From: Macrostomum lignano
Taxonomy: Eukaryota
NCBI GenBank assembly: GCA_002269645.1
Contig: NIVC01002868.1
Location: 1 to 64,000, forward strand
Reading direction: 5' to 3'
DNA length: 64,000 bases
Shown: one piece after another, positions 1-64,000 of the stretch
How the letters are laid out: each line of letters opens with the position of its first letter
Position numbering within the stretch: position 1 is the first letter of the stretch
Translations under genes and position numbers: made by a program
The notes under the pieces: generated by a model
The model's input: only the letters and a program-made list of their open reading frames with translations
The model's database searches: none
Told to the model about the DNA's origin: nothing

Positions 1-838
1 CATTTTTGTTAAATCGCGTACACCCAAAACATTGTCGCGATGACGTACCATAGCAACCACCTAGACAGTTTTCAGAGCAGCAATTCTCAACACCGTTGCT
101 AATGTAGCACCTGTTGGATACGCAATCTTGTATACTGCGACACTTGGATCTTGCCTGGCATTGATCAGACCCGGGCCCCCAGCAGTAATTTTTTGAATCG
201 GGCCATACAGGACAACTTTCATGACAAGCTGATTCTTTCTCTTCTAAGCACTCAAGTTTGGACTCAAATTTTTGATTGGCTGCATCGGAGAATAGTTCGT
301 CGTAGTTAATCCGCTTTTCTAAGTAACAATTCTTTAATCCGCCAACAAGAACTCCACCTTTTCCAATGTAGCGCAAATTTCGAAAATCAACAGGCGGTAT
401 TTGCATTTTGCAAGTGCTCATAAAGTGCATAGTGATTGCTTCACCATCGCATTTTCCACGAATGACTTCTAGGCTTTTAAATGATATCGGCGTATTGAAG
501 CAGCTGTCAATTATCTGTATGCAACCCGTCACTTCACGAATGGAGTCTAAAAAAGACAAGTTGAACGGTTTACCTTGGTCAATAAATTCCTGCTCGTTGA
601 TTTTAATAATGTGAACATCGCCGATAACAAACTGACAATCAGCCAGTGAGTTGCGCAGAACTTCAACTAGCTTTACTGAGTTGCTCATAGTGAATTCCGA
701 ACGTCGCGTACCAACGCAAGCTGTAGGTTGGTCTGGAATCACCGCGTCTACAGTCATTTTCCGCTCAAAGTCCGGCAGTAGAAATAGAAACGCGACTAGG
801 CAAAGTTGGACAAACTTGCGAGTAGAATGCGAGCTCAT
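1..838 (-). CDS. EGFR/ErbB-family receptor, N-terminal part (signal peptide, L1 domain, furin-like Cys-rich domain); runs off the left edge
   Basis: Manual translation from ATG 838 has no stop to position 1: MSSHSTRKFVQLCLVAFLFLL...ACVGTRR...CQFVIGDVHI...LSFLDSIREVTG...LEVIRG...LRYIGKGGV...CHESCP...YCWGPGSDQCQ...CCSENCLGGCYGTSSRQCFGC. These match EGFR L-domain and CR1 motifs (CxGT, LSFLxxIREVTG, LxxIRG, CWGPGxDxCQ). Absent from the ORF track because it has no stop in the window. Confidence 0.9.
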   Translation of the reverse strand, partial: MSSHSTRKFVQLCLVAFLFLLPDFERKMTVDAVIPDQPTACVGTRRSEFTMSNSVKLVEVLRNSLADCQFVIGDVHIIKINEQEFIDQGKPFNLSFLDSIREVTGCIQIIDSCFNTPISFKSLEVIRGKCDGEAITMHFMSTCKMQIPPVDFRNLRYIGKGGVLVGGLKNCYLEKRINYDELFSDAANQKFESKLECLEEKESACHESCPVWPDSKNYCWGPGSDQCQARSKCRSIQDCVSNRCYISNGVENCCSENCLGGCYGTSSRQCFGCTRFNKN

Positions 839-3710
839 GATGAACCCTGACTGTGGATACTGTTCGGCTTGATTTGTCAACAGTAGAATAAATCAAGCAG
901 ACAGACGTTAAAAACAGCGATGTTGCCGGCTGGCAACTAGTTGGGTTCAGGCGATCGCTCAGGTGGATATTCCGACTAGCCTGTTTCCGTAGTCGGATTT
1001 ATGGGAAACGGCAACTAAGGGCAGTTGCTATTTTAAGCGCACGAAGGAAGGCCAAGTCCGAGGCGAAGAATGCAGTACACAAAAATGCGCAGATGCACAA
1101 AACCGGTGACGCAAAGATGATGAACGAACAGCGATTGTATGCAGGCGAACAAAAATAGACCGGGTAATGCGGGTATGCGAGTTGCAGAAACCCTTTTTGC
1201 CTTTTGCGTTTTAAACTACCAAAAACGGGACCTCTCTTATTTCTTTCCTACGTGCCCAGTCCCAATGTAGCCATGATTAAATGGCAAAGAGTACACTCTC
1301 TCCGAGATCCACCTCACCTCCGCCTCTGTATTAAAGGAATTCACAGTGGAGCCAAACACATGCGCAGAGGGGCGGATGAAAGAGATAGGGAAGGAGGGCT
1401 GGATTGGAGTGAAGGCCGCGACAGCAAATCCCGCTGAACCACGAGGAGGGGGTGGGCGCATTACGTTGGAATAGAAACTGTACAGTGAAGCAGGGGCTGC
1501 GTGTGGGAGGCAGGCTCAACCCCAAGGACCCCCTATCCACTTCTATACGGCCTATACAAAACTCCAACTGTGAAGAGTGGTGTGGAGTGTGGGCGCAACG
1601 ACATGGAAAATTGGGAAAGAGAGGGCAAACTATGGAACTGGAACTTGGTGGGCTGCATTAGGGCATGGTCTGAGTTTTTTGGAGAGATTCACACTTGGGT
1701 AGACCAATGAAAATGTTTGGGGGACTTGGGGTGAAGACAGTGGGCCAAAGGCAATAATTTCCACCAGATCCTGTTTTGTGCCTGATCACTTACTACAATG
1801 GAGAATGGTGATAAAACCATTCGTCCTAGGAATACAACTATGGAACCTGGAAACAAGTTTAAAAGCCAGATGCAAAGAGGAGAAAAATTGGGCTTTGATG
1901 TTTTAGAATTTTTACGATTTGTTTCATAGAGGAGAGAGCAACACGGGCTAAAAATTAAAGTGGGGAAAGAAAAAGACGTGAGTACGAAGCAGAAGCCTAG
2001 AGGCGTGACTCACCCCAACAATCACGTGGGCATCAAGTCCTTTAGGTGTAAAAAGGCTGGACATGAACTACGAGTATGAAGGAATGAGTGACGGGAGTTG
2101 GAAAGGGGGCAGTCACAATCAAGAGCGCTAAGGGAAGAGAGTGGAGTGGAGAGCGAGAGGGAGCCAAAGCAAACAGGATTAATATTTCAAAACTAGAGGA
2201 ATTAACCCAGGAAACTTGATAGAATCACGAGCTTAAAAACGAGCACATATTAACTTTATCCTACAACACCAAATTCTTGAATTGATGCTTCTAAGAGAAT
2301 AATTTTTGAAATCGCAAGACATATGCGAGACACGTATATATAAGCACAATGACACGCACAGGGGACAGATTGATGAATGACTTATTCGATTGATAACACA
2401 CGCTAGCAGAACACGTTCAGACTCTTACAAAATTTAGAACTGGAGTCGGGAAACTGTTTTTACCTCGATGGGAGGGAAAAGGGAGGAGAGAGGAAATTGA
2501 AATGGGCATAAACTTTGAGTAGGCCGGATTGCTACTGGGAACGGGAAGTTTCAAAGGACCCGGTGGGGCCTGAGTTTGCCGAACCCTGCTATAGATTAAA
2601 ATTCATCACAATTCTATAATAACGGCTCTAGATATTTATATACAAAATGTTAATAAATAAGTCAAGAGAGACACAAACTAACAAATAAAATAGCATAATA
2701 ATCCCTGTTCTAGGTAAACAGTATGTATGCATACAAATATATATATTTGTTGTGACGTCATCCAAAAATAAGGAATGAACTAATAGACAAAAGTAATAGA
2801 TTATCTAGAATTGCCGTTTATGCATAAGCGAGAAGATACTCAGCGTACGCAACAACCTTTCTCCTGCAACTAAAAATGAATCTAAAATATTCATATGTAT
2901 AATAATTAGATTGAGTCAGAATGAGAACAGATTAAACGGAAACGATAGCAATAATATTTTATACTGATTGACATATTAGTTATACAGACACCAACGGCTT
3001 GGCCAAAATAATATTAGCACTACTAACTCAGATCAGAGAGACACGCTATGCACCAATAATATTTCTTTTTTTGCGCTAGATATTAACGGAAAGAATTCTC
3101 AGCGCGAGAGATTAGATCTTTTATAACTAGAGCCAATGGCGGAACTCAAAGTCCTATTATATAGATTAACATTATCTGTCTTATCTGTCTGGACAGTGGT
3201 GCAAGGTGCAAACTTTAAAACTTTTGTTAATAGTCTAAATATTATTTAGCAGCAATTAAAACAATCGAATGCCTGCACCAAAATAATAGGACATCTTGTG
3301 CGCTTTAAAACGCTCGCGCGCACACACACACACAGACAGAGATCGATATAAATAAACAAGCCAATAGAAACATATGAGTGCAAGACTGGCTTTTCACACA
3401 AATAAATTGTATTAATGCTTGATTGCTTAGAAATGAATTACAACTGAAAGAATAATTATTGAAAAAATTGAAAGGAACGCGTATTACCCGTGAGTATATG
3501 AAAATCACAAAATGTTTGTCAGCAAATTAAAAAAAAAGTATTATATACTACTAGTAAGGAAAAGTAAATCAAATTAAAAGTGCAGGAAAATCCGGGACAA
3601 TGAGTCACCGAAAAACCAAGTAAATTATAATTTTAATTTGACAGTAGATGTCAAAGATTTGCATTTGTTAATGGTTGACTAGGGCTGAGGGGTTTGACGG
3701 AATCCTGGTG

Positions 3711-3983
3711 TATACTGAGCAACATTGAAAAGTCGCCAGTGAGCAGTGTCTCTTGGACTATTCTGCAATAAGAGACACGAGAAAACTGATTCGGGGTAGC
3801 TTTAATCCGTCCAACCCTCGCACACCGCTCCACCTCACTTCATTCCTCAACTCAAGTCTGCCGCGTGGCGTAGCTGAGTTGCGTCAGTCGCAAGATTGAG
3901 AGACTTTACCTGCTCTCTCAAAAGTGGCGACAACAGACGGAATCTTCTGTGATGGCGACTTTTCAATGTTGCTGCTGAGTATA
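3711..3983. mobile_element. MITE with ~28-bp terminal inverted repeats, TA at both ends
   Basis: Left end TATACTGAGCAACATTGAAAAGTCGCCA (3711-3738); right end TGGCGACTTTTCAATGTTGCTGCTGAGTATA (3953-3983). A second, interrupted copy lies at 23681-26468. Confidence 0.8.
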
Positions 3984-4802
3984 AATAAACAAAAATATTT
4001 ATCAATTAAGGCTCTATTTTAGTTATTAATTAGAATCTACTGTTGTTAAATTAAATAATAACAATGAATAAGTTTTATAGAATACTACTGCTTGGCTGTT
4101 GACCTTCATTTGTGCAGACAAAACTTATTCAGAATAATAATACGATACATAAATTGAATACATTTCTAACTTTAAGTTAATAAAAACGATAATTTTTTTC
4201 TTTTTGGAAGCACACATAACTCAGGATAGATAACAGAAGTTAAATTGAAATTCATGAGTATTGTGAGAGCAGTCCAATCAGCATAATAAATACATGAAAA
4301 CACAACAGATCGAGTGACAGAAAATAATTGATAATAGAAAACGATTGGCCTCTTAACAGGGAGACTATAACTGTCACAATGTTAGATAATATAGAGAAGC
4401 TTAGATTTAACTCAGTGGATGACATTAAAAAAATAATAAAAAATCAAAACGCTTTTGTTGCGTGAAAAGAACACAATTCAGTGGTTTTAAGCAGAAATTA
4501 TTTCATATTTATTTATGAGCATTGAATCTAGTAAAGTAAAGCCTCAGAATTACGTCCAATAGCCAATCGAAGAAAGACAATTATAAAACAATTAAAACAA
4601 AAGTAAACAGAATACAAGTAATGAAAATAATCATGGCAACAGGTTTCTATTTAACCTTGGCTTTCTATAGGCCCCCCAGCGCTGCTACTGACAGACAGGC
4701 AAGTTTTGACGCGAGTGAAAGCCAACTGAAAAGTCGTCTATCCATTTTTGAAAACAAAGCATAAAATTCTCAAGCACAAGGCAGATGCTCACATCAGGTT
4801 GA

Positions 4803-14399
<9,597 letters not shown>

Positions 14400-14831
14400 T
14401 TAATTTAGTTAAAAACGCTGGTGAGTGTTGATAAGAGTGCCTTAGTTGTTAGTTTTGGGTACAGGGCTAGGCATGAAAATAGGACAAAGGTTATTATTTT
14501 AGGCAAGCTTCATCCGAAGCATGGCATATAACTAGTATTTTCATAATCCATACTTTTTCTCTGCACTAAGTTAGATCACTAAGAAAACTGTGAAATAAAA
14601 GTCATAAGGAAAACAATTATTAAGTATTATATATGTGCATTTATTAATGATCAGATAATTTTTAGTCCAACCAAATCTGAATAATAAAAGCATAATTATG
14701 GCAACTATTACACACTGTTAGATATTGTTTATGAATTAAAATGGCACATCTTGAAAGACATGCACTTGTACTAAATACTCGGAACATACAAGGAGGGCCG
14801 TCATTATCAAGACAGATATATAAGAGTGAAA

Positions 14832-16687
<1,856 letters not shown>

Positions 16688-16769
16688 TTAAGAATTTAAT
16701 TAATTGAAGCACGTTATGAATATATAAAGTAATAATAAACATAGGGGGTATATTTAATCTTACTATTTA

Positions 16770-18130
16770 TCTTCTATACCTATAAAAATGAAAATTCTGT
16801 CTCTCTCTGTGTGTGTACAAAGGGGAGGGGCCTGTCAACTTAAGCTTATAAAGTAGAGCCTGAGTAACCTACGTACACAAATGATACGGAGTCATTCTGC
16901 TCACAATGCTTGCTATCTGTGGGATGCTTGCTATCTGTGGGATGCTTGCTATCTGTGGGATGCTTGCTATCTGTGGGATGCTTGCTATCTGTGGGATGCT
17001 TGCTATCTGGGGGATGCTTGCTATCTGGGGGATGCTTGCTATCTGTGGGATGCTTGCTATCTGTGGGATGCTTGCTATCTGGGGGATGCTTGCTATCTGG
17101 GGGATGCTTGCTATCTGTGGGATGCTTGCTATCTGTGGGATGCTTGCTATCTGGGGGATGCTTGCTACCTGGGGTGATGCTTGCTATCTGGGTGATGCTT
17201 GCTATCTGGGGGATGCTTGCTTTCTGCAGATGCTTGCTATCTGGGGGATGCTTGCTATGAGCATTAGGGGATGCTTGCTATCTGGGGTGATGCTTGCTAT
17301 CTGGGGGATGCTTGCTATCTGGGGGATGCTTGCTATCTGGGGTGATGCTTGCTATCTGGGGTGATGCTTGCTATCTGGGGGATGCTTGCTATCTGGGGTG
17401 ATGCTTGCTATCTGGGGTGATGCTTGCTATCTGGGGGATGCTTGCTATCTGGGGGATGCTTGCTAAATGGGGGATGCTTGCTATCTGGGGGATGCTTGCT
17501 ATCTGGGGTGATGCTTGCTATCTGGGGGATGCTTGCTATCTGGGGTGATGCTTGCTATCTGGGGGATGCTTGCTTTCTGCAGATGCTTGTTATCTGGGAT
17601 GATGCTTGCTATGAGCATTAGGGGATGCTTGCTATCTGCGGTTGCTTATTTTTGGAGGGGGTGCTTGCTAGCTAGGGGGATGCTTGCTGTCTTGGGAATA
17701 TTTTTTTATTTAGGGGTAGCTATATTTTGTTGTCTGTTTGTTAATTTTTGAGAAAAAGTGATTCATAGCAAATATCTTTGTCCATGTCAATTTTACACGA
17801 ATAAGCTGATTTTTAAAAGTGAAGAAGAAATTGGTTCTTAATAAAATTTGCTTTTTTTAATTGTTTTCAATGAACTATTTTTGCTCCTTGCTTATTGGGC
17901 GCCCCGAAGTGGGGCCGCACTAGATTGCTAGTTATCCCAATAATGTAACTTATAGAATTAAGTTGACAGGCCTTCTTTTGCTATGGACTCCCAAATCGCT
18001 CAACCAAATGACACCAGGGAAAGAAAGTGTCATAGGCTACCTTAAAATTTCCTAAATCTATTCAAGTATTCCTACCTAAAAGTGCAAAAAACTCCTCCAT
18101 AGAGCCATAGAGGCATAGTTTGACATAATA
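16770..18130 (+). mobile_element. Non-autonomous Helitron/HINE-like composite element with a central tandem repeat
   Basis: Starts A|TCTTCTATACCTATAAAAATGAAAATTCTGTCTCTCTCTGTGTG, like the 5' end of the 23773-26404 element. Homology resumes at ~17981 (GCTATGGACTCCCAAATCGCTCAACCAAATGACAC). Internal inverted pair GGCCTGTCAACTTAA at ~16829 and ~17973; hairpin GCCCCGAAGTGGGGC followed by CTAG|T at 17928-17931. Confidence 0.6.
16905..17690. repeat. 18-bp minisatellite (GGGATGCTTGCTATCTGT/G)n
   Basis: About 40 tandem copies; source of the DACYLW and MLAICG pseudo-ORFs. Confidence 0.95.
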
Positions 18131-19687
18131 AAAAGGAACTCAAGAAGAACCAGTAATTGTTTTTTATACTGGCCAGACAAGGTGCGCAGATCTGACAGAC
18201 AGTCACGCACTATATATGCAGGTGTATTTAAATAACTAAATCAAATAGGATCGTCAAGGGTCGGTCAGAAACTGATATATAAAAATAAGCTACACAGACA
18301 AATAACAATTGTTGATTTTTAATTCGAATTGCAAACAAGCGCGACATAGGCTGTATGGTGTGACATTATTTTAAAAGCGCTTAAAGCGAAAAACAACAAA
18401 TATTCTATTAATTACACTTACAGAAATTAAATTAACAAAGCAAATACACTTATAATTGCTGTGACACAGAAATAGTAGTTATATATAAAATTCAAATTAA
18501 AAATTATTGAGGCAGGGGGCAAACAATAGGTCTCTATTTATTAACAACAACAAAACTTGCTGGCCAGCAACTACACCAAGGCGAGGCGAAAGAAAGCGGA
18601 TTGCATATTTATAGTTATAGAAAAATAAAACGGGGCATAGGGCAATGCTTTTATTAACGATAAAAAAATAGTTGTACACAGATAGATAATAGAAAACTTG
18701 GTCGCTAATCCGAATAACTCAGCTGATGGCATCAAAGCCCGGGGATAGGTGTACACCGCCCCGTTCGGACTCAACCGCAGGGACATCAGTGCGATGATCA
18801 TGACCCTCACAGTAAGGAATACCCATTCTGCCTCTCCAGTGGTGTTAAGAAAGCTCGGAGCACTTTATTTGCGACTGCTCAGTCTTTACTTAGGACAGGC
18901 TCATCTACCCCCGGAGCCGCCTGCAGCAGAGTCAAATCACTATAATAAACTTGCCATAATCTGTACTAAAAAAACCTTTCTTAACAACAAAAGCATTCTC
19001 TTTGAAAAAAACCATTGAAAAACTAAACGAAAATGACGCATTATAATCATACTTATATTTCTGTTAACAGAATTCAAGCTTATTGCCAAAAAAAGTAAAA
19101 ATATAACAAATTTTCTAGGAAGAAGACAAAGCTAAAATTATCTACATAAAATATGATAGGAGTTTTGATTTCTATATTAAATATACACACAGAGAGTGAC
19201 TAATATGACGATAGATTATATCGATTTTTCCTCTTTCTTTTTTGTACTCTGTGACGGCTTACAAAATCCCAGGCATGCTGAACATTCTTTAAACCACCGA
19301 TAACATACAAAACTGAGGTTGTTAACAATTGACGAAGCTATATATACACAAACAATAAAATAAGCAAGGCTAAAGAAGTGAATTAAAGCATGACCATACA
19401 ATATATAAGCTACGTACGTGTAGAGACAAAACCGGGACAAAAAGCGAAGCGAGCAAAGCGAAAAAAAGCGAACAGATTAAACGAATCTTAAAAAAATACA
19501 TTTTGTTTCACCTCACCTTCAAATGAACACCTATCAATTGTTTGATACAAACTTATTAGTGAAGAACACACTGAACTACAGCAGAAAATTGTATCAATTT
19601 TTTCTTACGCTCGTTCAAAACAATCAGAAACCTATTATCCCATAAAACTGTTGACTCAACATATCGGTCAGTCTGTGTTAGAAGTAC

Positions 19688-22600
19688 TCAGGCAACCACT
19701 GTGCCAGTTTCCTTATCAGCAGCCAGCAGCTCATTAGCAGAGTGCAGCATTCGAGCTGTTTGATCTTTCACTGACATGGCCTCCAGTCGGGCGGCTGGAG
19801 ACTGGTACCAGCACTCAGTGAGCACCTGGCACAGTCTGCTCAGCACCGGGTGCTCATGCCAGATAGGCAGAATTGGCGGCCGAGCATTGGCTGGCGGACA
19901 GACAACGGCTTGCATCTCTTCCAAGGTTGGATTGTTGGGCACCAGATCGTGATAGGGTTGCTGGTATTCTGGCTCAGCCGTGATGCCTCTGCAATGTGGT
20001 TTTGTTATAATCATTGGATCTGGGATGCTGGCCTTATCTGGTTACTGCATTGGGGATCTGGGATGCTGGCCTCATCTGATCAATGTATTGGGGATCTGGG
20101 ATGCTGGTCTCATCTGATCAGTTTATTGGGGATCTGGGATGCTGGCCTCATCTGATCAATGTATTAGGGATCTGGGATGTTGGTCTCATCTAATCAGTGT
20201 ATTGGGGATCTGGGATGCTGGCCTCATCTGATCAATGTATTAGGGATCTGGGATGCTGGTCTCATCTGATCTGTTTATTGGGGATCTGGGATGCTGGTCT
20301 CATCTGATCTGTTTATTGGGGATCTGGGATGCTGGCCTCATCTGATCAGTGTATTGGGGATCTGGGATGCTGGCTTCATCTGATCAATGTATTAGGGATC
20401 TGGGATGCTGGCTTTATCTGATCAATATATTAGGGATCTGGGATGCTGGCTTCATCTGATTAATGTATTGGGGATCTGGGATGCTGGCCTCATCTGATCA
20501 GTGTATTAGGGATCTGGGATGTTGGCCTCATCTGATCAGTGTATTAGGGATCTGGGATGCTGGCCTCATCTGATCAATGTATTAGGGATCTGGGATGCTG
20601 GCTTCATCTGATCAATGTATTAGGGATCTGGGATGCTGGTCTCATCTGATCTGTTTATTGGGGATCTGGGATGTTGGTCTCATTTGATCAGTTTATTGGG
20701 GATCTGGGATGCTGGCCTCATCTGATCAATGTACGAGTATTAGGGATCTGGGATGTTGGCCTCATCTGATCAGTGTATTGGGGATCTGGGATGCTGGCCT
20801 CATCTGATCAATGTATTAGGGATCTGGGATGCTGGCTTCATCTGATTAATGTATTGGGGATCTGGGATGCTGGCCTCATCTGATCAATGTATTAGGGATC
20901 TGGGATGCTGGCTTTATCTGATCAATGTATTAGGGATCTGGGATGCTGGCTTCATCTGATTAATGTATTGGGGATCTGGGATGCTGGCCTCATCTGATCA
21001 ATGTACGAGTATTAGGGATCTGGGATGTTGGCCTCATCTGATCAGTGTATTAGGGATATGGGATACTGGCCTCATCTGATCAGTGTATTGGGGATCTGGG
21101 ATGCTGGCCTCATCTGATGATCATTAACTGTATTGGGGATCTGGATGCTGGCCTTATTTCATCAGTATTGGGAATATGGGATGCTGGCATCTTATCATCA
21201 TTGACTGTATTGGGGATCTGGGATGCTGGTCTCATCTGATCAGTTTATTGGGGATCTGGGATGCTAAAACTACCTGAGACGATACCAAAATGCAAAAGCA
21301 AAAGTACAAAAACATGGCAATTACCTATTCGGATCATGGCACCTGACGGCAAGCTCCCAAAACACTAATCCAGTAGCATAGACATCAGCCTTGCGCAGAG
21401 CGGTGAAATCCCTGGCATCCTGGCTGGCATTCAAGCATTCCGGACTCAGATAGCGCCTGGTACCAACTAGTCCATTGTTAGCCTCTCCAATGCCGCTATC
21501 GCTGCCGCCTACAACTCCGAGTCCGCCGCTGCCAAATCCGATAACATTGCCGCAGCCGGGTTGCAGAGCTACGGCTAAACCAAAATCAGCAATACAGCAA
21601 GACAGATCGGATTTCACCAGGATATTGTTGGATTTGATATCCCGATGCGCAATAGCTGGTTTGCATTTCACGCCGGTGATTTCGCTGTGGAGATGAGCCA
21701 GACCGCTGGCAATGCTGTGCAGCATTCGAGCCATGGTGTGCTGATCTACTGTACACCTGGTCAGGTAGCTCTGCAGAGATCCATTAGCGTGATAGTCTGT
21801 AATGAGCCACAGCTGGGTCTCCAGTCCAATATCGATATTATCAATAGCAATGAAGCCCAGGATGGAGTCGTGTCGCATGCCGGGCAGTTCGTACATGTGA
21901 CCTTCGGTGGACCAGGAGCTCTCCGCCCGGCTGCTGAATATCTTCACCGCCACGGGGTCGTTGCGCCACTCGGAACGGTACACCTGAGGTGATTTAGGGA
22001 AATTTTTGGGGAGATTTGTTGATGAAAATCGAGCGTCACTAGGTTTAAAGCTTAATGAGAGCACGGGGACCAAATACCAGACTTTTCACAGTCATTAATA
22101 GATGGGATTACTGACGAGTGCGCTTATGAAGTGATTCATAATTAGTTATGTAGACTATGTAGGGCTTTTTAACTGCTGATGGAGTACTTGATAAGGTGGT
22201 CATAGGGTATTTGATAGTTGGTCATGAAGTGTCTGATAGGTGGTCATGGGGCATTTGATAGTTGGTCATGGAGTGTCTGATAGGTGGTCATGGGGAATTT
22301 GATAGTTGGTCATGGAGTGTCTGATAGGTGGTCATGGGGTGTTTGATAGGTGGTCATGGGGTGTTTGATAGGTGATCATGGGGTGTTTGATAGGTGGTCA
22401 TGGGGTGTTTGATAGGTTGTCATGGAGTGTCGGATAGGTGGTCATGGGGTATTTGATAGGTGGTCATGGGGTGTTTGATAGATGGTCATGGAGTGTCTGA
22501 TAGGTGGTCATGGGGTAGTTTCAGATAAGTGGTCATGGAGTGGTTGATGAGTGGTCATTGAGTGGCTGATGAGTGGTCATGGATTGGCTGAGGAGTGGTC

Positions 22601-24453
22601 ATGGATTGGCTGAGGAGTGGTCATGGATTCGCTGAGGAGTGGTCATGGATTCGCTGAGGAGTGGTCATGGATTGGCTGAGGAGTGGTCATGGATTGGCTG
22701 ACGAGTGGTCATGGAGTGCTTGATAAGTGGTCATGGAGTGCTAGATAGGTGGCTATAGAGTGCTTTATGAGTGGTAATTTAGTGATTGCTGAAATGTTCG
22801 TTAATGATTTATGTGGATCAGGGTCTCAATGACTGATTTATCTGGCTAATGGAGTGAGTCATTAGGGCGTTCCCCAGATCCGCGAACAACAAACAAACAA
22901 ACAAAAAGCACAAACCTGACCAAACCGCCCCTGACCAATTAGCTCGCGATGTTCAATCTCCCTAGCAACAGTCCTAGGCAACAATATTGGCAGACCGGAT
23001 CCGCTGCCAGTTTGAGAATGATCAAACACCGGAGCGGTATCAACGCCACTGGTATTCTGATTCGGCTGCTGCTGCTGCTGCTGAGTCGATGGCAGTGAGT
23101 CGCCATTACAGACACCGGTACTGGAGCTGCCACCGCCGGCGCTTCCACGCGAACGATTATTAGGCACAGCCAGCATCTTCTGCTGCTGCTGGCTAACATT
23201 AGGAGCCGGACAGACAAAAGCAACAGCAGATGACGAATTGGAAGAATTCGAAGCAGTTAGAAGTTTTTCAACTGCGCCAGTTGAATCCAACTTCTGGCGA
23301 TGCTGACCGAAAGCGTCGAATGACGAACCGGAGGCTGATGATGAAGCTGGCTGTTGATGATGTTGCTTCTGCTGATGCTGAGGTGGCGGCGAAGGTGACG
23401 AAGAGCCGGACGACTTCAATAAAGAGTCCGACTGGTCCAGCCGTTGGCTCTGCTGCAGTTTCAATCTGCGCCGATGAGAATAGCAGATGCCTAACAGGCA
23501 GGCCAGGAGAGCCAGACAGGCGAAGGCCATGGCGCCAACTGTGGCAGCCACAATAGCACTGCTGTTTGGCTGCGGATGAAGGGAAGATTCTTAGCATTTA
23601 TGAGTCATCGTAGGACGGGGTACTACGTTTCTTATAGCTCTATTAATTACGATTATATGTTTATAATTTAATATCCTAGGTATACTCAGCAACATTGAAA
23701 AGTCGGCATCACAGAAGATTGGACGGATTAAAGCTACCCCGAATCAGTTTTCTCGTATCTTTTATTTCAGAACAAGCTGTTGAAACCCGCGGATTTTGAA
23801 CCCGGGGAATTCCAATCCCCGGAACTACTTTTGCATGTATTCTGAAATCTAAGGCCATACACAAACAAAAACTTGTTAATAGTTAGTAGGATAGAGGTAG
23901 ACATAAAATGGAGCACATTCGTGTAAATTAGAGTTTGAGACATTGTTGGCTGGGGTACTGCGCAGAATGTCAGGCAATGTCTGTCTGACTCTAAAACATA
24001 TATTGCTAAACTCTGGTCTCTCCCAGACTCTCCCTACGTCCCTTGGATCCTTTAAAATTTCTATCGTCTCTTTGTTTCCTCTCATCTCTCTCGTCTCTCG
24101 TCTCTCCTCTCTCCCCTCTCCCCTCTTCTCTCGTATCTTCCCTCATCTCTCTTCTCTTTCATCTCTCTTATCTCATCTCTTGTCTCTTCTTTTCTCTCTC
24201 CTCTCCTCTCTCCTCTACTTTTTCGTTTTTTCTCTCCTCTCTCCCCTCTCCTCTCACCCCCTCTTCTCTTTGATCTTCATTCTCCTTTCTATTCTTTTCT
24301 CTATTCTCTTAACTCTCTCCTCTAATCTCTCATCTCTCCCCTCTTCTCTCGTCTCTTCCCTCACCTCTTTTCTCTCTCGTTTTTGCTCTCTCATCTTTCC
24401 TTTCTCTTCTTTTATCTTTTCTCTCTTATCTCTTCTCATTTCTCTCTGCTCCC

Positions 24454-24495
<42 letters not shown>

Positions 24496-27400
24496 TTTTC
24501 TCTTATCTCTCCTCCTCTCTCTACTCTCTCCCCTCTCCATTCTCCTCTTTCCTCTCCTCTCTCCTCACTCACTTCTCTACCTTTGTCTCTCCTCTCTCCT
24601 CTCGTCTCTGTAACCTCTCCTCTGTTCTCTCTACTCTCCCATCTTTTATCTGTTCACTCTCGTCTCTGCTCTCTCATCCCCCTCTTTAATCTGGCATCTC
24701 TGTCTTATATGTTCTCTTACCTCTCTCCTCTGTACTCTTTTCTTTCCCCTCTTTTGACTCCTCACTTTCTTTTCTCCTTTCTTCTTTTCTTTTCTCTTCC
24801 CTTTTCTATACTCTGTCTCCCTCTCTTCTCTCACTCCACTCTCCTCTCTCCGTTATCTCTCATCTCTCATTTCTCATCTCTCCTTCCACCTCTCTCATCT
24901 CTACAACCTTAGAGATGTAGAGATGTATCTTTATCTCTTATCTCTTTCCTTTACTCTCTCATCTCTTCTTTCACCTGTCTCCTCTCTCCTCTCATCTGCA
25001 GCTCTCTGCTCTCTCATCTCTACTCTCTCCTCTCGCTTTTCCTCTCTCCCCTCTTCTCCCCCTCTCTCTCTCATCGTCCTCACCCCCTCATCTCTCCTAT
25101 TATCTTTTATCTTTTCTTTTATCCCCTCTGTCGCCTCTCCTCTCTTCGAATCGTCTATTCCTTCTTCTTTCCACTTTCATCTGCCCCTCAGCTATGAGCT
25201 GGAATGCTGGATTCTTTATCTGGCCTTTGAGGTAAAAGTCTGCCCATCCCTGCTTGAAAAGCCAGTTTGTGGGACGTAGTACTCTCATGGTTGTTCTCAT
25301 GCTTTGATCACGTCATCTTTCTTGCCAATTTGCAGCCCTGAAAGGAATTTGTGTATCTTCAGCTTCACTGCAATCTGCATCAGTCTAACAACCAAGGAAA
25401 TACGCATTTCTTAGAAGGCCATTTAATATTTACACAGTACCTTTAAAAGAAACCTAAAATTTCCATGGTGTGCCTAATTTAGTAGGGTTGTATTGCATTG
25501 CATGGCATCGCCTTTTCATAAATATTTCGCTTTTACAAACCATGCTGGATAGTGGATTCCCTCGATTTGCCAATTGCCATCCAGTGTTAAACTACTGCAG
25601 AGTTTGCCAATACAGAGGGGAGGGCAGTGGTTAGAATTTCTCACTAAACTGTTATGGCTAAACGTATAGCCTCTCCACTCTCGGGGTGGAATTCCAAAAC
25701 ACTGTACATTTGCTATGTACATTCAGTCCTATCGCCTGACCCTTCGTCTGGCTCTGGGGCAATGAGTGGAGTGAGTGAGTGGCACAAACAATAGAAAAAG
25801 CAGACAAACTTCACATGCTTACAGTTTCTTTTTCGATTGAGTTACAGAGTTGAAACTTTACATTTAGATAGAGAATGGGTCAATGAAGAATTGTGTCAAG
25901 TTTGAAGTCAATCGCTTTACGTGGAGCAAACTTATGACAGCTGAAAGTTAGTCAATTTTGAAACCCTTTTACACATCTGGGCCCAGATCGGTATCGGGAA
26001 AGAGAGGCAGGCGGGCGGAGGTTGGGGTGGCTGTCTCGCTGAAAAAAACAGTCCAACTTTAAAAGTGCACAGCGCCGTTCAGGATTAACTTTGAGAATCG
26101 AAATTTTACACGATTGTGTCAAAATAGTTGAAAATTGCCTGTGTCAAATTTGAAGAGAATCGGTAGAAGTGGAGCGGCGCTATGGAGGATTTAGTGAAAA
26201 AATCGCGCATTTTGAGCAGTTTTTTGTACTTTTAGGCAGGAAGACTTGATTCTAGGAAATTTAAAGGTAGCCTAAGACATTCTCCGTAGTGAGTTTAGGG
26301 TGGGTGTAAAGTTTAGTGTCATTTGGTTGAGCGGTTTGGGAGTCCATAGCGATCAAAATTGTCCACACACAGACAGACAGAGTTTTGATTTTTATATGTA
26401 GAGATAGTCCAAGAGAAATTGCTCACTGGCGCCTTATACTGGCGACTTTCAATGTTGCTTGAGCATACATTTCCTGTGTCTAAAAATCATAACGGCACAA
26501 CTCAACTCATACAAAAATGACAATATATAGAGTCCAAAATTTATAAACAAAAAAGCTCTATAAAAATATCAACAAATCTATAAGAAAGACAAGGCATATA
26601 AAAACTTTTTGTTTTCGCTAAAACCTGTTTTTTCATTCTTAAGTTTAGTCCTTGTTGTATATGTAGACATTTGTAGGTCAGAAACCCCACCCTCCTCTAA
26701 ACAGGTTCTGACATTTTGTCAGAATCGGATGGCTCACCCAAGACTCGTTATCAGCTCTGCGGTGACTAGCCATACCAAGCGCTGATCCATCATTCTCGCT
26801 AGCCGGATGCTGTACACCATAGAATCCAGACAGCGAAGTCAAGTACTGCTGCAGATAGCCATCAGTAGCATACGCGTCCATCATCTCTTTAGCTCCAATC
26901 TGAGCAAATAATGACGTCTGATTCAAACTCTTAGGCAAATTACAGCCAGACGGTTCTGAGCAGCAATTCCCATCCGGAGTTTTTGAGCACATCAGATCGC
27001 CAATAAAATCCACCGTGTCTTGATTAAGTCGATTGCTATCGCTGTTACGTAGCGAGTGAACATCAGTGTAGCGTCTGTTAAAATTGCAAGTTTGTTGGGG
27101 ATAAAACGTTATAAGATTTCTAACATTGACTAGAAACAGGATATATAATTACATATTATGACATGGCGACTTTATACAGAGCATACAAATACAGACTGGG
27201 TTATGGACATGTATATTTCCCATATTGTATAGTTCCCTTAACTAGGAATATTGGTCACTCACTAAATGAGACTTAAAACACCATGAAATTATTGATATGA
27301 TGGGAGGATGGGGTACAATAGTAGAAACAAATTAATTTTGAGGTTACAGACTTGAGCAACCTAGATTTTTTCTGTCATATGCCCTATATGTACTAGAGAT

Positions 27401-30400
27401 AGTGGGGGCTAAAGTTGAGATGAATGTTTTTTTACACTCAATGCGAGGGAGCTCTAAATAAACCTAGGATTCAAGCAACATAATTTTTGACACTACATTC
27501 AAATGGTGTGGTTTGGGTAATAGGGGTTAAAGTAAGTTAAATGCAGTCCTAGACATTGTTCTAGTACAATAAATGAATAAGATCTATTAAATAAGCAAAT
27601 ATTAGACATAAGCTAGTTATAGGGAATAAGATCATGCAATTCAATGGCTTTGATCAGATAATATGTTATATATGGTATATGTTACCTTAATTTTTCTACA
27701 TATAAAAAAAATAGAACCTTAAAGTTATTTAATCCATGTGAGCTACCAATTATTAGTGTTTTAGCAATTAACAAAATATGCTATAATTTTGGTGATACAA
27801 TATTGAATTTGATCTGATAGTTTTATTGGTCAGAAAGTTTTTTATCTATTGTATGTTTAATATCACCATATATATATATATATTCTAATTCTATAATTTA
27901 ATATCTACAAGCAATCTAACCTACTTTAATTATATATGCAATTTAGCTTAAAAATGAATGAACAAAAAAAAATTGTTTTTTTGTAATAGCTATCATTATT
28001 GAAATGAATGTATTTTTTTTATAGATATCAATTGATAAACTAGTTCATTTAAACAAATTGAAAAAATGAAAATCAACAAAGGTTGCCTTATTATTTTTTT
28101 TATTTTATGAATATAAGACTTAAGTATATATATAAAGTGGCTAAAAGATATTGAGATAAAATTTAAGATGTCATAGCATCTATAAAACATAAAAACCTAG
28201 AGGAATAGACTGCTAATCAATGAGTCAAATAACCTTATCACTATTTTGCCAATAGTCTAACCCTTTTGCCAGTTAAATAAGCTTGTCATACGACTAAATA
28301 GTAGATAAATAGTTACAAAGCTTTTGGGACTAAAAGTGAGATAAGAGTATTAGCTAAAAATGATAAAAAAAATTTATTAGCATTGGGATAAGGACTGCTA
28401 GCTATACAATGACAAGATTATGACTCATTATTTAATTAAAGATACTAATAGCAAGTGTATTTGACTAATACCAGAAAAAAAAACTATACAAAGTCTAAAT
28501 TCTTTAGGAAAAAAATAAAAAAACAGTTATTTTTACAAATTAAAGCTAGACATATACTTAAACATATTTAAGCATTTTTTAACTTTTATCTTCTAGTCCA
28601 TATTTGCATTTTTACTTAATGTTGCAAAGTTATAGATTTATAGAAAATCCTTCTAAAATTTTTGTTTTATTAAGGACTTTGCCAAGATGCCTTTAGAAGG
28701 TAAATTCTAATAAAACATATTTTTTATAAATCGATAGCTCAGCAGTATAGTTACATAAAAAGCATAAAAATAGAAAGAAACAAAAATACTTTGTTATAAG
28801 GATAAAATGTTTGTCTAGCCTTTATTGAAAAAATTATGTCATTTTTTATTATAAAAATGACTTTGAAAAGTGGCCACTTATTGGATTCCTAAAACTTAAG
28901 TTAGAAAGTTCTACAATATTTTTAAAATATATTTATAAAATACAAAGCCATTGGCATTAGTAGATTCAAAACTTATATAAAAGTCAATTTTAATAAATAG
29001 GTTGGCTTTATTGTGCCTAGTCAAGAAACAATTTAAATATGCTAAATGATGATTATTACAAAAGAAAAAAATAATTTTAAAACACAATAGTAATAATAGT
29101 AATATAGCAAAAATTATAAGAAAAAGTTTTCTTTTGTTAGCCTGTATGTTCTACCATTTATGCCTTTGAGCCATCTTGCCTATTCCCTAGACATTTTGTC
29201 TCCTAGGCATTCTGGCTTTTCCATTAAGATTTCCAATTAGACAATAGATTTTTTTCTTAGGAGTAATATGTACCTAATTTTGTAGGCAACTCTGATCCAT
29301 TGCAAAACCCTATCTAGATTAGAATAAAATAGTTTAGTTAAATAATATATTATCACTTAGGCACTAAACACTATCAGAGTGTCAATAAAGTATATTTGCT
29401 AAAGTTGTTTATAAATAGAAAGCTTTTTTAATTCTAAGGAATCTGGGTTTTTTGTGCAAATGGCATCCTGGTCTTAAAAATTGCACCCTGAAATTTGACT
29501 CAGGGTGCAAAAAGCACACTAGAATTTTTTGCAAGGATGTGATACAGATTTCACAATTTAGTGTTATGGATGTGCAGCGCATCTTGGTCTTGAAAATTGT
29601 ACCTTGAAATCTAACACAGGGTGCGAAATTACATTTAAGTTATGGAGGAAAAAAAACCCAGCAAGGAATCGTCTAATTTCTAATAGCTTAACAAATTTGT
29701 TAGCTTAATAGCAAGATTGAAATAGACCTAGCACTATAAATTTGGTATTAGCTACAATATAATTAAATAGCTGGGAACCCCTAAAACTATAGTTGCACTT
29801 TATTTATTTTTTAAATATATAAAATCCAACTAAAAAAGAATAACCTTTTTTAAAAGGCATTATTTAAGACAAAATAATATTTTTAAAGCTAAAATGATCA
29901 TAAATGCCTAAGGAATAAACTATATTATGCATATACATGCGCAACCTTGGGAATCACTTGGCCATTTGTATTGGCAACATATACATGTAAGTTGCTATTG
30001 GCTGAGAGTAGTCACATGACTACTATTCTATCCAATAGCAACTTACATGTGTTAATTTTAAGATTTAATTAAAATTTTAATTAAATTAAAATTTCAAGTT
30101 TAAAATTTTAAAACTTTAATTTTAAGTTTTTTATATATATACAGTTGAATAGATAGAATACAAGAAGTAAGCATTGTTTAATTTTAGATAAATGTTAGAT
30201 CAGTTATATGAATAAGCTACTTAAAAAAGGAAGTCTTCAAAGATTTTTCCTAGAAAAAAGTGGCACAATAAATATTTGTTGGTTTTTTCAAATAAACTTT
30301 TTAAAAGATAGTTCTTTTTATAGTCAACACTTTATGCTTGGGCGCAAACTAGGGATTCACCTGGCCATTTCTATTGGAAAAACACACAATGTAAGTCGGT

Positions 30401-33400
30401 ATTGGATGGAATAGTAGTCGCGTGATTGCTCTTAGCCAATAGCGACTTACATGTGTATATTGCCAATAGAAATGGCCGAGTAATTCCCAAGGTTGTGCAT
30501 GTATGCAACACTTAAAACAAAGGCAGTTGTTATTGTTTTAGTAACTATATAAATGATGAGATGGTTATTTTTTAACTTAATATATAAGGCTCATTCCATA
30601 TAAGCATGGTCGTAACATGACAGGTTATTTTTACTTATAAAATGAAATCTAATAATAGAATATACTAAACCAATATTTTAAATGAAAGATTATTTTGTCT
30701 AGAATATATTTATAGAGTTTCATATAGATATCATCATTAGTATAGATGCTATTAAACCTTAAATGACACTTATGGTTGTAACGACAGGATTTTTGACATA
30801 TAGAAACTAAAAGGTAAAAGTCTTATAACATTTTTCATTTTTGATATTTTGCAATACATTTTTAAAATTTGACTAAGAACATCTTTAGAAATCATACTCT
30901 TTTATTAGAATATATAAACTCAAAAGGCAACAAAGATACAAAAGAAAAGGCAGCCTTATGGTCGTAACATTATGGTCGTAACATATTTTTTTCTGTCAAT
31001 TCAGTAACTTTGAGGTACTAATACATTAAAAATATAATAGATTATTTGGTCACCAATGCTTTTATCTGATGATGCAAGTACTATACTTTTATCTATAGTT
31101 TGTTTCAACCTTCAAAAGCTTTCTATTTGTTTTTAAAAGGTACAAAATCTTAATGATGTCTTTTGCTTCGAAAAATGTCCAAATTGATAACAATTGATAA
31201 TATACTAATCCAACATTTTACCATTCCTTTATTCTTAGATTGTATATATTGCACAATATAAACATTTGGTAAAAAATAGGCTAATTAGGCAATGGCAAGC
31301 AAAAATATTGACTTTTTTCTATTTTCCAAATATGTCCATCTTATATGGAATGAGCCATAAGACAAATATTATCTTAATGAAATAACAAACTTTTAGTGTA
31401 AATTTTAAAAAGTTAATTATAAAAGTAAAGAAATATATTATTAATAAATACATTCAAACAATAATAACTTATAATAGTGGCTTACTTTAGAAAATTGTTA
31501 ATTATCACCTATAGTCTAGAAGGTGGCATTTAAACTAGAAAATTTCAACATGTTTTTGTTTTTGATAACAATCTTAGCATACACTTGGTATATAAAAAGC
31601 CAAGTTTAAAGCTAATATAATTGTATAATTAAATAGCAACCAACAAAAGCTTTTTAAAACATAATTAGAAACTAAAATAGAAAACATTACAACTTATAAG
31701 AAAAACAAAATTAAAACAAAGAATATCAATTTTTAGCAAACACAGCTATTTTAATATTTATATTTATTAAAACTCATATTTCTAAAAAATATACTTTCTA
31801 AAAATTGGCATATGAACAACTTTGCATTTTGAATAACTTCTAAATTTTATATTGGCAAAAACATACAAAAAATGAATTCTCATTCTATTTCTATAATATA
31901 TTTACCATGATCTTCACTATAGATTACTATCTAATAATTTAAAAGTTTTTCCACATGACCATAAATTAAAAATCGCCATGTGCCTTTTATGCCAGAATTT
32001 TCTAGCATATTTTTGCTTTCACTAACAATCTTGATAGACATTTAACATATAGAATTTTCAGGTTCAACATGAAATGTACATAGTCAGCATACAAAAAATA
32101 GCCAAGTTCAAGGCTAATATAATTGTGTAGTTAAATATCAACCAATGTTGAAAGCTTTTTTAAAAAATAATCAGAAATTAAAATTTAAAATATTAAATCA
32201 TGAAAAAATCAAAATTAAAATAAAGAATATCAGTTATTAGCAAAAGATAGCCTTTCCCAGGATAGAATTCTTCCTCAGAAGTAGGAAAATACACACTGTA
32301 AAAAAGTCATAATGCAAATCATAGCGGGTCTATGTGCTAAAAAATGAAATTTCTAGGTTTTCAATTTTTACGCTGACATAAAAATTAGAAAGTTATACTT
32401 TAAGTGTAAAGTAGCTTGAATACTAATTTTTAGAAGAAATATTCTTTAAAAATTATAAGAGTTTTACTGAAATTTAAAGTAACTGTTTTTTGCTAAAAAC
32501 TATTATTCTTTGTTTTACTTTTGTTAAAAATTTTCTAGCATAAAAACAACTTTCTGGACTATGAAAAGTAGGAAGACTTAAGCGCACATATACTACATGG
32601 TATATAACTATGTTGAATGCATGTAAAAGTCAAATCTTATCTGACTATTCTGTGGCAAACAGCTTCTTTGCAAGCATATATGATGGAGCATGCGCATACC
32701 TTCTTTTAGGGCGCACAAGTAGGCTCGTGCAAGAATTCTATCTTGGAGTCTTTTTAAAGTTTTGTAAAAGTTTTGAATTGCTAAAAGTATATATTTATTA
32801 AAAATGGCATATAAACAATTTTAGTCTTGGTTAGGGGTTGGACGATATTGAATTTTTGAGATTTTCAAGATTGGCCTCTTTGAAATTTTACACTGGAATT
32901 AAATTGAAATAAACATGAATTATCATTCCAGCATATGCCAGCCATGATCTGGACTATGGTACCTAGCATGATCCAGACTATGGTTTAGGCCTAGATAAGA
33001 TAGTATCTTATATAAAAATTGTAAAATAAACATTTTGCTATTTATATGATTGACATAACAATAATAACAACTTTCTAACAACCTTCTAAAAATGAAAAAA
33101 TATTTTGGCTAGCATTTAAAAACATTATAATATAAAGCTTGATAATATATTATATTAGGCCAGTAATCAATTGTAATAACAAAAGTACTTACCCAGCTGT
33201 ATAGTAATGCAGATACTTAACATCAAGTCCCATTAATTTCAGTGATCCCTTTAGTCCTTTTAACCACTCTTGTCCTTGTAATTTAAGCTTGCAAAGCAAA
33301 GATAAAATGTTCCCTTTAGGACCAGCTCTTTCACCAGTTAAACAAGGATCAAGAGAATCAAAAATACAAGCCATTGAAGAATCTCTTCCAACAGCTTCAC

Positions 33401-33713
33401 GACAAAGAGGATTGTTGAACAAGGGTTGAAATGTCGTAACTATATTAGCAATGCAGTCGTTCGAAGTAGTTTTTAATTCAGTGCCATCAAAAATTAAACA
33501 TTGTTGCAGGGTGAGAAAGTTAACTTGTGACTTTACGAACTCATTCCAAAGTGCGGTAGAGTTGGGGTTCATAGATTTACATTCATTTTCGGCGATGGTG
33601 TCATTGCTGATTGTCGAGTAAGAAATACATTCTCGGGGAAAATAGATGCACTGAACTGCACAAACCGCTTTCACAACGATGAGAACCACAGTAAGTTTAA
33701 TAAGGAATTGCAT
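19688..33713 (-). CDS. TGF-beta/activin type I receptor kinase, ALK4/5/7 (Baboon)-like, 823 aa, 5 exons
   Basis: Exons 33713-33193 (signal peptide, Cys-rich), 27074-26738 (CCSEPSGCN box), 23569-22916 (TM, GS box TGSGSGLPILLPRTVAR, GQGRFG), 21983-21325 (VAVKIF, HRDIKSNNILVK, DFG, GTRRYLSPE), 19988-19688. All GT-AG with compatible phases (2,0,0,2), 2472 nt. The L45 loop IAIDNIDIGLETQLWL resembles the ALK4/5/7 type. Kinase exons are certain; linkage of the two 5' exons is inferred from phase and motifs. Confidence 0.85.
20025..21265. repeat. 38-bp minisatellite (GGGATCTGGGATGCTGGCCTCATCTGATCAATGTATTA)n filling receptor intron 4
   Basis: About 32 tandem copies. Confidence 0.95.
22195..22775. repeat. 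22-bp minisatellite (GGTCATGGGGTGTTTGATAGGT, then GGTCATGGATTGGCTGAGGAGT) in receptor intron 3
   Basis: Two sub-blocks of variant units. Confidence 0.93.
23773..26404 (-). mobile_element. Non-autonomous Helitron-like element (2632 bp)
   Basis: On the minus strand: 5' TCTCTACATATAAAATC...TGTCTGTCTGTGTG; 3' end ...CCGGGGATTGGAATTCCCCGG...CCGCGGG...CAGCTTG. Inserted between host A and T with no target duplication; the empty site matches the intact MITE copy. Confidence 0.75.
23990..25190. repeat. CT-rich low-complexity tract inside the Helitron-like element
   Basis: Degenerate (CT)n/(CTCT)n; source of the Leu/Ser-rich pseudo-ORFs. Confidence 0.9.
29934..30503. mobile_element. Foldback-type MITE with ~120-bp imperfect terminal inverted repeats
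   Basis: Left arm TACATGCGCAACCTTGGGAATCACTTGGCCATTTGTATTGGC... is the reverse complement of the right arm ...GCCAATAGAAATGGCCGAGTAATTCCCAAGGTTGTGCATGTA. Confidence 0.75.
30588..31356. mobile_element. TIR-bounded non-autonomous element (~770 bp)
   Basis: 17-bp perfect inverted termini GGCTCATTCCATATAAG (30588-30604) and CTTATATGGAATGAGCC (31340-31356); target duplication not clear. Confidence 0.6.
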
Positions 33714-36394
33714 GTTTGCAGAGTAGGGCTACTTCAAAGATAGGCCTTTAAGTTCACATTTGTCAGTAAAAATTTGTTGGCTTTGTAGTAATTAAAAAAT
33801 ATATTTATTTACAGAACAACTCCTCTGCTCCTTGAAATAAATTGAAAAATTGAAAGCGCATAATTTTTTGCCTTAAAATAGTACTAATATCAAATTGTTC
33901 AAAGCAGAAACCAGCAACATAGTAAAACAAATCATTTAACTAATAGATTGTTCTATCCGTTTTCTTAAACTGTGTAAATTGAAGTAGTTTATTAATTATT
34001 TACCAAACTTTCCACTTTTGAAAGAAATTATTTTGCTTTGTTTACAGTGCCTTGGCAACAAGTTAATAAAGTAAAGCACGCCAAGCAATGGAATGCCGAA
34101 ATTTATTTTCAAAAAACGCTTTAAAGCAAATTTGGCACGCGCCTTACTGATATTGTTCAAATGCGCCAATACTACGAAATGGCTGCAAATAACTTTTTGC
34201 AACCAAATTAAGCCAACTTAATTCTACTGCTCAGATTAGTGTGGAATAATGCATGCATATATGCCAAGGGCATATGCGTAATGGATAAATATTGAAAAAA
34301 ATATTTTTGCAATTAAGATAGTGCTGTAAACCAAAATCCAACTTTGTGTATATATTTGTCTACTTTGTGTACATATAACATGTGCATGTACCACTTTTGC
34401 ATCTGCATGAACTATAGTGAAAAGAATAATTCACTAGGCCTAATATATAAAATATTATGTAATGTAGGCCTTATTGATATACATTATACATAAGCAAGTG
34501 CTGCAATGTATAGTGCCAATAACATGATATGATGGTTTTTCATTTGACTGATATCTAGATCCTAGGCCCCTACCTCTAGGCTTAGCCAATGCTAAGAGGG
34601 CAGACAATAGGCTAAGGCATTGTCTGCCCTCTTTTTCCCCTTGACTTGCTAAGTTGCTACTTATTTTTATTTTTGCCTTTGGTTTTTTACTTAGCTTAGG
34701 ATCAATGTGTCTAGAAATATCAAGGTGGCATTGCCACCCATTTTGCTAACATCTGGCTGGCAACCATGGGTAGCTAGTGCTACAGTGTTATACAGTGATG
34801 CAGGGAGTTCTAATGGTGCTAGTGTTCTGTGTGTCCATAGTGCAGTAGGCTTAGTCCCTCTCCGGAGAATCTAGGAGATAGATTGTTGTTCATCTAAATA
34901 GCCTTTAAATAATAGACAAGTCACAAACTTGCCTTTGGTTTTGGTTAGAGTTTATTTTTAGAATTGGCCAATGGCCCTTTTATATAGGCCTAGTTGCAAT
35001 AGCCCATAGCCAGGTTAGGCAAGTGTTTGCATAAGATAGGCCTAGGTAAGGCAAAGCCTAAAATGCCCTATCCTGCAAATATATCTATCATATATAGGCC
35101 TATTATATGCTAGAATCATACATGCGCAACAGTTAGCCATTCTGGCTGACTGATTTGGCAGCCAACCAACGTAAGTCGCAAAAATGCCTATCCGAATAAA
35201 TACCCAAGTAGTACTAAGTAGATGACAAGGAATTTTACCTTAATAAGACAAGTCATAGTTACTCCTGCTGTTTACCCAAAGTTGCATTATTTTGCTTTAG
35301 GGTTTTTTTTTACATGTAAGTCACATTTTTGGCCAAAAACTATATTGCATTTTTGGTAAAACAAGTGCATAAGCAGCATGGCATGTATTGCTAGAATGTT
35401 TATCTATATAAAATGTCTAAAATTGTTATTAAGAAATATAATAAATATATTCTTATGACTTTATTAAAGAAATTTTGATTAAAAGCAACCAAAATATTTA
35501 CCAAGATCAATATTAAATAATAAAACAATATTTTAGGCAATCATTTTTCTTTTGGCTTTTTGTAGAATAAGAGACTGAAAAAATGACAAGGTTGACAGAC
35601 CTTGACAAGATCAAGCACACGAGATATTTCTTTCATGCCCCTTCCCTTTGGGTTTTTACCTTCCTCTACCTTCCCCTTCAACAATTTTTTAGTTATGCCA
35701 ATGATTTGTAGCTAATTAATTAATCTCTTTCTTAATTTATAATGGTATAATGATATATAATCCAATGATAATAGTTCTTTTTTTTCAATCTAACCCAACT
35801 AATAGTCCTAATTATAGAGCAAATTGTATACCAATAAAAATCTATATTGCTTGAATCTCTAACCCTAAAGACTTAGAATTATCCCTATAAAAGTTTTAAA
35901 CTAGCAATATTCATTTATTAATATTGTTTTATCATTTCTTATCAATTAAATCAATGGATCAATGGCTTTAACAATATTTAATATTATGTCTTAGTTAATA
36001 AGTGGCCAATATTATTAATATTAGATCTAAGAATGAGTTATATAAAATACGCATTTTTATAATTACTGCTATATCTATTTTATTTAAAACCTCTATATCT
36101 AAAGCTATTATAAAACCTTAATATGGTAGCTATTGGTTCTGTTTTTATAAATCTCATTCTAATGAATTTATTATAATACTATAAGATTTATCTAAGATAA
36201 TTAAAAAAAATTTTCTTAAGCCAAAAGGTTTCAAAATCGGGATCTTTAAAGTTCCAAATAATATTTTTTACTTTTCAACTATAATAGTAATTTTGTAAAT
36301 TAGTTAGTTAGGTTTGATATTAACCTTAAGTTGTTATTATCAATGCTCCTAGACTATTTGGAAGTTATTTATACTTTTTTCAGACCATAGATTT

Positions 36395-36602
36395 TCAAGA
36401 CCCAGGTGCATTTTAAGCAGCATTGTCACACAGCTAGCAATGACCATAATTGCCCATTCTATCAACACCCCTAAACAGGAACTCACATAGGAGTCTATAG
36501 CAACCCTAACTTTATTTGTTATAAGGCTTGTACGCTCGAAGGTCGACCTTCCAAGGCATTCGTTACATGAGCAGACCCAGGCCAATATTCCAATTTAGCC
36601 CT
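36395..36602 (-). mobile_element. Degraded copy of the SINE family, heavily C>T/G>A mutated
   Basis: The reverse complement aligns by eye with the 10675 and 54633 copies (GGCTAAATTGGAAT..., AAATAAAGTTAGGG...ACTCCT.TGTGAGT, GAATGGGCA, TGTGTGACAATG). Confidence 0.65.
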
Positions 36603-36646
36603 AAATTAATATGACTGCACTTGGAATTTAATTGCAATTTTCTGTT

Positions 36647-39600
36647 ATGGCAGCAGCAGTTGCAGAAACAGCATTGGTTCCCACTGTGGCCACTCAACAG
36701 CAGCCACCAGCAGAAGATGCTCAACCAAAAGATGACTCAAATCTGTACTCATCTCGCCTGCCTCGAATGACCAAAGAGGAGCTCAAGCGAATCTGCAAAG
36801 AGCTCAAACTGTACCTGACCCCTCACCTGAATGACATTCTCTATCTGCACTATAAAGGCTATGCTCGCATCGAGAACCTGGAAGAGTACACCGGCCTTCG
36901 CTGCCTCTTCCTCGAGTGCAATGGAATTCGAAAATTAGAAAACCTGGACGCCCAGACAGAGATGCGCTGTCTTTACATGGCAAAAAATCTGGTTGAACGA
37001 ATTGAAAATCTTGACTCAATGGTCAACTTGGACACCATCGATTTGAGTCACAATAGTCTGGAACGCATTGAGAACTTGTCTAACTTGACTAAACTGACGA
37101 AAGTGATTTTGGCTCACAACAAAGTCTCCAGCATCGAAGATCTCAAAGGATTGCTGGATTGTCCATCGCTAACCGTGGTTGATTTGCAGCACAATAAAAT
37201 TGATGATGCTCAAGTTATTGATGAGATCTTTGTTAAGATGCCAAACCTGAGGGTGCTATACCTGCAGGGCAACCCAGTGGTCAAGCAGGTAAGGATTTTT
37301 GGTTTATCTTCTTTGACCCATCTATCTGTTTATCGTTCCGCGTGCAACTCCATCCCACCCGTCTTCCCAACTCTTTCCATCATCCAACCCATCCTCCCAT
37401 TCCCACCCGTCTCCCCATCCATTCCAACTTGTCTCCCCATCCTCTCCTATTCCCACCGTCTCCCCATCCATTCCAACTCGTCTCCCCATCCTCTCCCATT
37501 CCCACCCGTCTCCCCATCCTCTCCCATTCCAACTCGTCTCCCCATCCTCTCCCATTCCCACCCGTCTCCCCATCCTCCCATTCCCACCCGTCTCCCCATC
37601 CTCCCATTCCCACCCGTCTCCCCATCCTCCCATTCCCACCCGTCTCCCCATCCTCCCATTCCCACCCGTCTCCCCATCCTCCCATTCCCACCCGTCTCCC
37701 CATCCTCCCATTCCCACCCGTCTCCCCATCCTCCCATTCCCACCCGTCTCCCCATCCTCCCATTCCCACTCGTTTCCCCATCCTCCCATTCCCACCCGTC
37801 TCCCCATCCTCCCATTCCCACCCGTCTCCCCATCCTCCCATTCCCACTCGTTTCCCCATCCTCCCATTCCCACCCGTCTCCCCATCCTCCCATTCCCACT
37901 CGTTTCCCCATCCTCCCATTCCCACCCGTCTCCCCATCCTCTCCCATTCCCACCCGTCTCCCTATCCTCTCCCATTCCAACTCGTCTTCCCATCCTCTCC
38001 CATTCCAACTCGTCTCCCCATCCTCCCATTCCCACCCGTCTCCCCATCCTCCCATTCCCACCCGTCTCCCCATCCTCCCATTCCCACCCGTCTCCCCATC
38101 CTCCCATTCCCACCCGTCTCCCCATCCTCCCATTCCCACCCGTCTCCCCATCCTCCCATTCCCACCCGTCTCCCCATCCTCCCATTCCCACCCGTCTCCC
38201 CATCCTCCCATTCCCACTCGTTTCCCCATCCTCCCATTCCCACCCGTCTCCCCATCCTCCCATTCCCACTCGTTTCCCCATCCTCTCCCATTCCCACCCG
38301 TCTCCCCATCCTCTCCCATTCCCACCCGTCTCCCTATCCTCTCCCATTCCAACTCGTCTTCCCATCCTCTCCCTTTCCAACTCGTCTCCCCATCCTCTCC
38401 CATTCCCACCCGTCTCCCCATCCTCCCATTCCCACCCGTCTCCCCATCCTCCCATTCCCACCCGTCTCCCCATCCTCCCATTCCCACTCGTTTCCCCATC
38501 CTCCCATTCCCACCCGTCTCCCCATCCTCCCATTCCCACTCGTTTCCCCATCCTCTCCCATTCCCACCCGTCTCCCCATCCTCCCATTCCCACTCGTTTC
38601 CCCATCCTCCCATTCCCACCCGTCTCCCCATCCTCCCATTCCCACTCGTTTCCCCATCCTCTCCCATTCCCACCCGTCTCCCCATCCTCTTATAATTTCT
38701 TCTTAACCTCCATCCTACCGGTCTACCCACAGCCTCTCTATCTGTTCCCAAAGAATCATATTTTACCCCCCCCCCTACATATCTACGAGCTAACACCTGA
38801 AATCCACCCCAATATTTACAGATAAAATTCTACCGCAAGACGCTGACCCACAAGCTGCCCAACCTCACTTACCTGGACGACCGTCCGGTGTTCCCCAACG
38901 ACAGGCGCTATGCTGAGGCCTACTTCTCCGGCGGGGCGGAAGCGGAACGAGCCGAACGGAAACTCGTGCAAGAAGAAGAGCAGCAAAAGACCATGGCTAG
39001 CGTGGAGTGGCTGCTAAGGAAGCGCCAGAAGAATGAAGTCGCCACCGCTCAGGTGGGGGACTTGAAACATCGAATCAGGATAATTGTGAAATCCATTTAA
39101 AAGTCACTAAAAACGTTAAAATGAGAATCATCCCCAAATCTCACCTGAGAATCGTCTAAATCTCACCTGGGAATCGTCCCCAACTATCACCTGAGAATCG
39201 TCCCCAAATCTAACCTGAGAATCGTCCCCAACTATCACCTGAGAATCGTCCCCAAATCTCACCTGAGAATCGTCCCCGAACTTCACCTGAGAATCGTCCC
39301 CGAACCTCACCTAAAATTCGTCCCCGAACCTCACCTGAGAATCTTCCCCAAATCTCACCTGAGTATTGTTCCCAAATCTTACCCGAGGATCGTCCCCAAA
39401 TTTCACCTGAGAATCGTCTCCATATCTCACCTGAGAATCGTCCCCAAATCTCACCTGAGAATCGTCTCTAAATCTCACATGAGAATCGTCTCCTAATCTC
39501 AACTAAGAATCTTCCCCAAATCTCACCTGAGAATCGTCCCCAAACCTCACCTGAGAATCGTCCTCAAATCTCACCTGAGAATCGTCTCTAAATCTCACCT

Positions 39601-40206
39601 GAGAATCGTCTCCTAATCTCACCTAAGAATCGTTCCTAAATCTACCTTCACCTGTCCTCATTGTACCCTCAGGCAAAGGCGGAGGCTGCCGCGGTGTCGC
39701 GAGGCGAAGACCCCGCCTCCGTGCCTCCCGTGGATCCCGCCAAGTGCGACTGGCTCTACGGCGATCACGTGACCTCCGACACCAACAGCGATGGCTTCGT
39801 TGACGTGATCGAAGCCGACCCACCCACCGGCGATGCCGGAGACGCCGTCGACAACCTGCCAATGATTGCTCCGCGTCAGAATGACGGCGGTGGAATTTTC
39901 TCCTCTGTCGCCAAGGATGCAGAAGAGCCGGCCGGGGATTCCAGCATCCTGTTGCTAGGCAACTCGCAGCCGTCTGAGGACAGGGATGCCGCTGCGCCCG
40001 CTGTGAAGAAATCTCCGCTGATTGTTGAACTGGATGACATTCAGCCGACTGTTGACGAGCAGATCAGCACCACCAAGGAGCCGGCGGCTGCTCCAGTTGA
40101 GAGCAGCTCGACGCTGTCGATGACTGAAATTCGCGACGCTCTCGAGGTGGCGGTGACTGCGGCAACTGAGGCTGCTAAAAGTCAGCTGGACGATGAGCTG
40201 GATTGA
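36647..40206 (+). CDS. DNAAF1: Dynein axonemal assembly factor 1 (LRRC50/ODA7), 468 aa, 3 exons
   Basis: Exons 36647-37288, 38822-39052, 39673-40206 (all phase 0). [52 protein letters not shown]22-type LRRs and [14 protein letters not shown] are diagnostic of DNAAF1. Confidence 0.93.
37370..38690. repeat. 26-bp minisatellite (CCCGTCTCCCCATCCTCCCATTCCCA)n in DNAAF1 intron 1
   Basis: About 50 tandem copies; source of the long Pro-rich and Gly-rich pseudo-ORFs. Confidence 0.95.
39125..39640. repeat. 24-bp minisatellite (GAGAATCGTCCCCAAATCTCACCT)n in DNAAF1 intron 2
   Basis: About 21 copies; the same unit recurs at 42625-43035. Confidence 0.95.
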
Positions 40207-40550
40207 TTTGTTGATTGATTAATTTATTGATTGATTTACTGATTATCGATTGATTGATTTATTGATTAGTTGATCGATTAATCGATTGATTTATTGATTA
40301 ATTTTTGATTTATTGATAAATTGATTAATTTATTGGTTGATTGATTAATTAATTGATAGACTGAATATGATCGATTGATCGATTGATTCATTAATTGATC
40401 GATCGATCGATATATTGATTAATTAAATTGTTGATTGATTAATTAATTGATCGATCGATTGGTTTATTGATTAAGTGGTTGATTGATTGATTGGTTGATT
40501 AATTGATTGACTGATTATGATCTATTGATTGATTGGTTGATTAATTTTCA
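40205..40550. repeat. Degenerate (GATT)n microsatellite starting at the DNAAF1 stop codon
   Basis: Read directly. Confidence 0.9.
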
Positions 40551-40999
40551 TATTCAAAAGTTATTGATTCAGACTGTGATTTTTTGTGTTTTTTTCTAAT
40601 TTCTTTAATTCCGTCCAAAAATGTGTGTGTGCTTTTTTAATATAAACTATTCGAAAAAAACAAGTGCACTGTTTAACTACTGTTCAGGGTGAGTTTAAGT
40701 AGTATGAGTATCGCTGGGATTCGCTAAATTTATTAATTATAATCGTTTTCTTTACTTTTTTAGTTTACCTATATTGTTTTTGTTTGATGGCAACGTTAAA
40801 AAATACACTCCAGCTTACTCACAGAGCCCTGTCTTTTTACGACAGGTTAAACAGCGAGTTGCTATCAGTGTTAGCGTTCTAGTGTGCATATAGCATTGCT
40901 TTTTTAGGAATTTAGCGTGGCAATATCAAATAGGTGCATTGTTATTCCCACCTCTACCTTATTTGGTCTCTGCCAAATCTATACCCGTCTAGCCCATCT

Positions 41000-41640
41000 A
41001 TAACTCCCCATCGACCTCAACTCCCAATATACCTCATCACCTCATCTACCCCGCCTCCTCATCTACCCCACATCCTCATCTACCCCACATCCTCATCTAC
41101 CCCACATCCTCATCTACCCCACATCCTCATCTACCCCACATCCTCATCTACCCCGCCTCCTCAACTACCCCACATCCTCATCTACCCCACATCCTCATCT
41201 ACCCCACATCCTCATCTACCCCACATCCTCATCTACCCCACATCCTCATCTACCCCACATCCTCATCTACCCCACATCCTCATCTACCCCACATCCTCAT
41301 CTACCCCACATCCTCATCTACCCCACATCCTCATCTACCCCACATCATCATCCACCCCACATCCTCATCTACCCCACATCCTCATCTACCCCACATCCTC
41401 ATCTACCCCACATCCTCATCTACCCCACATCCTCATCTACCCCACATCCTCATCTACCCCACATTATCTACCCCACATCCTCATCTACCCCACATCATCA
41501 TCTACCCCACATCCTCATCTACCCCACATCATCATCTACCCCACATCCTCATATATACCTCATAGATATACCTCATCTCCCCATCTACCCTACCTCCCCA
41601 TCTACCCCACCTTACTATCCACCCAATCTACCCCACTCCC
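41000..41640. repeat. 17-bp minisatellite (CCACATCCTCATCTACC)n between DNAAF1 and MRPL54
   Basis: About 35 copies. Confidence 0.95.
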
Positions 41641-41769
41641 CTCTACCCCACCCTGTTATCTACTATCTTATAAATCGTTTCTAACATAATGAATTATTAA
41701 AGTTTAAAGCCAACCAGCGACTTATAATGTTAGCTCAAATGACGCTATCATCCACCCGCTCTATTCCAG

Positions 41770-42345
41770 CATCCCTCGCTCGTCATCCTAAGCCGCCTGT
41801 CCCGGGCGCATCGGCTGCCATCCCGCCAGCCCCTAAGCCAGATTGTCCGCAGCTTCGCCGCCCCGCCTCCCGGAGGCGCCGCAGGCAAGAAGCTGAAAGG
41901 CAAAGGCGTGGCAGCGATCTCAACCAAGAAGGAGCACCCAGTGGAAACCGATGTCAACAAACTGGCTACTCACCTGTGCATCAACTACTACGTCGACGGA
42001 GAGTACATACCGTTGAAGCCGAAGGATTCTTACCCAGACTGGCTATTCGAGCTCAGCACGGAGATGGAGCCGCGACCTCTGGAAGATCTCGAGCCAGACT
42101 CCGAGATCTACTGGCGTCACGTGATTCAAGCTAAAATGAAAGACGTATTCAAGCTTGGCAAAATGGATGGCTGGATTAAACCGGACCATGTTCACGAGAC
42201 CAACCAGCTGGAGAGGTTCTATGGTGAAACCTATCACGAGGTGCTTAGTCACGAAGCCTCCAAAGTTGGATTGCCAACGAAATCTAGCAGTGCCGATCTG
42301 CTTGAACCTGCAGATGACAAGGCAGCAATCAAGCGTTTAACCTGA
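41770..42345 (+). CDS. MRPL54: Mitochondrial ribosomal protein L54 (mL54); no genomic in-frame start codon, 5' end placed at the splice acceptor
   Basis: Frame open from 41743 to TGA at 42345: HPSLVILSRLSRAHRLPSRQPLSQIVRSFAA...GKKLKGKG...VETDVNKLATHLCINYYVDGEYIPLKPKDSYPDWLFEL...LEDLEPDSEIYWR. This is colinear with MRPL54 (VxTDxxxL, LKPDxEYPxWLFE, LEELDP..YWR). Acceptor CTATTCCAG at 41761-41769. Confidence 0.85.
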   Translation, partial: HPSLVILSRLSRAHRLPSRQPLSQIVRSFAAPPPGGAAGKKLKGKGVAAISTKKEHPVETDVNKLATHLCINYYVDGEYIPLKPKDSYPDWLFELSTEMEPRPLEDLEPDSEIYWRHVIQAKMKDVFKLGKMDGWIKPDHVHETNQLERFYGETYHEVLSHEASKVGLPTKSSSADLLEPADDKAAIKRLT

Positions 42346-42624
42346 AACCCGATGCAGTCAGTATCTAACTCACTGATATCTGAAGTAGTCTTTGTTCATT
42401 CAATTGTCTGCAAGTATACTGTGCAATTAAAATATAACAGTTTCCAATTACAAGCTTTTGTCATCAATTACTTTTAGTAGTTCAGTTGTGTTGTAGAACA
42501 TTATAAATTTTATACACATGAAGTTTATAAACTTTTCAGCTTATTTTAATTGATTGTTGCTTCTAATCTATATGATAGTTTACAGAGAAACTTTCCAAAA
42601 ACCCACCTAAAAATCTAAGAAGCA

Positions 42625-43035
42625 TCCCCAGATCTCACCTGAGAATCGCCTCCAAATCTCACATGAGTATCGTCCCCAAATCTCACCTGAGAATCGTCCC
42701 CGAATCTCACCTAATAATCGGCCTTAAATTCACCTGAGAGTCGTCCTCAAACCTCACCAGAGAACCGTCTCCAAATCTTACCCGAGAATCGTCCCTAAAT
42801 CTCACCTCAGAATCGTCCACAAATCTCACCTGAGAATTGTCCCCGAATCTCACCAGAGAATCGTCCACAAATCTCACCTGATAATCGTTGCCAAACCTCA
42901 CCTGAGAATCGTCGCCAAATCTCACCTAAGAGTGGTCTCTAAATCTCACCTGAGAATCGTCCCCAAATCTCACCTGAGAATCGTCCCCAAACCTCACCTG
43001 AGAATCGTCCTCAAACCTCACCTGGGAATCGTCCG
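42625..43035. repeat. 24-bp minisatellite, same family as in DNAAF1 intron 2
   Basis: (GAGAATCGTCCCCAAATCTCACCT)n, about 17 copies. Confidence 0.95.
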
Positions 43036-43147
43036 TAACGTAGTTTTATGCTAGAAATATTCTTTGAAACTATTTTAAACTACTCAAATCTTTCTGGTCA
43101 GCAAACAAAATAAGCTTGTCAATTAGGTCAAAAACGAAAGGTTTGAA

Positions 43148-43840
43148 ATGTCTTCAGACTCGGCACCGAAGCAGTTATTAACAAAGTTTGTCGTGTCCCC
43201 ACTGACCGGACCGTCGCCCTACATCAAGCCCTACTGCGTTGATTTTGTGCTTGACGGTGTCAATCGCAAGTGGCACTGCATGCGCAACCATGATGCAGTG
43301 GTGATCATTGTGTACAACACAGACCGCAAAGCTCTAGTGTTAGTTCGCCAATTCAGACCAGCAACTTACTTGCAACGCTGTCTAGAGACTAACGGCGGCA
43401 AGCTGGAGTCGTTAATGTCAGTTGAGACTGCTCCGCCTTTGCCAGCAGAAGCTGGCGATGTACTGGAAGCCTGCGCTGGCATCGTTGACAAACCCGACAA
43501 GAGCTTGGCAGAAATTGCTGCGGAAGAAGTGCTGGAAGAGTGTGGCTATCGAGTTGAACCGGATAAACTTGAACTGGTTGGCTGCTGTCGGTCTGGTGTC
43601 GGGGTGTCTTCTGCTAAGCAGACAATCTACTATGCTGAGGTGTCAGATTCTGTGCAAGTCAGCGAAGGCGGTGGAAACGCTGCCGAAGGTGAACGCATTG
43701 AAGTTGTACACTGGCCTGTTGACCAGATCGACCAACTGTTGCTTGGAAGCGGTGGCACTAGCGGTAGTTGTAATGAAATTTACATTGGTCTGCAGTTCTG
43801 CCTTCTCTGGTTCAAGGTTAACAAGATGCAGTCATCGTAG
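43148..43840 (+). CDS. NUDT14: Nudix hydrolase, UDP-glucose pyrophosphatase NUDT14-like (230 aa, intronless)
   Basis: HDAVVIIVYN...LVLVRQFRPA and the variant Nudix box LEACAGIVDKPDKSLAEIAAEEVLEECGY, plus EGERIEVV, as in NUDT14. Confidence 0.88.
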   Translation: MSSDSAPKQLLTKFVVSPLTGPSPYIKPYCVDFVLDGVNRKWHCMRNHDAVVIIVYNTDRKALVLVRQFRPATYLQRCLETNGGKLESLMSVETAPPLPAEAGDVLEACAGIVDKPDKSLAEIAAEEVLEECGYRVEPDKLELVGCCRSGVGVSSAKQTIYYAEVSDSVQVSEGGGNAAEGERIEVVHWPVDQIDQLLLGSGGTSGSCNEIYIGLQFCLLWFKVNKMQSS

Positions 43841-44069
43841 TTGCCAAAGTTTTTAATATAGGCAGTTTCTTTAAACAGTTTTAATCATTTCAACTTGCGA
43901 AATATTTCATGCAACACTGCTATCGTTTTGCAATTGGTTTATTTTTCTGTTTAAAAGTAAATTTAGACTTTTACATAAATAAAATATTTCTTTAGCCAAG
44001 TGGCACGTAAACTTTGCAATTTTTAACTTTCGGATTAAGAATTCTTTTTGAGATAAGGAACTTCATTTG

Positions 44070-44770
44070 GGGGACTTGGGATTCTTCTTAGGCATCAGGG
44101 ATTCCCCTTGTTGATGAGGGATTCTCCTTAGGTACCTGGAAATCTCCATTGCTAGTGAGGGGTTCTCCCTAGGTATCTGGGATTCTCCATTGTTAGTGAG
44201 GGGTTCTCCCTGGGTATCTGGGATTCGTCCTGGGTATCTGGAATTCCATCGTGGTATCTAGGATTCCCGTTGGAAATCTGGGACTCCCCTTGGTTATTTG
44301 GGATTCCCCTTGAGTATTCGGGAGTTAGCTTGGGTATCTGGGATTCCCCCTGGGTATCTGGGATTCCCTCTGGGTATCTGGGAGTCCTGGGTATCTGGTA
44401 TTCCCCTTGGGTATCTGGGATTTCTCTTGTGTTTAGTGGGATTCCCCTTGGGTAAAGTGGGATTCCACTTGGTATCTAGGATTCTCTTAGGTATAATGGG
44501 ATTCCCTTGGGTATCTGGGATTCCTCTTGGGTATAGTAGGAATCCTTTTGGGTATTTGGGATTTCCCTTGGGTGTCTGGGATTCCCCTTGGGTGTCTGGG
44601 ATTCCCCTTGGGTGTCTGGGATTCCCCTTGGGTATCTGGGATTCCCTTGGTTATCTGGGATTTCCCTTGGGTGTCTGGGATTCCCCTTGGGTGTCTGGGA
44701 TTCCCCTTGGGTATCTGGGATTCCCTTGGTTATCTGGGATTTCCCTTGGGTATCTGTGATTCTCTAATTT
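44070..44770. repeat. 20-bp minisatellite (ATTCCCCTTGGGTGTCTGGG)n between NUDT14 and TTC21B
   Basis: Tandem, variably degenerate copies. Confidence 0.93.
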
Positions 44771-44846
44771 TTCTAATTTTCTGTCTCCTTGGGGATCATA
44801 ATTAATTCATACATATCCCCTACTGGTGCATGCTCTCCCAGCAACC

Positions 44847-47800
44847 ATGTCCGAAGCGGATCGCGAGTTCTTCTCCCTGGCATTCTATTATTTCCGTGAG
44901 CGCTACTGGCGTCACGTGATCACAGCCTGCCAGGACGCCGGCAGACGATACGGACCGGCCGACCCGCTGGTGAAGCTGTGGGAGTCCTGCGCCCTGATTG
45001 AGGAGGACCGGGTGCAGGAGGCCCTGCGCGAGTTGGAGAGTCTGAGGTCCAAGCCGGATATGAATGTGGCCGCCTTGCTGGCCATGGCTCACGCGCACCG
45101 GAAGTCGCGCCAGCCGGATCTGCAGGCCATCAAGGAGTGCGAGTCGGCCATGAGAGAGGAGCGAAAGCGTGCCGGAGAGAGAGGTCTGCTGTATGGCGGG
45201 CTGGTTGTGGTGCTGCAGGACCGACATGACAAGGCTAAGGAGTACATTGACCGGCTGCTCAAGATGAGCCCCGCATGTGTGAGTAAAATCGCAGCTGAAC
45301 TGTACATGATCCCTCAATTTACATGTACATGCTCCTTAAGAATTTACAATCCCTAAGAATGTGCAATCTCTAATAATCCGTATGAGTCCCTGATGATACA
45401 TGATCCCTAGGAATATGTAATACCTGAGAATGCATCATCCTTAAGAGTACATAATCCTTAAGAGTACATGATCCTTCAGAGTACATGACCCCTCAGAATA
45501 CATTATCCCTCAGAATACATGATCCTTCAGAGTACATGATCCCTTCAAAATACATGATCCTTCAGAGCACACGATCCTTCAGAGCACATGATCCTTAAGA
45601 GTACATGATCCTTAAGAATACATGATTCCTTAGAGTACATGATCCCTCAAAATACATGATCCTTCAAAGTACATGATCCTTAAGAGTACATGATCCTTAA
45701 GAGTACATGATCCTTAAGAATACATGATTCCTCAGAATGCATGATGCCCAGCGCGAGAACATAATCCCTAAGAATGCATGATCATGATTCCCTAAAATAC
45801 GATCCCTAAGATCCTCGTTCGCACATTAATCCCGAAATCACAGGTAACCACAAATTATCCCTAAATCACACACCTGATCCCCATTCGCACCGCCCAGGTG
45901 GAAGGCCAGGCACTGCGGGGCTGGGCGGACCTGCACTCAAAAGACGAGGCTGTGCGCAAATCCGCAGGCGCCAGCTTCGACAAGGCTGTGGAGGCCAGCA
46001 ACGGCCGGTTCCCGGATGCCCTGCTGGGCAAAGCGAAGAGCTTGGAGGCGCGCAGAAATTTCAGCGCCGCACTCGAGGTGGTGAATCAGCTGATTGTGGC
46101 TTTTCCGAGATTCCTGCCTGGACTGATTGAGAAAATGCGAGTGCAGTTGGAACTGCAAGACTGGGACCAGATGCTGGATACCGCATCCAGGTGCCTGGAC
46201 TCCGATCCCAGCTGCATTCCTGCTATGGAGTTCCAGCTGCTAAACTTGCTCTGCAGGGAGGGGAGCTATACTCAGGTGAGTGCGTTTGGGAGAACTAGAA
46301 TTTCCTTGTTGTTTTTACAGTTTAAGTATTTCCTTGTCGTTTTGGGGAATCTTGGGATTTCCCTGCTTTTTAGGAATCTTGGGGTTCCCCTGTAGTTTGG
46401 GAATCTTGGGATTTCCATGTGGTTTGGGAATATTGGGATTTCCATGTAGTTTAGGAATCTTGGGATTTCCCTGACGTTTAGAAATCTTGGAGTTTCCATG
46501 TAGTTTGTGAATCTTAGGATTTCCATGTAGTTTGGGAATCTTGGGATTTCCATGTAGTTTGTGAATCTTAGGATTTCCATGTAGTTTGGGAATCTTGGGA
46601 TTTCCATGTAGTTTAGGAATCTTGGGATTTCCATGTAGTTTAGGAATCTTGGGATTTCCATGTAGTTTAGGAATCTTTGGATTTCCCTGTAGTTTGCGAG
46701 TCTTGAAACATCCCTGAAGTTTGGGAATCTTAGAATTCCCCTGTAATTTGAGAATCTTGGGGTTCCCCTATAGTTTGGGACTCTTGGGATTTCCCTGTAG
46801 TTTGAGAATCTTGGGGTTTCGCTGTAGTTTGTGAATCTTGGGATTCCCCTGTTGTTTGGGACTCTTTGGGATTCCCCTGTTGGGACTCTTGGGATTTCCC
46901 TGTATTTTAGGAATTTTGGAATTTTACATGTAGTTTGCGAATCTTGAAACATCCCTGCAGTTTGGGAATCCTAAAATTTCCCTGTAGTTTGAGAAGCTTG
47001 GGATTTCCCTGTAGTTTAAGAATCTTGGGAATTCCCTGTAGTTTGGGAATCTTATGATTTCTCTATCTTGAGGGAATGTTGGGATTTCCATGTAGTTTGG
47101 GAATCTTAGTATATCCCTGTAGTTTTGATAATCTTGGGATTCCCATGTAGTTTGTGAAGGTTGGGATTTCTGTGTAGTCTAGGAATCTTGGGGTTCCACT
47201 GTAGTTTGGGAATCTTGGGATTTCCCTGTCTAGCAGTGTTATAGTTCAGGTCAACTGCTTATTATGAAGCATTGGTGCAAAGACTCGTAATTTCAAAGCA
47301 TTATATAATAAGTTTGTTATCAATTCCGATCAGGCCACATCCTCAGTAAGCGATCTGCTGCAGGCCATGGACCGATACGAGCCCAAGAATGTCTATCAGT
47401 ACTCTCGACTGGCAAGCCTGTTCTCCAGAGTGGTGAGGGATACTGAAGCCAAGTTTTTTGTGTGTTTTGGTTTGTTTAGTATTTTATATTATGCCAATTA
47501 AAATCATTTTTCAGGTGCCGCCCAATAGTCTTGTAAATATTTTTGTCAATTAAAATCTGTTTTTTTTTTAACTCGCAATTTTTTGTATTTGCTTTTTTGA
47601 CAATCTTCCAATCTTCTATTATTTTTGCTGATTAATTTTTGTTTAATAAATTTTATTGCTTCCATCTTGTTAAAGTGACCTGCTTTAATTTAAACTATCC
47701 TGTTTAGTGGGGTCAACTAAACCCTATTAAAATCCGCCCCCGCGAAGTTGAAACCCTCCGTAAACCCACCCTGAAAAACCTCTATAAATCCGCCAATCCG

Positions 47801-48768
47801 CCCCTGTCGCCTATTCATAAATCCGCCCCTGTCACTATCCATAAATCCGCCCCTATCACTATCCATAAATCCGCCCCTATCACTATTCATAAATCCGCCC
47901 CTGTCACTATCCATAAATCCGCCCCTATCACTATTCATAAATCCGCCCCTATCACTATCCATAAATCCGCCCCTGTCTCATCCATAAATCCGCCCCTGTC
48001 TCTGATCCATAAATCCGCCCCTATCACTATCCATAAATCCGCCCCTGTCACTATCCATAAATCCGCCCTGTCACCTCATTCATAAATCCACCCCTATCAC
48101 TATCCATAAATCCGCCCCTATCATAGTTTAGAAACAATTTCTATTCACTGTTTAAAAAATCCGCCCCTCTATCCGCCCCCCTTCCCAGGCGATCCGCCAG
48201 CCCACCATCCTGCAGCAGACTGGCTACCTTCAGGAGCGAGCCCTGGCCCTGGACAAGGACAACGCGGAACAAATCACCCGCATGGGTCACCAGCTGCTCA
48301 TGCAGGGCAAAGTTCGCGATGCCATCAAAACATTTCGCCGAGCTCTGGACCAGGATGAGAGCAGTGTGACCGCCCTGCAGGGCATAATCCGCTGCCAGCT
48401 GGCTGAAGACCTGCTGCAGGAGGCCGCCTCTCAGCTGGACTTCCTCAAAGAAGTTCAGAGCAGCCTGGGATCGACCGGGGTAAGTTGAGATTTCCATCCG
48501 CGATTCTAAAATTGCTTTTGAGTTTTCGCGTGCTCAGTTCGCTTTGATTAATTGACAAAATTTTCTCGTGTCGATTTCGCTGTTCGAACAGGATTCGAGC
48601 AAGGCGGATGAAGCGGTAACTGGATGCTGGCTGGCGATTGTTTGATGCCAGAGTGATTTTTTATTTTTGTTTTTTCCTCAATTGCGTGTCTTCTGCTTTT
48701 TTGTTGGGCAGCTCTAACTGCTTCTGTCTGTCTGTCTGTCTGTCTTTTAGTCTGTCTGTCTGTCTGTG

Positions 48769-48801
<33 letters not shown>

Positions 48802-48805
48802 TTTA

Positions 48806-48839
<34 letters not shown>

Positions 48840-48840
48840 G

Positions 48841-48892
<52 letters not shown>

Positions 48893-48929
48893 AGTCAGTC
48901 TGTCTGTCTGTCTGTCTGTCTGTCTTTTA

Positions 48930-48963
<34 letters not shown>

Positions 48964-48964
48964 G

Positions 48965-49008
<44 letters not shown>

Positions 49009-49032
49009 AGTCAGTCTGTCTGTCTGTCTGTA

Positions 49033-49064
<32 letters not shown>

Positions 49065-49092
49065 AGTCAGTCTGTCTGTCTGTCTGTCTGAC

Positions 49093-49159
<67 letters not shown>

Positions 49160-49160
49160 G

Positions 49161-49195
<35 letters not shown>

Positions 49196-49196
49196 G

Positions 49197-49251
<55 letters not shown>

Positions 49252-49252
49252 G

Positions 49253-49296
<44 letters not shown>

Positions 49297-49305
49297 AGTC
49301 AGTCA

Positions 49306-49374
<69 letters not shown>

Positions 49375-49376
49375 AC

Positions 49377-49425
<49 letters not shown>

Positions 49426-49444
49426 GGTTGTCTGTCTGTCTGTG

Positions 49445-49475
<31 letters not shown>

Positions 49476-49516
49476 GTGTCTGTCTGTCTGTCTGTCTGTG
49501 TGTCTGTCTGTCTGGC

Positions 49517-49569
<53 letters not shown>

Positions 49570-49572
49570 GTG

Positions 49573-49615
<43 letters not shown>

Positions 49616-49656
49616 GTGTCTGTCTGTCTGTGTGTCTGTCTGTCTGTCTATCTGTG

Positions 49657-49693
<37 letters not shown>

Positions 49694-49696
49694 GTG

Positions 49697-49763
<67 letters not shown>

Positions 49764-49816
49764 GTGTCTGTCTGTCTGTCTGTCTGTCTGTCTTTTAGTC
49801 TGTCTGTCTGTCTGTG

Positions 49817-49849
<33 letters not shown>

Positions 49850-49853
49850 TTTA

Positions 49854-49885
<32 letters not shown>

Positions 49886-52800
49886 GTTTGTCTGCCTGTC
49901 TCTCTGTCTGCCTGTGTGTCTATCCGCCTCTATCTCCTGCTTACTAACTGTGAACTGTCAGTTGCACAGAAGCATTCAGCAAGTGTCACACACTTTCATT
50001 AGCAAAATCATTCGACTCATAATATAACTTTTATTCAACGACAATTTTGCTTATTTACTCAGAATTTTTTCATGCTTTGAAGTTGTTTGGTGCTTTATTA
50101 AAATATAAAGTACATGTTGAATGCGGTGCAACTACTTATAGTAGCTTGCCTTTTTGCCTCTGATTCTTGTGGTTGTCAGTGGAACTTCAGTGTCACGTGA
50201 GACATTTTCATAAGTAATTTCCTCTTTTTTAAGTAATACTGTTAAGCTTTTTATTAACTAAATTAAGAAAAAATATTTGAATGCAATTTTTATTGACTAA
50301 TACTCGTAAAGAATAACCAACTACAGCTTCTGTTATTACGTGTTTACTCAAATTTCAGGACTCAGTCGCAAAGGTAATTATAGACAGAAAAATGCTCGTT
50401 TTAATCAGGTTGGGGGTCCTTGAAAAAGTGTTGTCTTCCTAATTGAGAGCGCTTAAATAAATAAATCATTTGCACAGTATATGTGTATTTTTCTACATCT
50501 TGTAGTACATTGTGTCCTGTTGCTTTTGTCTCTGTCCGCCTGTGTCTTCTTCCAGGTAGAAAATATTGCTATGTAAACTATCATAGAATTTGAAGTCTTT
50601 TTTGAAATTATTATGCCAGCCTGTGATCTATCATCATCTATGTTTCTCTTTTATAATTCTTAATTGTGTCATATTTTTACTAAATTACTTTAATTTTATA
50701 CTCTAATTCTATTTTTAAATACTTTGTTATTTTTTAAGGATCTGAGCTTTCTATTGGCTGTGCTGGCTAGAAAGCGAGGTGCTCCGCCTAATAAAATACT
50801 GGCTCACCTGGATGATGCAATTCAGCAGCATTTTGCCAGCTTCAAGGTGAGGCTTTAAATTTTAGAATGTACAGTCGCTGTTGAGAATTCCCTGGATTTA
50901 TAAGTGCACATAAGCAGTATTCCCTTGAATTTCCCAGTGTACTCGTACATTATAGGAATTCCCTGGGATTTCCCAGTGTACATTATAGGGATTTCCTTGG
51001 ATTTCCCAGTGTACATTATAGGAATTCCCTAGGATTTCCCTGTGTAAAGTTTAGGGATTCCACCACAGGATTTCCGGGTGTACGATATATGGGATTCCCT
51101 GGGACTTCAAAGTTGACAGTTATAAGAATTCCCTAGATTTCCCAGGGGAATTTCCCTGTATACAGTAGGGATTCCAGTGCGGAATTGCAGTGCGGAAATT
51201 AGCGTCAATTAGTCTTTTTAGGTCGTCATCAATTTTTTTATTTTACAGTCCCCTACTTGACATCCCCACCTGCAGGGCCTGGCTCTCGGCCCGGACTACT
51301 ATCACTCTCTCAACCCGGACTTCCTCATCCAACTGGTGCACGAGTATCTGGTCCACGCGCCTCAGAAGCCGTCGGCAGCTGGTGGCGGTCAAGTAATCGA
51401 TCCGGTTCTGCGCCGGTGCACCCAACTGCTGGACCCGCTGACCAGAGCAATGCCCGGTCTGCTGGAGGCTCTGTACCAGATGGCCAAGATCCGCTACCTG
51501 CTGGGTGACAATGAGTCAGCTCTGGCCAAGCTGGAGACTTGCATCGACAATGACCCGGCGTTCAGTGCCGCATTCCTGTTGAAAGCCCAGATCCTGGTGC
51601 ACCAGGGTAACCTGAGACTTGCCGAGCAGGCACTGGACAATGCACTGAGTCACAATTTCGAAGTTCGAGACTCGCCTCTGTATCATCTGACATTGGCCAG
51701 GGTGTTGAAAGGCCAGAAACGGCTTGATGAAGCTATCCAGAGTCTGCAAGCCGCTGTTAAACTGATTAGCAGTGCTCAGCAGGTAAACTAAATGAGAATA
51801 TGTGGTACTATTTAGCGTGAATGTAGCAGTAGCATAAGTGACTATTGTCAGCGATCTCTGCCCAGTTCATGTGTACTTACAGGGAATTCCCTAGCTTTCA
51901 TGCGTACACTAAGGAAATTCTCTACATTTATCTGCACAGTTGGGGACAGTTGGGGAATCCCTCAGAGTCATATGTACAGATAGGGTATCCAATTAGATTC
52001 ATGCATTTATGTACAGTAAAGGAATTCCCTAGATCCCAATGTACAGTGAGAGAATTCCCTTAGATTCCAATGTACAGTAAGGGGACCCCATTAGATCCAA
52101 ATGTACAGTAAGGGAATTCCCTAGCTTCAAATATACGGCGAGGGAATTTCCTTAGATTCAAAAAGTACAGTGAGGGAATTCCCTTAGATTCAAATGTACA
52201 GTGAGGGAATTCCCTAGATTCAAATGTACAGTGGGGAAATTCCCTTAGATTCAAATGTACAGTGGGGCAATTCCCTTAGATTCAAATGTACAGTAAGGCA
52301 ATTCCCTTAGATTCAAATGTACAGTAAGGCAATTCCCTTAGATTCAAATGTACAGTGAAGGAATTCCCCATAAATTCAAATATACATCAAAGGAATTCCG
52401 TAGCTACGCAATTAACCCCAGATTTTCCAGACTCCACTCAAGCATCATCATACCTATCTTAAATAAAATATCTCGCACCACTAGGCGGCCGCTAAGAAGG
52501 GCGCTCAGCAACAGCAGCAGCAGCAGTCGCAGCAATCTCAACAGATGACCAGCGCCGATAGACTCAGCGTCTACTTAGAGCTCGCCGAGGTGTACCGCCT
52601 CGCCGATCGGCCTCACGAAGCCACCAAAGTGCTGCAAGATGCTCAGAACGATTTCGCTGGCAGTCCTGAGGAGGTCCGCGTCACCATCAGCAACGCTGAC
52701 TTGGCCCTGCAGCGAGGCGACATTGAGATGGCGCTGGGCACCCTGCGGACCGTCACGCCTGACCAGGCCTACTTCACCGAGGCCAGGAAACGGATGGCTG

Positions 52801-55800
52801 ATATCTACCTGCAGCATCGCAAGGTGCGCGTTTGATTGTCTGGAATCTTGTCAGACTTGTCTGGAATCTTGTCAGACTTATCTGGAATCTTGTCAGACTT
52901 ATCTGGAATCTTGTCAGACTTGTCTGGAATCTTGTCAGACTTATCTGGAATCTTGTCAGACTTGTCTGGAATCTTGTCAGACTTGTCTGGAATCTTGTCT
53001 GACTTATCTGGAATCTTGTCTGACTTATCTGGAATCTTGTCAGACTTATCTGGAATCTTGTCTGACTTATTTGGAATCTAGTCAGACTTATCTAGAATCT
53101 TTTCAGCCTTATCTAGAATCTTGTCAGACGTATCTAGAATCTTGTCAGACTTTAAGGTATCTAGAATACATATATGGAATCTTGTAAGACTTATCTGGAA
53201 TTTCGTCAGGCTTTTCTTGAATCTTGTCAGACCTAACTTTAAATATGGTTAAACTTATCTGGAATCTTGTCAGACATATTAAAAATCTCGTCAGACTTAT
53301 CTGGAATCTTGTCATGCTTGTATGAAATCTTGTCAGAATTTTTTGGGATATTGTCAGTCTTTTCTGGAATCTTGTCAGACTTATCTAGAATCATGTCAGA
53401 CTTATCTAGAATCTTGTCAGACTTATCTAGAATCTTGTCAGACTTATCTAGAATCTTGTCAGACTTATCTAGAATCTTGTCAGACTTATCTAGAATCTTG
53501 TCAGACTCATCTAGAATCTTGTCAGACTTATCTAGAATCTTGTCAGACTTATCTAGAATCTTGTCAGACTTATCTAGAATCTTGTCAGACTTATCTAGAA
53601 TCTTGTCAGACTTATCTAGAATCTTGCCAGACTTATCTAGAATCTTGTCAGAACTAATTGAAATCTTGTCAGACTTATTTTAATATTGTCAAACTTATTT
53701 AGAATATTGTCAGACTTTTCTCAAATATCGTCAGACTTATTTAGAATCTTGTCAGACTTATCTAGAATCTTGTCAGACTTATCTAGAATCTTGTCAGACT
53801 TATCTAGAATCTTGTCTACCCCATCATGACCCCGCCAGGACAAGCGCCTGTACGCCGCGTGCTACCGCGAGCTGGCTGAGAAGATGCAGACCCCGGAGAC
53901 CGACCTGCTGCTTGCAGACGCCTACATGGCCATCCAGGAGCCCGAGAAGGCCATCGAAATCTACGAGAGCGTGCTCAAGCGGAACAGCAGAGACGCAGCT
54001 TTGGCCACAAAGATGGGCCAGGCTCTGGTGAAATGCCACAGCTACAAGAAAGCCGTCACCTACTATGAGCACGCGCTCAAATCTGGTCAGACTTTTTTAA
54101 GATTCGATCTTGCTCAACTGCTGCTCAGGCTGAAGCAGTACGATAAGGCTGAGAAGACTCTGGCCCCTGCTGAGGAGACCAGTTCCGAGGATCCGGTGCT
54201 TGCCGCCAAGCTGCTGCATCTCAGATCTCAGGTCTTTGTTCAGCAGGGTCGAACTCAGGAGGCCGCCGAGGCGCTCAACTCGGCCAAGACTCTGCTCACC
54301 AAAGCGCTGCGCCGGGGCGTTGAGAATGCCGATGAGGAGCAGGTGAGGCTGAAGATGGGGGAGAATTTCGGGTCCGATTCTGAAAAGCAAGGAAAGCCTA
54401 TTCTGAATTTTTAACGACTCAAGCGCGTCACGTCAGTTTGTAAAGTCGTCCAAGAATGGTTTTGTTGGCGCTTAACTTTCGATAGAGATGCGACTCAAAT
54501 TCATATCTAGCGACGCAGATGTACTTTAAACACTACTCATTGTCTGCAGCGATTCTAGCACGCCTCAGATACGACACTGACGACTTCTGCCCCATTGTCG
54601 CAGTAAATAAAACGCTTCAAAATTGACTTTGAGGCTAAATTAGAATCTCGGCTTGGCTCTGCTCGTGCAATTAACGGCCTTGATGGCCAACCCCCAAGGC
54701 GCAGTGAAGTGTACATGTCTAACGATAATATAAAGTTAGGGCCGCTGTACACTCCTGTGTGAGTGTGTGCCTGCGCGTTTGACTGCTCAGGGGAGTCGGC
54801 GGAATGGGCAGCAATGCCTCTCGCCGGTTGTGTGACAATGTCGCTTATAAAGTGCACCAGACTGCACACAGCCTCCTGCCTTTGAGTCTAACAAAGTCCA
54901 CTCATGCCCCATCCCGCAGCTCCGGCAGCTGAAGGAGCGAATCCATCTGGAGGCAGCCCGACTGGCCAGGGACCGGGCAGACCTGGACTCCGCCAAGCAG
55001 CTGTACGCTGATGCCGGGCCCACAGGCGGCCTGGAGCTGGTGCGCCTGCTGATGTCTCAGGACGATTTGGACACCGCGCAGCAGCATGCGATGCGGCTGG
55101 TGGCGAAAAATCCTGAAGATGATCAGGCGGTGTTCCTCCTGGCTGAGCTGCTGTGCCAGCAGGGAGACCTGCAGCAAGCCGCCTATCACTACAGGTTGGT
55201 GATGCACAAGGTTCACAAAATCCCTAAATCCCCGGATTCACAAAATAATCCCTAAATCCCTAGATTCACAAAAATCCCCAAATTCCCAGATTCACAAAAA
55301 TCCCTAAATCCCCAGATTCACAAAAATCCCTAAATGCCCAGATTCACAAAAATCCCTAAATCCCCAGATTCACAAAAATCCCTAAATCCCCAGATTCACA
55401 AAAATCCCTAAATGCCCATATTCACAAAAAATCCCTAAATCCCCAGATTCACAAAAATCCCTAAATCTCTAGATTCACAAAATATCCCTAAATCCCCACA
55501 ATCACAATAATCCACAAATCCTCAAATTCCCAGATTCACAAAAATCCCTAAATCTCCATATTCACAATTATGCCGTCGCAGGCAGCTGCTGGAGTCCCGG
55601 CCGGACAACTACCCGGCCGTTGCCCGCCTCATCGACGTGCTGCGCCGTCTCGGCCGCCTCGAAGAAGCCGCCCCTTTCGTCCTCGCCCAGTCTGCGCGCG
55701 CCCGTGTCGATGGCGGCTTCTGCTACTACCGCGGCCTCTACGAGTGGCACTGCGGCAACGCTGGCGAGGCGCTGCGTCAGCTGAACCGGGCCCGGCTGGA

Positions 55801-55928
55801 CTCTGACTTCCAGCAGGAGGCCGTGTTCTGCATGGTGGAGATCTGCATCAATCCCGATAACAACACGCTGGGAGGGGAGCTGTTCGACTCCGGGTGAGCT
55901 GGGGGAGACAGCTGTCTGTCTGTCTGCC

Positions 55929-55981
<53 letters not shown>

Positions 55982-55992
55982 GCCTGCCTGCC

Positions 55993-56037
<45 letters not shown>

Positions 56038-56067
56038 GCCTGTCTGTCTGTCTGTCTGTCTGCCTGC

Positions 56068-56117
<50 letters not shown>

Positions 56118-56172
56118 GCCTGCCTGCCTGTCTGTCTGTCTGCCTGTCTGCCTGTCTGTCTGTCTGTCTGCC

Positions 56173-56233
<61 letters not shown>

Positions 56234-56284
56234 GTCTATCTGCTATCTATCTATCTGTCTATCTATCTATCTATCTGTCTATCA

Positions 56285-56320
<36 letters not shown>

Positions 56321-56321
56321 G

Positions 56322-56370
<49 letters not shown>

Positions 56371-56424
56371 ATATCTATCTATCTATTTATCTATCTGTCT
56401 ATCTATCTATCTATCTGTCTATCA

Positions 56425-56472
<48 letters not shown>

Positions 56473-56482
56473 GTCTATCTAC

Positions 56483-56520
<38 letters not shown>

Positions 56521-56561
56521 CTCTGTCTATCTATCTATCTACCTATCTATCTATTTATCTG

Positions 56562-56602
<41 letters not shown>

Positions 56603-56637
56603 ATATCTATCTATCTTTCTATCTATCTATCTATCTG

Positions 56638-56678
<41 letters not shown>

Positions 56679-58240
56679 ATATCTATCTATCTATCTATCT
56701 ATCTATCTGTCTATCTATCTATCCATCTATTCATCTATCTAATCTATCTATTCTAACCCCCAGCGACATGCCAGCCGGAGACGCAGAGTCCATGGGGCTG
56801 CGCACGGCGGAGCGCCTGCTGCACGAGTTGAAGCCCCGGAGCGGCCCGGGCGGCAACGCTGCTCGCCTTCGCGTGGAATACCTCAAAGCGATGGTGCTGG
56901 TGGCAGGCAAGCAGAAGGCAGGCGCTGACAAGGCCGTCCAGATCTTCAACCAGATGCTGAGCCAAGACAAACTGTACGTACCGGCCATCTACGGCCTGGC
57001 GGCAGCGCACATGGTGGCCAAGAACAGCGCCAAAGCTCGCAGCACACTGAAGCCGCTGGTCACGGTCACTTGGTCGCTTGAGTTTGCCGACGAGCTGGAG
57101 AAAGGCTGGCTGCTGCTGGCCGATATGAGTGTCCAGTCTGGCGGCAGCCGATCCGAAGGCGCCCAGGAGCTGCTGGCCAAGGTTCTGCAGCACAACAAGG
57201 CCTGCTACAAGGCCTACGAGTATTTGGGATTTCTAATGGAGAAGGAGCAGAACTACAAGGATGCGGCTAGGAATTATGAGCTGGCTTGGAGATATTCAAA
57301 TCAGACTAATCCGGCCATCGGATTCAAGCTGGCGTTCAACTATTTGAAGTCTAAGAAACTCGTGGAGGCTGTGGACATCTGCCACGTGGTGAGTTGCCGC
57401 CCTGCGGCTGCTGCGGGATAGGGGGAGATGCCGGTGCGGAGGGTTGAGGGACAAGTGGAGAAGGTAGGTTCGGAGGGTGTGGAGGGTAGAGTAGGAGGGT
57501 GTGGAGGGTAGGGTCGGAGGGTGTGAAGGGTAGAGTCGGAGGGTGAGGAGGGTAGAGTCGGAGGGTGTGGAGGGTAGGGTAGGAGGGTGTGGAGGGTAGA
57601 GTCGGAGGGTTTGGAGGGTAGGGTAGGAGGGTGTGGAGGGTAAGGTAGGAGGGTGTGGAGGGTAGAATCGGGGAGGGTGTGGAGGGTAAGGTAGGAGGGT
57701 GTGGAGGGTAAGGTAGGAGGGTGTGGAGGGTAGAATCGGGGAGAGTGTGGAGGGTAGAATCGGGGAGGGTGTGGAGGGTAGAGTCAGGGAGGGTGTGGAG
57801 GGTAGAGTCGGAGAGGGTGTGGAGGGTAGAGTCGGGGAGGGTGTGGAGGGTAGAGTCAGGGAGGGTGTGGAGGGTAGAGTCAGGGAGGGTGTGGAGGGTA
57901 GAGTTGGAGAGGGTGTGGAGGGTAGAGTCGGTGGGTATGGAGGGTAGGGTAGGAGGGTGTGGAGGGTAGAGTCGGAGAGGGTGTGGAGGGTAGAGTCGGA
58001 GAGGGTGTGGAGGGTAGAGTCAGGGAGGGTGTGGAGGGTAGAGTCGGAGAGGGTGTGGAGGGTAGAGTCGGTGGGTGACTCGGAGGACATGGATGGTGTG
58101 GAGGGTCCAAATCTACTCAAACTAACTAACCTATAAAACCTGTTTCTGCTCCCCCACCGCAGGTACTCAAGAACCACCCGACTTATCCGAAGATCAAGAA
58201 GGAAATTCTTGACAAAGCCAGACAGCAGATCCGAGCTTGA
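44847..58240 (+). CDS. TTC21B: IFT-A subunit IFT139 / TTC21B, 1315 aa, 12 exons
   Basis: Exons 44847-45278, 45898-46275, 47334-47432, 48189-48479, 50739-50846, 51276-51782, 52485-52823, 53839-54342, 54920-55194, 55582-55893, 56764-57388, 58163-58240; all GT-AG with phases consistent, 3948 nt. Many TPRs; diagnostic [49 protein letters not shown] and C-terminal [16 protein letters not shown]. Confidence 0.95.
45360..45810. repeat. ~17-18-bp minisatellite (GAGTACATGATCCTTAA)n, TTC21B intron 1
   Basis: Degenerate tandem copies. Confidence 0.9.
46290..47225. repeat. 27-bp minisatellite (CTTGGGATTTCCATGTAGTTTAGGAAT)n, TTC21B intron 2
   Basis: About 34 copies. Confidence 0.93.
47770..48125. repeat. 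24-bp minisatellite (ATAAATCCGCCCCTATCACTATCC)n, TTC21B intron 3
   Basis: About 14 copies. Confidence 0.93.
48722..49910. repeat. (TCTG)n microsatellite, ~1.2 kb, TTC21B intron 4
   Basis: Read directly. Confidence 0.97.
50885..51180. repeat. ~33-bp degenerate minisatellite (TTTCCCAGTGTACATTATAGGGATTTCCTTGGA), TTC21B intron 5
   Basis: Several degenerate copies. Confidence 0.8.
51930..52390. repeat. 30-31-bp minisatellite (GTACAGTGAGGGAATTCCCTTAGATTCAAAT)n, TTC21B intron 6
   Basis: About 13 copies. Confidence 0.9.
52835..53815. repeat. 21-bp minisatellite (TTATCTAGAATCTTGTCAGAC)n, TTC21B intron 7
   Basis: About 45 copies. Confidence 0.95.
54633..54880 (+). mobile_element. 5'-truncated SINE copy in TTC21B intron 8
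   Basis: High similarity by eye to 10740-11010. Confidence 0.75.
55205..55565. repeat. 26-bp minisatellite (CACAAAAATCCCTAAATCCCCAGATT)n, TTC21B intron 9
   Basis: About 13 copies. Confidence 0.93.
55912..56745. repeat. Compound (TCTG)n then (TCTA)n microsatellite, TTC21B intron 10
   Basis: Read directly; the switch is near 56215. Confidence 0.97.
57470..58100. repeat. G-rich 22-24-bp minisatellite (GGAGGGTAGAGTCGGAGAGGGTGT)n, TTC21B intron 11
   Basis: Tandem copies read directly. Confidence 0.93.
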
Positions 58241-58749
58241 CTCTATGAGGCAAAAGTACATGTGAATTTCATTATAAATCTGACTCATAGCTAATGCTAT
58301 AATATGTGATTGTTTTATTTTAATGAATATTATTAACATTCCGTTCAACCCACACTGGGTCAGTCACTGATTCCGTTTTTAATTGTTTCTTAGAAATTGG
58401 TTCTTAAATGCCCTTTGATCCGTCCTTTTGTTGTTTTCAACTCTGCTTTTTTACCCTTGTTTTTCTGAATCTATTAAGCTTTCTCACGTTAAACTAGCAT
58501 AGAATACAGTAGACTAATTAAGCACGAAGTCTTTATTAAAAGTCTTAAGACATTTAAGATAAGGTTCTGCAGAAATTTATTTATGAGTTATAATTGATTT
58601 GGACTTATTCAATTCTCAAGAACGATGGACGATGTTCTCATGCCCTAGTAAGCACCTATTCCTCGCTAGATCGCTATTTAATAAATTTATGTGAAATCCA
58701 CGTTTCACATTAACAAATTAAGGGGTCGTACTATTAGATGGCTACATAG

Positions 58750-58996
58750 ATGGCTTCAAGTGACATTGTCACACAACCGGCGAGAGGCATTACTACCCCA
58801 TACCGCCGACTCCCCTGAGCAGGCACACAAGCGCGCGGATATGTACGCAGTCCTATGCACAGGCACACACTCACACGGGAGTGTACAGCGGCCCTAACTT
58901 TATTTATCCTTAAACATGTACACCTCACTGTGTCTTGGGGTTGGCTCTTGCAATGGCGTTAATTGCACCAGCTGAGCCAAGCCGAGATTCCAGTTT
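58750..58996 (-). mobile_element. SINE copy in reverse orientation downstream of TTC21B
   Basis: Reverse complement of the 10740-10980 body (CAACCGGCGAGAGGCATTAC, GACTCCCCTGAGCAGG, GCCAAGCCGAGATTCC). Confidence 0.75.
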
Positions 58997-59611
58997 CTTC
59001 AAATGTAGCGAAAAAGTTTCCGGTAGGATTTCTGAGCAGATCTCTTACAATTCAGAGCAACATGGATTCGACTGGTTGCATCAAACGCTTCACGAAAGCA
59101 AGCCTGAGAAAGGTCCTGGAGCTGGAGGAGATCTCCCCTACTGTGCTCAGCGGCAGCCTACCACTCAGAACTGAGGAACAGGTATACGACTGCTGGCTAA
59201 GTCACATTAGATGCACCTAATAAGCTAAAATTCACAGCTCAAAGCCTGGGGCACTTGCTCATCAACTTTGAGCCCCCATTCCGTATAGTGTCTGCTGAGC
59301 AGTCCTCAGAGAAACATGCACGTGAGCTTGGAATTGTTGAAAAATCAACTCTGATTATGCTAAAATTGAATTCTAAAATCGGATGATGACGTGAGAAGTC
59401 AATGGTGGCAAAAAATCTGCACCAGAAAAAGCAGACGTTGAGACTGAAAGACACTGACAATGAGACGCTCACGGATTAAACAAATTCGCAAAATTCACGC
59501 AAAAATGCATTCGAACAATCCGAGCGCTGCGTTGAGATTCTACGCATCGAGGAGCAGCCACTGGTAGCAACCCAGCCTCCCCAAGGCATCGCGCAGTAAA
59601 CAGTTTTCTCT

Positions 59612-59625
59612 GTCGCCTTGGCAAC
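59612..59625. promoter_or_regulatory. Candidate RFX X-box
   Basis: GTCGCC-TT-GGCAAC fits the GTNRCC-N(0-3)-RGYAAC consensus, 138 bp upstream of the WSC gene ATG. Confidence 0.45.
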
Positions 59626-59762
59626 GCGATGCCATCGCAACGCGCCCGTACCCCAAATGGGGAGTTGGGAAACTGCATAAAGCCCGCAGTCCTGCAGCTG
59701 GCGAGAGGCACAAAAGCGAAAGCACATCCCGTCTCGTGAGACTCTCCACAGCCGCTCTGACC

Positions 59763-60171
59763 ATGCAGACTTTGTCAATTCTGCCGCTGATTCTCTGCTG
59801 TTGCATCGCTCTCGGCCACTCGCTGGGCGCTGAATTCGGCCACTTGGGCTGCTTCGTGGACACCGGAGATCGAGATATCAACGGTCTGAATGGCTGGTCC
59901 ACCATCGGGCCCTACTCGGTGACGTGGAACTCCGGGGGGACAGTCGAACTCAGCAGCATGACTCTGCAGCTTTGCAGCGAAATCTGCGCCTATGGAAAAT
60001 TCCGCTACTTTGGTGTTCAGCATTCAAGTTTTTGTTTCTGCGGAAACTCGTACGGCAAACACGGCAAGGCAGCTGACAGCGACTGCAACATGGCCTGCGC
60101 TGGAAACTCCGCCCAAATGTGTGGAGCTTGGGGGCGAAACTCCGTGTACCGGCAGGTCTACAATCGTCCAG
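59763..60171 (+). CDS. Signal peptide plus WSC-domain protein, first coding exon (3' exons not found in the window)
   Basis: MQTLSILPLILCCCIALGHSLG, then LGCFVD...MTLQLCSEICAYGKFRYFGVQHSSFCFCGN...CNMACAGNSAQMCGAWGRNSVY, the WSC cysteine pattern. Donor CCAG|GTGAGC after 60171 (phase 1). Confidence 0.85.
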
Positions 60172-60280
60172 GTGAGCGTAGCGAAATTTGTACAATCGGT
60201 GCATTTCTATACATGTACATGCACTTCCCCATGCACTGAGTACTGTAGCATCCATGGTTTAGCAATTCTACTTATAAGCA

Positions 60281-60430
60281 TCCTATATACTAAAAATGTG
60301 ATGTCTATATATATATATATGTGTGATAGATTAGAGAAAAAATGGCTGGACCGATTTTGTTCGAACTTGCGCTGTTCGATCAGAAATTTTCCCGTGACGG
60401 TACATGCATCGTGGCTAAGAAATTGCTCGA
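60281..60430 (+). mobile_element. Probable 5' end of another Helitron-like element
   Basis: A|TCCTATATACTAAAAATGTGATGTCT...GTGTG...AAATGGCTGGACCGATTTT resembles the 5' ends at 16770 and 26404; 3' end not identified. Confidence 0.4.
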
Positions 60431-60894
60431 TGCTAAAGGCATTAAATATTCGAAAAACATGCTTTTTTGCAAAGGTCAAGCAAACTTTTTGACTTGAAAT
60501 GCATTGTAAGAATGCTAGAGAAAAAACTGACTGGTTGAATTCTGACTCTGAAATAGATTGCATCATAACTGAATTGTAACTCCGACTTGAATTGAAAATG
60601 CAGTGTGGAAGCGTAGCACCAGACTTGATTTAAATTGCGTAACCATATTGTTAACTGATACTGACTGACTGAGAAACTGATTATGTCATAACTGCTTCGT
60701 GTGATTTACTCTATGCTTGGATTTAAAAGTGTTGAGTTATATAAGTGCAAAAGTTGATGTTATCAAAACGATGAGAGCTAGCCTAAAGGTGAACAAACTG
60801 AACTGCTAAATGCAGTGACGATGGTTTGAATTTTCATAGAGTATAATTTTTTTAATTAAAGCTTTTCAACGTCAGGAAAACTAAAAGACTTTTT

Positions 60895-62900
60895 AAAAAG
60901 AAGCGTCATGTAAAAATCATAGAAGCGTCATGTAAACAATCATAGAAGCGTCATTTACAAAATCATAGAAGCATCATTTAAAAATCATAGAAGCGTCATG
61001 TAAAAAACCATAGAAGCGTCATGTAAACAATCGTAGAAGCGTCATGTAAACAATCATAGAAGCGTCATGTAAAAAATCATAGAAGCGTCATATAAAAATC
61101 ATAGAAGCGTCATTTAAAAAATCATAGAAGCGTCATGTAAACAATCATAGAAGCGTCATGTAAAAAATCGTAGAAGCGTCATGTAAAAAATCTTAGAAGC
61201 GTCATGTAAACAATCAAAGAAGCCTCATGTAAACAATCATAGAAGCGTCATGTAAACAATCATAGAAGCGTCATGTAAACAATCATAGAAGCGTCATTTA
61301 AACAATCATAGAAGCGTCATTAAAAAATAATAGAAGCGTCATTTAAAAAATCATAGAAGAGTCATGTAAAAAATCATAGAAGCGTCATGTAAACAATCAT
61401 AGAAGCGTCATTTAAAAAATCAAAGAAGCATCATTTAAAAAATCATAGAAGCGTCATGTAAAAAATGATAGAAGCGTCATGTAAACAATCATAGAAGCGT
61501 CATTTAAAAAATCATAGAAGCGTCATATAAAAATCATAGATGCGTCATTTAAAAAATCGTAGAAGCGTCATGTAAACAATCATAGAAGCGTCATGTAAAA
61601 AATCATAGAAGCGTCATATAAAAATCATAGAAGCGTCATTTAAAAAATCATAGAAGCGTCATGTAAACAATCATAGAAGCGTCATGTAAAAAATCGTAGA
61701 AGCGTCATGTAAAAAATCTTAGAAGCGTCATGTAAACAATCATAGAAGCGTCATGTAAACAATCATAGAAGCGTCATGTAAACAATCATAGAAGCGTCAT
61801 GTAAACAATCATAGAAGCGTCATGTAAACAATCATAGAAGCGTCATGTAAACAATCATAGAAGCGTCATGTAAACAATCATAGAAGAGTCATGTAAACAA
61901 TCACAGAAGCGTCATGTAAAAAATCATAGAAGCGTCATTAAAAAATCATAGAAGCGCCATTTAAAAAATCATAGAAGCGTCATATAAAAATCGTAGAAGC
62001 GTCATGTAAACAATCATAGAAGCGTCATGTAAAAATCATAGAAGCGTCATGTAAACAATCATAGAAGCGCCATGTAAAAAATCATAGAAGCGTCATGTAA
62101 ACAATCATAGAAGCGTCATTTAAAAATCATAGAAGCGTCATATAAAAATCATAGATGCGTCATTTAAAAAATCGTAGAAGCGTCATGTAAACAATCATAG
62201 AAGCGTCATGTAAAAAATCATAGAAGCGTCATATAAAAATCATAGAAGCGTCATGTAAACAATCATAGAAGCGTCATGTAAACAATCATAGAAGCGTCAT
62301 GTAAAAAATCGTAGAAGCGTCATGTAAAAAATCTTAGAAGCGTCATGTAAACAATCATAGAAGCGTCATGTAAACAATCATAGAAGCGTCATGTAAACAA
62401 TCATAGAAGCGTCATGTAAACAATCATAGAAGCGTCATGTAAACAATCATAGAAGCGTCATGTAAACAATCATAGAAGAGTCATGTAAACAATCACAGAA
62501 GCGTCATGTAAAAAATCATAGAAGCGTCATTAAAAAATCATAGAAGCGCCATTTAAAAAATCATAGAAGCGTCATATAAAAATCGTAGAAGCGTCATGTA
62601 AACAATCATAGAAGCGTCATGTAAAAATCATAGAAGCGTCATGTAAACAATCATAGAAGCGCCATGTAAAAAATCATAGAAGCGTCATGTAAACAATCAT
62701 AGAAGCGTCATGTAAAAATCATAAAAGCGTCATGTAAAAAATCATAAAAGCGTCATGTAAAAAATCATAGAAGCGTCATATGAAAATCATAGTAGCGTCA
62801 TGTAAAAATCATAGAGGCGTCATGTAAAAATCATTGAAGCGTCCTGCAGAAATCGTAGAAGCGTCATGAAATAATCATAGGAGCCTCATTTAAAACTAAT
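60895..62900. repeat. 23-bp minisatellite (CATAGAAGCGTCATGTAAACAAT)n, ~2 kb
   Basis: About 85 copies; rare variants recur at ~600 bp. Confidence 0.97.
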
Positions 62901-63039
62901 GAAAGTGTCATTTAAAAAATTAAGAAGCATCATGGTAGAATAAATGAAGCGTCATGTCAGACATGAAGGGTGTCATGTAAAAATTAAATGCAGCTATAAT
63001 GCTGTGCTGGGGAGAAAAACTGAGACGTAAAGGCTCACA

Positions 63040-64000
63040 GAGAATAACTGAGATTACGGGGGGGGTTTCTGAGATGTCAAAGCAAAAGTCAGAAGCTACT
63101 TCAAAGTTCATGTACTTTACTCAATTTTTTTATTGCATTATTTGTTGGCTCGACACGGGGGGCGCTGATAGAAGAAGAGTCATGTAAAAAATAAAAGTAG
63201 CACTATGTATACATAAAATAAAAGTCATGTCAAAGTTAAAAGATTTATTTGGGAATCGCAACGATGTCAAAGCTTGGTGGAAATCGTTATAGTGCTGTGA
63301 TTCTTAAAGAAGGAATCACTAAAATGTCAAGGCTTAGGGGAGAAGAATTGCTGAGATTTCAAGGCTTTAGGTTGGGTTAAAGTTAGGTTTAGGTCAGGTG
63401 TGGGTCGAGGGTTAGATTTTAGCGGGTTTCAAGGTTAACAGGGGATTTTTTAGATTTCAAGGTTTATGGGGGCCATCGCTGAGATGTCAAGGCTCACGGG
63501 GGTATAAATAAGATATCAAGGCTAAAGTCAGAAGCTACATGTAGTTTATTGAAAACTTTTTATTACATTATTTGATGCCTCCTCAGGGGAGGGATCGCTG
63601 ATAAAAAAAGCGTAATGTAAAAAATAAAAGAAGCTTCATGTCGAAGTTAAGATATTCATTTGGGAATCCCTACGAAGTCGAGGCTTACAGGGATTCGCTA
63701 TAATGCTGTAGTAGTGCTATAATGACTCTTAGAGAGAATTACTGAAATTTCAATGCTTTAGGGTTGGGTTAGGGTTAGTGTTAGGGTTAGGGTTAGGCTA
63801 GCGTTAGGGTTAGAAGGTTGACAGATATTTTTAGATTTCCAAGGCTTATTGGGGGCATTGCTGAGATGTCAAGGGGGGAAGTTGATATGTTAAAGCTTGT
63901 GGGGGGGGATTACTGACATGTCAAGGCTTACAAGGTTTGACAGGAGGTTTTTTAAGATTTCAAGGATACATGTAGCTTATTAAAAAAACGTGTATTGCAT
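63040..64000. repeat. Degenerate ~440-bp tandem repeat containing TTAGGG-like tracts
   Basis: AAAGTCAGAAGCTAC...TTTTTATT.CATTATTTG...TGTAAAAAATAAAAG...TTTGGGAATC... recurs at ~63085 and ~63523; about 9 TTAGGG-like units at 63758-63813. Confidence 0.7.

What the first reader, a model, noticed from the sequence alone, without database searches (positions are those of the whole stretch)
26738..33713. TGF-beta type I receptor with a ~290-aa ectodomain
Two otherwise orphan minus-strand ORFs splice in phase onto the TM/GS exon: 33713-33193 (signal peptide, 10 Cys, donor GG|GTAAGT, phase 2) and 27074-26738 (acceptor AACAG, Cys box CCSEPSGCN, donor TGG|GTGAGC, phase 0). Canonical type I receptors have a ~100-130 aa three-finger ectodomain with the Cys box close to the membrane. 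Here it is over twice as long, with long inter-Cys loops and a ~70-aa stalk after the box, which may mean an extra domain or altered ligand and co-receptor use.
Basis: partly seen in the sequence, partly recalled or inferred. Interest (0 to 1): 0.7.

Follow-up and report, generated by a model that had tools for sequence, protein, structure and literature searches.

The report
Divergent TGF-beta receptor, oversized orphan ectodomain
This is a real gene for a TGF-beta/activin-type signalling receptor from an unidentified animal. Its outer, ligand-binding part appears to be about twice the usual length and resembles no known protein, but that rests on a gene model not yet confirmed by RNA.

Summary
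The described features are all present at the stated coordinates. Five minus-strand exons (33713-33193, 27074-26738, 23569-22916, 21983-21325, 19988-19688) join in phase into an 823-aa protein. [quoted passage not shown]

Exon 2 carries the only CC-x5-CN Cys box in the whole six-frame window, so it belongs to the receptor.

Exon 1 is a genuine coding exon:
- it has a 179-codon open frame in 26%-GC DNA;
- it holds the only ATG plus signal peptide in 9 kb;
- its stop lies inside a top-scoring GTAAGT donor (p~0.01).

It is the best available first exon. The link to exon 2 rests only on phase, strand, order and lack of alternatives.

The ectodomain matches nothing: no Pfam Activin_recp hit, no PDB hit, and no homologue among 1.8 billion representative proteins. 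AlphaFold single-sequence models are uninformative.

The signal peptide plus ectodomain is 288 aa, against a median of 130 (maximum 223) in 101 homologues. The juxtamembrane region and activation loop are also expanded, so general lineage-specific inflation is as likely as a new domain. Long flatworm type I receptors are a precedent. Interest is moderate.

The parts
33193..33713 (-). Probable first coding exon. It has an ATG at 33713-33711, a signal peptide (aa 1-~19) and a Cys-rich orphan module (Cys at aa 22, 29, 45, 72, 87, 104, 116, 124, 141). The donor is GG|GTAAGT, with 2 nt carried over.
   Evidence: Sequence. ORF-length statistics. It is the only ATG + hydrophobic core + donor candidate on the minus strand in 27.15-36.6 kb. 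A donor coinciding with the ORF end is rare, 0.9%. RNY periodicity is highest in this frame. No homologue was found.
27075..33192 (-). Inferred intron 1 (6.1 kb, 26% GC). It contains no credible exon.
   Evidence: The three-frame scan found only short or repeat-derived open frames. No match to a canonical-ectodomain HMM was found.
26738..27074 (-). Exon 2: linker, Cys-box knot C-x7-CC-x5-CN (26965-26939 holds CCSEPSGCN) and a 66-aa Cys-free stalk. The acceptor is aacag|A and the donor TGG|GTGAGC (phase 0). It has no in-frame ATG upstream of the box apart from M202, so it is an internal exon.
   Evidence: Sequence. The Cys-box motif is unique in the window. hhalign aligns only this box to the canonical ectodomain profile.
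27075..27129 (-). Possible 5' extension of exon 2. Acceptor tgttag|A at 27119 is in phase with donor 33193 and adds NLITFYPQQTCNFNR, with one more Cys. Acceptor tttctag|T at 27129 is in phase only with the weak donor CTG|GTGAAA at 33335.
   Evidence: Enumeration of donors and acceptors with phases is.
22916..23569 (-). Exon 3: the last ectodomain residues, the TM helix (~23560-23489), a 164-aa Q/S-rich juxtamembrane region, the GS box TGSGSGLP (Pfam match 23020-22961) and the start of the kinase. The donor is CAG|GTTTGT.
   Evidence: Sequence. Pfam TGF_beta_GS scores 23.3 bits against a cut-off of 21.3.
21325..21983 (-). Exon 4: the kinase core. It holds VAVKIF, an L45-like loop IDNIDIGLETQ, HRDIKSNN, DFG and a ~17-aa Gly-rich activation-loop insert.
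   Evidence: Sequence.
19688..19988 (-). Exon 5: the kinase C-lobe and the stop codon (TGA at 19690-19688).

Best explanation
This is one protein-coding gene on the minus strand (about 33.7 to 19.7 kb, five coding exons). [quoted passage not shown]

Shown:
- An intact GS box and an intact Ser/Thr kinase with the catalytic Lys, HRD and DFG motifs.
- A single TM helix.
- An exon directly upstream that carries the family's CC-x5-CN knot.
- A further upstream exon that is real coding sequence, starts with a signal peptide, ends in a consensus splice donor and joins in phase.

Inferred:
- Exon 1 is spliced to exon 2. This gives a type I membrane protein with a mature ectodomain of about 270 aa. It consists of a ~120-aa Cys-rich module with no detectable relatives, a ~60-aa Cys-free linker, a minimal Cys-box knot and a ~70-aa stalk.
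- From family knowledge, the protein works like other type I receptors. A ligand-bound type II receptor phosphorylates the GS region, and the activated kinase phosphorylates an activin/TGF-beta-type R-Smad. The L45 loop keeps the DN-D-G--TQ skeleton of ALK5.
- The oversized ectodomain is most simply read as extreme lineage-specific divergence and loop or linker expansion of the ancestral three-finger domain. The same kind of expansion is seen in the juxtamembrane region and the activation loop of this protein. A newly acquired functional domain is less likely.
For: Receptor identity:
- Pfam finds Pkinase and TGF_beta_GS.
- PDB matches rank ALK5 3e-95 > ALK2 1e-89 > BMPR1B 6e-86 > type II 4e-63.
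- The 120 best database hits are all TGFBR1/ACVR1B-C/Baboon at 45-53% identity.

Exon 2:
- It holds the only Cys-box motif in the six-frame window.
- Invertebrate orthologues use the same CC-x5-CN spacing.
- The frame is open upstream of the box without a usable ATG.

Exon 1:
- The open frame is significant.
- It is the sole signal-peptide first-exon candidate in 9.4 kb.
- The best donor in the region sits exactly at the ORF end, which happens for 0.9% of stops.
- It is in phase with exon 2.
- Four N-x-S/T sequons are spread over exons 1 and 2.
- No other exon-like or canonical-ectodomain sequence lies anywhere between exon 2 and the divergent DNAAF1-like gene at 36.6 kb.
- GC3 rises smoothly 5' to 3' with the local intron GC, so the low GC3 of exon 1 has a regional explanation.

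General expansion: TM-to-GS is 164 aa against a median of 47, and the activation loop has an insert.
Against: - There is no transcript evidence and no orthologous locus, so the exon 1 to exon 2 junction is purely a model.
- Phase compatibility alone is a 1-in-3 event.
- Exon 1 has no homologue at all. Its GC3 (0.32) is well below that of the other exons (0.46-0.59).
- Neither Pfam Activin_recp nor a custom profile of 105 orthologous ectodomains matches exon 1 or exon 2 significantly.
- The Cys spacing of exon 1 does not resemble fingers 1-2 of the canonical fold.
- Flatworm TGF-beta receptors are reported to lack canonical signal peptides, and the 5' ends of their gene models are often wrong (PMC10073696). 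The argument that the receptor needs this signal peptide is therefore weaker than it looks.
Confidence: 0.68

Rival explanations
1. Exon 1 belongs to a separate transcript, a small secreted Cys-rich orphan protein. The receptor would then use a different, short and undetected 5' exon, possibly without a canonical signal peptide. Its ectodomain would be much shorter than 290 aa but would still carry the 69-aa stalk.
For: - Exon 1 has no homology to any receptor.
- Its GC3 is 0.32 against 0.46-0.59 in the other exons.
- The ORF is formally complete, from ATG to TAA.
- A 6.1-kb AT-rich gap separates it from exon 2.
- Flatworm receptors lack canonical signal peptides, and their 5' gene models are often wrong.
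Against: - The stop codon is embedded in the strongest donor of the region, p~0.01 for a stand-alone ORF.
- No alternative ATG or signal-peptide exon and no other coding-like ORF lies between 27.1 and 36.6 kb.
- Exon 2 supplies only the last 4 of the family's ~10 ectodomain Cys, and nothing else in the window could supply the rest.
- The first poly(A)-signal hexamer is ~390 nt downstream of the stop, no closer than the background density of ~4 per kb predicts.
Confidence: 0.24
2. Exon 1 is the first exon, but the junction differs from the reader's. One option is acceptor 27119, which adds 15 aa and one Cys. The other is the pair donor 33335 / acceptor 27129, which removes 47 aa, adds 19 aa and gives signal peptide plus ectodomain of ~260 aa. 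Alternative splicing between these is also possible.
For: - All three pairs are in phase.
- 27129 has the best polypyrimidine tract (cctgtttctag).
- 27119 scores above 27074 in the crude acceptor score.
Against: - Donor 33335 scores 1.3 against 4.9 for 33193.
- The frame stays open for 47 more codons up to 33193, which is unlikely for intron sequence in AT-rich DNA.
- Cys parity cannot decide between the options, because the signal-peptide cleavage site (after A16 or A19) is itself uncertain.
Confidence: 0.3
3. The upstream ORFs are relics. The receptor's ectodomain is degenerating, or the gene is a pseudogene or a ligand-independent kinase, so the 'ectodomain' has no ligand-binding function.
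For: - No three-finger domain is detectable.
- The Cys spacing is atypical.
- Finger 3 is very short, only 7 residues between C203 and the CC pair.
Against: - All five exons are open and in phase.
- The kinase keeps all checked catalytic motifs and the GS box.
- The long open frames in AT-rich DNA argue for purifying selection.
Confidence: 0.06

Closest known systems
Human TGF-beta receptor type-1 (ALK5; PDB 1B6C and others)
   Same: The GS region and kinase align end to end (322 bits, E 3e-95). The SGSGLP motif, the VAVKIF Lys, HRD, the GT(K/R)RY(M/L)(A/S)PE segment and the skeleton of the L45 loop are shared. The overall order of ectodomain, TM, GS and kinase is the same.
   Different: - The ectodomain has no detectable similarity.
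- Signal peptide plus ectodomain is 288 aa. ALK5's is roughly 125 aa (figure from memory, not checked here).
- TM-to-GS is 164 aa, against a median of 47 in the 101 invertebrate homologues.
- The activation loop has a ~17-aa Gly-rich insert.
- The motif is DFG rather than the DLG seen in the aligned ALK5 sequence.
- L45 reads IDNIDIGLETQ, against ADNKDNGTWTQ.
Invertebrate TGFBR1/Baboon orthologues (e.g. Lingula anatina P0054, Manduca sexta P0005-P0007, scallop Tgfbr1 in PMC3510168)
   Same: These are the best database hits, at about 50% identity over GS plus kinase. They have the same CC-x5-CN form of the Cys box (the CCX5C knot is described in PMC3510168).
   Different: In 101 homologues, signal peptide plus ectodomain is 96-223 aa (median 130), box-to-TM is 8-60 aa (median 20), and there are 6-13 Cys before the TM. 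Here the values are 288 aa, 69 aa and 14 Cys. Most homologues have a Pfam Activin_recp hit; this protein has none.
Echinococcus multilocularis type I receptors EmTR3 (772 aa) and EmTR4 (721 aa)
   Same: They are experimentally characterised type I receptors far longer than the ~500-aa norm. EmTR3 has an ALK5-like L45 loop and an unusually long juxtamembrane region. Both keep a Cys box and a GS box. The 5' ends of their automatic gene models were wrong (PMC10073696). They set a precedent for lineage-specific inflation of this receptor class.
   Different: Their Cys box is preceded by 6-7 Cys, against 10-11 here. They have no canonical signal peptide, whereas a clear one is present here.

Membership tests
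[quoted passage not shown] | A Ser/Thr kinase domain more similar to type I than to type II receptors | tested here: met
   PDB phmmer scores: ALK5 322 bits, ALK2 304, BMPR1B 292, ALK1 270, type II receptors <=217. All of the top 120 database hits that carry a source name are type I receptors or unnamed/hypothetical entries; none is named as type II.
[quoted passage not shown] | A GS (SGSGSG-LP) region immediately N-terminal to the kinase | tested here: met
   Pfam PF08515 scores 23.3 bits against a cut-off of 21.3, at aa 470-489. The sequence is TGSGSGLPILLPRTVAREI.
[quoted passage not shown] | A single-pass TM helix between the ectodomain and the GS region | tested here: met
   The Kyte-Doolittle window finds a hydrophobic stretch from aa 289 (SSAIVAATVGAMAFACLALLACLLG), followed by YSHRRR.
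[quoted passage not shown] | An Activin_recp / three-finger-toxin-fold ectodomain with ~10 conserved Cys | tested here: not met
   There is no PF01064 hit at E<=10 for any splice variant. A custom HMM of 105 orthologous ectodomains gives no hit. hhalign gives E 0.13, covering the box only. AF2 models have pLDDT 36-39. Caveat: several full-length orthologues also lack a PF01064 annotation.
[quoted passage not shown] | A membrane-proximal Cys box, CC-x4/5-CN, preceded by a Cys | tested here: met
   C203-x7-C211C212-x5-C218N is the only such motif in the window. It lies 69 aa from the TM, which is further than in any of the 101 homologues (maximum 60).
[quoted passage not shown] | An N-terminal signal peptide on the same polypeptide | tested here: inconclusive
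   It is present only if exon 1 is spliced to exon 2. That junction is in phase and is the best model, but no RNA evidence is available.
ALK4/5/7 (TGFBR1/ACVR1B/ACVR1C/Baboon) subclass | An L45 loop of the ADNKDNGTWTQ type, which specifies Smad2/3-type R-Smads | tested here: inconclusive
   The loop reads IDNIDIGLETQ. It keeps D, N, D, G, T and Q but differs at 5 of 11 positions. The role of the loop is taken from PMC3510168 and PMC10073696. Smad specificity was not tested.

The most novel reading that the evidence does not exclude
The N-terminal ~120-150 aa Cys-rich module (9-10 Cys, no relatives among 1.8 billion representative proteins) may be a new, independently folding domain. It would be fused, through a ~60-aa linker, to a vestigial Cys-box stub. 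The type I receptor kinase would then have swapped most of its three-finger ligand-binding domain for a different recognition module, and might bind a non-canonical ligand or co-receptor.
Probability: 0.15. Interest if true: 0.65.

Novelty: new variant of a known kind. Interest (0 to 1): 0.35.

Why it matters
Type I receptor ectodomains are small, conserved three-finger domains that dictate which TGF-beta-family ligands a cell can read. A confirmed receptor whose ectodomain is twice as long, has 13-14 Cys and is unrecognisable by sequence would show how far this module can drift, or be replaced, while the GS-kinase machinery stays intact. It would also flag a lineage in which ligand-receptor pairing cannot be inferred by homology. 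In practice it warns that automatic annotation will probably truncate this gene at its 5' end, as happened for the Echinococcus receptors.

Tried and rejected
- **Ectodomain homologues.** A word-indexed search of 5.8 billion proteins gave nothing at E<=10. A full HMMER search with exon 1 against 1.84 billion representatives gave one hit, P0219. That is a repeat-derived junk ORF matching only DPC.T.ERAGP five times, so I rejected it as spurious.
- **Metagenome scans.** Exon 1 gave nothing. The kinase exon gave only generic kinases at <=41% identity.
- **Metagenome contig L001.** It encodes the most similar kinase, P0002, but has no similarity to this ectodomain.
- **Hidden canonical ectodomain exon.** A profile of 105 orthologous ectodomains run against all six-frame fragments gave nothing below E~1.
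- **Cys-rich open frame at 29639-29412.** It is a tandem duplication with poor splice sites, so I rejected it.
- **Fold assignment.** Pfam, the PDB sequence search and AF2 on each exon were all uninformative. I did not run a fold search because the models are too poor.
- **Organism identification.** The DNAAF1-like neighbour is best matched at 56% by Branchiostoma and scattered phyla. Rfam and tRNA scans were empty. The organism remains unresolved.
- **Paralogues or repeats of exons 1-2 in the window.** None were found.
- **Literature search for long ectodomains.** It returned only the Echinococcus precedent for long receptors.
Full report
**Observation**

- The minus-strand ORF at 33713-33193 starts at an ATG (context CAAACATGC). 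It encodes a signal-peptide-like MQFLIKLTVVLIVVKAVCAVQC and has 10 Cys. It stops at a TAA that is part of GG|GTAAGT.
- The ORF at 27074-26738 follows ttttaacag|A. It contains C-x7-CC-SEPSG-CN and ends TGG|GTGAGC.
- Exon 3 begins at 23569 after catccgcag and runs into the TM helix.
- Joined with the two kinase exons (21983-21325, 19988-19688), the five pieces give one open 2472-nt reading frame of 823 aa.

**What the 3' part is**

- Pfam finds Pkinase and the TGF_beta_GS motif above its curated cut-off.
- The best solved-structure match is human ALK5 (E 2.9e-95). It is followed by ALK2, BMPR1B and ALK1, with type II receptors far behind.
- The 120 best hits among 5.8 billion proteins are TGFBR1/ACVR1B/ACVR1C/Baboon proteins of arthropods, molluscs and a brachiopod, at 45-53% identity.
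- No hit is close. The window's own protein is not in the database, and a conserved neighbour (DNAAF1-like) is at best 56% identical to anything. The source is therefore an animal without a sequenced close relative in these collections. I could not name it.
- The catalytic Lys (VAVKIF), HRD, DFG and GTRRYLSPE are intact. The L45 loop (IDNIDIGLETQ) keeps the ALK5 skeleton. The activation loop has a ~17-aa Gly-rich insert.

**Exon 2**

- The motif CC.{4,6}CN occurs exactly once in the six-frame translation of all 64 kb, in this ORF. Chance expectation is 0.42 per window, or 0.06 when the upstream Cys is required.
- Invertebrate orthologues use the same CC-x5-CN spacing (PMC3510168).
- The frame is open for ~50 codons upstream of the box with no usable ATG. 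Exon 2 is therefore an internal exon of the receptor and needs at least one upstream coding exon.
- Its four Cys have the local pattern of the last finger and C-terminal knot of three-finger proteins. The pairing is inferred from family knowledge and was not tested.

**Exon 1**

Several independent features say it is a real, spliced, first coding exon.
- Its 179-codon open frame lies in DNA that is 26% GC. The next longest frame in 27.2-36.5 kb has 96 codons. Simulations reached 179 codons in 0/500 runs with regional composition and in 0.6% with exon 1's own composition.
- RNY periodicity is highest in this frame.
- It is the only ATG followed by a hydrophobic core and a usable donor on this strand between exon 2 and the divergently transcribed DNAAF1-like gene at 36.6 kb. 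This held even with loose thresholds.
- Its stop codon sits inside the best-scoring donor of the region. Only 5 of 801 GT sites score as high, and only 0.9% of stop codons have such a donor at or just before them. That argues against a stand-alone single-exon gene.
- It joins exon 2 in phase.
- Nothing else between the two looks like an exon. The one Cys-rich frame at 29.4-29.6 kb is a tandem duplication with poor splice sites.
- Its low GC3 (0.32) fits a smooth 5'-to-3' rise along the gene (0.32, 0.46, 0.51, 0.59, 0.59) that follows the intron GC.

I put the probability that exon 1 is the receptor's first coding exon at about 0.7. The weak points are these:
- There is no RNA evidence and no comparative evidence.
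- Phase agreement alone is a 1-in-3 event.
- My splice-site scoring matrix is generic.
- Flatworm receptors are reported to lack canonical signal peptides and to have mis-predicted 5' ends (PMC10073696).

**Junction details**

Donor 33193 (phase 2) is compatible with two acceptors.
- Acceptor 27119 (tgttag|A) would add NLITFYPQQTCNFNR and one Cys.

The acceptor with the best pyrimidine tract (27129) fits only the weak donor at 33335. That pair gives a signal peptide plus ectodomain of ~260 aa. In every variant the ectodomain stays at least twice the usual size.

**What the ectodomain is**

It matches nothing.
- There is no Pfam family at E<=10 for any variant and no PDB sequence at E<=10.
- No protein matched in the word-indexed search.
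- The exhaustive HMMER search gave only a spurious repeat protein.
- A profile of 105 orthologous ectodomains aligns only the Cys box (hhalign E 0.13).
- AlphaFold2 without an alignment gave pLDDT 36 and 39. I draw no fold conclusion from these and ran no fold search.

Measured against 101 homologues, the model lies outside the range on three counts:

| Measure | This model | Homologue median | Homologue maximum |
|---|---|---|---|
| Signal peptide + ectodomain (aa) | 288 | 130 | 223 |
| Cys box to TM (aa) | 69 | 20 | 60 |
| TM to GS (aa) | 164 | 47 | 73 |

The intracellular linker and the activation loop are inflated as well. The most economical reading is therefore lineage-wide divergence and insertion in a fast-evolving protein. 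The canonical three-finger domain would be stretched beyond recognition. I cannot exclude a distinct N-terminal domain, given 9-10 Cys and a ~60-aa Cys-free gap before the box.

**How it most likely works**

This is inferred from family knowledge.
- The protein is a type I membrane protein.
- Ligand and a type II receptor bring about phosphorylation of the GS region.
- The kinase then phosphorylates an activin/TGF-beta-type R-Smad.

Only the presence and integrity of the motifs is shown here.

**Comparison and novelty**

By kinase, GS box, TM helix and Cys box this is a member of the type I receptor family, ALK4/5/7 class. It fails the Activin_recp profile test. Precedents for oversized type I receptors exist: Echinococcus EmTR3 (772 aa, long juxtamembrane region, ALK5-like L45) and EmTR4 (721 aa) (PMC10073696). 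From memory, the nematode receptors DAF-1 and SMA-6 are also longer than the norm; I did not check this. I therefore rate it a new variant of a known kind, of moderate interest (0.35). It would rank higher only if the N-terminal module proves to be a separate fold or a new binding module.

Noticed in passing
window 34435-35102 (and 32986): The palindrome TAGGCCTA occurs 5 times in the window, against ~1 expected. Four copies cluster 0.7-1.4 kb upstream of the exon 1 ATG, next to a TATATAAAAG at about 34990-34981. This may be promoter elements of the receptor gene, or of the divergent DNAAF1-like gene.
   Followed up: partly
window 20016-21265, 22179-22752, 24077-24693: The receptor's introns are packed with minisatellites: 38 bp x 32 copies in intron 4, 22/66-bp arrays in intron 3 and a CT-rich array in intron 2. 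They create long spurious ORFs on both strands.
   Followed up: partly
window 36632-38700 (+): A DNAAF1-like LRR exon (36632-37330; Pfam LRR_4, LRR_8, LRR_9) runs straight into a proline-rich tandem array (~37.3-38.7 kb). The array stays open in several frames on both strands, so the 687-aa ORF is probably an exon followed by an intronic minisatellite.
   Followed up: partly
window 13717-14007(-), 15818-16684(-), 43148-43837(+), 44826-54411(+), 59736-60236(+): Pfam identifies the neighbouring genes: a START-domain exon, a TPR protein with an acidic N-terminus, a NUDIX hydrolase, several exons of a TTC21/IFT139-like intraflagellar-transport protein and a WSC-domain ORF. The ciliary genes DNAAF1 and IFT139 flank the receptor.
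   Followed up: partly
window 29412-29639 (-): A 76-codon open frame with 7 Cys lies inside intron 1. It turns out to be a ~95-nt tandem duplication with poor splice sites, so it is not an exon.
   Followed up: yes
window 48638-50027 and 55894-57000 (+): Long (GTCT)n-type microsatellites give 'CLSVCLSV...' ORFs of 245-445 aa inside the introns of the TTC21-like gene.
   Followed up: no
receptor exons, window 19688-33713 (-): Third-position GC rises steadily from the 5' to the 3' end of the gene (0.32, 0.46, 0.51, 0.59, 0.59), in step with the GC of the flanking introns (0.26 to 0.42). This is a sharp compositional boundary inside one gene.
   Followed up: partly
L001 2701-4158 (metagenome contig ERZ23496436 scaffold_3084): The most similar kinase in the database (P0002, 53% identity) is an intronless type I receptor-like gene with an internally duplicated kinase segment, on a 5.6-kb metagenome contig. 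It also has DFG rather than the DLG seen in the aligned ALK5 sequence.
   Followed up: partly

What the first reader, a model, noticed from the sequence alone, without database searches (positions are those of the whole stretch)
36647..58240. Candidate trans-spliced operon DNAAF1-MRPL54-NUDT14-TTC21B
Four same-strand genes are separated by 1.56, 0.80 and 1.01 kb, much of it tandem array, leaving only ~300-600 bp of unique DNA each. The spacers look like the introns: a poly(A)-like signal (ATTAAA 42426, AATAAA 43978), a minisatellite, then an AG acceptor just before the next CDS (41769, 43126, 44841). The unit would join two ciliary genes (dynein assembly, IFT-A) with a mitoribosomal protein and a Nudix hydrolase. 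Operons resolved by SL trans-splicing are known in flatworms; this particular unit is my inference.
Basis: partly seen in the sequence, partly recalled or inferred. Interest (0 to 1): 0.75.

Follow-up and report, generated by a model that had tools for sequence, protein, structure and literature searches.

The report
Flatworm four-gene trans-spliced operon candidate
Four unrelated genes lying head-to-tail in the flatworm Macrostomum lignano very probably form one of the thousands of spliced-leader operons already known in this species, so it is an ordinary case with two instructive details.

Summary
The window is contig NIVC01002868.1 of the Macrostomum lignano Mlig_3_7 assembly. Operons resolved by one 35-nt spliced leader (SL, ending in ATG) are already documented genome-wide here. 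About 15% of genes are in operons, defined by a repeat-adjusted gap under 1 kb, and this locus meets that criterion.

New evidence:
- mL54 (MRPL54) has no ATG of its own. In both paralogous contigs GenBank annotates its CDS as 5'-partial, starting at the base that aligns with window 41770. The SL ATG is in frame there.
- The three paralogous copies differ just upstream of four gene starts, always towards the SL 3' end (TG, ATG, CATG, GCATG). All 27 cis-splice acceptors keep AG. I read this as a footprint of the published RNA-seq Pilon polishing.
- A shared transcriptional-unit name and chimeric DNAAF1–mL54 models suggest co-transcription of the first pair only.

A single transcript covering all four genes is not shown. 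Verdict: a new member of a known kind, of low to moderate interest.

The parts
33714..36644 (+). Divergent intergenic region holding the presumed promoter and outron of the unit. It lies between the start of the minus-strand kinase gene (ATG 33713) and the DNAAF1 acceptor.
   Evidence: Inference. The upstream neighbour is on the opposite strand. No promoter test was possible.
36639..36644 (+). Inferred SL trans-splice acceptor of DNAAF1, boundary 36644|36645, 2 nt before the ATG. It reads TTTCTG in the window and L002 and TTCATG in L004. The presumed true sequence is TTTCAG.
   Evidence: Two adjacent columns vary towards the SL sequence among the paralogs. Restoring the AG gives the published [T/C]TNCAG motif.
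36647..40206 (+). DNAAF1-like gene. Exons 36647-37288, 38822-39052 and 39673-40206; 468 aa.
   Evidence: Pfam LRR_4/LRR_8/LRR_9. The model equals GenBank PAA54712.1, BOX15_Mlig007820g2, which UniRef names 'Dynein axonemal assembly factor 1 homolog'.
40147..41769 (+). Interval removed in the chimeric 613-aa UniProt models. It runs from an internal donor GAG|GTGGCG (40146|40147) to the mL54 acceptor, and the junction is in frame.
   Evidence: P0126 and P0127 join ...IRDALE directly to HPSLV.... My reconstruction is in frame.
40207..41769 (+). Spacer 1 (1563 bp). It holds a (GATT)n array at 40201-40546, a 17-bp minisatellite at 41040-41610, and 652 bp of unique DNA.
   Evidence: The unique parts are conserved and the arrays vary in length among the paralogs.
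41764..41769 (+). SL trans-splice acceptor of mL54. It is TTCCAG, intact in the window, with boundary 41769|41770.
   Evidence: The GenBank 5'-partial CDSs of both paralogs start at the aligned base. The paralogs read CTG and ATG here, both towards the SL sequence.
41770..42345 (+). mL54 (MRPL54) coding sequence: 191 genomic codons plus the stop. It has no in-frame genomic ATG. The initiator AUG is inferred to come from the 3' end of the SL.
   Evidence: The frame is open from 41743 with no ATG. The SL ends in ATG. Human mL54 matches at E=8e-14 with a presequence of matching length. This CDS is not annotated in the window contig.
42426..42431 (+). ATTAAA, the likely poly(A) signal of mL54.
   Evidence: Conserved in all three copies. 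Its function is inferred.
42618..43034 (+). 24-bp minisatellite in spacer 2. It is the same family as the array in DNAAF1 intron 2.
   Evidence: It is longer in the paralogs.
43091..43096 (+). Candidate SL acceptor of NUDT14. It reads TTTCTG in the window and TTTCAG in both paralogs. Boundary 43096|43097, 51 nt before the ATG.
Evidence: A single A-to-T column, in the SL direction. This is not significant on its own.
43148..43840 (+). NUDT14 (UDP-glucose pyrophosphatase), a single exon of 230 aa.
   Evidence: Pfam NUDIX. The paralog is 97% identical and named NUDT14, and many animal NUDT14 proteins hit at about 1e-40.
43978..43983 (+). AATAAA downstream of NUDT14. It occurs in the window copy only.
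   Evidence: The paralogs read AAAAAAA here, so its use as the signal is doubtful.
44077..44764 (+). 20/40-bp minisatellite in spacer 3.
44827..44832 (+). Inferred SL acceptor of TTC21B, boundary 44832|44833. The window reads TGCATG, L002 TTGATG and L004 TTGCTG. The presumed true sequence is TTGCAG.
   Evidence: Three adjacent columns vary towards the SL sequence in a graded series. The 5'-partial CDS of L004 starts 1 nt after this boundary.
44847..58240 (+). TTC21B/IFT139 gene, 12 exons, 1315 aa. Exons: 44847-45278, 45898-46275, 47334-47432, 48189-48479, 50739-50846, 51276-51782, 52485-52823, 53839-54342, 54920-55194, 55582-55893, 56764-57388, 58163-58240.
   Evidence: Pfam ARM_TT21 domains. 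Human TTC21B matches at E=0. The model minus its first 3 aa equals PAA54714.1.

Best explanation
This is a spliced-leader (SL) operon of the kind already catalogued in Macrostomum lignano.

Proposed mechanism:
- RNA polymerase II starts somewhere in the 2.9-kb divergent region upstream of DNAAF1 and reads through about 21.6 kb.
- Each cistron gets its 5' end by trans-splicing of the single 35-nt SL (…TTGCATG) onto a [T/C]TNCAG acceptor. The acceptors are at 36644|36645 (DNAAF1), 41769|41770 (mL54), probably 43096|43097 (NUDT14) and 44832|44833 (TTC21B).
- Each cistron gets its 3' end by cleavage and polyadenylation inside the spacers. The spacers are short once the minisatellites that have expanded in them are discounted.
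- mL54 has no start codon of its own and must be translated from the AUG at the end of the SL.
- For DNAAF1 and TTC21B the SL AUG is out of frame. For NUDT14 it opens a 10-codon upstream ORF. All three use their own AUG.

Shown:
- The gene models, same-strand order, distances and arrays.
- The absence of an in-frame genomic ATG for mL54.
- The annotated mRNA 5' end at the mL54 acceptor in two paralogs.
- SL-ward sequence differences among the copies at the acceptors.

Inferred:
- That those differences are polishing footprints of SL-bearing reads.
- That one precursor covers all four genes.
- Where the promoter and the poly(A) sites lie.
For: 1. Background. M. lignano has one SL ending in ATG. 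About 30% of its genes are trans-spliced and 15% are in operons. Repeats inflate the intercistronic distances, the operon threshold is 1 kb after subtracting repeats, and the acceptor motif is [T/C]TNCAG. Assembled precursor RNAs with several trans-splice sites are reported.

2. The locus fits the definition. Four + strand genes lie with no intervening minus-strand gene. Repeat-adjusted gaps are at most 652, 334 and 304 bp.

3. mL54.
- Its frame is open from 41743 but has no ATG.
- The GenBank CDSs of both paralogs are 'partial', 191 aa, and begin with HPSLV. That is the base aligning with window 41770, right after the acceptor.
- Gene boundaries in that annotation were cut at SL-read peaks.
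- The SL AUG is in frame and gives a presequence rich in Arg, Ser and Leu with no acidic residues in the first 40 aa. Its length matches human mL54.

4. SL footprints.
- In a 3-way alignment, 343 of 11,112 non-array columns vary (3.1%).
- Only three sites have two or more adjacent columns that vary as a graded suffix of GCATG: 36644, 41769 and 44832. All three lie 0-14 nt upstream of a gene start.
- The chance that three sites all fall within 20 nt upstream of one of the four starts is about 4e-7.
- AG is intact at 27 of 27 cis-acceptor instances but at only 3 of 12 putative trans-acceptor instances (Fisher p = 1e-6).
- The assembly was polished with Pilon using STAR-mapped RNA-seq, which gives a mechanism for the effect.

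5. Co-transcription of the first pair.
- The window's DNAAF1 is Mlig007820g2, and the mL54 of the third copy is Mlig007820g1. The prefix denotes a 95% cluster of transcriptional units.
- Two UniProt models fuse DNAAF1 in frame to the mL54 acceptor. In other flatworms such chimeras are taken as traces of polycistronic pre-mRNA.

6. The four-gene order is kept in all three paralogous contigs.
Against: - No transcript data could be examined directly.
- NUDT14 (Mlig034078) and TTC21B (Mlig026721) sit in transcriptional-unit clusters separate from mL54 and from each other. The authors do say that units break at repeats.
- The raw spacers (0.75-1.56 kb) are far above the roughly 100-bp mode, and each keeps 300-650 bp of unique DNA that could hold a promoter.
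- The NUDT14 footprint is a single column, which is not significant alone.
- The annotated 5' ends of TTC21B in the window and L002 lie 23 and 4 nt downstream of the inferred boundary.
- About 60% of trans-spliced genes in this species are not in operons.
- The chimeric models may be ab initio artefacts caused by the missing ATG.
- The paralogs are recent duplicates (3% divergence), so conserved order among them says little.
- There is no synteny in Anoplocephala.
Confidence: 0.55

Rival explanations
1. A partial operon. DNAAF1 and mL54 are co-transcribed as a dicistron. NUDT14 and/or TTC21B are transcribed from their own promoters in the unique parts of spacers 2 and 3, and their outrons are removed by SL trans-splicing.
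For: Only the DNAAF1-mL54 pair has annotation-level links, namely the shared Mlig007820 prefix and the chimeric models. NUDT14 and TTC21B have separate transcriptional-unit clusters. Most trans-spliced genes in this species are monocistronic.
Against: Repeat-adjusted gaps of at most 334 and 304 bp fall inside the published operon mode. The authors state that transcriptional units split at repeat-rich spacers. No promoter feature was found in the spacers, and the X-box scan was at chance level.
Confidence: 0.25
2. Four independent genes that merely sit close together. Each has its own promoter and is trans-spliced as a monocistronic transcript. The chimeric models and the shared name are annotation artefacts.
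For: The raw spacers are 0.8-1.6 kb. The four functions are unrelated and the proteins are needed in different amounts. The missing ATG of mL54 would push ab initio predictors to fuse it to DNAAF1.
Against: A shared transcriptional-unit cluster between a DNAAF1 gene and an mL54 gene requires an assembled RNA covering both. The locus meets every published structural criterion.
Confidence: 0.15
3. The differences among the copies at the four boundaries are real polymorphisms, for example decaying acceptors in redundant paralogs. They would then not be polishing footprints and would say nothing about trans-splicing.
For: The copies differ at 3.1% of columns overall. Single-column differences towards the SL sequence are common by chance, with 42 such sites. 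L004 would even gain a genomic ATG for mL54.
Against: - All eight variable columns carry the SL base at that offset, and the matches form nested suffixes: TG, ATG, CATG, GCATG.
- The three multi-column sites all lie 0-14 nt from a gene start.
- For DNAAF1 and TTC21B this reading would leave every copy without an AG, while all 27 cis-acceptor instances are intact.
- GenBank mRNAs start at the mL54 boundary even in the copies that lack the AG.
- RNA-seq polishing is documented.
Confidence: 0.1

Closest known systems
Macrostomum lignano SL operons and 'transcriptional units' (Wudarski et al. 2017, PMC5730564; Ustyantsev & Berezikov 2021, PMC8629364)
   Same: Same organism and the same single SL. 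The locus has the same acceptor motif, same-strand adjacency, repeat-inflated spacers and a repeat-adjusted gap under 1 kb. A four-gene unit is within the reported range of 2-9 genes. The first gene is itself trans-spliced, as in 82% of their operons.
   Different: None in kind. This particular unit is not described in any text I could search. The GenBank record annotates the genes separately and omits mL54 in this contig.
Caenorhabditis elegans SL2-type operons
   Same: A polycistronic precursor is resolved by 3' end formation plus SL trans-splicing. The genes are functionally mixed and include a mitochondrial one.
   Different: M. lignano uses one SL for all positions and has no specialised SL2. 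The spacers are 0.75-1.6 kb and full of minisatellites, against roughly 100 bp in C. elegans. No Ur-like element was examined.
Flatworm SL 3'-terminal AUG used as initiator methionine (Cheng et al. 2006, cited in PMC12582326; slORFfinder, PMC9851317)
   Same: The SL ends in AUG. The mL54 acceptor is in phase, and the recipient ORF lacks any AUG of its own.
   Different: The cited reference (Cheng et al. 2006, from its title) concerns the flatworm SL in general. Here the use of the SL AUG is inferred from sequence and annotation only, and translation was not tested.
Chimeric gene models over operons in parasitic flatworms (Calvelo et al. 2025, PMC12582326)
   Same: A cis-splice runs from a donor in the upstream gene to the trans-splice acceptor of the downstream gene. 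The same acceptor serves cis- and trans-splicing.
   Different: Whether the two M. lignano UniProt chimeras rest on transcript evidence or on ab initio prediction could not be established, because the source paper was not available.

Membership tests
M. lignano SL operon (criteria of Ustyantsev & Berezikov 2021) | Adjacent genes in the same orientation, not interrupted by a gene on the other strand | tested here: met
   The called genes in the contig give DNAAF1, NUDT14 and TTC21B on the + strand with nothing between them, plus the mL54 ORF. The same order holds in two paralogous contigs.
M. lignano SL operon (criteria of Ustyantsev & Berezikov 2021) | Repeat-adjusted intergenic distance below 1 kb | tested here: met
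   The upper bounds, measured from stop codon to acceptor with arrays subtracted, are 652, 334 and 304 bp. True values are smaller because the 3' UTRs are included.
M. lignano SL operon (criteria of Ustyantsev & Berezikov 2021) | Downstream genes carry the SL, with SL reads at an acceptor | tested here: inconclusive
   No reads were available. Indirect support is strong for mL54 (annotated 5' end at the acceptor, no ATG, footprint) and good for TTC21B (graded footprint, 5' end of the L004 CDS). It is weak for NUDT14, with a single column.
M. lignano SL operon (criteria of Ustyantsev & Berezikov 2021) | Acceptor motif [T/C]TNCAG at the exon-outron junction | tested here: met
   TTCCAG is intact at 41769. 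TTTCAG is present in the paralogs at the position of 43096. TTTCAG and TTGCAG result at 36644 and 44832 if the T at -2 is restored to A.
Operon in the strict sense (one promoter, one polycistronic precursor) | An RNA molecule spanning two or more cistrons | not testable with these tools
   Only hints exist for DNAAF1-mL54: the shared transcriptional-unit cluster prefix Mlig007820 and the chimeric 613-aa models. There is nothing for mL54-NUDT14-TTC21B.
Operon in the strict sense (one promoter, one polycistronic precursor) | No independent capped transcription start in the spacers | not testable with these tools
The bacterial promoter scanner is not applicable.
SL-donated initiator AUG | The SL ends in AUG and the acceptor places it in frame with an ORF that has no AUG of its own before the conserved domain | tested here: met
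   The SL is ...TTGCATG. The frame is open from 41743 with no ATG, and 41770 is in phase. The alignment to human mL54 starts at residue 28, against residue 33 in human.
SL-donated initiator AUG | Translation actually starts at the SL AUG | not testable with these tools
   This needs N-terminal proteomics or reporter assays.
C. elegans-type SL2 operon | A specialised downstream SL and roughly 100-bp intercistronic regions | tested here: not met
   A single SL is reported for the species. The raw spacers are 751-1563 bp.

The most novel reading that the evidence does not exclude
The reference assembly itself records the trans-splice sites. Mlig_3_7 was polished with RNA-seq, so SL-bearing reads overwrote the last 1-5 genomic bases before trans-splice acceptors with SL bases (AG becomes TG, ATG, CATG or GCATG).

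If this holds genome-wide, three things follow:
- Many acceptors, possibly thousands, in the reference are corrupted.
- Some 'genomic' start codons are really SL-derived.
- Trans-splice sites can be read off by comparing paralogous copies.

In this locus it would also mean that all four genes, including the first, are trans-spliced. mL54 would then depend entirely on the SL for its start codon, inside an operon bracketed by two ciliary genes.
Probability: 0.6. Interest if true: 0.4.

Novelty: new member of a known kind. Interest (0 to 1): 0.3.

Why it matters
As an operon it adds one case to about ten thousand operon genes already predicted in this species, so its biological weight is small. 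Three points have some practical value.

1. mL54 is a clean example of a conserved, essential gene whose start codon exists only in the spliced leader. This explains why it is missing or 'partial' in the GenBank annotation and fused to DNAAF1 in UniProt.

2. The SL-ward base changes at acceptors look like a systematic side effect of polishing a genome with RNA-seq in a trans-splicing organism. Users of Mlig_3_7 who design promoters or transgenes, call splice sites or predict start codons should know about it.

3. Two ciliary genes, one for dynein arm assembly and one for IFT-A, would be tied to one promoter together with a mitoribosomal protein and a Nudix hydrolase. That is a testable case of whether operon membership constrains tissue-specific expression.

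Tried and rejected
- **Homology searches that found nothing.** The searches with mL54 and with TTC21B exon 1 returned no hits. For mL54 the reason is that the paralog proteins are filed in a cluster whose representative is a DNAAF1 protein. I recovered the proteins by exact look-up after rebuilding the gene models.
- **Literature and supplements.** Searches of the supplements of three M. lignano papers for the four gene names gave nothing. A full-text search for the four Mlig identifiers also gave nothing. The paper describing the older ML2 assembly, which I take to be the source of the chimeric UniProt models, was not held under the id I tried.
- **RNA genes.** Rfam and tRNA scans of the window found nothing, so no RNA gene explains the conserved unique DNA in spacer 1.
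- **Ciliary promoter motif.** A scan for the RFX X-box, looking for a ciliary promoter upstream of DNAAF1 or TTC21B, gave 6 matches against 3.4 expected and none in those places.
- **Single-column footprint test.** It does not discriminate. The SL suffix scores 42 sites, the same as the average 5-mer, so the NUDT14 site stays weak.
- **First gene-model attempts.** My first two-intron search for DNAAF1 failed because intron 2 has a GTGGGG donor. My first TTC21B model carried two spurious micro-exons, which I removed using the human alignment and the known product length.
- **An upstream ATG-bearing exon for mL54.** Two weak candidates exist in spacer 1. No annotation supports them.
- **Synteny.** A. 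perfoliata shows none.

Full report
**Source of the window**

An exact look-up of the single-exon Nudix ORF (43148-43840) places it on NIVC01002868.1 of GCA_002269645.1, at identical coordinates. The paralogous proteins are named 'BOX15_Mlig… [Macrostomum lignano]'. The window is therefore the first 64 kb of a contig of the Mlig_3_7 assembly of the free-living flatworm M. lignano.

**The observation**

The four genes are real.

- **DNAAF1-like gene.** It has three exons (36647-37288, 38822-39052, 39673-40206) and gives 468 aa. This is identical to GenBank PAA54712.1, which UniRef calls 'Dynein axonemal assembly factor 1 homolog'.
- **mL54/MRPL54.** The frame at 41770-42345 gives only a weak Pfam hit, but it matches human mitoribosomal mL54 at E=8e-14.
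- **NUDT14.** 43148-43840 is a typical NUDT14.
- **TTC21B/IFT139.** I built a 12-exon model, 44847-58240, 1315 aa. I corrected it against human TTC21B (8fgw_D, E=0) and the known product length. Without its first 3 aa it is identical to PAA54714.1.

The gaps from each stop codon to the next CDS are 1563, 802 and 1006 bp. Tandem arrays occupy 911, 417 and 688 bp of these, leaving 652, 385 and 318 bp of unique DNA. The same 24-bp minisatellite family occurs in DNAAF1 intron 2 and in spacer 2, so 'the spacers look like the introns' is a fair description. ATTAAA (42426) and AATAAA (43978) are present. The first is conserved in the paralogs and the second is not.

**What is already known**

M. lignano has a single 35-nt spliced leader, CGGTCTCTTACTGCGAAGACTCAATTTATTGCATG.

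- About 30% of its genes are trans-spliced and about 15% are assigned to operons of 2-9 genes.
- The authors found that repeats inflate intercistronic distances. They therefore define operons by a repeat-adjusted distance below 1 kb.
- The acceptor motif is [T/C]TNCAG (PMC8629364).
- The genome paper reports that almost 7% of assembled transcripts are precursors with several trans-splice sites.
- It also reports that gene boundaries in the deposited annotation were cut at peaks of SL reads and poly(A) reads (PMC5730564).

**mL54 has no start codon of its own**

The mL54 frame is open from 41743 but contains no ATG before the conserved domain. The two ATGs just upstream (41727, 41739) are in another frame. 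The acceptor TTCCAG|CAT at 41769|41770 puts the terminal ATG of the SL exactly in frame.

The resulting N-terminus is MHPSLVILSRLSRAHRLPSRQ…. In its first 40 residues it is rich in Arg, Ser and Leu and has no acidic residue. The alignment to human mL54 begins at residue 28, against residue 33 in human, so the presequence has the right length.

Two paralogous contigs carry the same four genes in the same order: L002 (NIVC01001448.1) and L004 (NIVC01001464.1). In both, GenBank annotates mL54 as a 'partial' CDS of 191 aa that starts with HPSLV. That is the base aligning with window 41770. Transcript ends in that annotation come from SL-read peaks, and a 5'-partial ORF begins at the first in-frame codon of the transcript. 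The annotated mRNA 5' end therefore coincides with the acceptor.

In the window contig mL54 is not annotated at all. Use of the SL AUG as initiator is known for flatworms (Cheng et al. 2006, cited).

**SL footprints in the assembly**

The three copies differ precisely in the bases before this boundary. The window has CAG, L002 has CTG and L004 has ATG. The Methods of the genome paper state that the Canu assembly was polished with Pilon using Illumina DNA reads and RNA-seq mapped by STAR. End-to-end alignment was used for the transcriptome work.

Reads that begin with the last few SL bases would then be laid over the genome with mismatches just upstream of a trans-splice acceptor. They could overwrite it with …GCATG.

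I aligned window 33148-53840 with L002 and L004. Outside the tandem arrays, 343 of 11,112 ungapped columns vary (3.1%). Only three places have two or more adjacent variable columns whose alleles form nested suffixes of GCATG. They are listed below with the weaker NUDT14 site.

| Boundary | Gene | Window | L002 | L004 | Distance to gene start |
|---|---|---|---|---|---|
| 36644 | DNAAF1 | ttCTG | ttCTG | tCATG | 2 nt before the ATG |
| 41769 | mL54 | CAG | CTG | CATG | 0 nt |
| 43096 | NUDT14 (single column) | tttcTG | tttcAG | tttcAG | 51 nt before the ATG |
| 44832 | TTC21B | GCATG | tGATG | tgCTG | 14 nt before the ATG |

- The chance that three sites all fall within 20 nt upstream of one of four gene starts is about 4e-7.
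- All eight variable columns carry the SL base at the matching offset.
- As a control, the nine cis-splice acceptors covered by the alignment keep AG in all 27 instances and show no variation at -1 to -4. Only 3 of the 12 putative trans-acceptor instances keep AG (Fisher p = 1e-6).
- Restoring A at -2 gives TTTCAG, TTCCAG, TTTCAG and TTGCAG, all of which fit the published motif.
- For TTC21B, the 5'-partial CDS of L004 starts 1 nt after the inferred boundary.
- The NUDT14 single-column difference is common by chance, with 42 such sites in the alignment.

I conclude that mL54, TTC21B and DNAAF1 are very probably trans-spliced. The TTC21B acceptor is at 44832|44833, not at 44841. This rests on the inference that the differences are polishing artefacts. 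Raw DNA reads would settle it.

**Is it one transcript?**

The evidence here is thinner.

- Locus tags follow the names of the transcriptome assembly, in which a prefix is shared by transcriptional units that cluster at 95% identity.
- The window's DNAAF1 is Mlig007820g2, and the mL54 of L004 is Mlig007820g1. This requires an assembled RNA that contains both DNAAF1 and mL54 sequence.
- Two UniProt models (613 aa) join DNAAF1 at …IRDALE to HPSLV…. That is a cis-splice from the donor GAG|GTGGCG (40146|40147) to the same acceptor, and it is in frame.
- In parasitic flatworms such chimeras and shared cis/trans acceptors are treated as traces of polycistronic precursors.
- However, a predictor faced with an ORF lacking an ATG could produce the same fusion.
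- NUDT14 (Mlig034078) and TTC21B (Mlig026721) have their own unit clusters. The authors warn that units break in repeat-rich spacers, so this is weak evidence either way.
- Conservation of gene order among the three copies is uninformative because they are recent duplicates.
- The one other flatworm locus I could fetch (Anoplocephala perfoliata NUDT14) has unrelated neighbours on the other strand.

**Extent of the unit**

Upstream of DNAAF1 the next gene is a kinase on the minus strand whose ATG is at 33713. DNAAF1 is therefore the first cistron. The promoter and outron should lie in 33.7-36.6 kb.

Downstream of the TTC21B stop (58240), GenBank has no CDS for 10 kb. There is an unannotated WSC-domain ORF (ATG 59763) with a perfect X-box-like site about 140 bp upstream. 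This suggests a separate promoter, so the unit most likely ends at TTC21B.

**Consequences for translation (inferred)**

- With the SL attached, DNAAF1 has the SL AUG 5 nt before its own AUG and out of frame, opening a 42-codon overlapping ORF.
- TTC21B has the SL AUG 17 nt before its own AUG, also out of frame, opening a 29-codon ORF.
- NUDT14 would carry a 10-codon upstream ORF.
- Only mL54 needs the SL AUG.

**Verdict**

It is an instance of a class already described genome-wide in this species, so novelty and interest are low to moderate. The two by-products are more useful than the operon itself: an SL-dependent start codon for mL54, and SL-derived bases written into the reference at trans-splice acceptors.

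Noticed in passing
window 36641-36644, 43095, 44828-44832; L002 8276-8277 and 11750-11754; L004 8321-8323 and 11771-11775: The last 1-5 bases before the inferred trans-splice acceptors differ among the paralogous copies, always towards the SL 3' end (TG, ATG, CATG, GCATG). All cis acceptors are intact. This looks like a systematic artefact of polishing the assembly with RNA-seq. It could create false genomic ATGs and destroy AG acceptors across Mlig_3_7.
   Followed up: yes
window 41770-42345: The mL54 gene is not annotated in this contig in GenBank, although both paralogous contigs carry it as a 5'-partial CDS. UniProt holds two 613-aa DNAAF1-mL54 chimeras (A0A1I8J7K7, A0A1I8G661) that end 27 aa before the mL54 stop, for reasons I could not explain.
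   Followed up: partly
window 16682-16691 (minus strand): A TPR-protein gene on the minus strand has its ATG inside ttaatGCATG|GATTCT, a 6-nt match to the SL 3' end. This may be another SL site, with either an SL-derived or an SL-imprinted start codon. The whole of 1-33.7 kb holds same-strand (minus) genes: a receptor-like Ser/Thr kinase, the TPR protein and a START-domain gene. They may form a second operon.
   Followed up: no
window 59612-59625 and 59763-60239: A perfect RFX X-box-like palindrome, GTCGCCTTGGCAAC, lies about 140 bp upstream of an unannotated ORF. The ORF has a signal peptide and a WSC domain (Pfam 3e-16). It may be a cilia-related gene with its own promoter.
   Followed up: partly
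window 58754-58996, 10743-10983, 54637-54846: A dispersed repeat of about 240 bp (86-92% identity) occurs three times: downstream of TTC21B, inverted in a TTC21B intron, and inverted near 10.8 kb. My first gene model placed a spurious exon in the intron copy.
   Followed up: partly
Both paralogs read AAAAAAA there and lack 7 nt. This may be a real indel, or a poly(A)-read analogue of the SL footprint marking the cleavage site. A conserved AGTAAA lies about 20 nt upstream.
   Followed up: no
window 44846/44847 versus L002 11769-11779: An 11-nt indel (GGACAGCAACC, a near-duplication of CAGCAACC) lies in the TTC21B 5' leader. It is present in both paralogs and absent in the window. The annotated 5'-partial CDS of the window copy starts 3 codons after the ATG, which is unexplained.
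   Followed up: partly
window 48723-49921 and 55912-56751: Very long tetranucleotide arrays lie inside TTC21B introns: (TCTG)n with about 300 copies, and (CTGT)n/(TCTA)n. Almost every intron and spacer of the locus carries its own minisatellite, and copy numbers differ among the paralogs.
   Followed up: no

What the first reader, a model, noticed from the sequence alone, without database searches (positions are those of the whole stretch)
41727..42345. MRPL54 has no in-frame ATG and probably starts from the spliced-leader AUG
The MRPL54 frame is closed upstream by TGA (41740-41742), and its first ATG (42064) lies after the conserved LKPxxxYPDWLFE core. A good acceptor CTATTCCAG (41761-41769) sits exactly in frame before CAT CCC TCG, and the peptide that follows (HPSLVILSRLSRAHRLPSRQPLSQIVRSF) looks like a mitochondrial presequence lacking only its Met. 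Flatworm spliced leaders end in AUG, which is known to be usable as the initiator. Trans-splicing here would give M-HPSLV..., 192 aa, making an essential gene untranslatable without the SL. The nearest strong cis donor (GTGAGT at 40689) would not supply an ATG, because TAA lies in frame at 40674-40676.
Basis: partly seen in the sequence, partly recalled or inferred. Interest (0 to 1): 0.85.

Follow-up and report, generated by a model that had tools for sequence, protein, structure and literature searches.

The report
Flatworm mL54 gene started by spliced-leader AUG
This Macrostomum lignano gene for mitochondrial ribosomal protein mL54 has no usable start codon of its own and almost certainly borrows the AUG at the end of the trans-spliced leader, a mechanism already known in flatworms, so it is a sound but unsurprising example.

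Summary
The window is Macrostomum lignano (Mlig_3_7, contig NIVC01002868.1). The mL54 frame is closed by TGA at 41740-41742. It stays open from the acceptor TTCCAG|CAT (41769|41770) to TGA at 42343-42345. Its first genomic in-frame ATG (42064) lies after the conserved core.

The M. lignano spliced leader (SL) ends in ...TTGCATG, and TTCCAG fits its published trans-splice acceptor motif. On two paralogous contigs NCBI annotates the same gene as a 191-aa "partial" protein that starts exactly at this CAT.

The three copies differ at the codon before CAT: CAG, CTG and ATG. Every variant base equals the SL tail. The same pattern appears at four more trans-splice acceptors nearby, but at none of the cis acceptors checked. 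The assembly was Pilon-polished with RNA-seq, so these are most likely imprints of SL-bearing reads, which is indirect evidence for the SL-ATG|CATCCC junction.

With the SL AUG the protein is 192 aa. Its 30-residue, acid-free presequence ends in the R-x-F/Y-A motif shared with mL54 homologues.

Use of the SL AUG as initiator is known (Cheng 2006, Schistosoma). A second gene in this window (TTC1-like) does the same.

The main rival is public fusion models that cis-splice DNAAF1 to the same acceptor.

The parts
41761..41769 (+). Trans-splice acceptor ctaTTCCAG. The outron ends at 41769.
   Evidence: Matches the M. lignano trans-splice motif [T/C]TNCAG (PMC8629364). The paralogues read CTG and ATG here, which are SL-tail bases.
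41770..42345 (+). mL54 (MRPL54) coding exon: 191 genomic codons plus TGA. With the SL AUG the protein is 192 aa (M-HPSLVILSRLS...KRLT).
   Evidence: NCBI 'partial' proteins PAA67849.1 and PAA67655.1 start at the same base on the paralogous contigs.
41770..41856 (+). Predicted mitochondrial presequence (HPSLVILSRLSRAHRLPSRQPLSQIVRSF) ending in R-S-F|A-A.
   Evidence: The first 30 residues, counting the SL-encoded Met, hold 5 Arg and no Asp/Glu (first acidic residue at 56). The R-x-F/Y-A motif aligns with other mL54 proteins, and GC jumps from 0.38 to 0.69 at 41770.
41848..42126 (+). Conserved mL54 core (RSFAAPPP...YPDWLFE...YWRHVI).
   Evidence: phmmer alignment to human mL54 (3j9m_l), query residues 27-119, E=8e-14.
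41740..41742 (+). In-frame TGA that closes the mL54 frame upstream, inside the outron.
   Evidence: Conserved in all three copies.
41727..41741 (+). Two out-of-frame ATGs (41727, 41739) in the outron, heading a 135-codon ORF with no homologue.
   Evidence: ATG 41727 is ATA in copy L003.
42064..42066 (+). First genomic in-frame ATG. It would give a 93-aa protein lacking the conserved core.
41951..41953 (+). The only other AUG between the SL AUG and 42064 in the mature mRNA. Out of frame, 21-codon ORF.
42426..42431 (+). ATTAAA, a candidate poly(A) signal 80 nt after the stop.
   Evidence: sequence only.
40147..40152 (+). Weak cis donor GTGGCG after codon GAG, inside the last DNAAF1 exon. Public fusion models use it to join, in frame, to 41770.
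   Evidence: UniProt A0A1I8J7K7 and A0A1I8G661 read ...IRDALE|HPSLV.... The donor is conserved in three copies.
36647..40206 (+). Upstream gene DNAAF1 (3 exons). The likely trans-splice junction lies just before 36645.
40201..41610 (.). DNAAF1-mL54 spacer, largely tandem repeats: (GATT)n at 40201-40546 and a 17-mer array at 41040-41610.
   Evidence: The repeat-adjusted spacer is about 646 nt, under the 1-kb operon criterion of PMC8629364.
43097..43840 (+). Downstream gene NUDT14. The window copy reads tttcTG|gtcagc at the trans-splice junction 43096|43097, where the paralogues have CAG.

Best explanation
The gene is Macrostomum lignano mL54, an internal member of a same-strand cluster (DNAAF1, mL54, NUDT14, TTC21B) that is probably transcribed as a polycistronic unit.

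Proposed mechanism:
1. The pre-mRNA is SL trans-spliced at 41769|41770.
2. This places the 35-nt leader CGGTCTCTTACTGCGAAGACTCAATTTATTGCATG directly in front of CAT CCC TCG.
3. The leader's 3'-terminal AUG (nt 33-35 of the mature mRNA) is in frame and is the first AUG. It starts a 192-aa protein, M-HPSLVILSRLSRAHRLPSRQPLSQIVRSF|AAPPP....
4. The first ~30 residues act as a cleavable mitochondrial presequence.
5. The mature protein then joins the mitoribosomal large subunit.

Shown here: the gene's identity, the closed frame, the lack of a genomic AUG, the acceptor motif, the in-frame geometry, and the agreement of the annotated 5' ends.

Inferred: that SL-bearing reads abut this junction (from the annotation and from polishing imprints), that ribosomes start at the SL AUG, and the presequence cleavage.
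For: - Organism and SL. The adjacent NUDT14 is an exact match to contig NIVC01002868.1 of GCA_002269645.1. The SL sequence and acceptor motif come from PMC8629364.
- Annotated 5' ends. TBONE sets 5' ends from SL-trimmed reads. The mL54 CDS starts at exactly the CAT on L001 (8278) and L003 (10001), and both are flagged 'partial'.
- SL imprints. Pilon polishing used RNA-seq. Across 5 trans-splice junctions in 3 copies, only 3 of 15 keep AG, and every deviating base equals the SL tail ...GCATG. The window's TTC21B junction reads GCATG in full. In contrast, 9 of 9 cis acceptors keep AG (Fisher p=3e-4). L003 literally reads ttcATG|CATCCC.
- Start codon geometry. In the predicted mRNA the SL AUG is first and in frame. 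The next AUG is out of frame, and the next in-frame one is codon 100.
- N-terminus. Its length and the R-x-F/Y-A motif match human, cestode, nematode and other mL54 proteins. There is no acidic residue before position 56.
- Precedent. More than 40 S. mansoni cDNAs need the SL AUG (Cheng 2006, via PMC9851317). Macrostomum workers themselves call the final ATG of the SL a translation start codon (PMC10468722).
Against: - No read, cDNA or peptide was seen directly. Look-ups of the 191-aa product, and of that product with an added N-terminal Met, found nothing, and a metagenome scan for the SL-exon junction found nothing.
- The gene is not annotated on this contig at all.
- TBONE 5' ends are not perfectly consistent between copies for TTC21B and the TTC1-like gene. 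They are offset by a few to about 23 nt.
- The SL AUG has a weak Kozak-type context (U at -3, C at +4).
- Public models join the same acceptor in cis to DNAAF1.
- If the ATG in copy L003 is real rather than a polishing imprint, at least one copy would not need the SL AUG.
Confidence: 0.78

Rival explanations
1. Cis-spliced fusion. The exon is joined to the donor at 40146|40147 in the last DNAAF1 exon, so the DNAAF1 ATG (36647) supplies initiation and mL54 is made as the C-terminal part of a DNAAF1-mL54 protein.
For: Two UniProt models (A0A1I8J7K7 and A0A1I8G661, 613 aa) read ...[10 protein letters not shown]|HPSLV..., in frame, at exactly this acceptor. The donor GT is conserved in three copies. 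Sharing of acceptors between cis- and trans-splicing is reported in parasitic flatworms (PMC12582326).
Against: The donor GTGGCG does not fit the species consensus GT[G/A]AG. The later, SL-aware Mlig_3_7 annotation gives DNAAF1 its own stop (468 aa) and a separate mL54. A mitochondrial presequence buried behind 446 residues of a cytosolic dynein assembly factor could not direct import. The fusion models stop short of the mL54 stop codon. The in-frame join has a 1-in-3 chance.
Confidence: 0.07
2. Non-AUG initiation. Translation starts at a near-cognate codon in the open frame (for example CUG 41797 or 41815, or AUC 41785), with or without trans-splicing.
For: Several in-frame near-cognate codons lie between the TGA and the conserved core. 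One paralogue reads CTG directly before CAT.
Against: In the trans-spliced mRNA an in-frame AUG lies upstream of all of them. Their contexts are poor (C or G at -3, mostly pyrimidine at +4). The CTG in L001 fits the polishing imprint pattern. Starting at 41797 or later would shorten or remove the presequence.
Confidence: 0.05
3. Real copy-to-copy variation. The ATG in contig NIVC01001464.1 (L003, ttcATG|cat) is genuine, so that copy makes mL54 from a genomic AUG. The window copy is then a redundant or decaying homeologue.
For: L003 has an in-frame ATG exactly before CAT. M. lignano DV1 carries duplicated chromosomes, so redundancy exists.
Against: The same CAG to CTG/ATG/GCATG changes occur at four other trans-splice junctions and at no cis acceptor. 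The assembly was polished with RNA-seq. The annotated L003 CDS excludes that ATG and is 'partial'. Without an AG, L003 would need an upstream 5' end that contains an out-of-frame AUG (the 41739 equivalent). All three copies keep intact ORFs.
Confidence: 0.05
4. Assembly error or truncated protein. Either an indel hides an in-frame ATG (41727 or 41739), or translation starts at ATG 42064.
For: PacBio-based assemblies can carry indels. ATG 42064 has a good context (G at -3, G at +4).
Against: Three independent copies share the same spacing, and ATG 41727 is ATA in L003. The ORF from ATG 41727 has no homologue. A start at 42064 removes the presequence and the conserved LKP..YPDWLFE core.
Confidence: 0.02

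Closest known systems
Schistosoma mansoni mRNAs that use the SL 3'-terminal AUG as initiator methionine (Cheng, Cohen, Ndegwa and Davis 2006, J Biol Chem 281:733; summarised in PMC9851317)
   Same: A flatworm SL ending in AUG is spliced directly in frame onto an ORF that has no genomic start codon. The ORF is a conserved housekeeping protein.
   Different: The species is different: a free-living macrostomorph with a single 35-nt SL. No experimental proof of initiation exists here. The gene sits inside a likely operon.
slORFs (SL-created ORFs) found with slORFfinder in nematodes, Oikopleura and trypanosomes (PMC9851317)
   Same: The start codon is supplied by the leader rather than by the gene.
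   Different: Those cases mostly use near-cognate NUG codons inside the SL and create extensions or new ORFs. Here a canonical AUG at the very end of the SL starts the main conserved ORF.
mL54 / MRPL54 of the mitoribosomal large subunit (human 3j9m chain l; Mesocestoides corti A0A0R3U647)
   Same: The core (VETD..KL...C.NY...G..IPLKP..EYPDWLF...P.PLEDL.P.S..YWR) is conserved, as is an N-terminal presequence ending in R-x-F/Y-A.
   Different: The homologues examined begin with a methionine in their public sequences. The Macrostomum protein has a longer C-terminal tail (MDGWIKPDH...ERFYGETYH...), shared only with the other flatworm sequences.
Downstream genes of SL-resolved operons in M. lignano (Ustyantsev and Berezikov 2021, PMC8629364)
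   Same: Neighbours lie on the same strand, repeat-adjusted spacers are under 1 kb, and the gene start carries a [T/C]TNCAG acceptor.
   Different: That paper does not discuss use of the SL AUG as a start codon. Co-transcription is only inferred here.

Membership tests
mL54 (MRPL54; Pfam PF08561 Ribosomal_L37) | Significant sequence similarity to mL54 chains of solved mitoribosomes | tested here: met
   Human 3j9m_l E=7.9e-14. Two further mL54 chains (9e9c_l, 4v1a_q) match at about 1e-13.
mL54 (MRPL54; Pfam PF08561 Ribosomal_L37) | Score above Pfam's gathering threshold for PF08561 | tested here: inconclusive
   17.2 bits against a cutoff of 21, over 33 residues only. The family's short, divergent model misses it, whereas direct comparisons do not (Toxocara 6e-11; Mesocestoides 2.6e-24).
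mL54 (MRPL54; Pfam PF08561 Ribosomal_L37) | Conserved core motifs (VETD, C-x-NY, LKP-x3-YP-x-WL, YW) | tested here: met
   Invariant columns E60, D62, C71, N73, Y89, P90, W92, L93, W116 in an 8-sequence alignment.
mL54 (MRPL54; Pfam PF08561 Ribosomal_L37) | N-terminal mitochondrial presequence | tested here: met
   With the SL Met: 30 residues, 5 Arg, 0 Asp/Glu, and R-S-F|A-A aligned to R-x-F/Y-A in the homologues. Import was not tested.
Flatworm SL-AUG-initiated genes (Cheng et al. 2006) | The organism's SL ends in AUG | tested here: met
   The window is M. lignano. Its SL is ...TTGCATG (PMC8629364).
Flatworm SL-AUG-initiated genes (Cheng et al. 2006) | The mRNA is SL trans-spliced at the acceptor in question | tested here: met
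   The evidence is indirect. The acceptor motif is present. The SL-read-based annotation starts at this base on two paralogous contigs. SL-tail imprints are found at the junction. No read was seen directly.
Flatworm SL-AUG-initiated genes (Cheng et al. 2006) | The SL AUG is in frame with the conserved ORF, with no intervening stop | tested here: met
   ATG|CAT CCC ... gives a 192-aa ORF.
Flatworm SL-AUG-initiated genes (Cheng et al. 2006) | No genomic in-frame AUG upstream of the conserved domain | tested here: met
   TGA at 41740 and first ATG at 42064. The same holds in the paralogues once the imprint is set aside.
Flatworm SL-AUG-initiated genes (Cheng et al. 2006) | Translation shown to start at the SL AUG | not testable with these tools
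   This needs Ribo-seq, reporter assays or in-vitro translation.
M. lignano SL-resolved operon (PMC8629364 criterion) | Same-strand neighbours, a trans-spliced downstream gene, and a repeat-adjusted spacer under 1 kb | tested here: met
   Spacers of 1563, 751 and 992 nt become about 646, 334 and 304 nt after removing tandem repeats.
M. lignano SL-resolved operon (PMC8629364 criterion) | A polycistronic precursor transcript spanning the genes | tested here: inconclusive
   There are only hints. DNAAF1 (window) and mL54 (L003) share the transcript-cluster prefix Mlig007820, and fusion gene models exist.

The most novel reading that the evidence does not exclude
Every genomic copy of mL54 in M. 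lignano truly lacks a start codon. Mitoribosome assembly would then depend strictly on SL trans-splicing and on translation from the TMG-capped leader AUG. Together with other SL-AUG genes such as the TTC1-like gene, this would form a sizeable, so far unannotated class of 'partial' genes in this species. It could couple mitochondrial biogenesis to trans-splicing activity in neoblasts.
Probability: 0.3. Interest if true: 0.5.

Novelty: new member of a known kind. Interest (0 to 1): 0.3.

Why it matters
It adds a clean example, in a free-living model flatworm with transgenesis, of an essential-type housekeeping gene whose start codon is supplied only by the spliced leader. It also explains why NCBI lists this protein as "partial" on two contigs and not at all on this one.

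More practically, the check uncovered that the Mlig_3_7 assembly appears to carry SL-tail bases written over the last 1-5 nt of outrons. This destroys AG acceptors and creates spurious genomic ATGs. It affects motif statistics (only 9,551 of 21,754 trans-splice sites showed the CAG motif in PMC8629364), start-codon calls and any promoter or 5'-end design that uses this assembly.

The biology itself has been known since 2006.

Tried and rejected
- Rfam scan of the window: no family at gathering score.
- No SL RNA gene lies in the window. TGCATG is not enriched overall.
- The protein homology search for mL54 missed the M. lignano paralogues. Their 90% cluster is represented by DNAAF1, because of the fusion models.
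- Exact-product look-ups of the 191-aa product and of that product with an added N-terminal Met found no transcript contig.
- A metagenome scan for the SL-exon junction TTGCATGCATCCCTCGCTCGTC found nothing.
- Rejected: an assembly indel (three copies agree).
- Rejected: the strong donor at 40689 (in-frame TAA).
- Rejected: the ATG-41727 ORF (no homologue, and ATA in L003).
- Other in-frame acceptors at 41829|41830 and 41841|41842 exist. They have poorer motifs and no annotation support.
- Parsimony on CAG/CTG/ATG as real evolution would make a non-acceptor, non-AUG CTG ancestral. This was rejected in favour of the polishing imprint.

Full report
**Observation**

The sequence is as described.
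- In the mL54 frame, TGA sits at 41740-41742 and the frame is open from 41743 to the stop at 42343-42345.
- ctattccAG ends at 41769 and CAT CCC TCG begins at 41770 in frame.
- ATG 41727 and ATG 41739 are in another frame.
- The first in-frame genomic ATG is 42064, after LKPKDSYPDWLFE.
- The strong donor GTGAGT at 40689 is indeed preceded by an in-frame TAA at 40674-40676.

**Identity of gene and organism**

The 191-aa translation matches:
- human mL54 of solved mitoribosomes (3j9m chain l, E=7.9e-14, query 27-119 to human 33-122);
- Toxocara MRPL54;
- in an exhaustive search, 165 proteins, led by mL54 of the cestode Mesocestoides corti and a monogenean sequence.

Pfam PF08561 is hit only below threshold.

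The neighbouring NUDT14 gene (43148-43840) is an exact product of contig NIVC01002868.1 of the Macrostomum lignano assembly Mlig_3_7 (GCA_002269645.1). Window coordinates equal contig coordinates. The organism is therefore a flatworm.

Its single spliced leader (SL) is CGGTCTCTTACTGCGAAGACTCAATTTATTGCATG. The enriched motif at trans-splice acceptors is [T/C]TNCAG (PMC8629364). TTCCAG at 41764-41769 fits this motif.

**Paralogous copies and the public annotation**

Two further assembled copies of the locus exist: L001 on NIVC01001448.1 and L003 on NIVC01001464.1. On both, NCBI carries a 191-aa protein flagged "partial" (PAA67849.1, PAA67655.1). Its first codon is exactly the CAT equivalent to 41770. 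On the window's own contig the gene is not annotated at all.

The annotation pipeline (TBONE) cuts transcriptional units at peaks of SL-trimmed RNA-seq reads, and TransDecoder then calls ORFs (PMC5730564). A CDS that opens at the very base after the acceptor, on two contigs, therefore places the mature 5' end within 0-2 nt of 41770.

**An unexpected line of evidence**

The codon before CAT differs in the three copies: CAG (window), CTG (L001) and ATG (L003). Both variants change towards the SL tail ...GCATG. The same pattern occurs at the likely trans-splice junctions of the neighbouring genes.

| Gene | Junction | Window | L001 | L003 |
|---|---|---|---|---|
| DNAAF1 | before 36645 | ttttCTG | ttttCTG | tttCATG |
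| mL54 | 41769\|41770 | ttcCAG | ttcCTG | ttcATG |
| NUDT14 | 43096\|43097 | CTG | CAG | CAG |
| TTC21B | 44832\|44833 | gtGCATG | ttGATG | ttGCTG |
| TTC1-like (minus strand) | 16682\|16681 | aaTGCATG | aaTGCATG | aaTGCATG |

- Eight of 20 columns at -5..-1 vary, against 44 of 460 in the flanks (p=5e-4). Every variable column contains the SL base.
- Only 3 of 15 trans-splice site copies keep AG. In contrast, 9 of 9 cis acceptors in DNAAF1 and the TTC1-like gene keep it (Fisher p=3e-4).
- The assembly was polished with Pilon using RNA-seq mapped by STAR as well as DNA reads.

The simplest reading is that SL-bearing reads overhanging the junction were aligned with mismatches and "corrected" the genome. 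If so, the CTG and ATG are not evolution. It would also explain why only 9,551 of 21,754 trans-splice regions showed the CAG motif.

**Start codon**

In the predicted mature mRNA the SL AUG (nt 33-35) is the first AUG and opens a 192-aa ORF. The next AUG (41951) is out of frame with a 21-codon ORF, and the next in-frame AUG is 42064.

With the SL Met, the N-terminus MHPSLVILSRLSRAHRLPSRQPLSQIVRSF|AAPPP has 5 Arg and no acidic residue before position 56. It ends in R-S-F-A, which aligns with R-x-F/Y-A in cestode, nematode and other metazoan mL54 sequences and in the human protein. This is the classical R-2/R-3 processing motif, stated here from established knowledge. The distance from the start is similar to that in the homologues. 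GC content jumps from 0.38 to 0.69 exactly at 41770.

Use of the SL AUG as initiator methionine is established in Schistosoma. There it is in frame in 28% of trans-spliced transcripts and required by more than 40 cDNAs (Cheng et al. 2006, via PMC9851317). All flatworm SLs share the terminal AUG (PMC12582326). Macrostomum genome authors already call it a translation start codon (PMC10468722).

**Context**

DNAAF1, mL54, NUDT14 and TTC21B lie on the same strand. After subtracting tandem repeats, the spacers between them are about 646, 334 and 304 nt. These are below the 1-kb operon criterion of PMC8629364. A position inside an operon would make trans-splicing of mL54 obligatory.

On the other three genes the SL AUG opens only short or out-of-frame ORFs of 42, 10 and 29 codons.

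The TTC1-like gene on the minus strand behaves like mL54:
- there is an in-frame TAA two codons upstream of the junction;
- all three NCBI proteins are "partial" and begin at D or Q;
- the first internal Met is at residue 135.

Two of five trans-spliced genes in this window therefore depend on the SL AUG, so the phenomenon is probably common.

**Rivals**

- Fusion models. Two UniProt models (613 aa) join DNAAF1 ...IRDALE to HPSLV... through a weak donor GAG|GTGGCG at 40146|40147 and this same acceptor, in frame. I rate it low as the functional route. The donor is off-consensus. The SL-aware annotation separates the genes. A presequence behind 446 residues could not act in import. Such transcripts may still exist as a minor form.
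- Non-AUG starts, a genuine ATG in L003, an indel and a start at 42064 are each unlikely, for the reasons given in the Rival explanations section.

**Limits**

- No read, cDNA, footprint or peptide was seen.
- TBONE ends are offset between copies for two other genes.
- The polishing imprint is an inference from pattern plus the published methods.
- Initiation at the SL AUG rests on precedent.

**Verdict**

This is a new member of a known kind, of modest interest. The technical by-product, SL imprints in Mlig_3_7, may be the more useful result.

Noticed in passing
window 36642-36644, 41767-41769 (intact), 43094-43096, 44828-44832, 16682-16687 (minus strand); L001 2658-2660, 8275-8277, 11750-11754; L003 4966-4969, 9998-10000, 13448-13452: At trans-splice junctions the last 1-5 outron bases are replaced by SL-tail bases (..GCATG) in most assembled copies. 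This destroys the AG and sometimes creates a genomic ATG, while cis acceptors stay intact. It is most likely a Pilon polishing artefact from SL-bearing RNA-seq reads in Mlig_3_7.
   Followed up: yes
window 15815-16684, minus strand (junction 16682|16681): A TTC1-like TPR gene is a second candidate for dependence on the SL AUG. The sequence reads ttaaTGCATG|GATTCT, with an in-frame TAA two codons upstream. All three NCBI proteins (PAA54710.1, PAA67852.1, PAA67652.1) are 'partial', and the first internal Met is at residue 135. The ATG at 16684-16682 is probably an SL imprint rather than genomic.
   Followed up: partly
window 36645-57421, plus strand: DNAAF1, mL54, NUDT14 and TTC21B (IFT139) form a same-strand cluster. 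Their spacers are mostly minisatellites: (GATT)n plus 17-mer, 24-mer and 20/40-mer arrays. Repeat-adjusted spacers are about 300-650 nt, which suggests a four-gene operon.
   Followed up: partly
window 41770-42345: mL54 is not annotated on this contig in the NCBI record, although the two paralogous contigs carry it as a 'partial' protein.
   Followed up: partly
window 40146|40147 joined to 41770: UniProt A0A1I8J7K7 and A0A1I8G661 are DNAAF1-mL54 fusion models (613 aa). They also cause the 90% protein cluster of mL54 to be represented by DNAAF1, which hid the M. lignano mL54 paralogues from the homology search.
   Followed up: partly
window 42150-42342: The mL54 C-terminal extension (MDGWIKPDH..ERFYGETYHEVL...) is shared with the cestode, monogenean and one unnamed sequence, but not with the insect, nematode or mammalian mL54 proteins.
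   Followed up: no
window 44846/44847 vs L001 11769-11779 and L003 equivalent: There is an 11-nt indel (GGACAGCAACC, a direct duplication) in the TTC21B 5' leader between copies. The annotated TTC21B CDS starts are offset from the junction by +23 (window), +4 (L001) and +1 (L003).
   Followed up: no
window 37300-38800, 40934-41689, 48600-50000, 55900-57000: Long minisatellite arrays in introns and spacers generate long spurious ORFs on both strands (up to 687 codons). These should not be read as genes.
   Followed up: no
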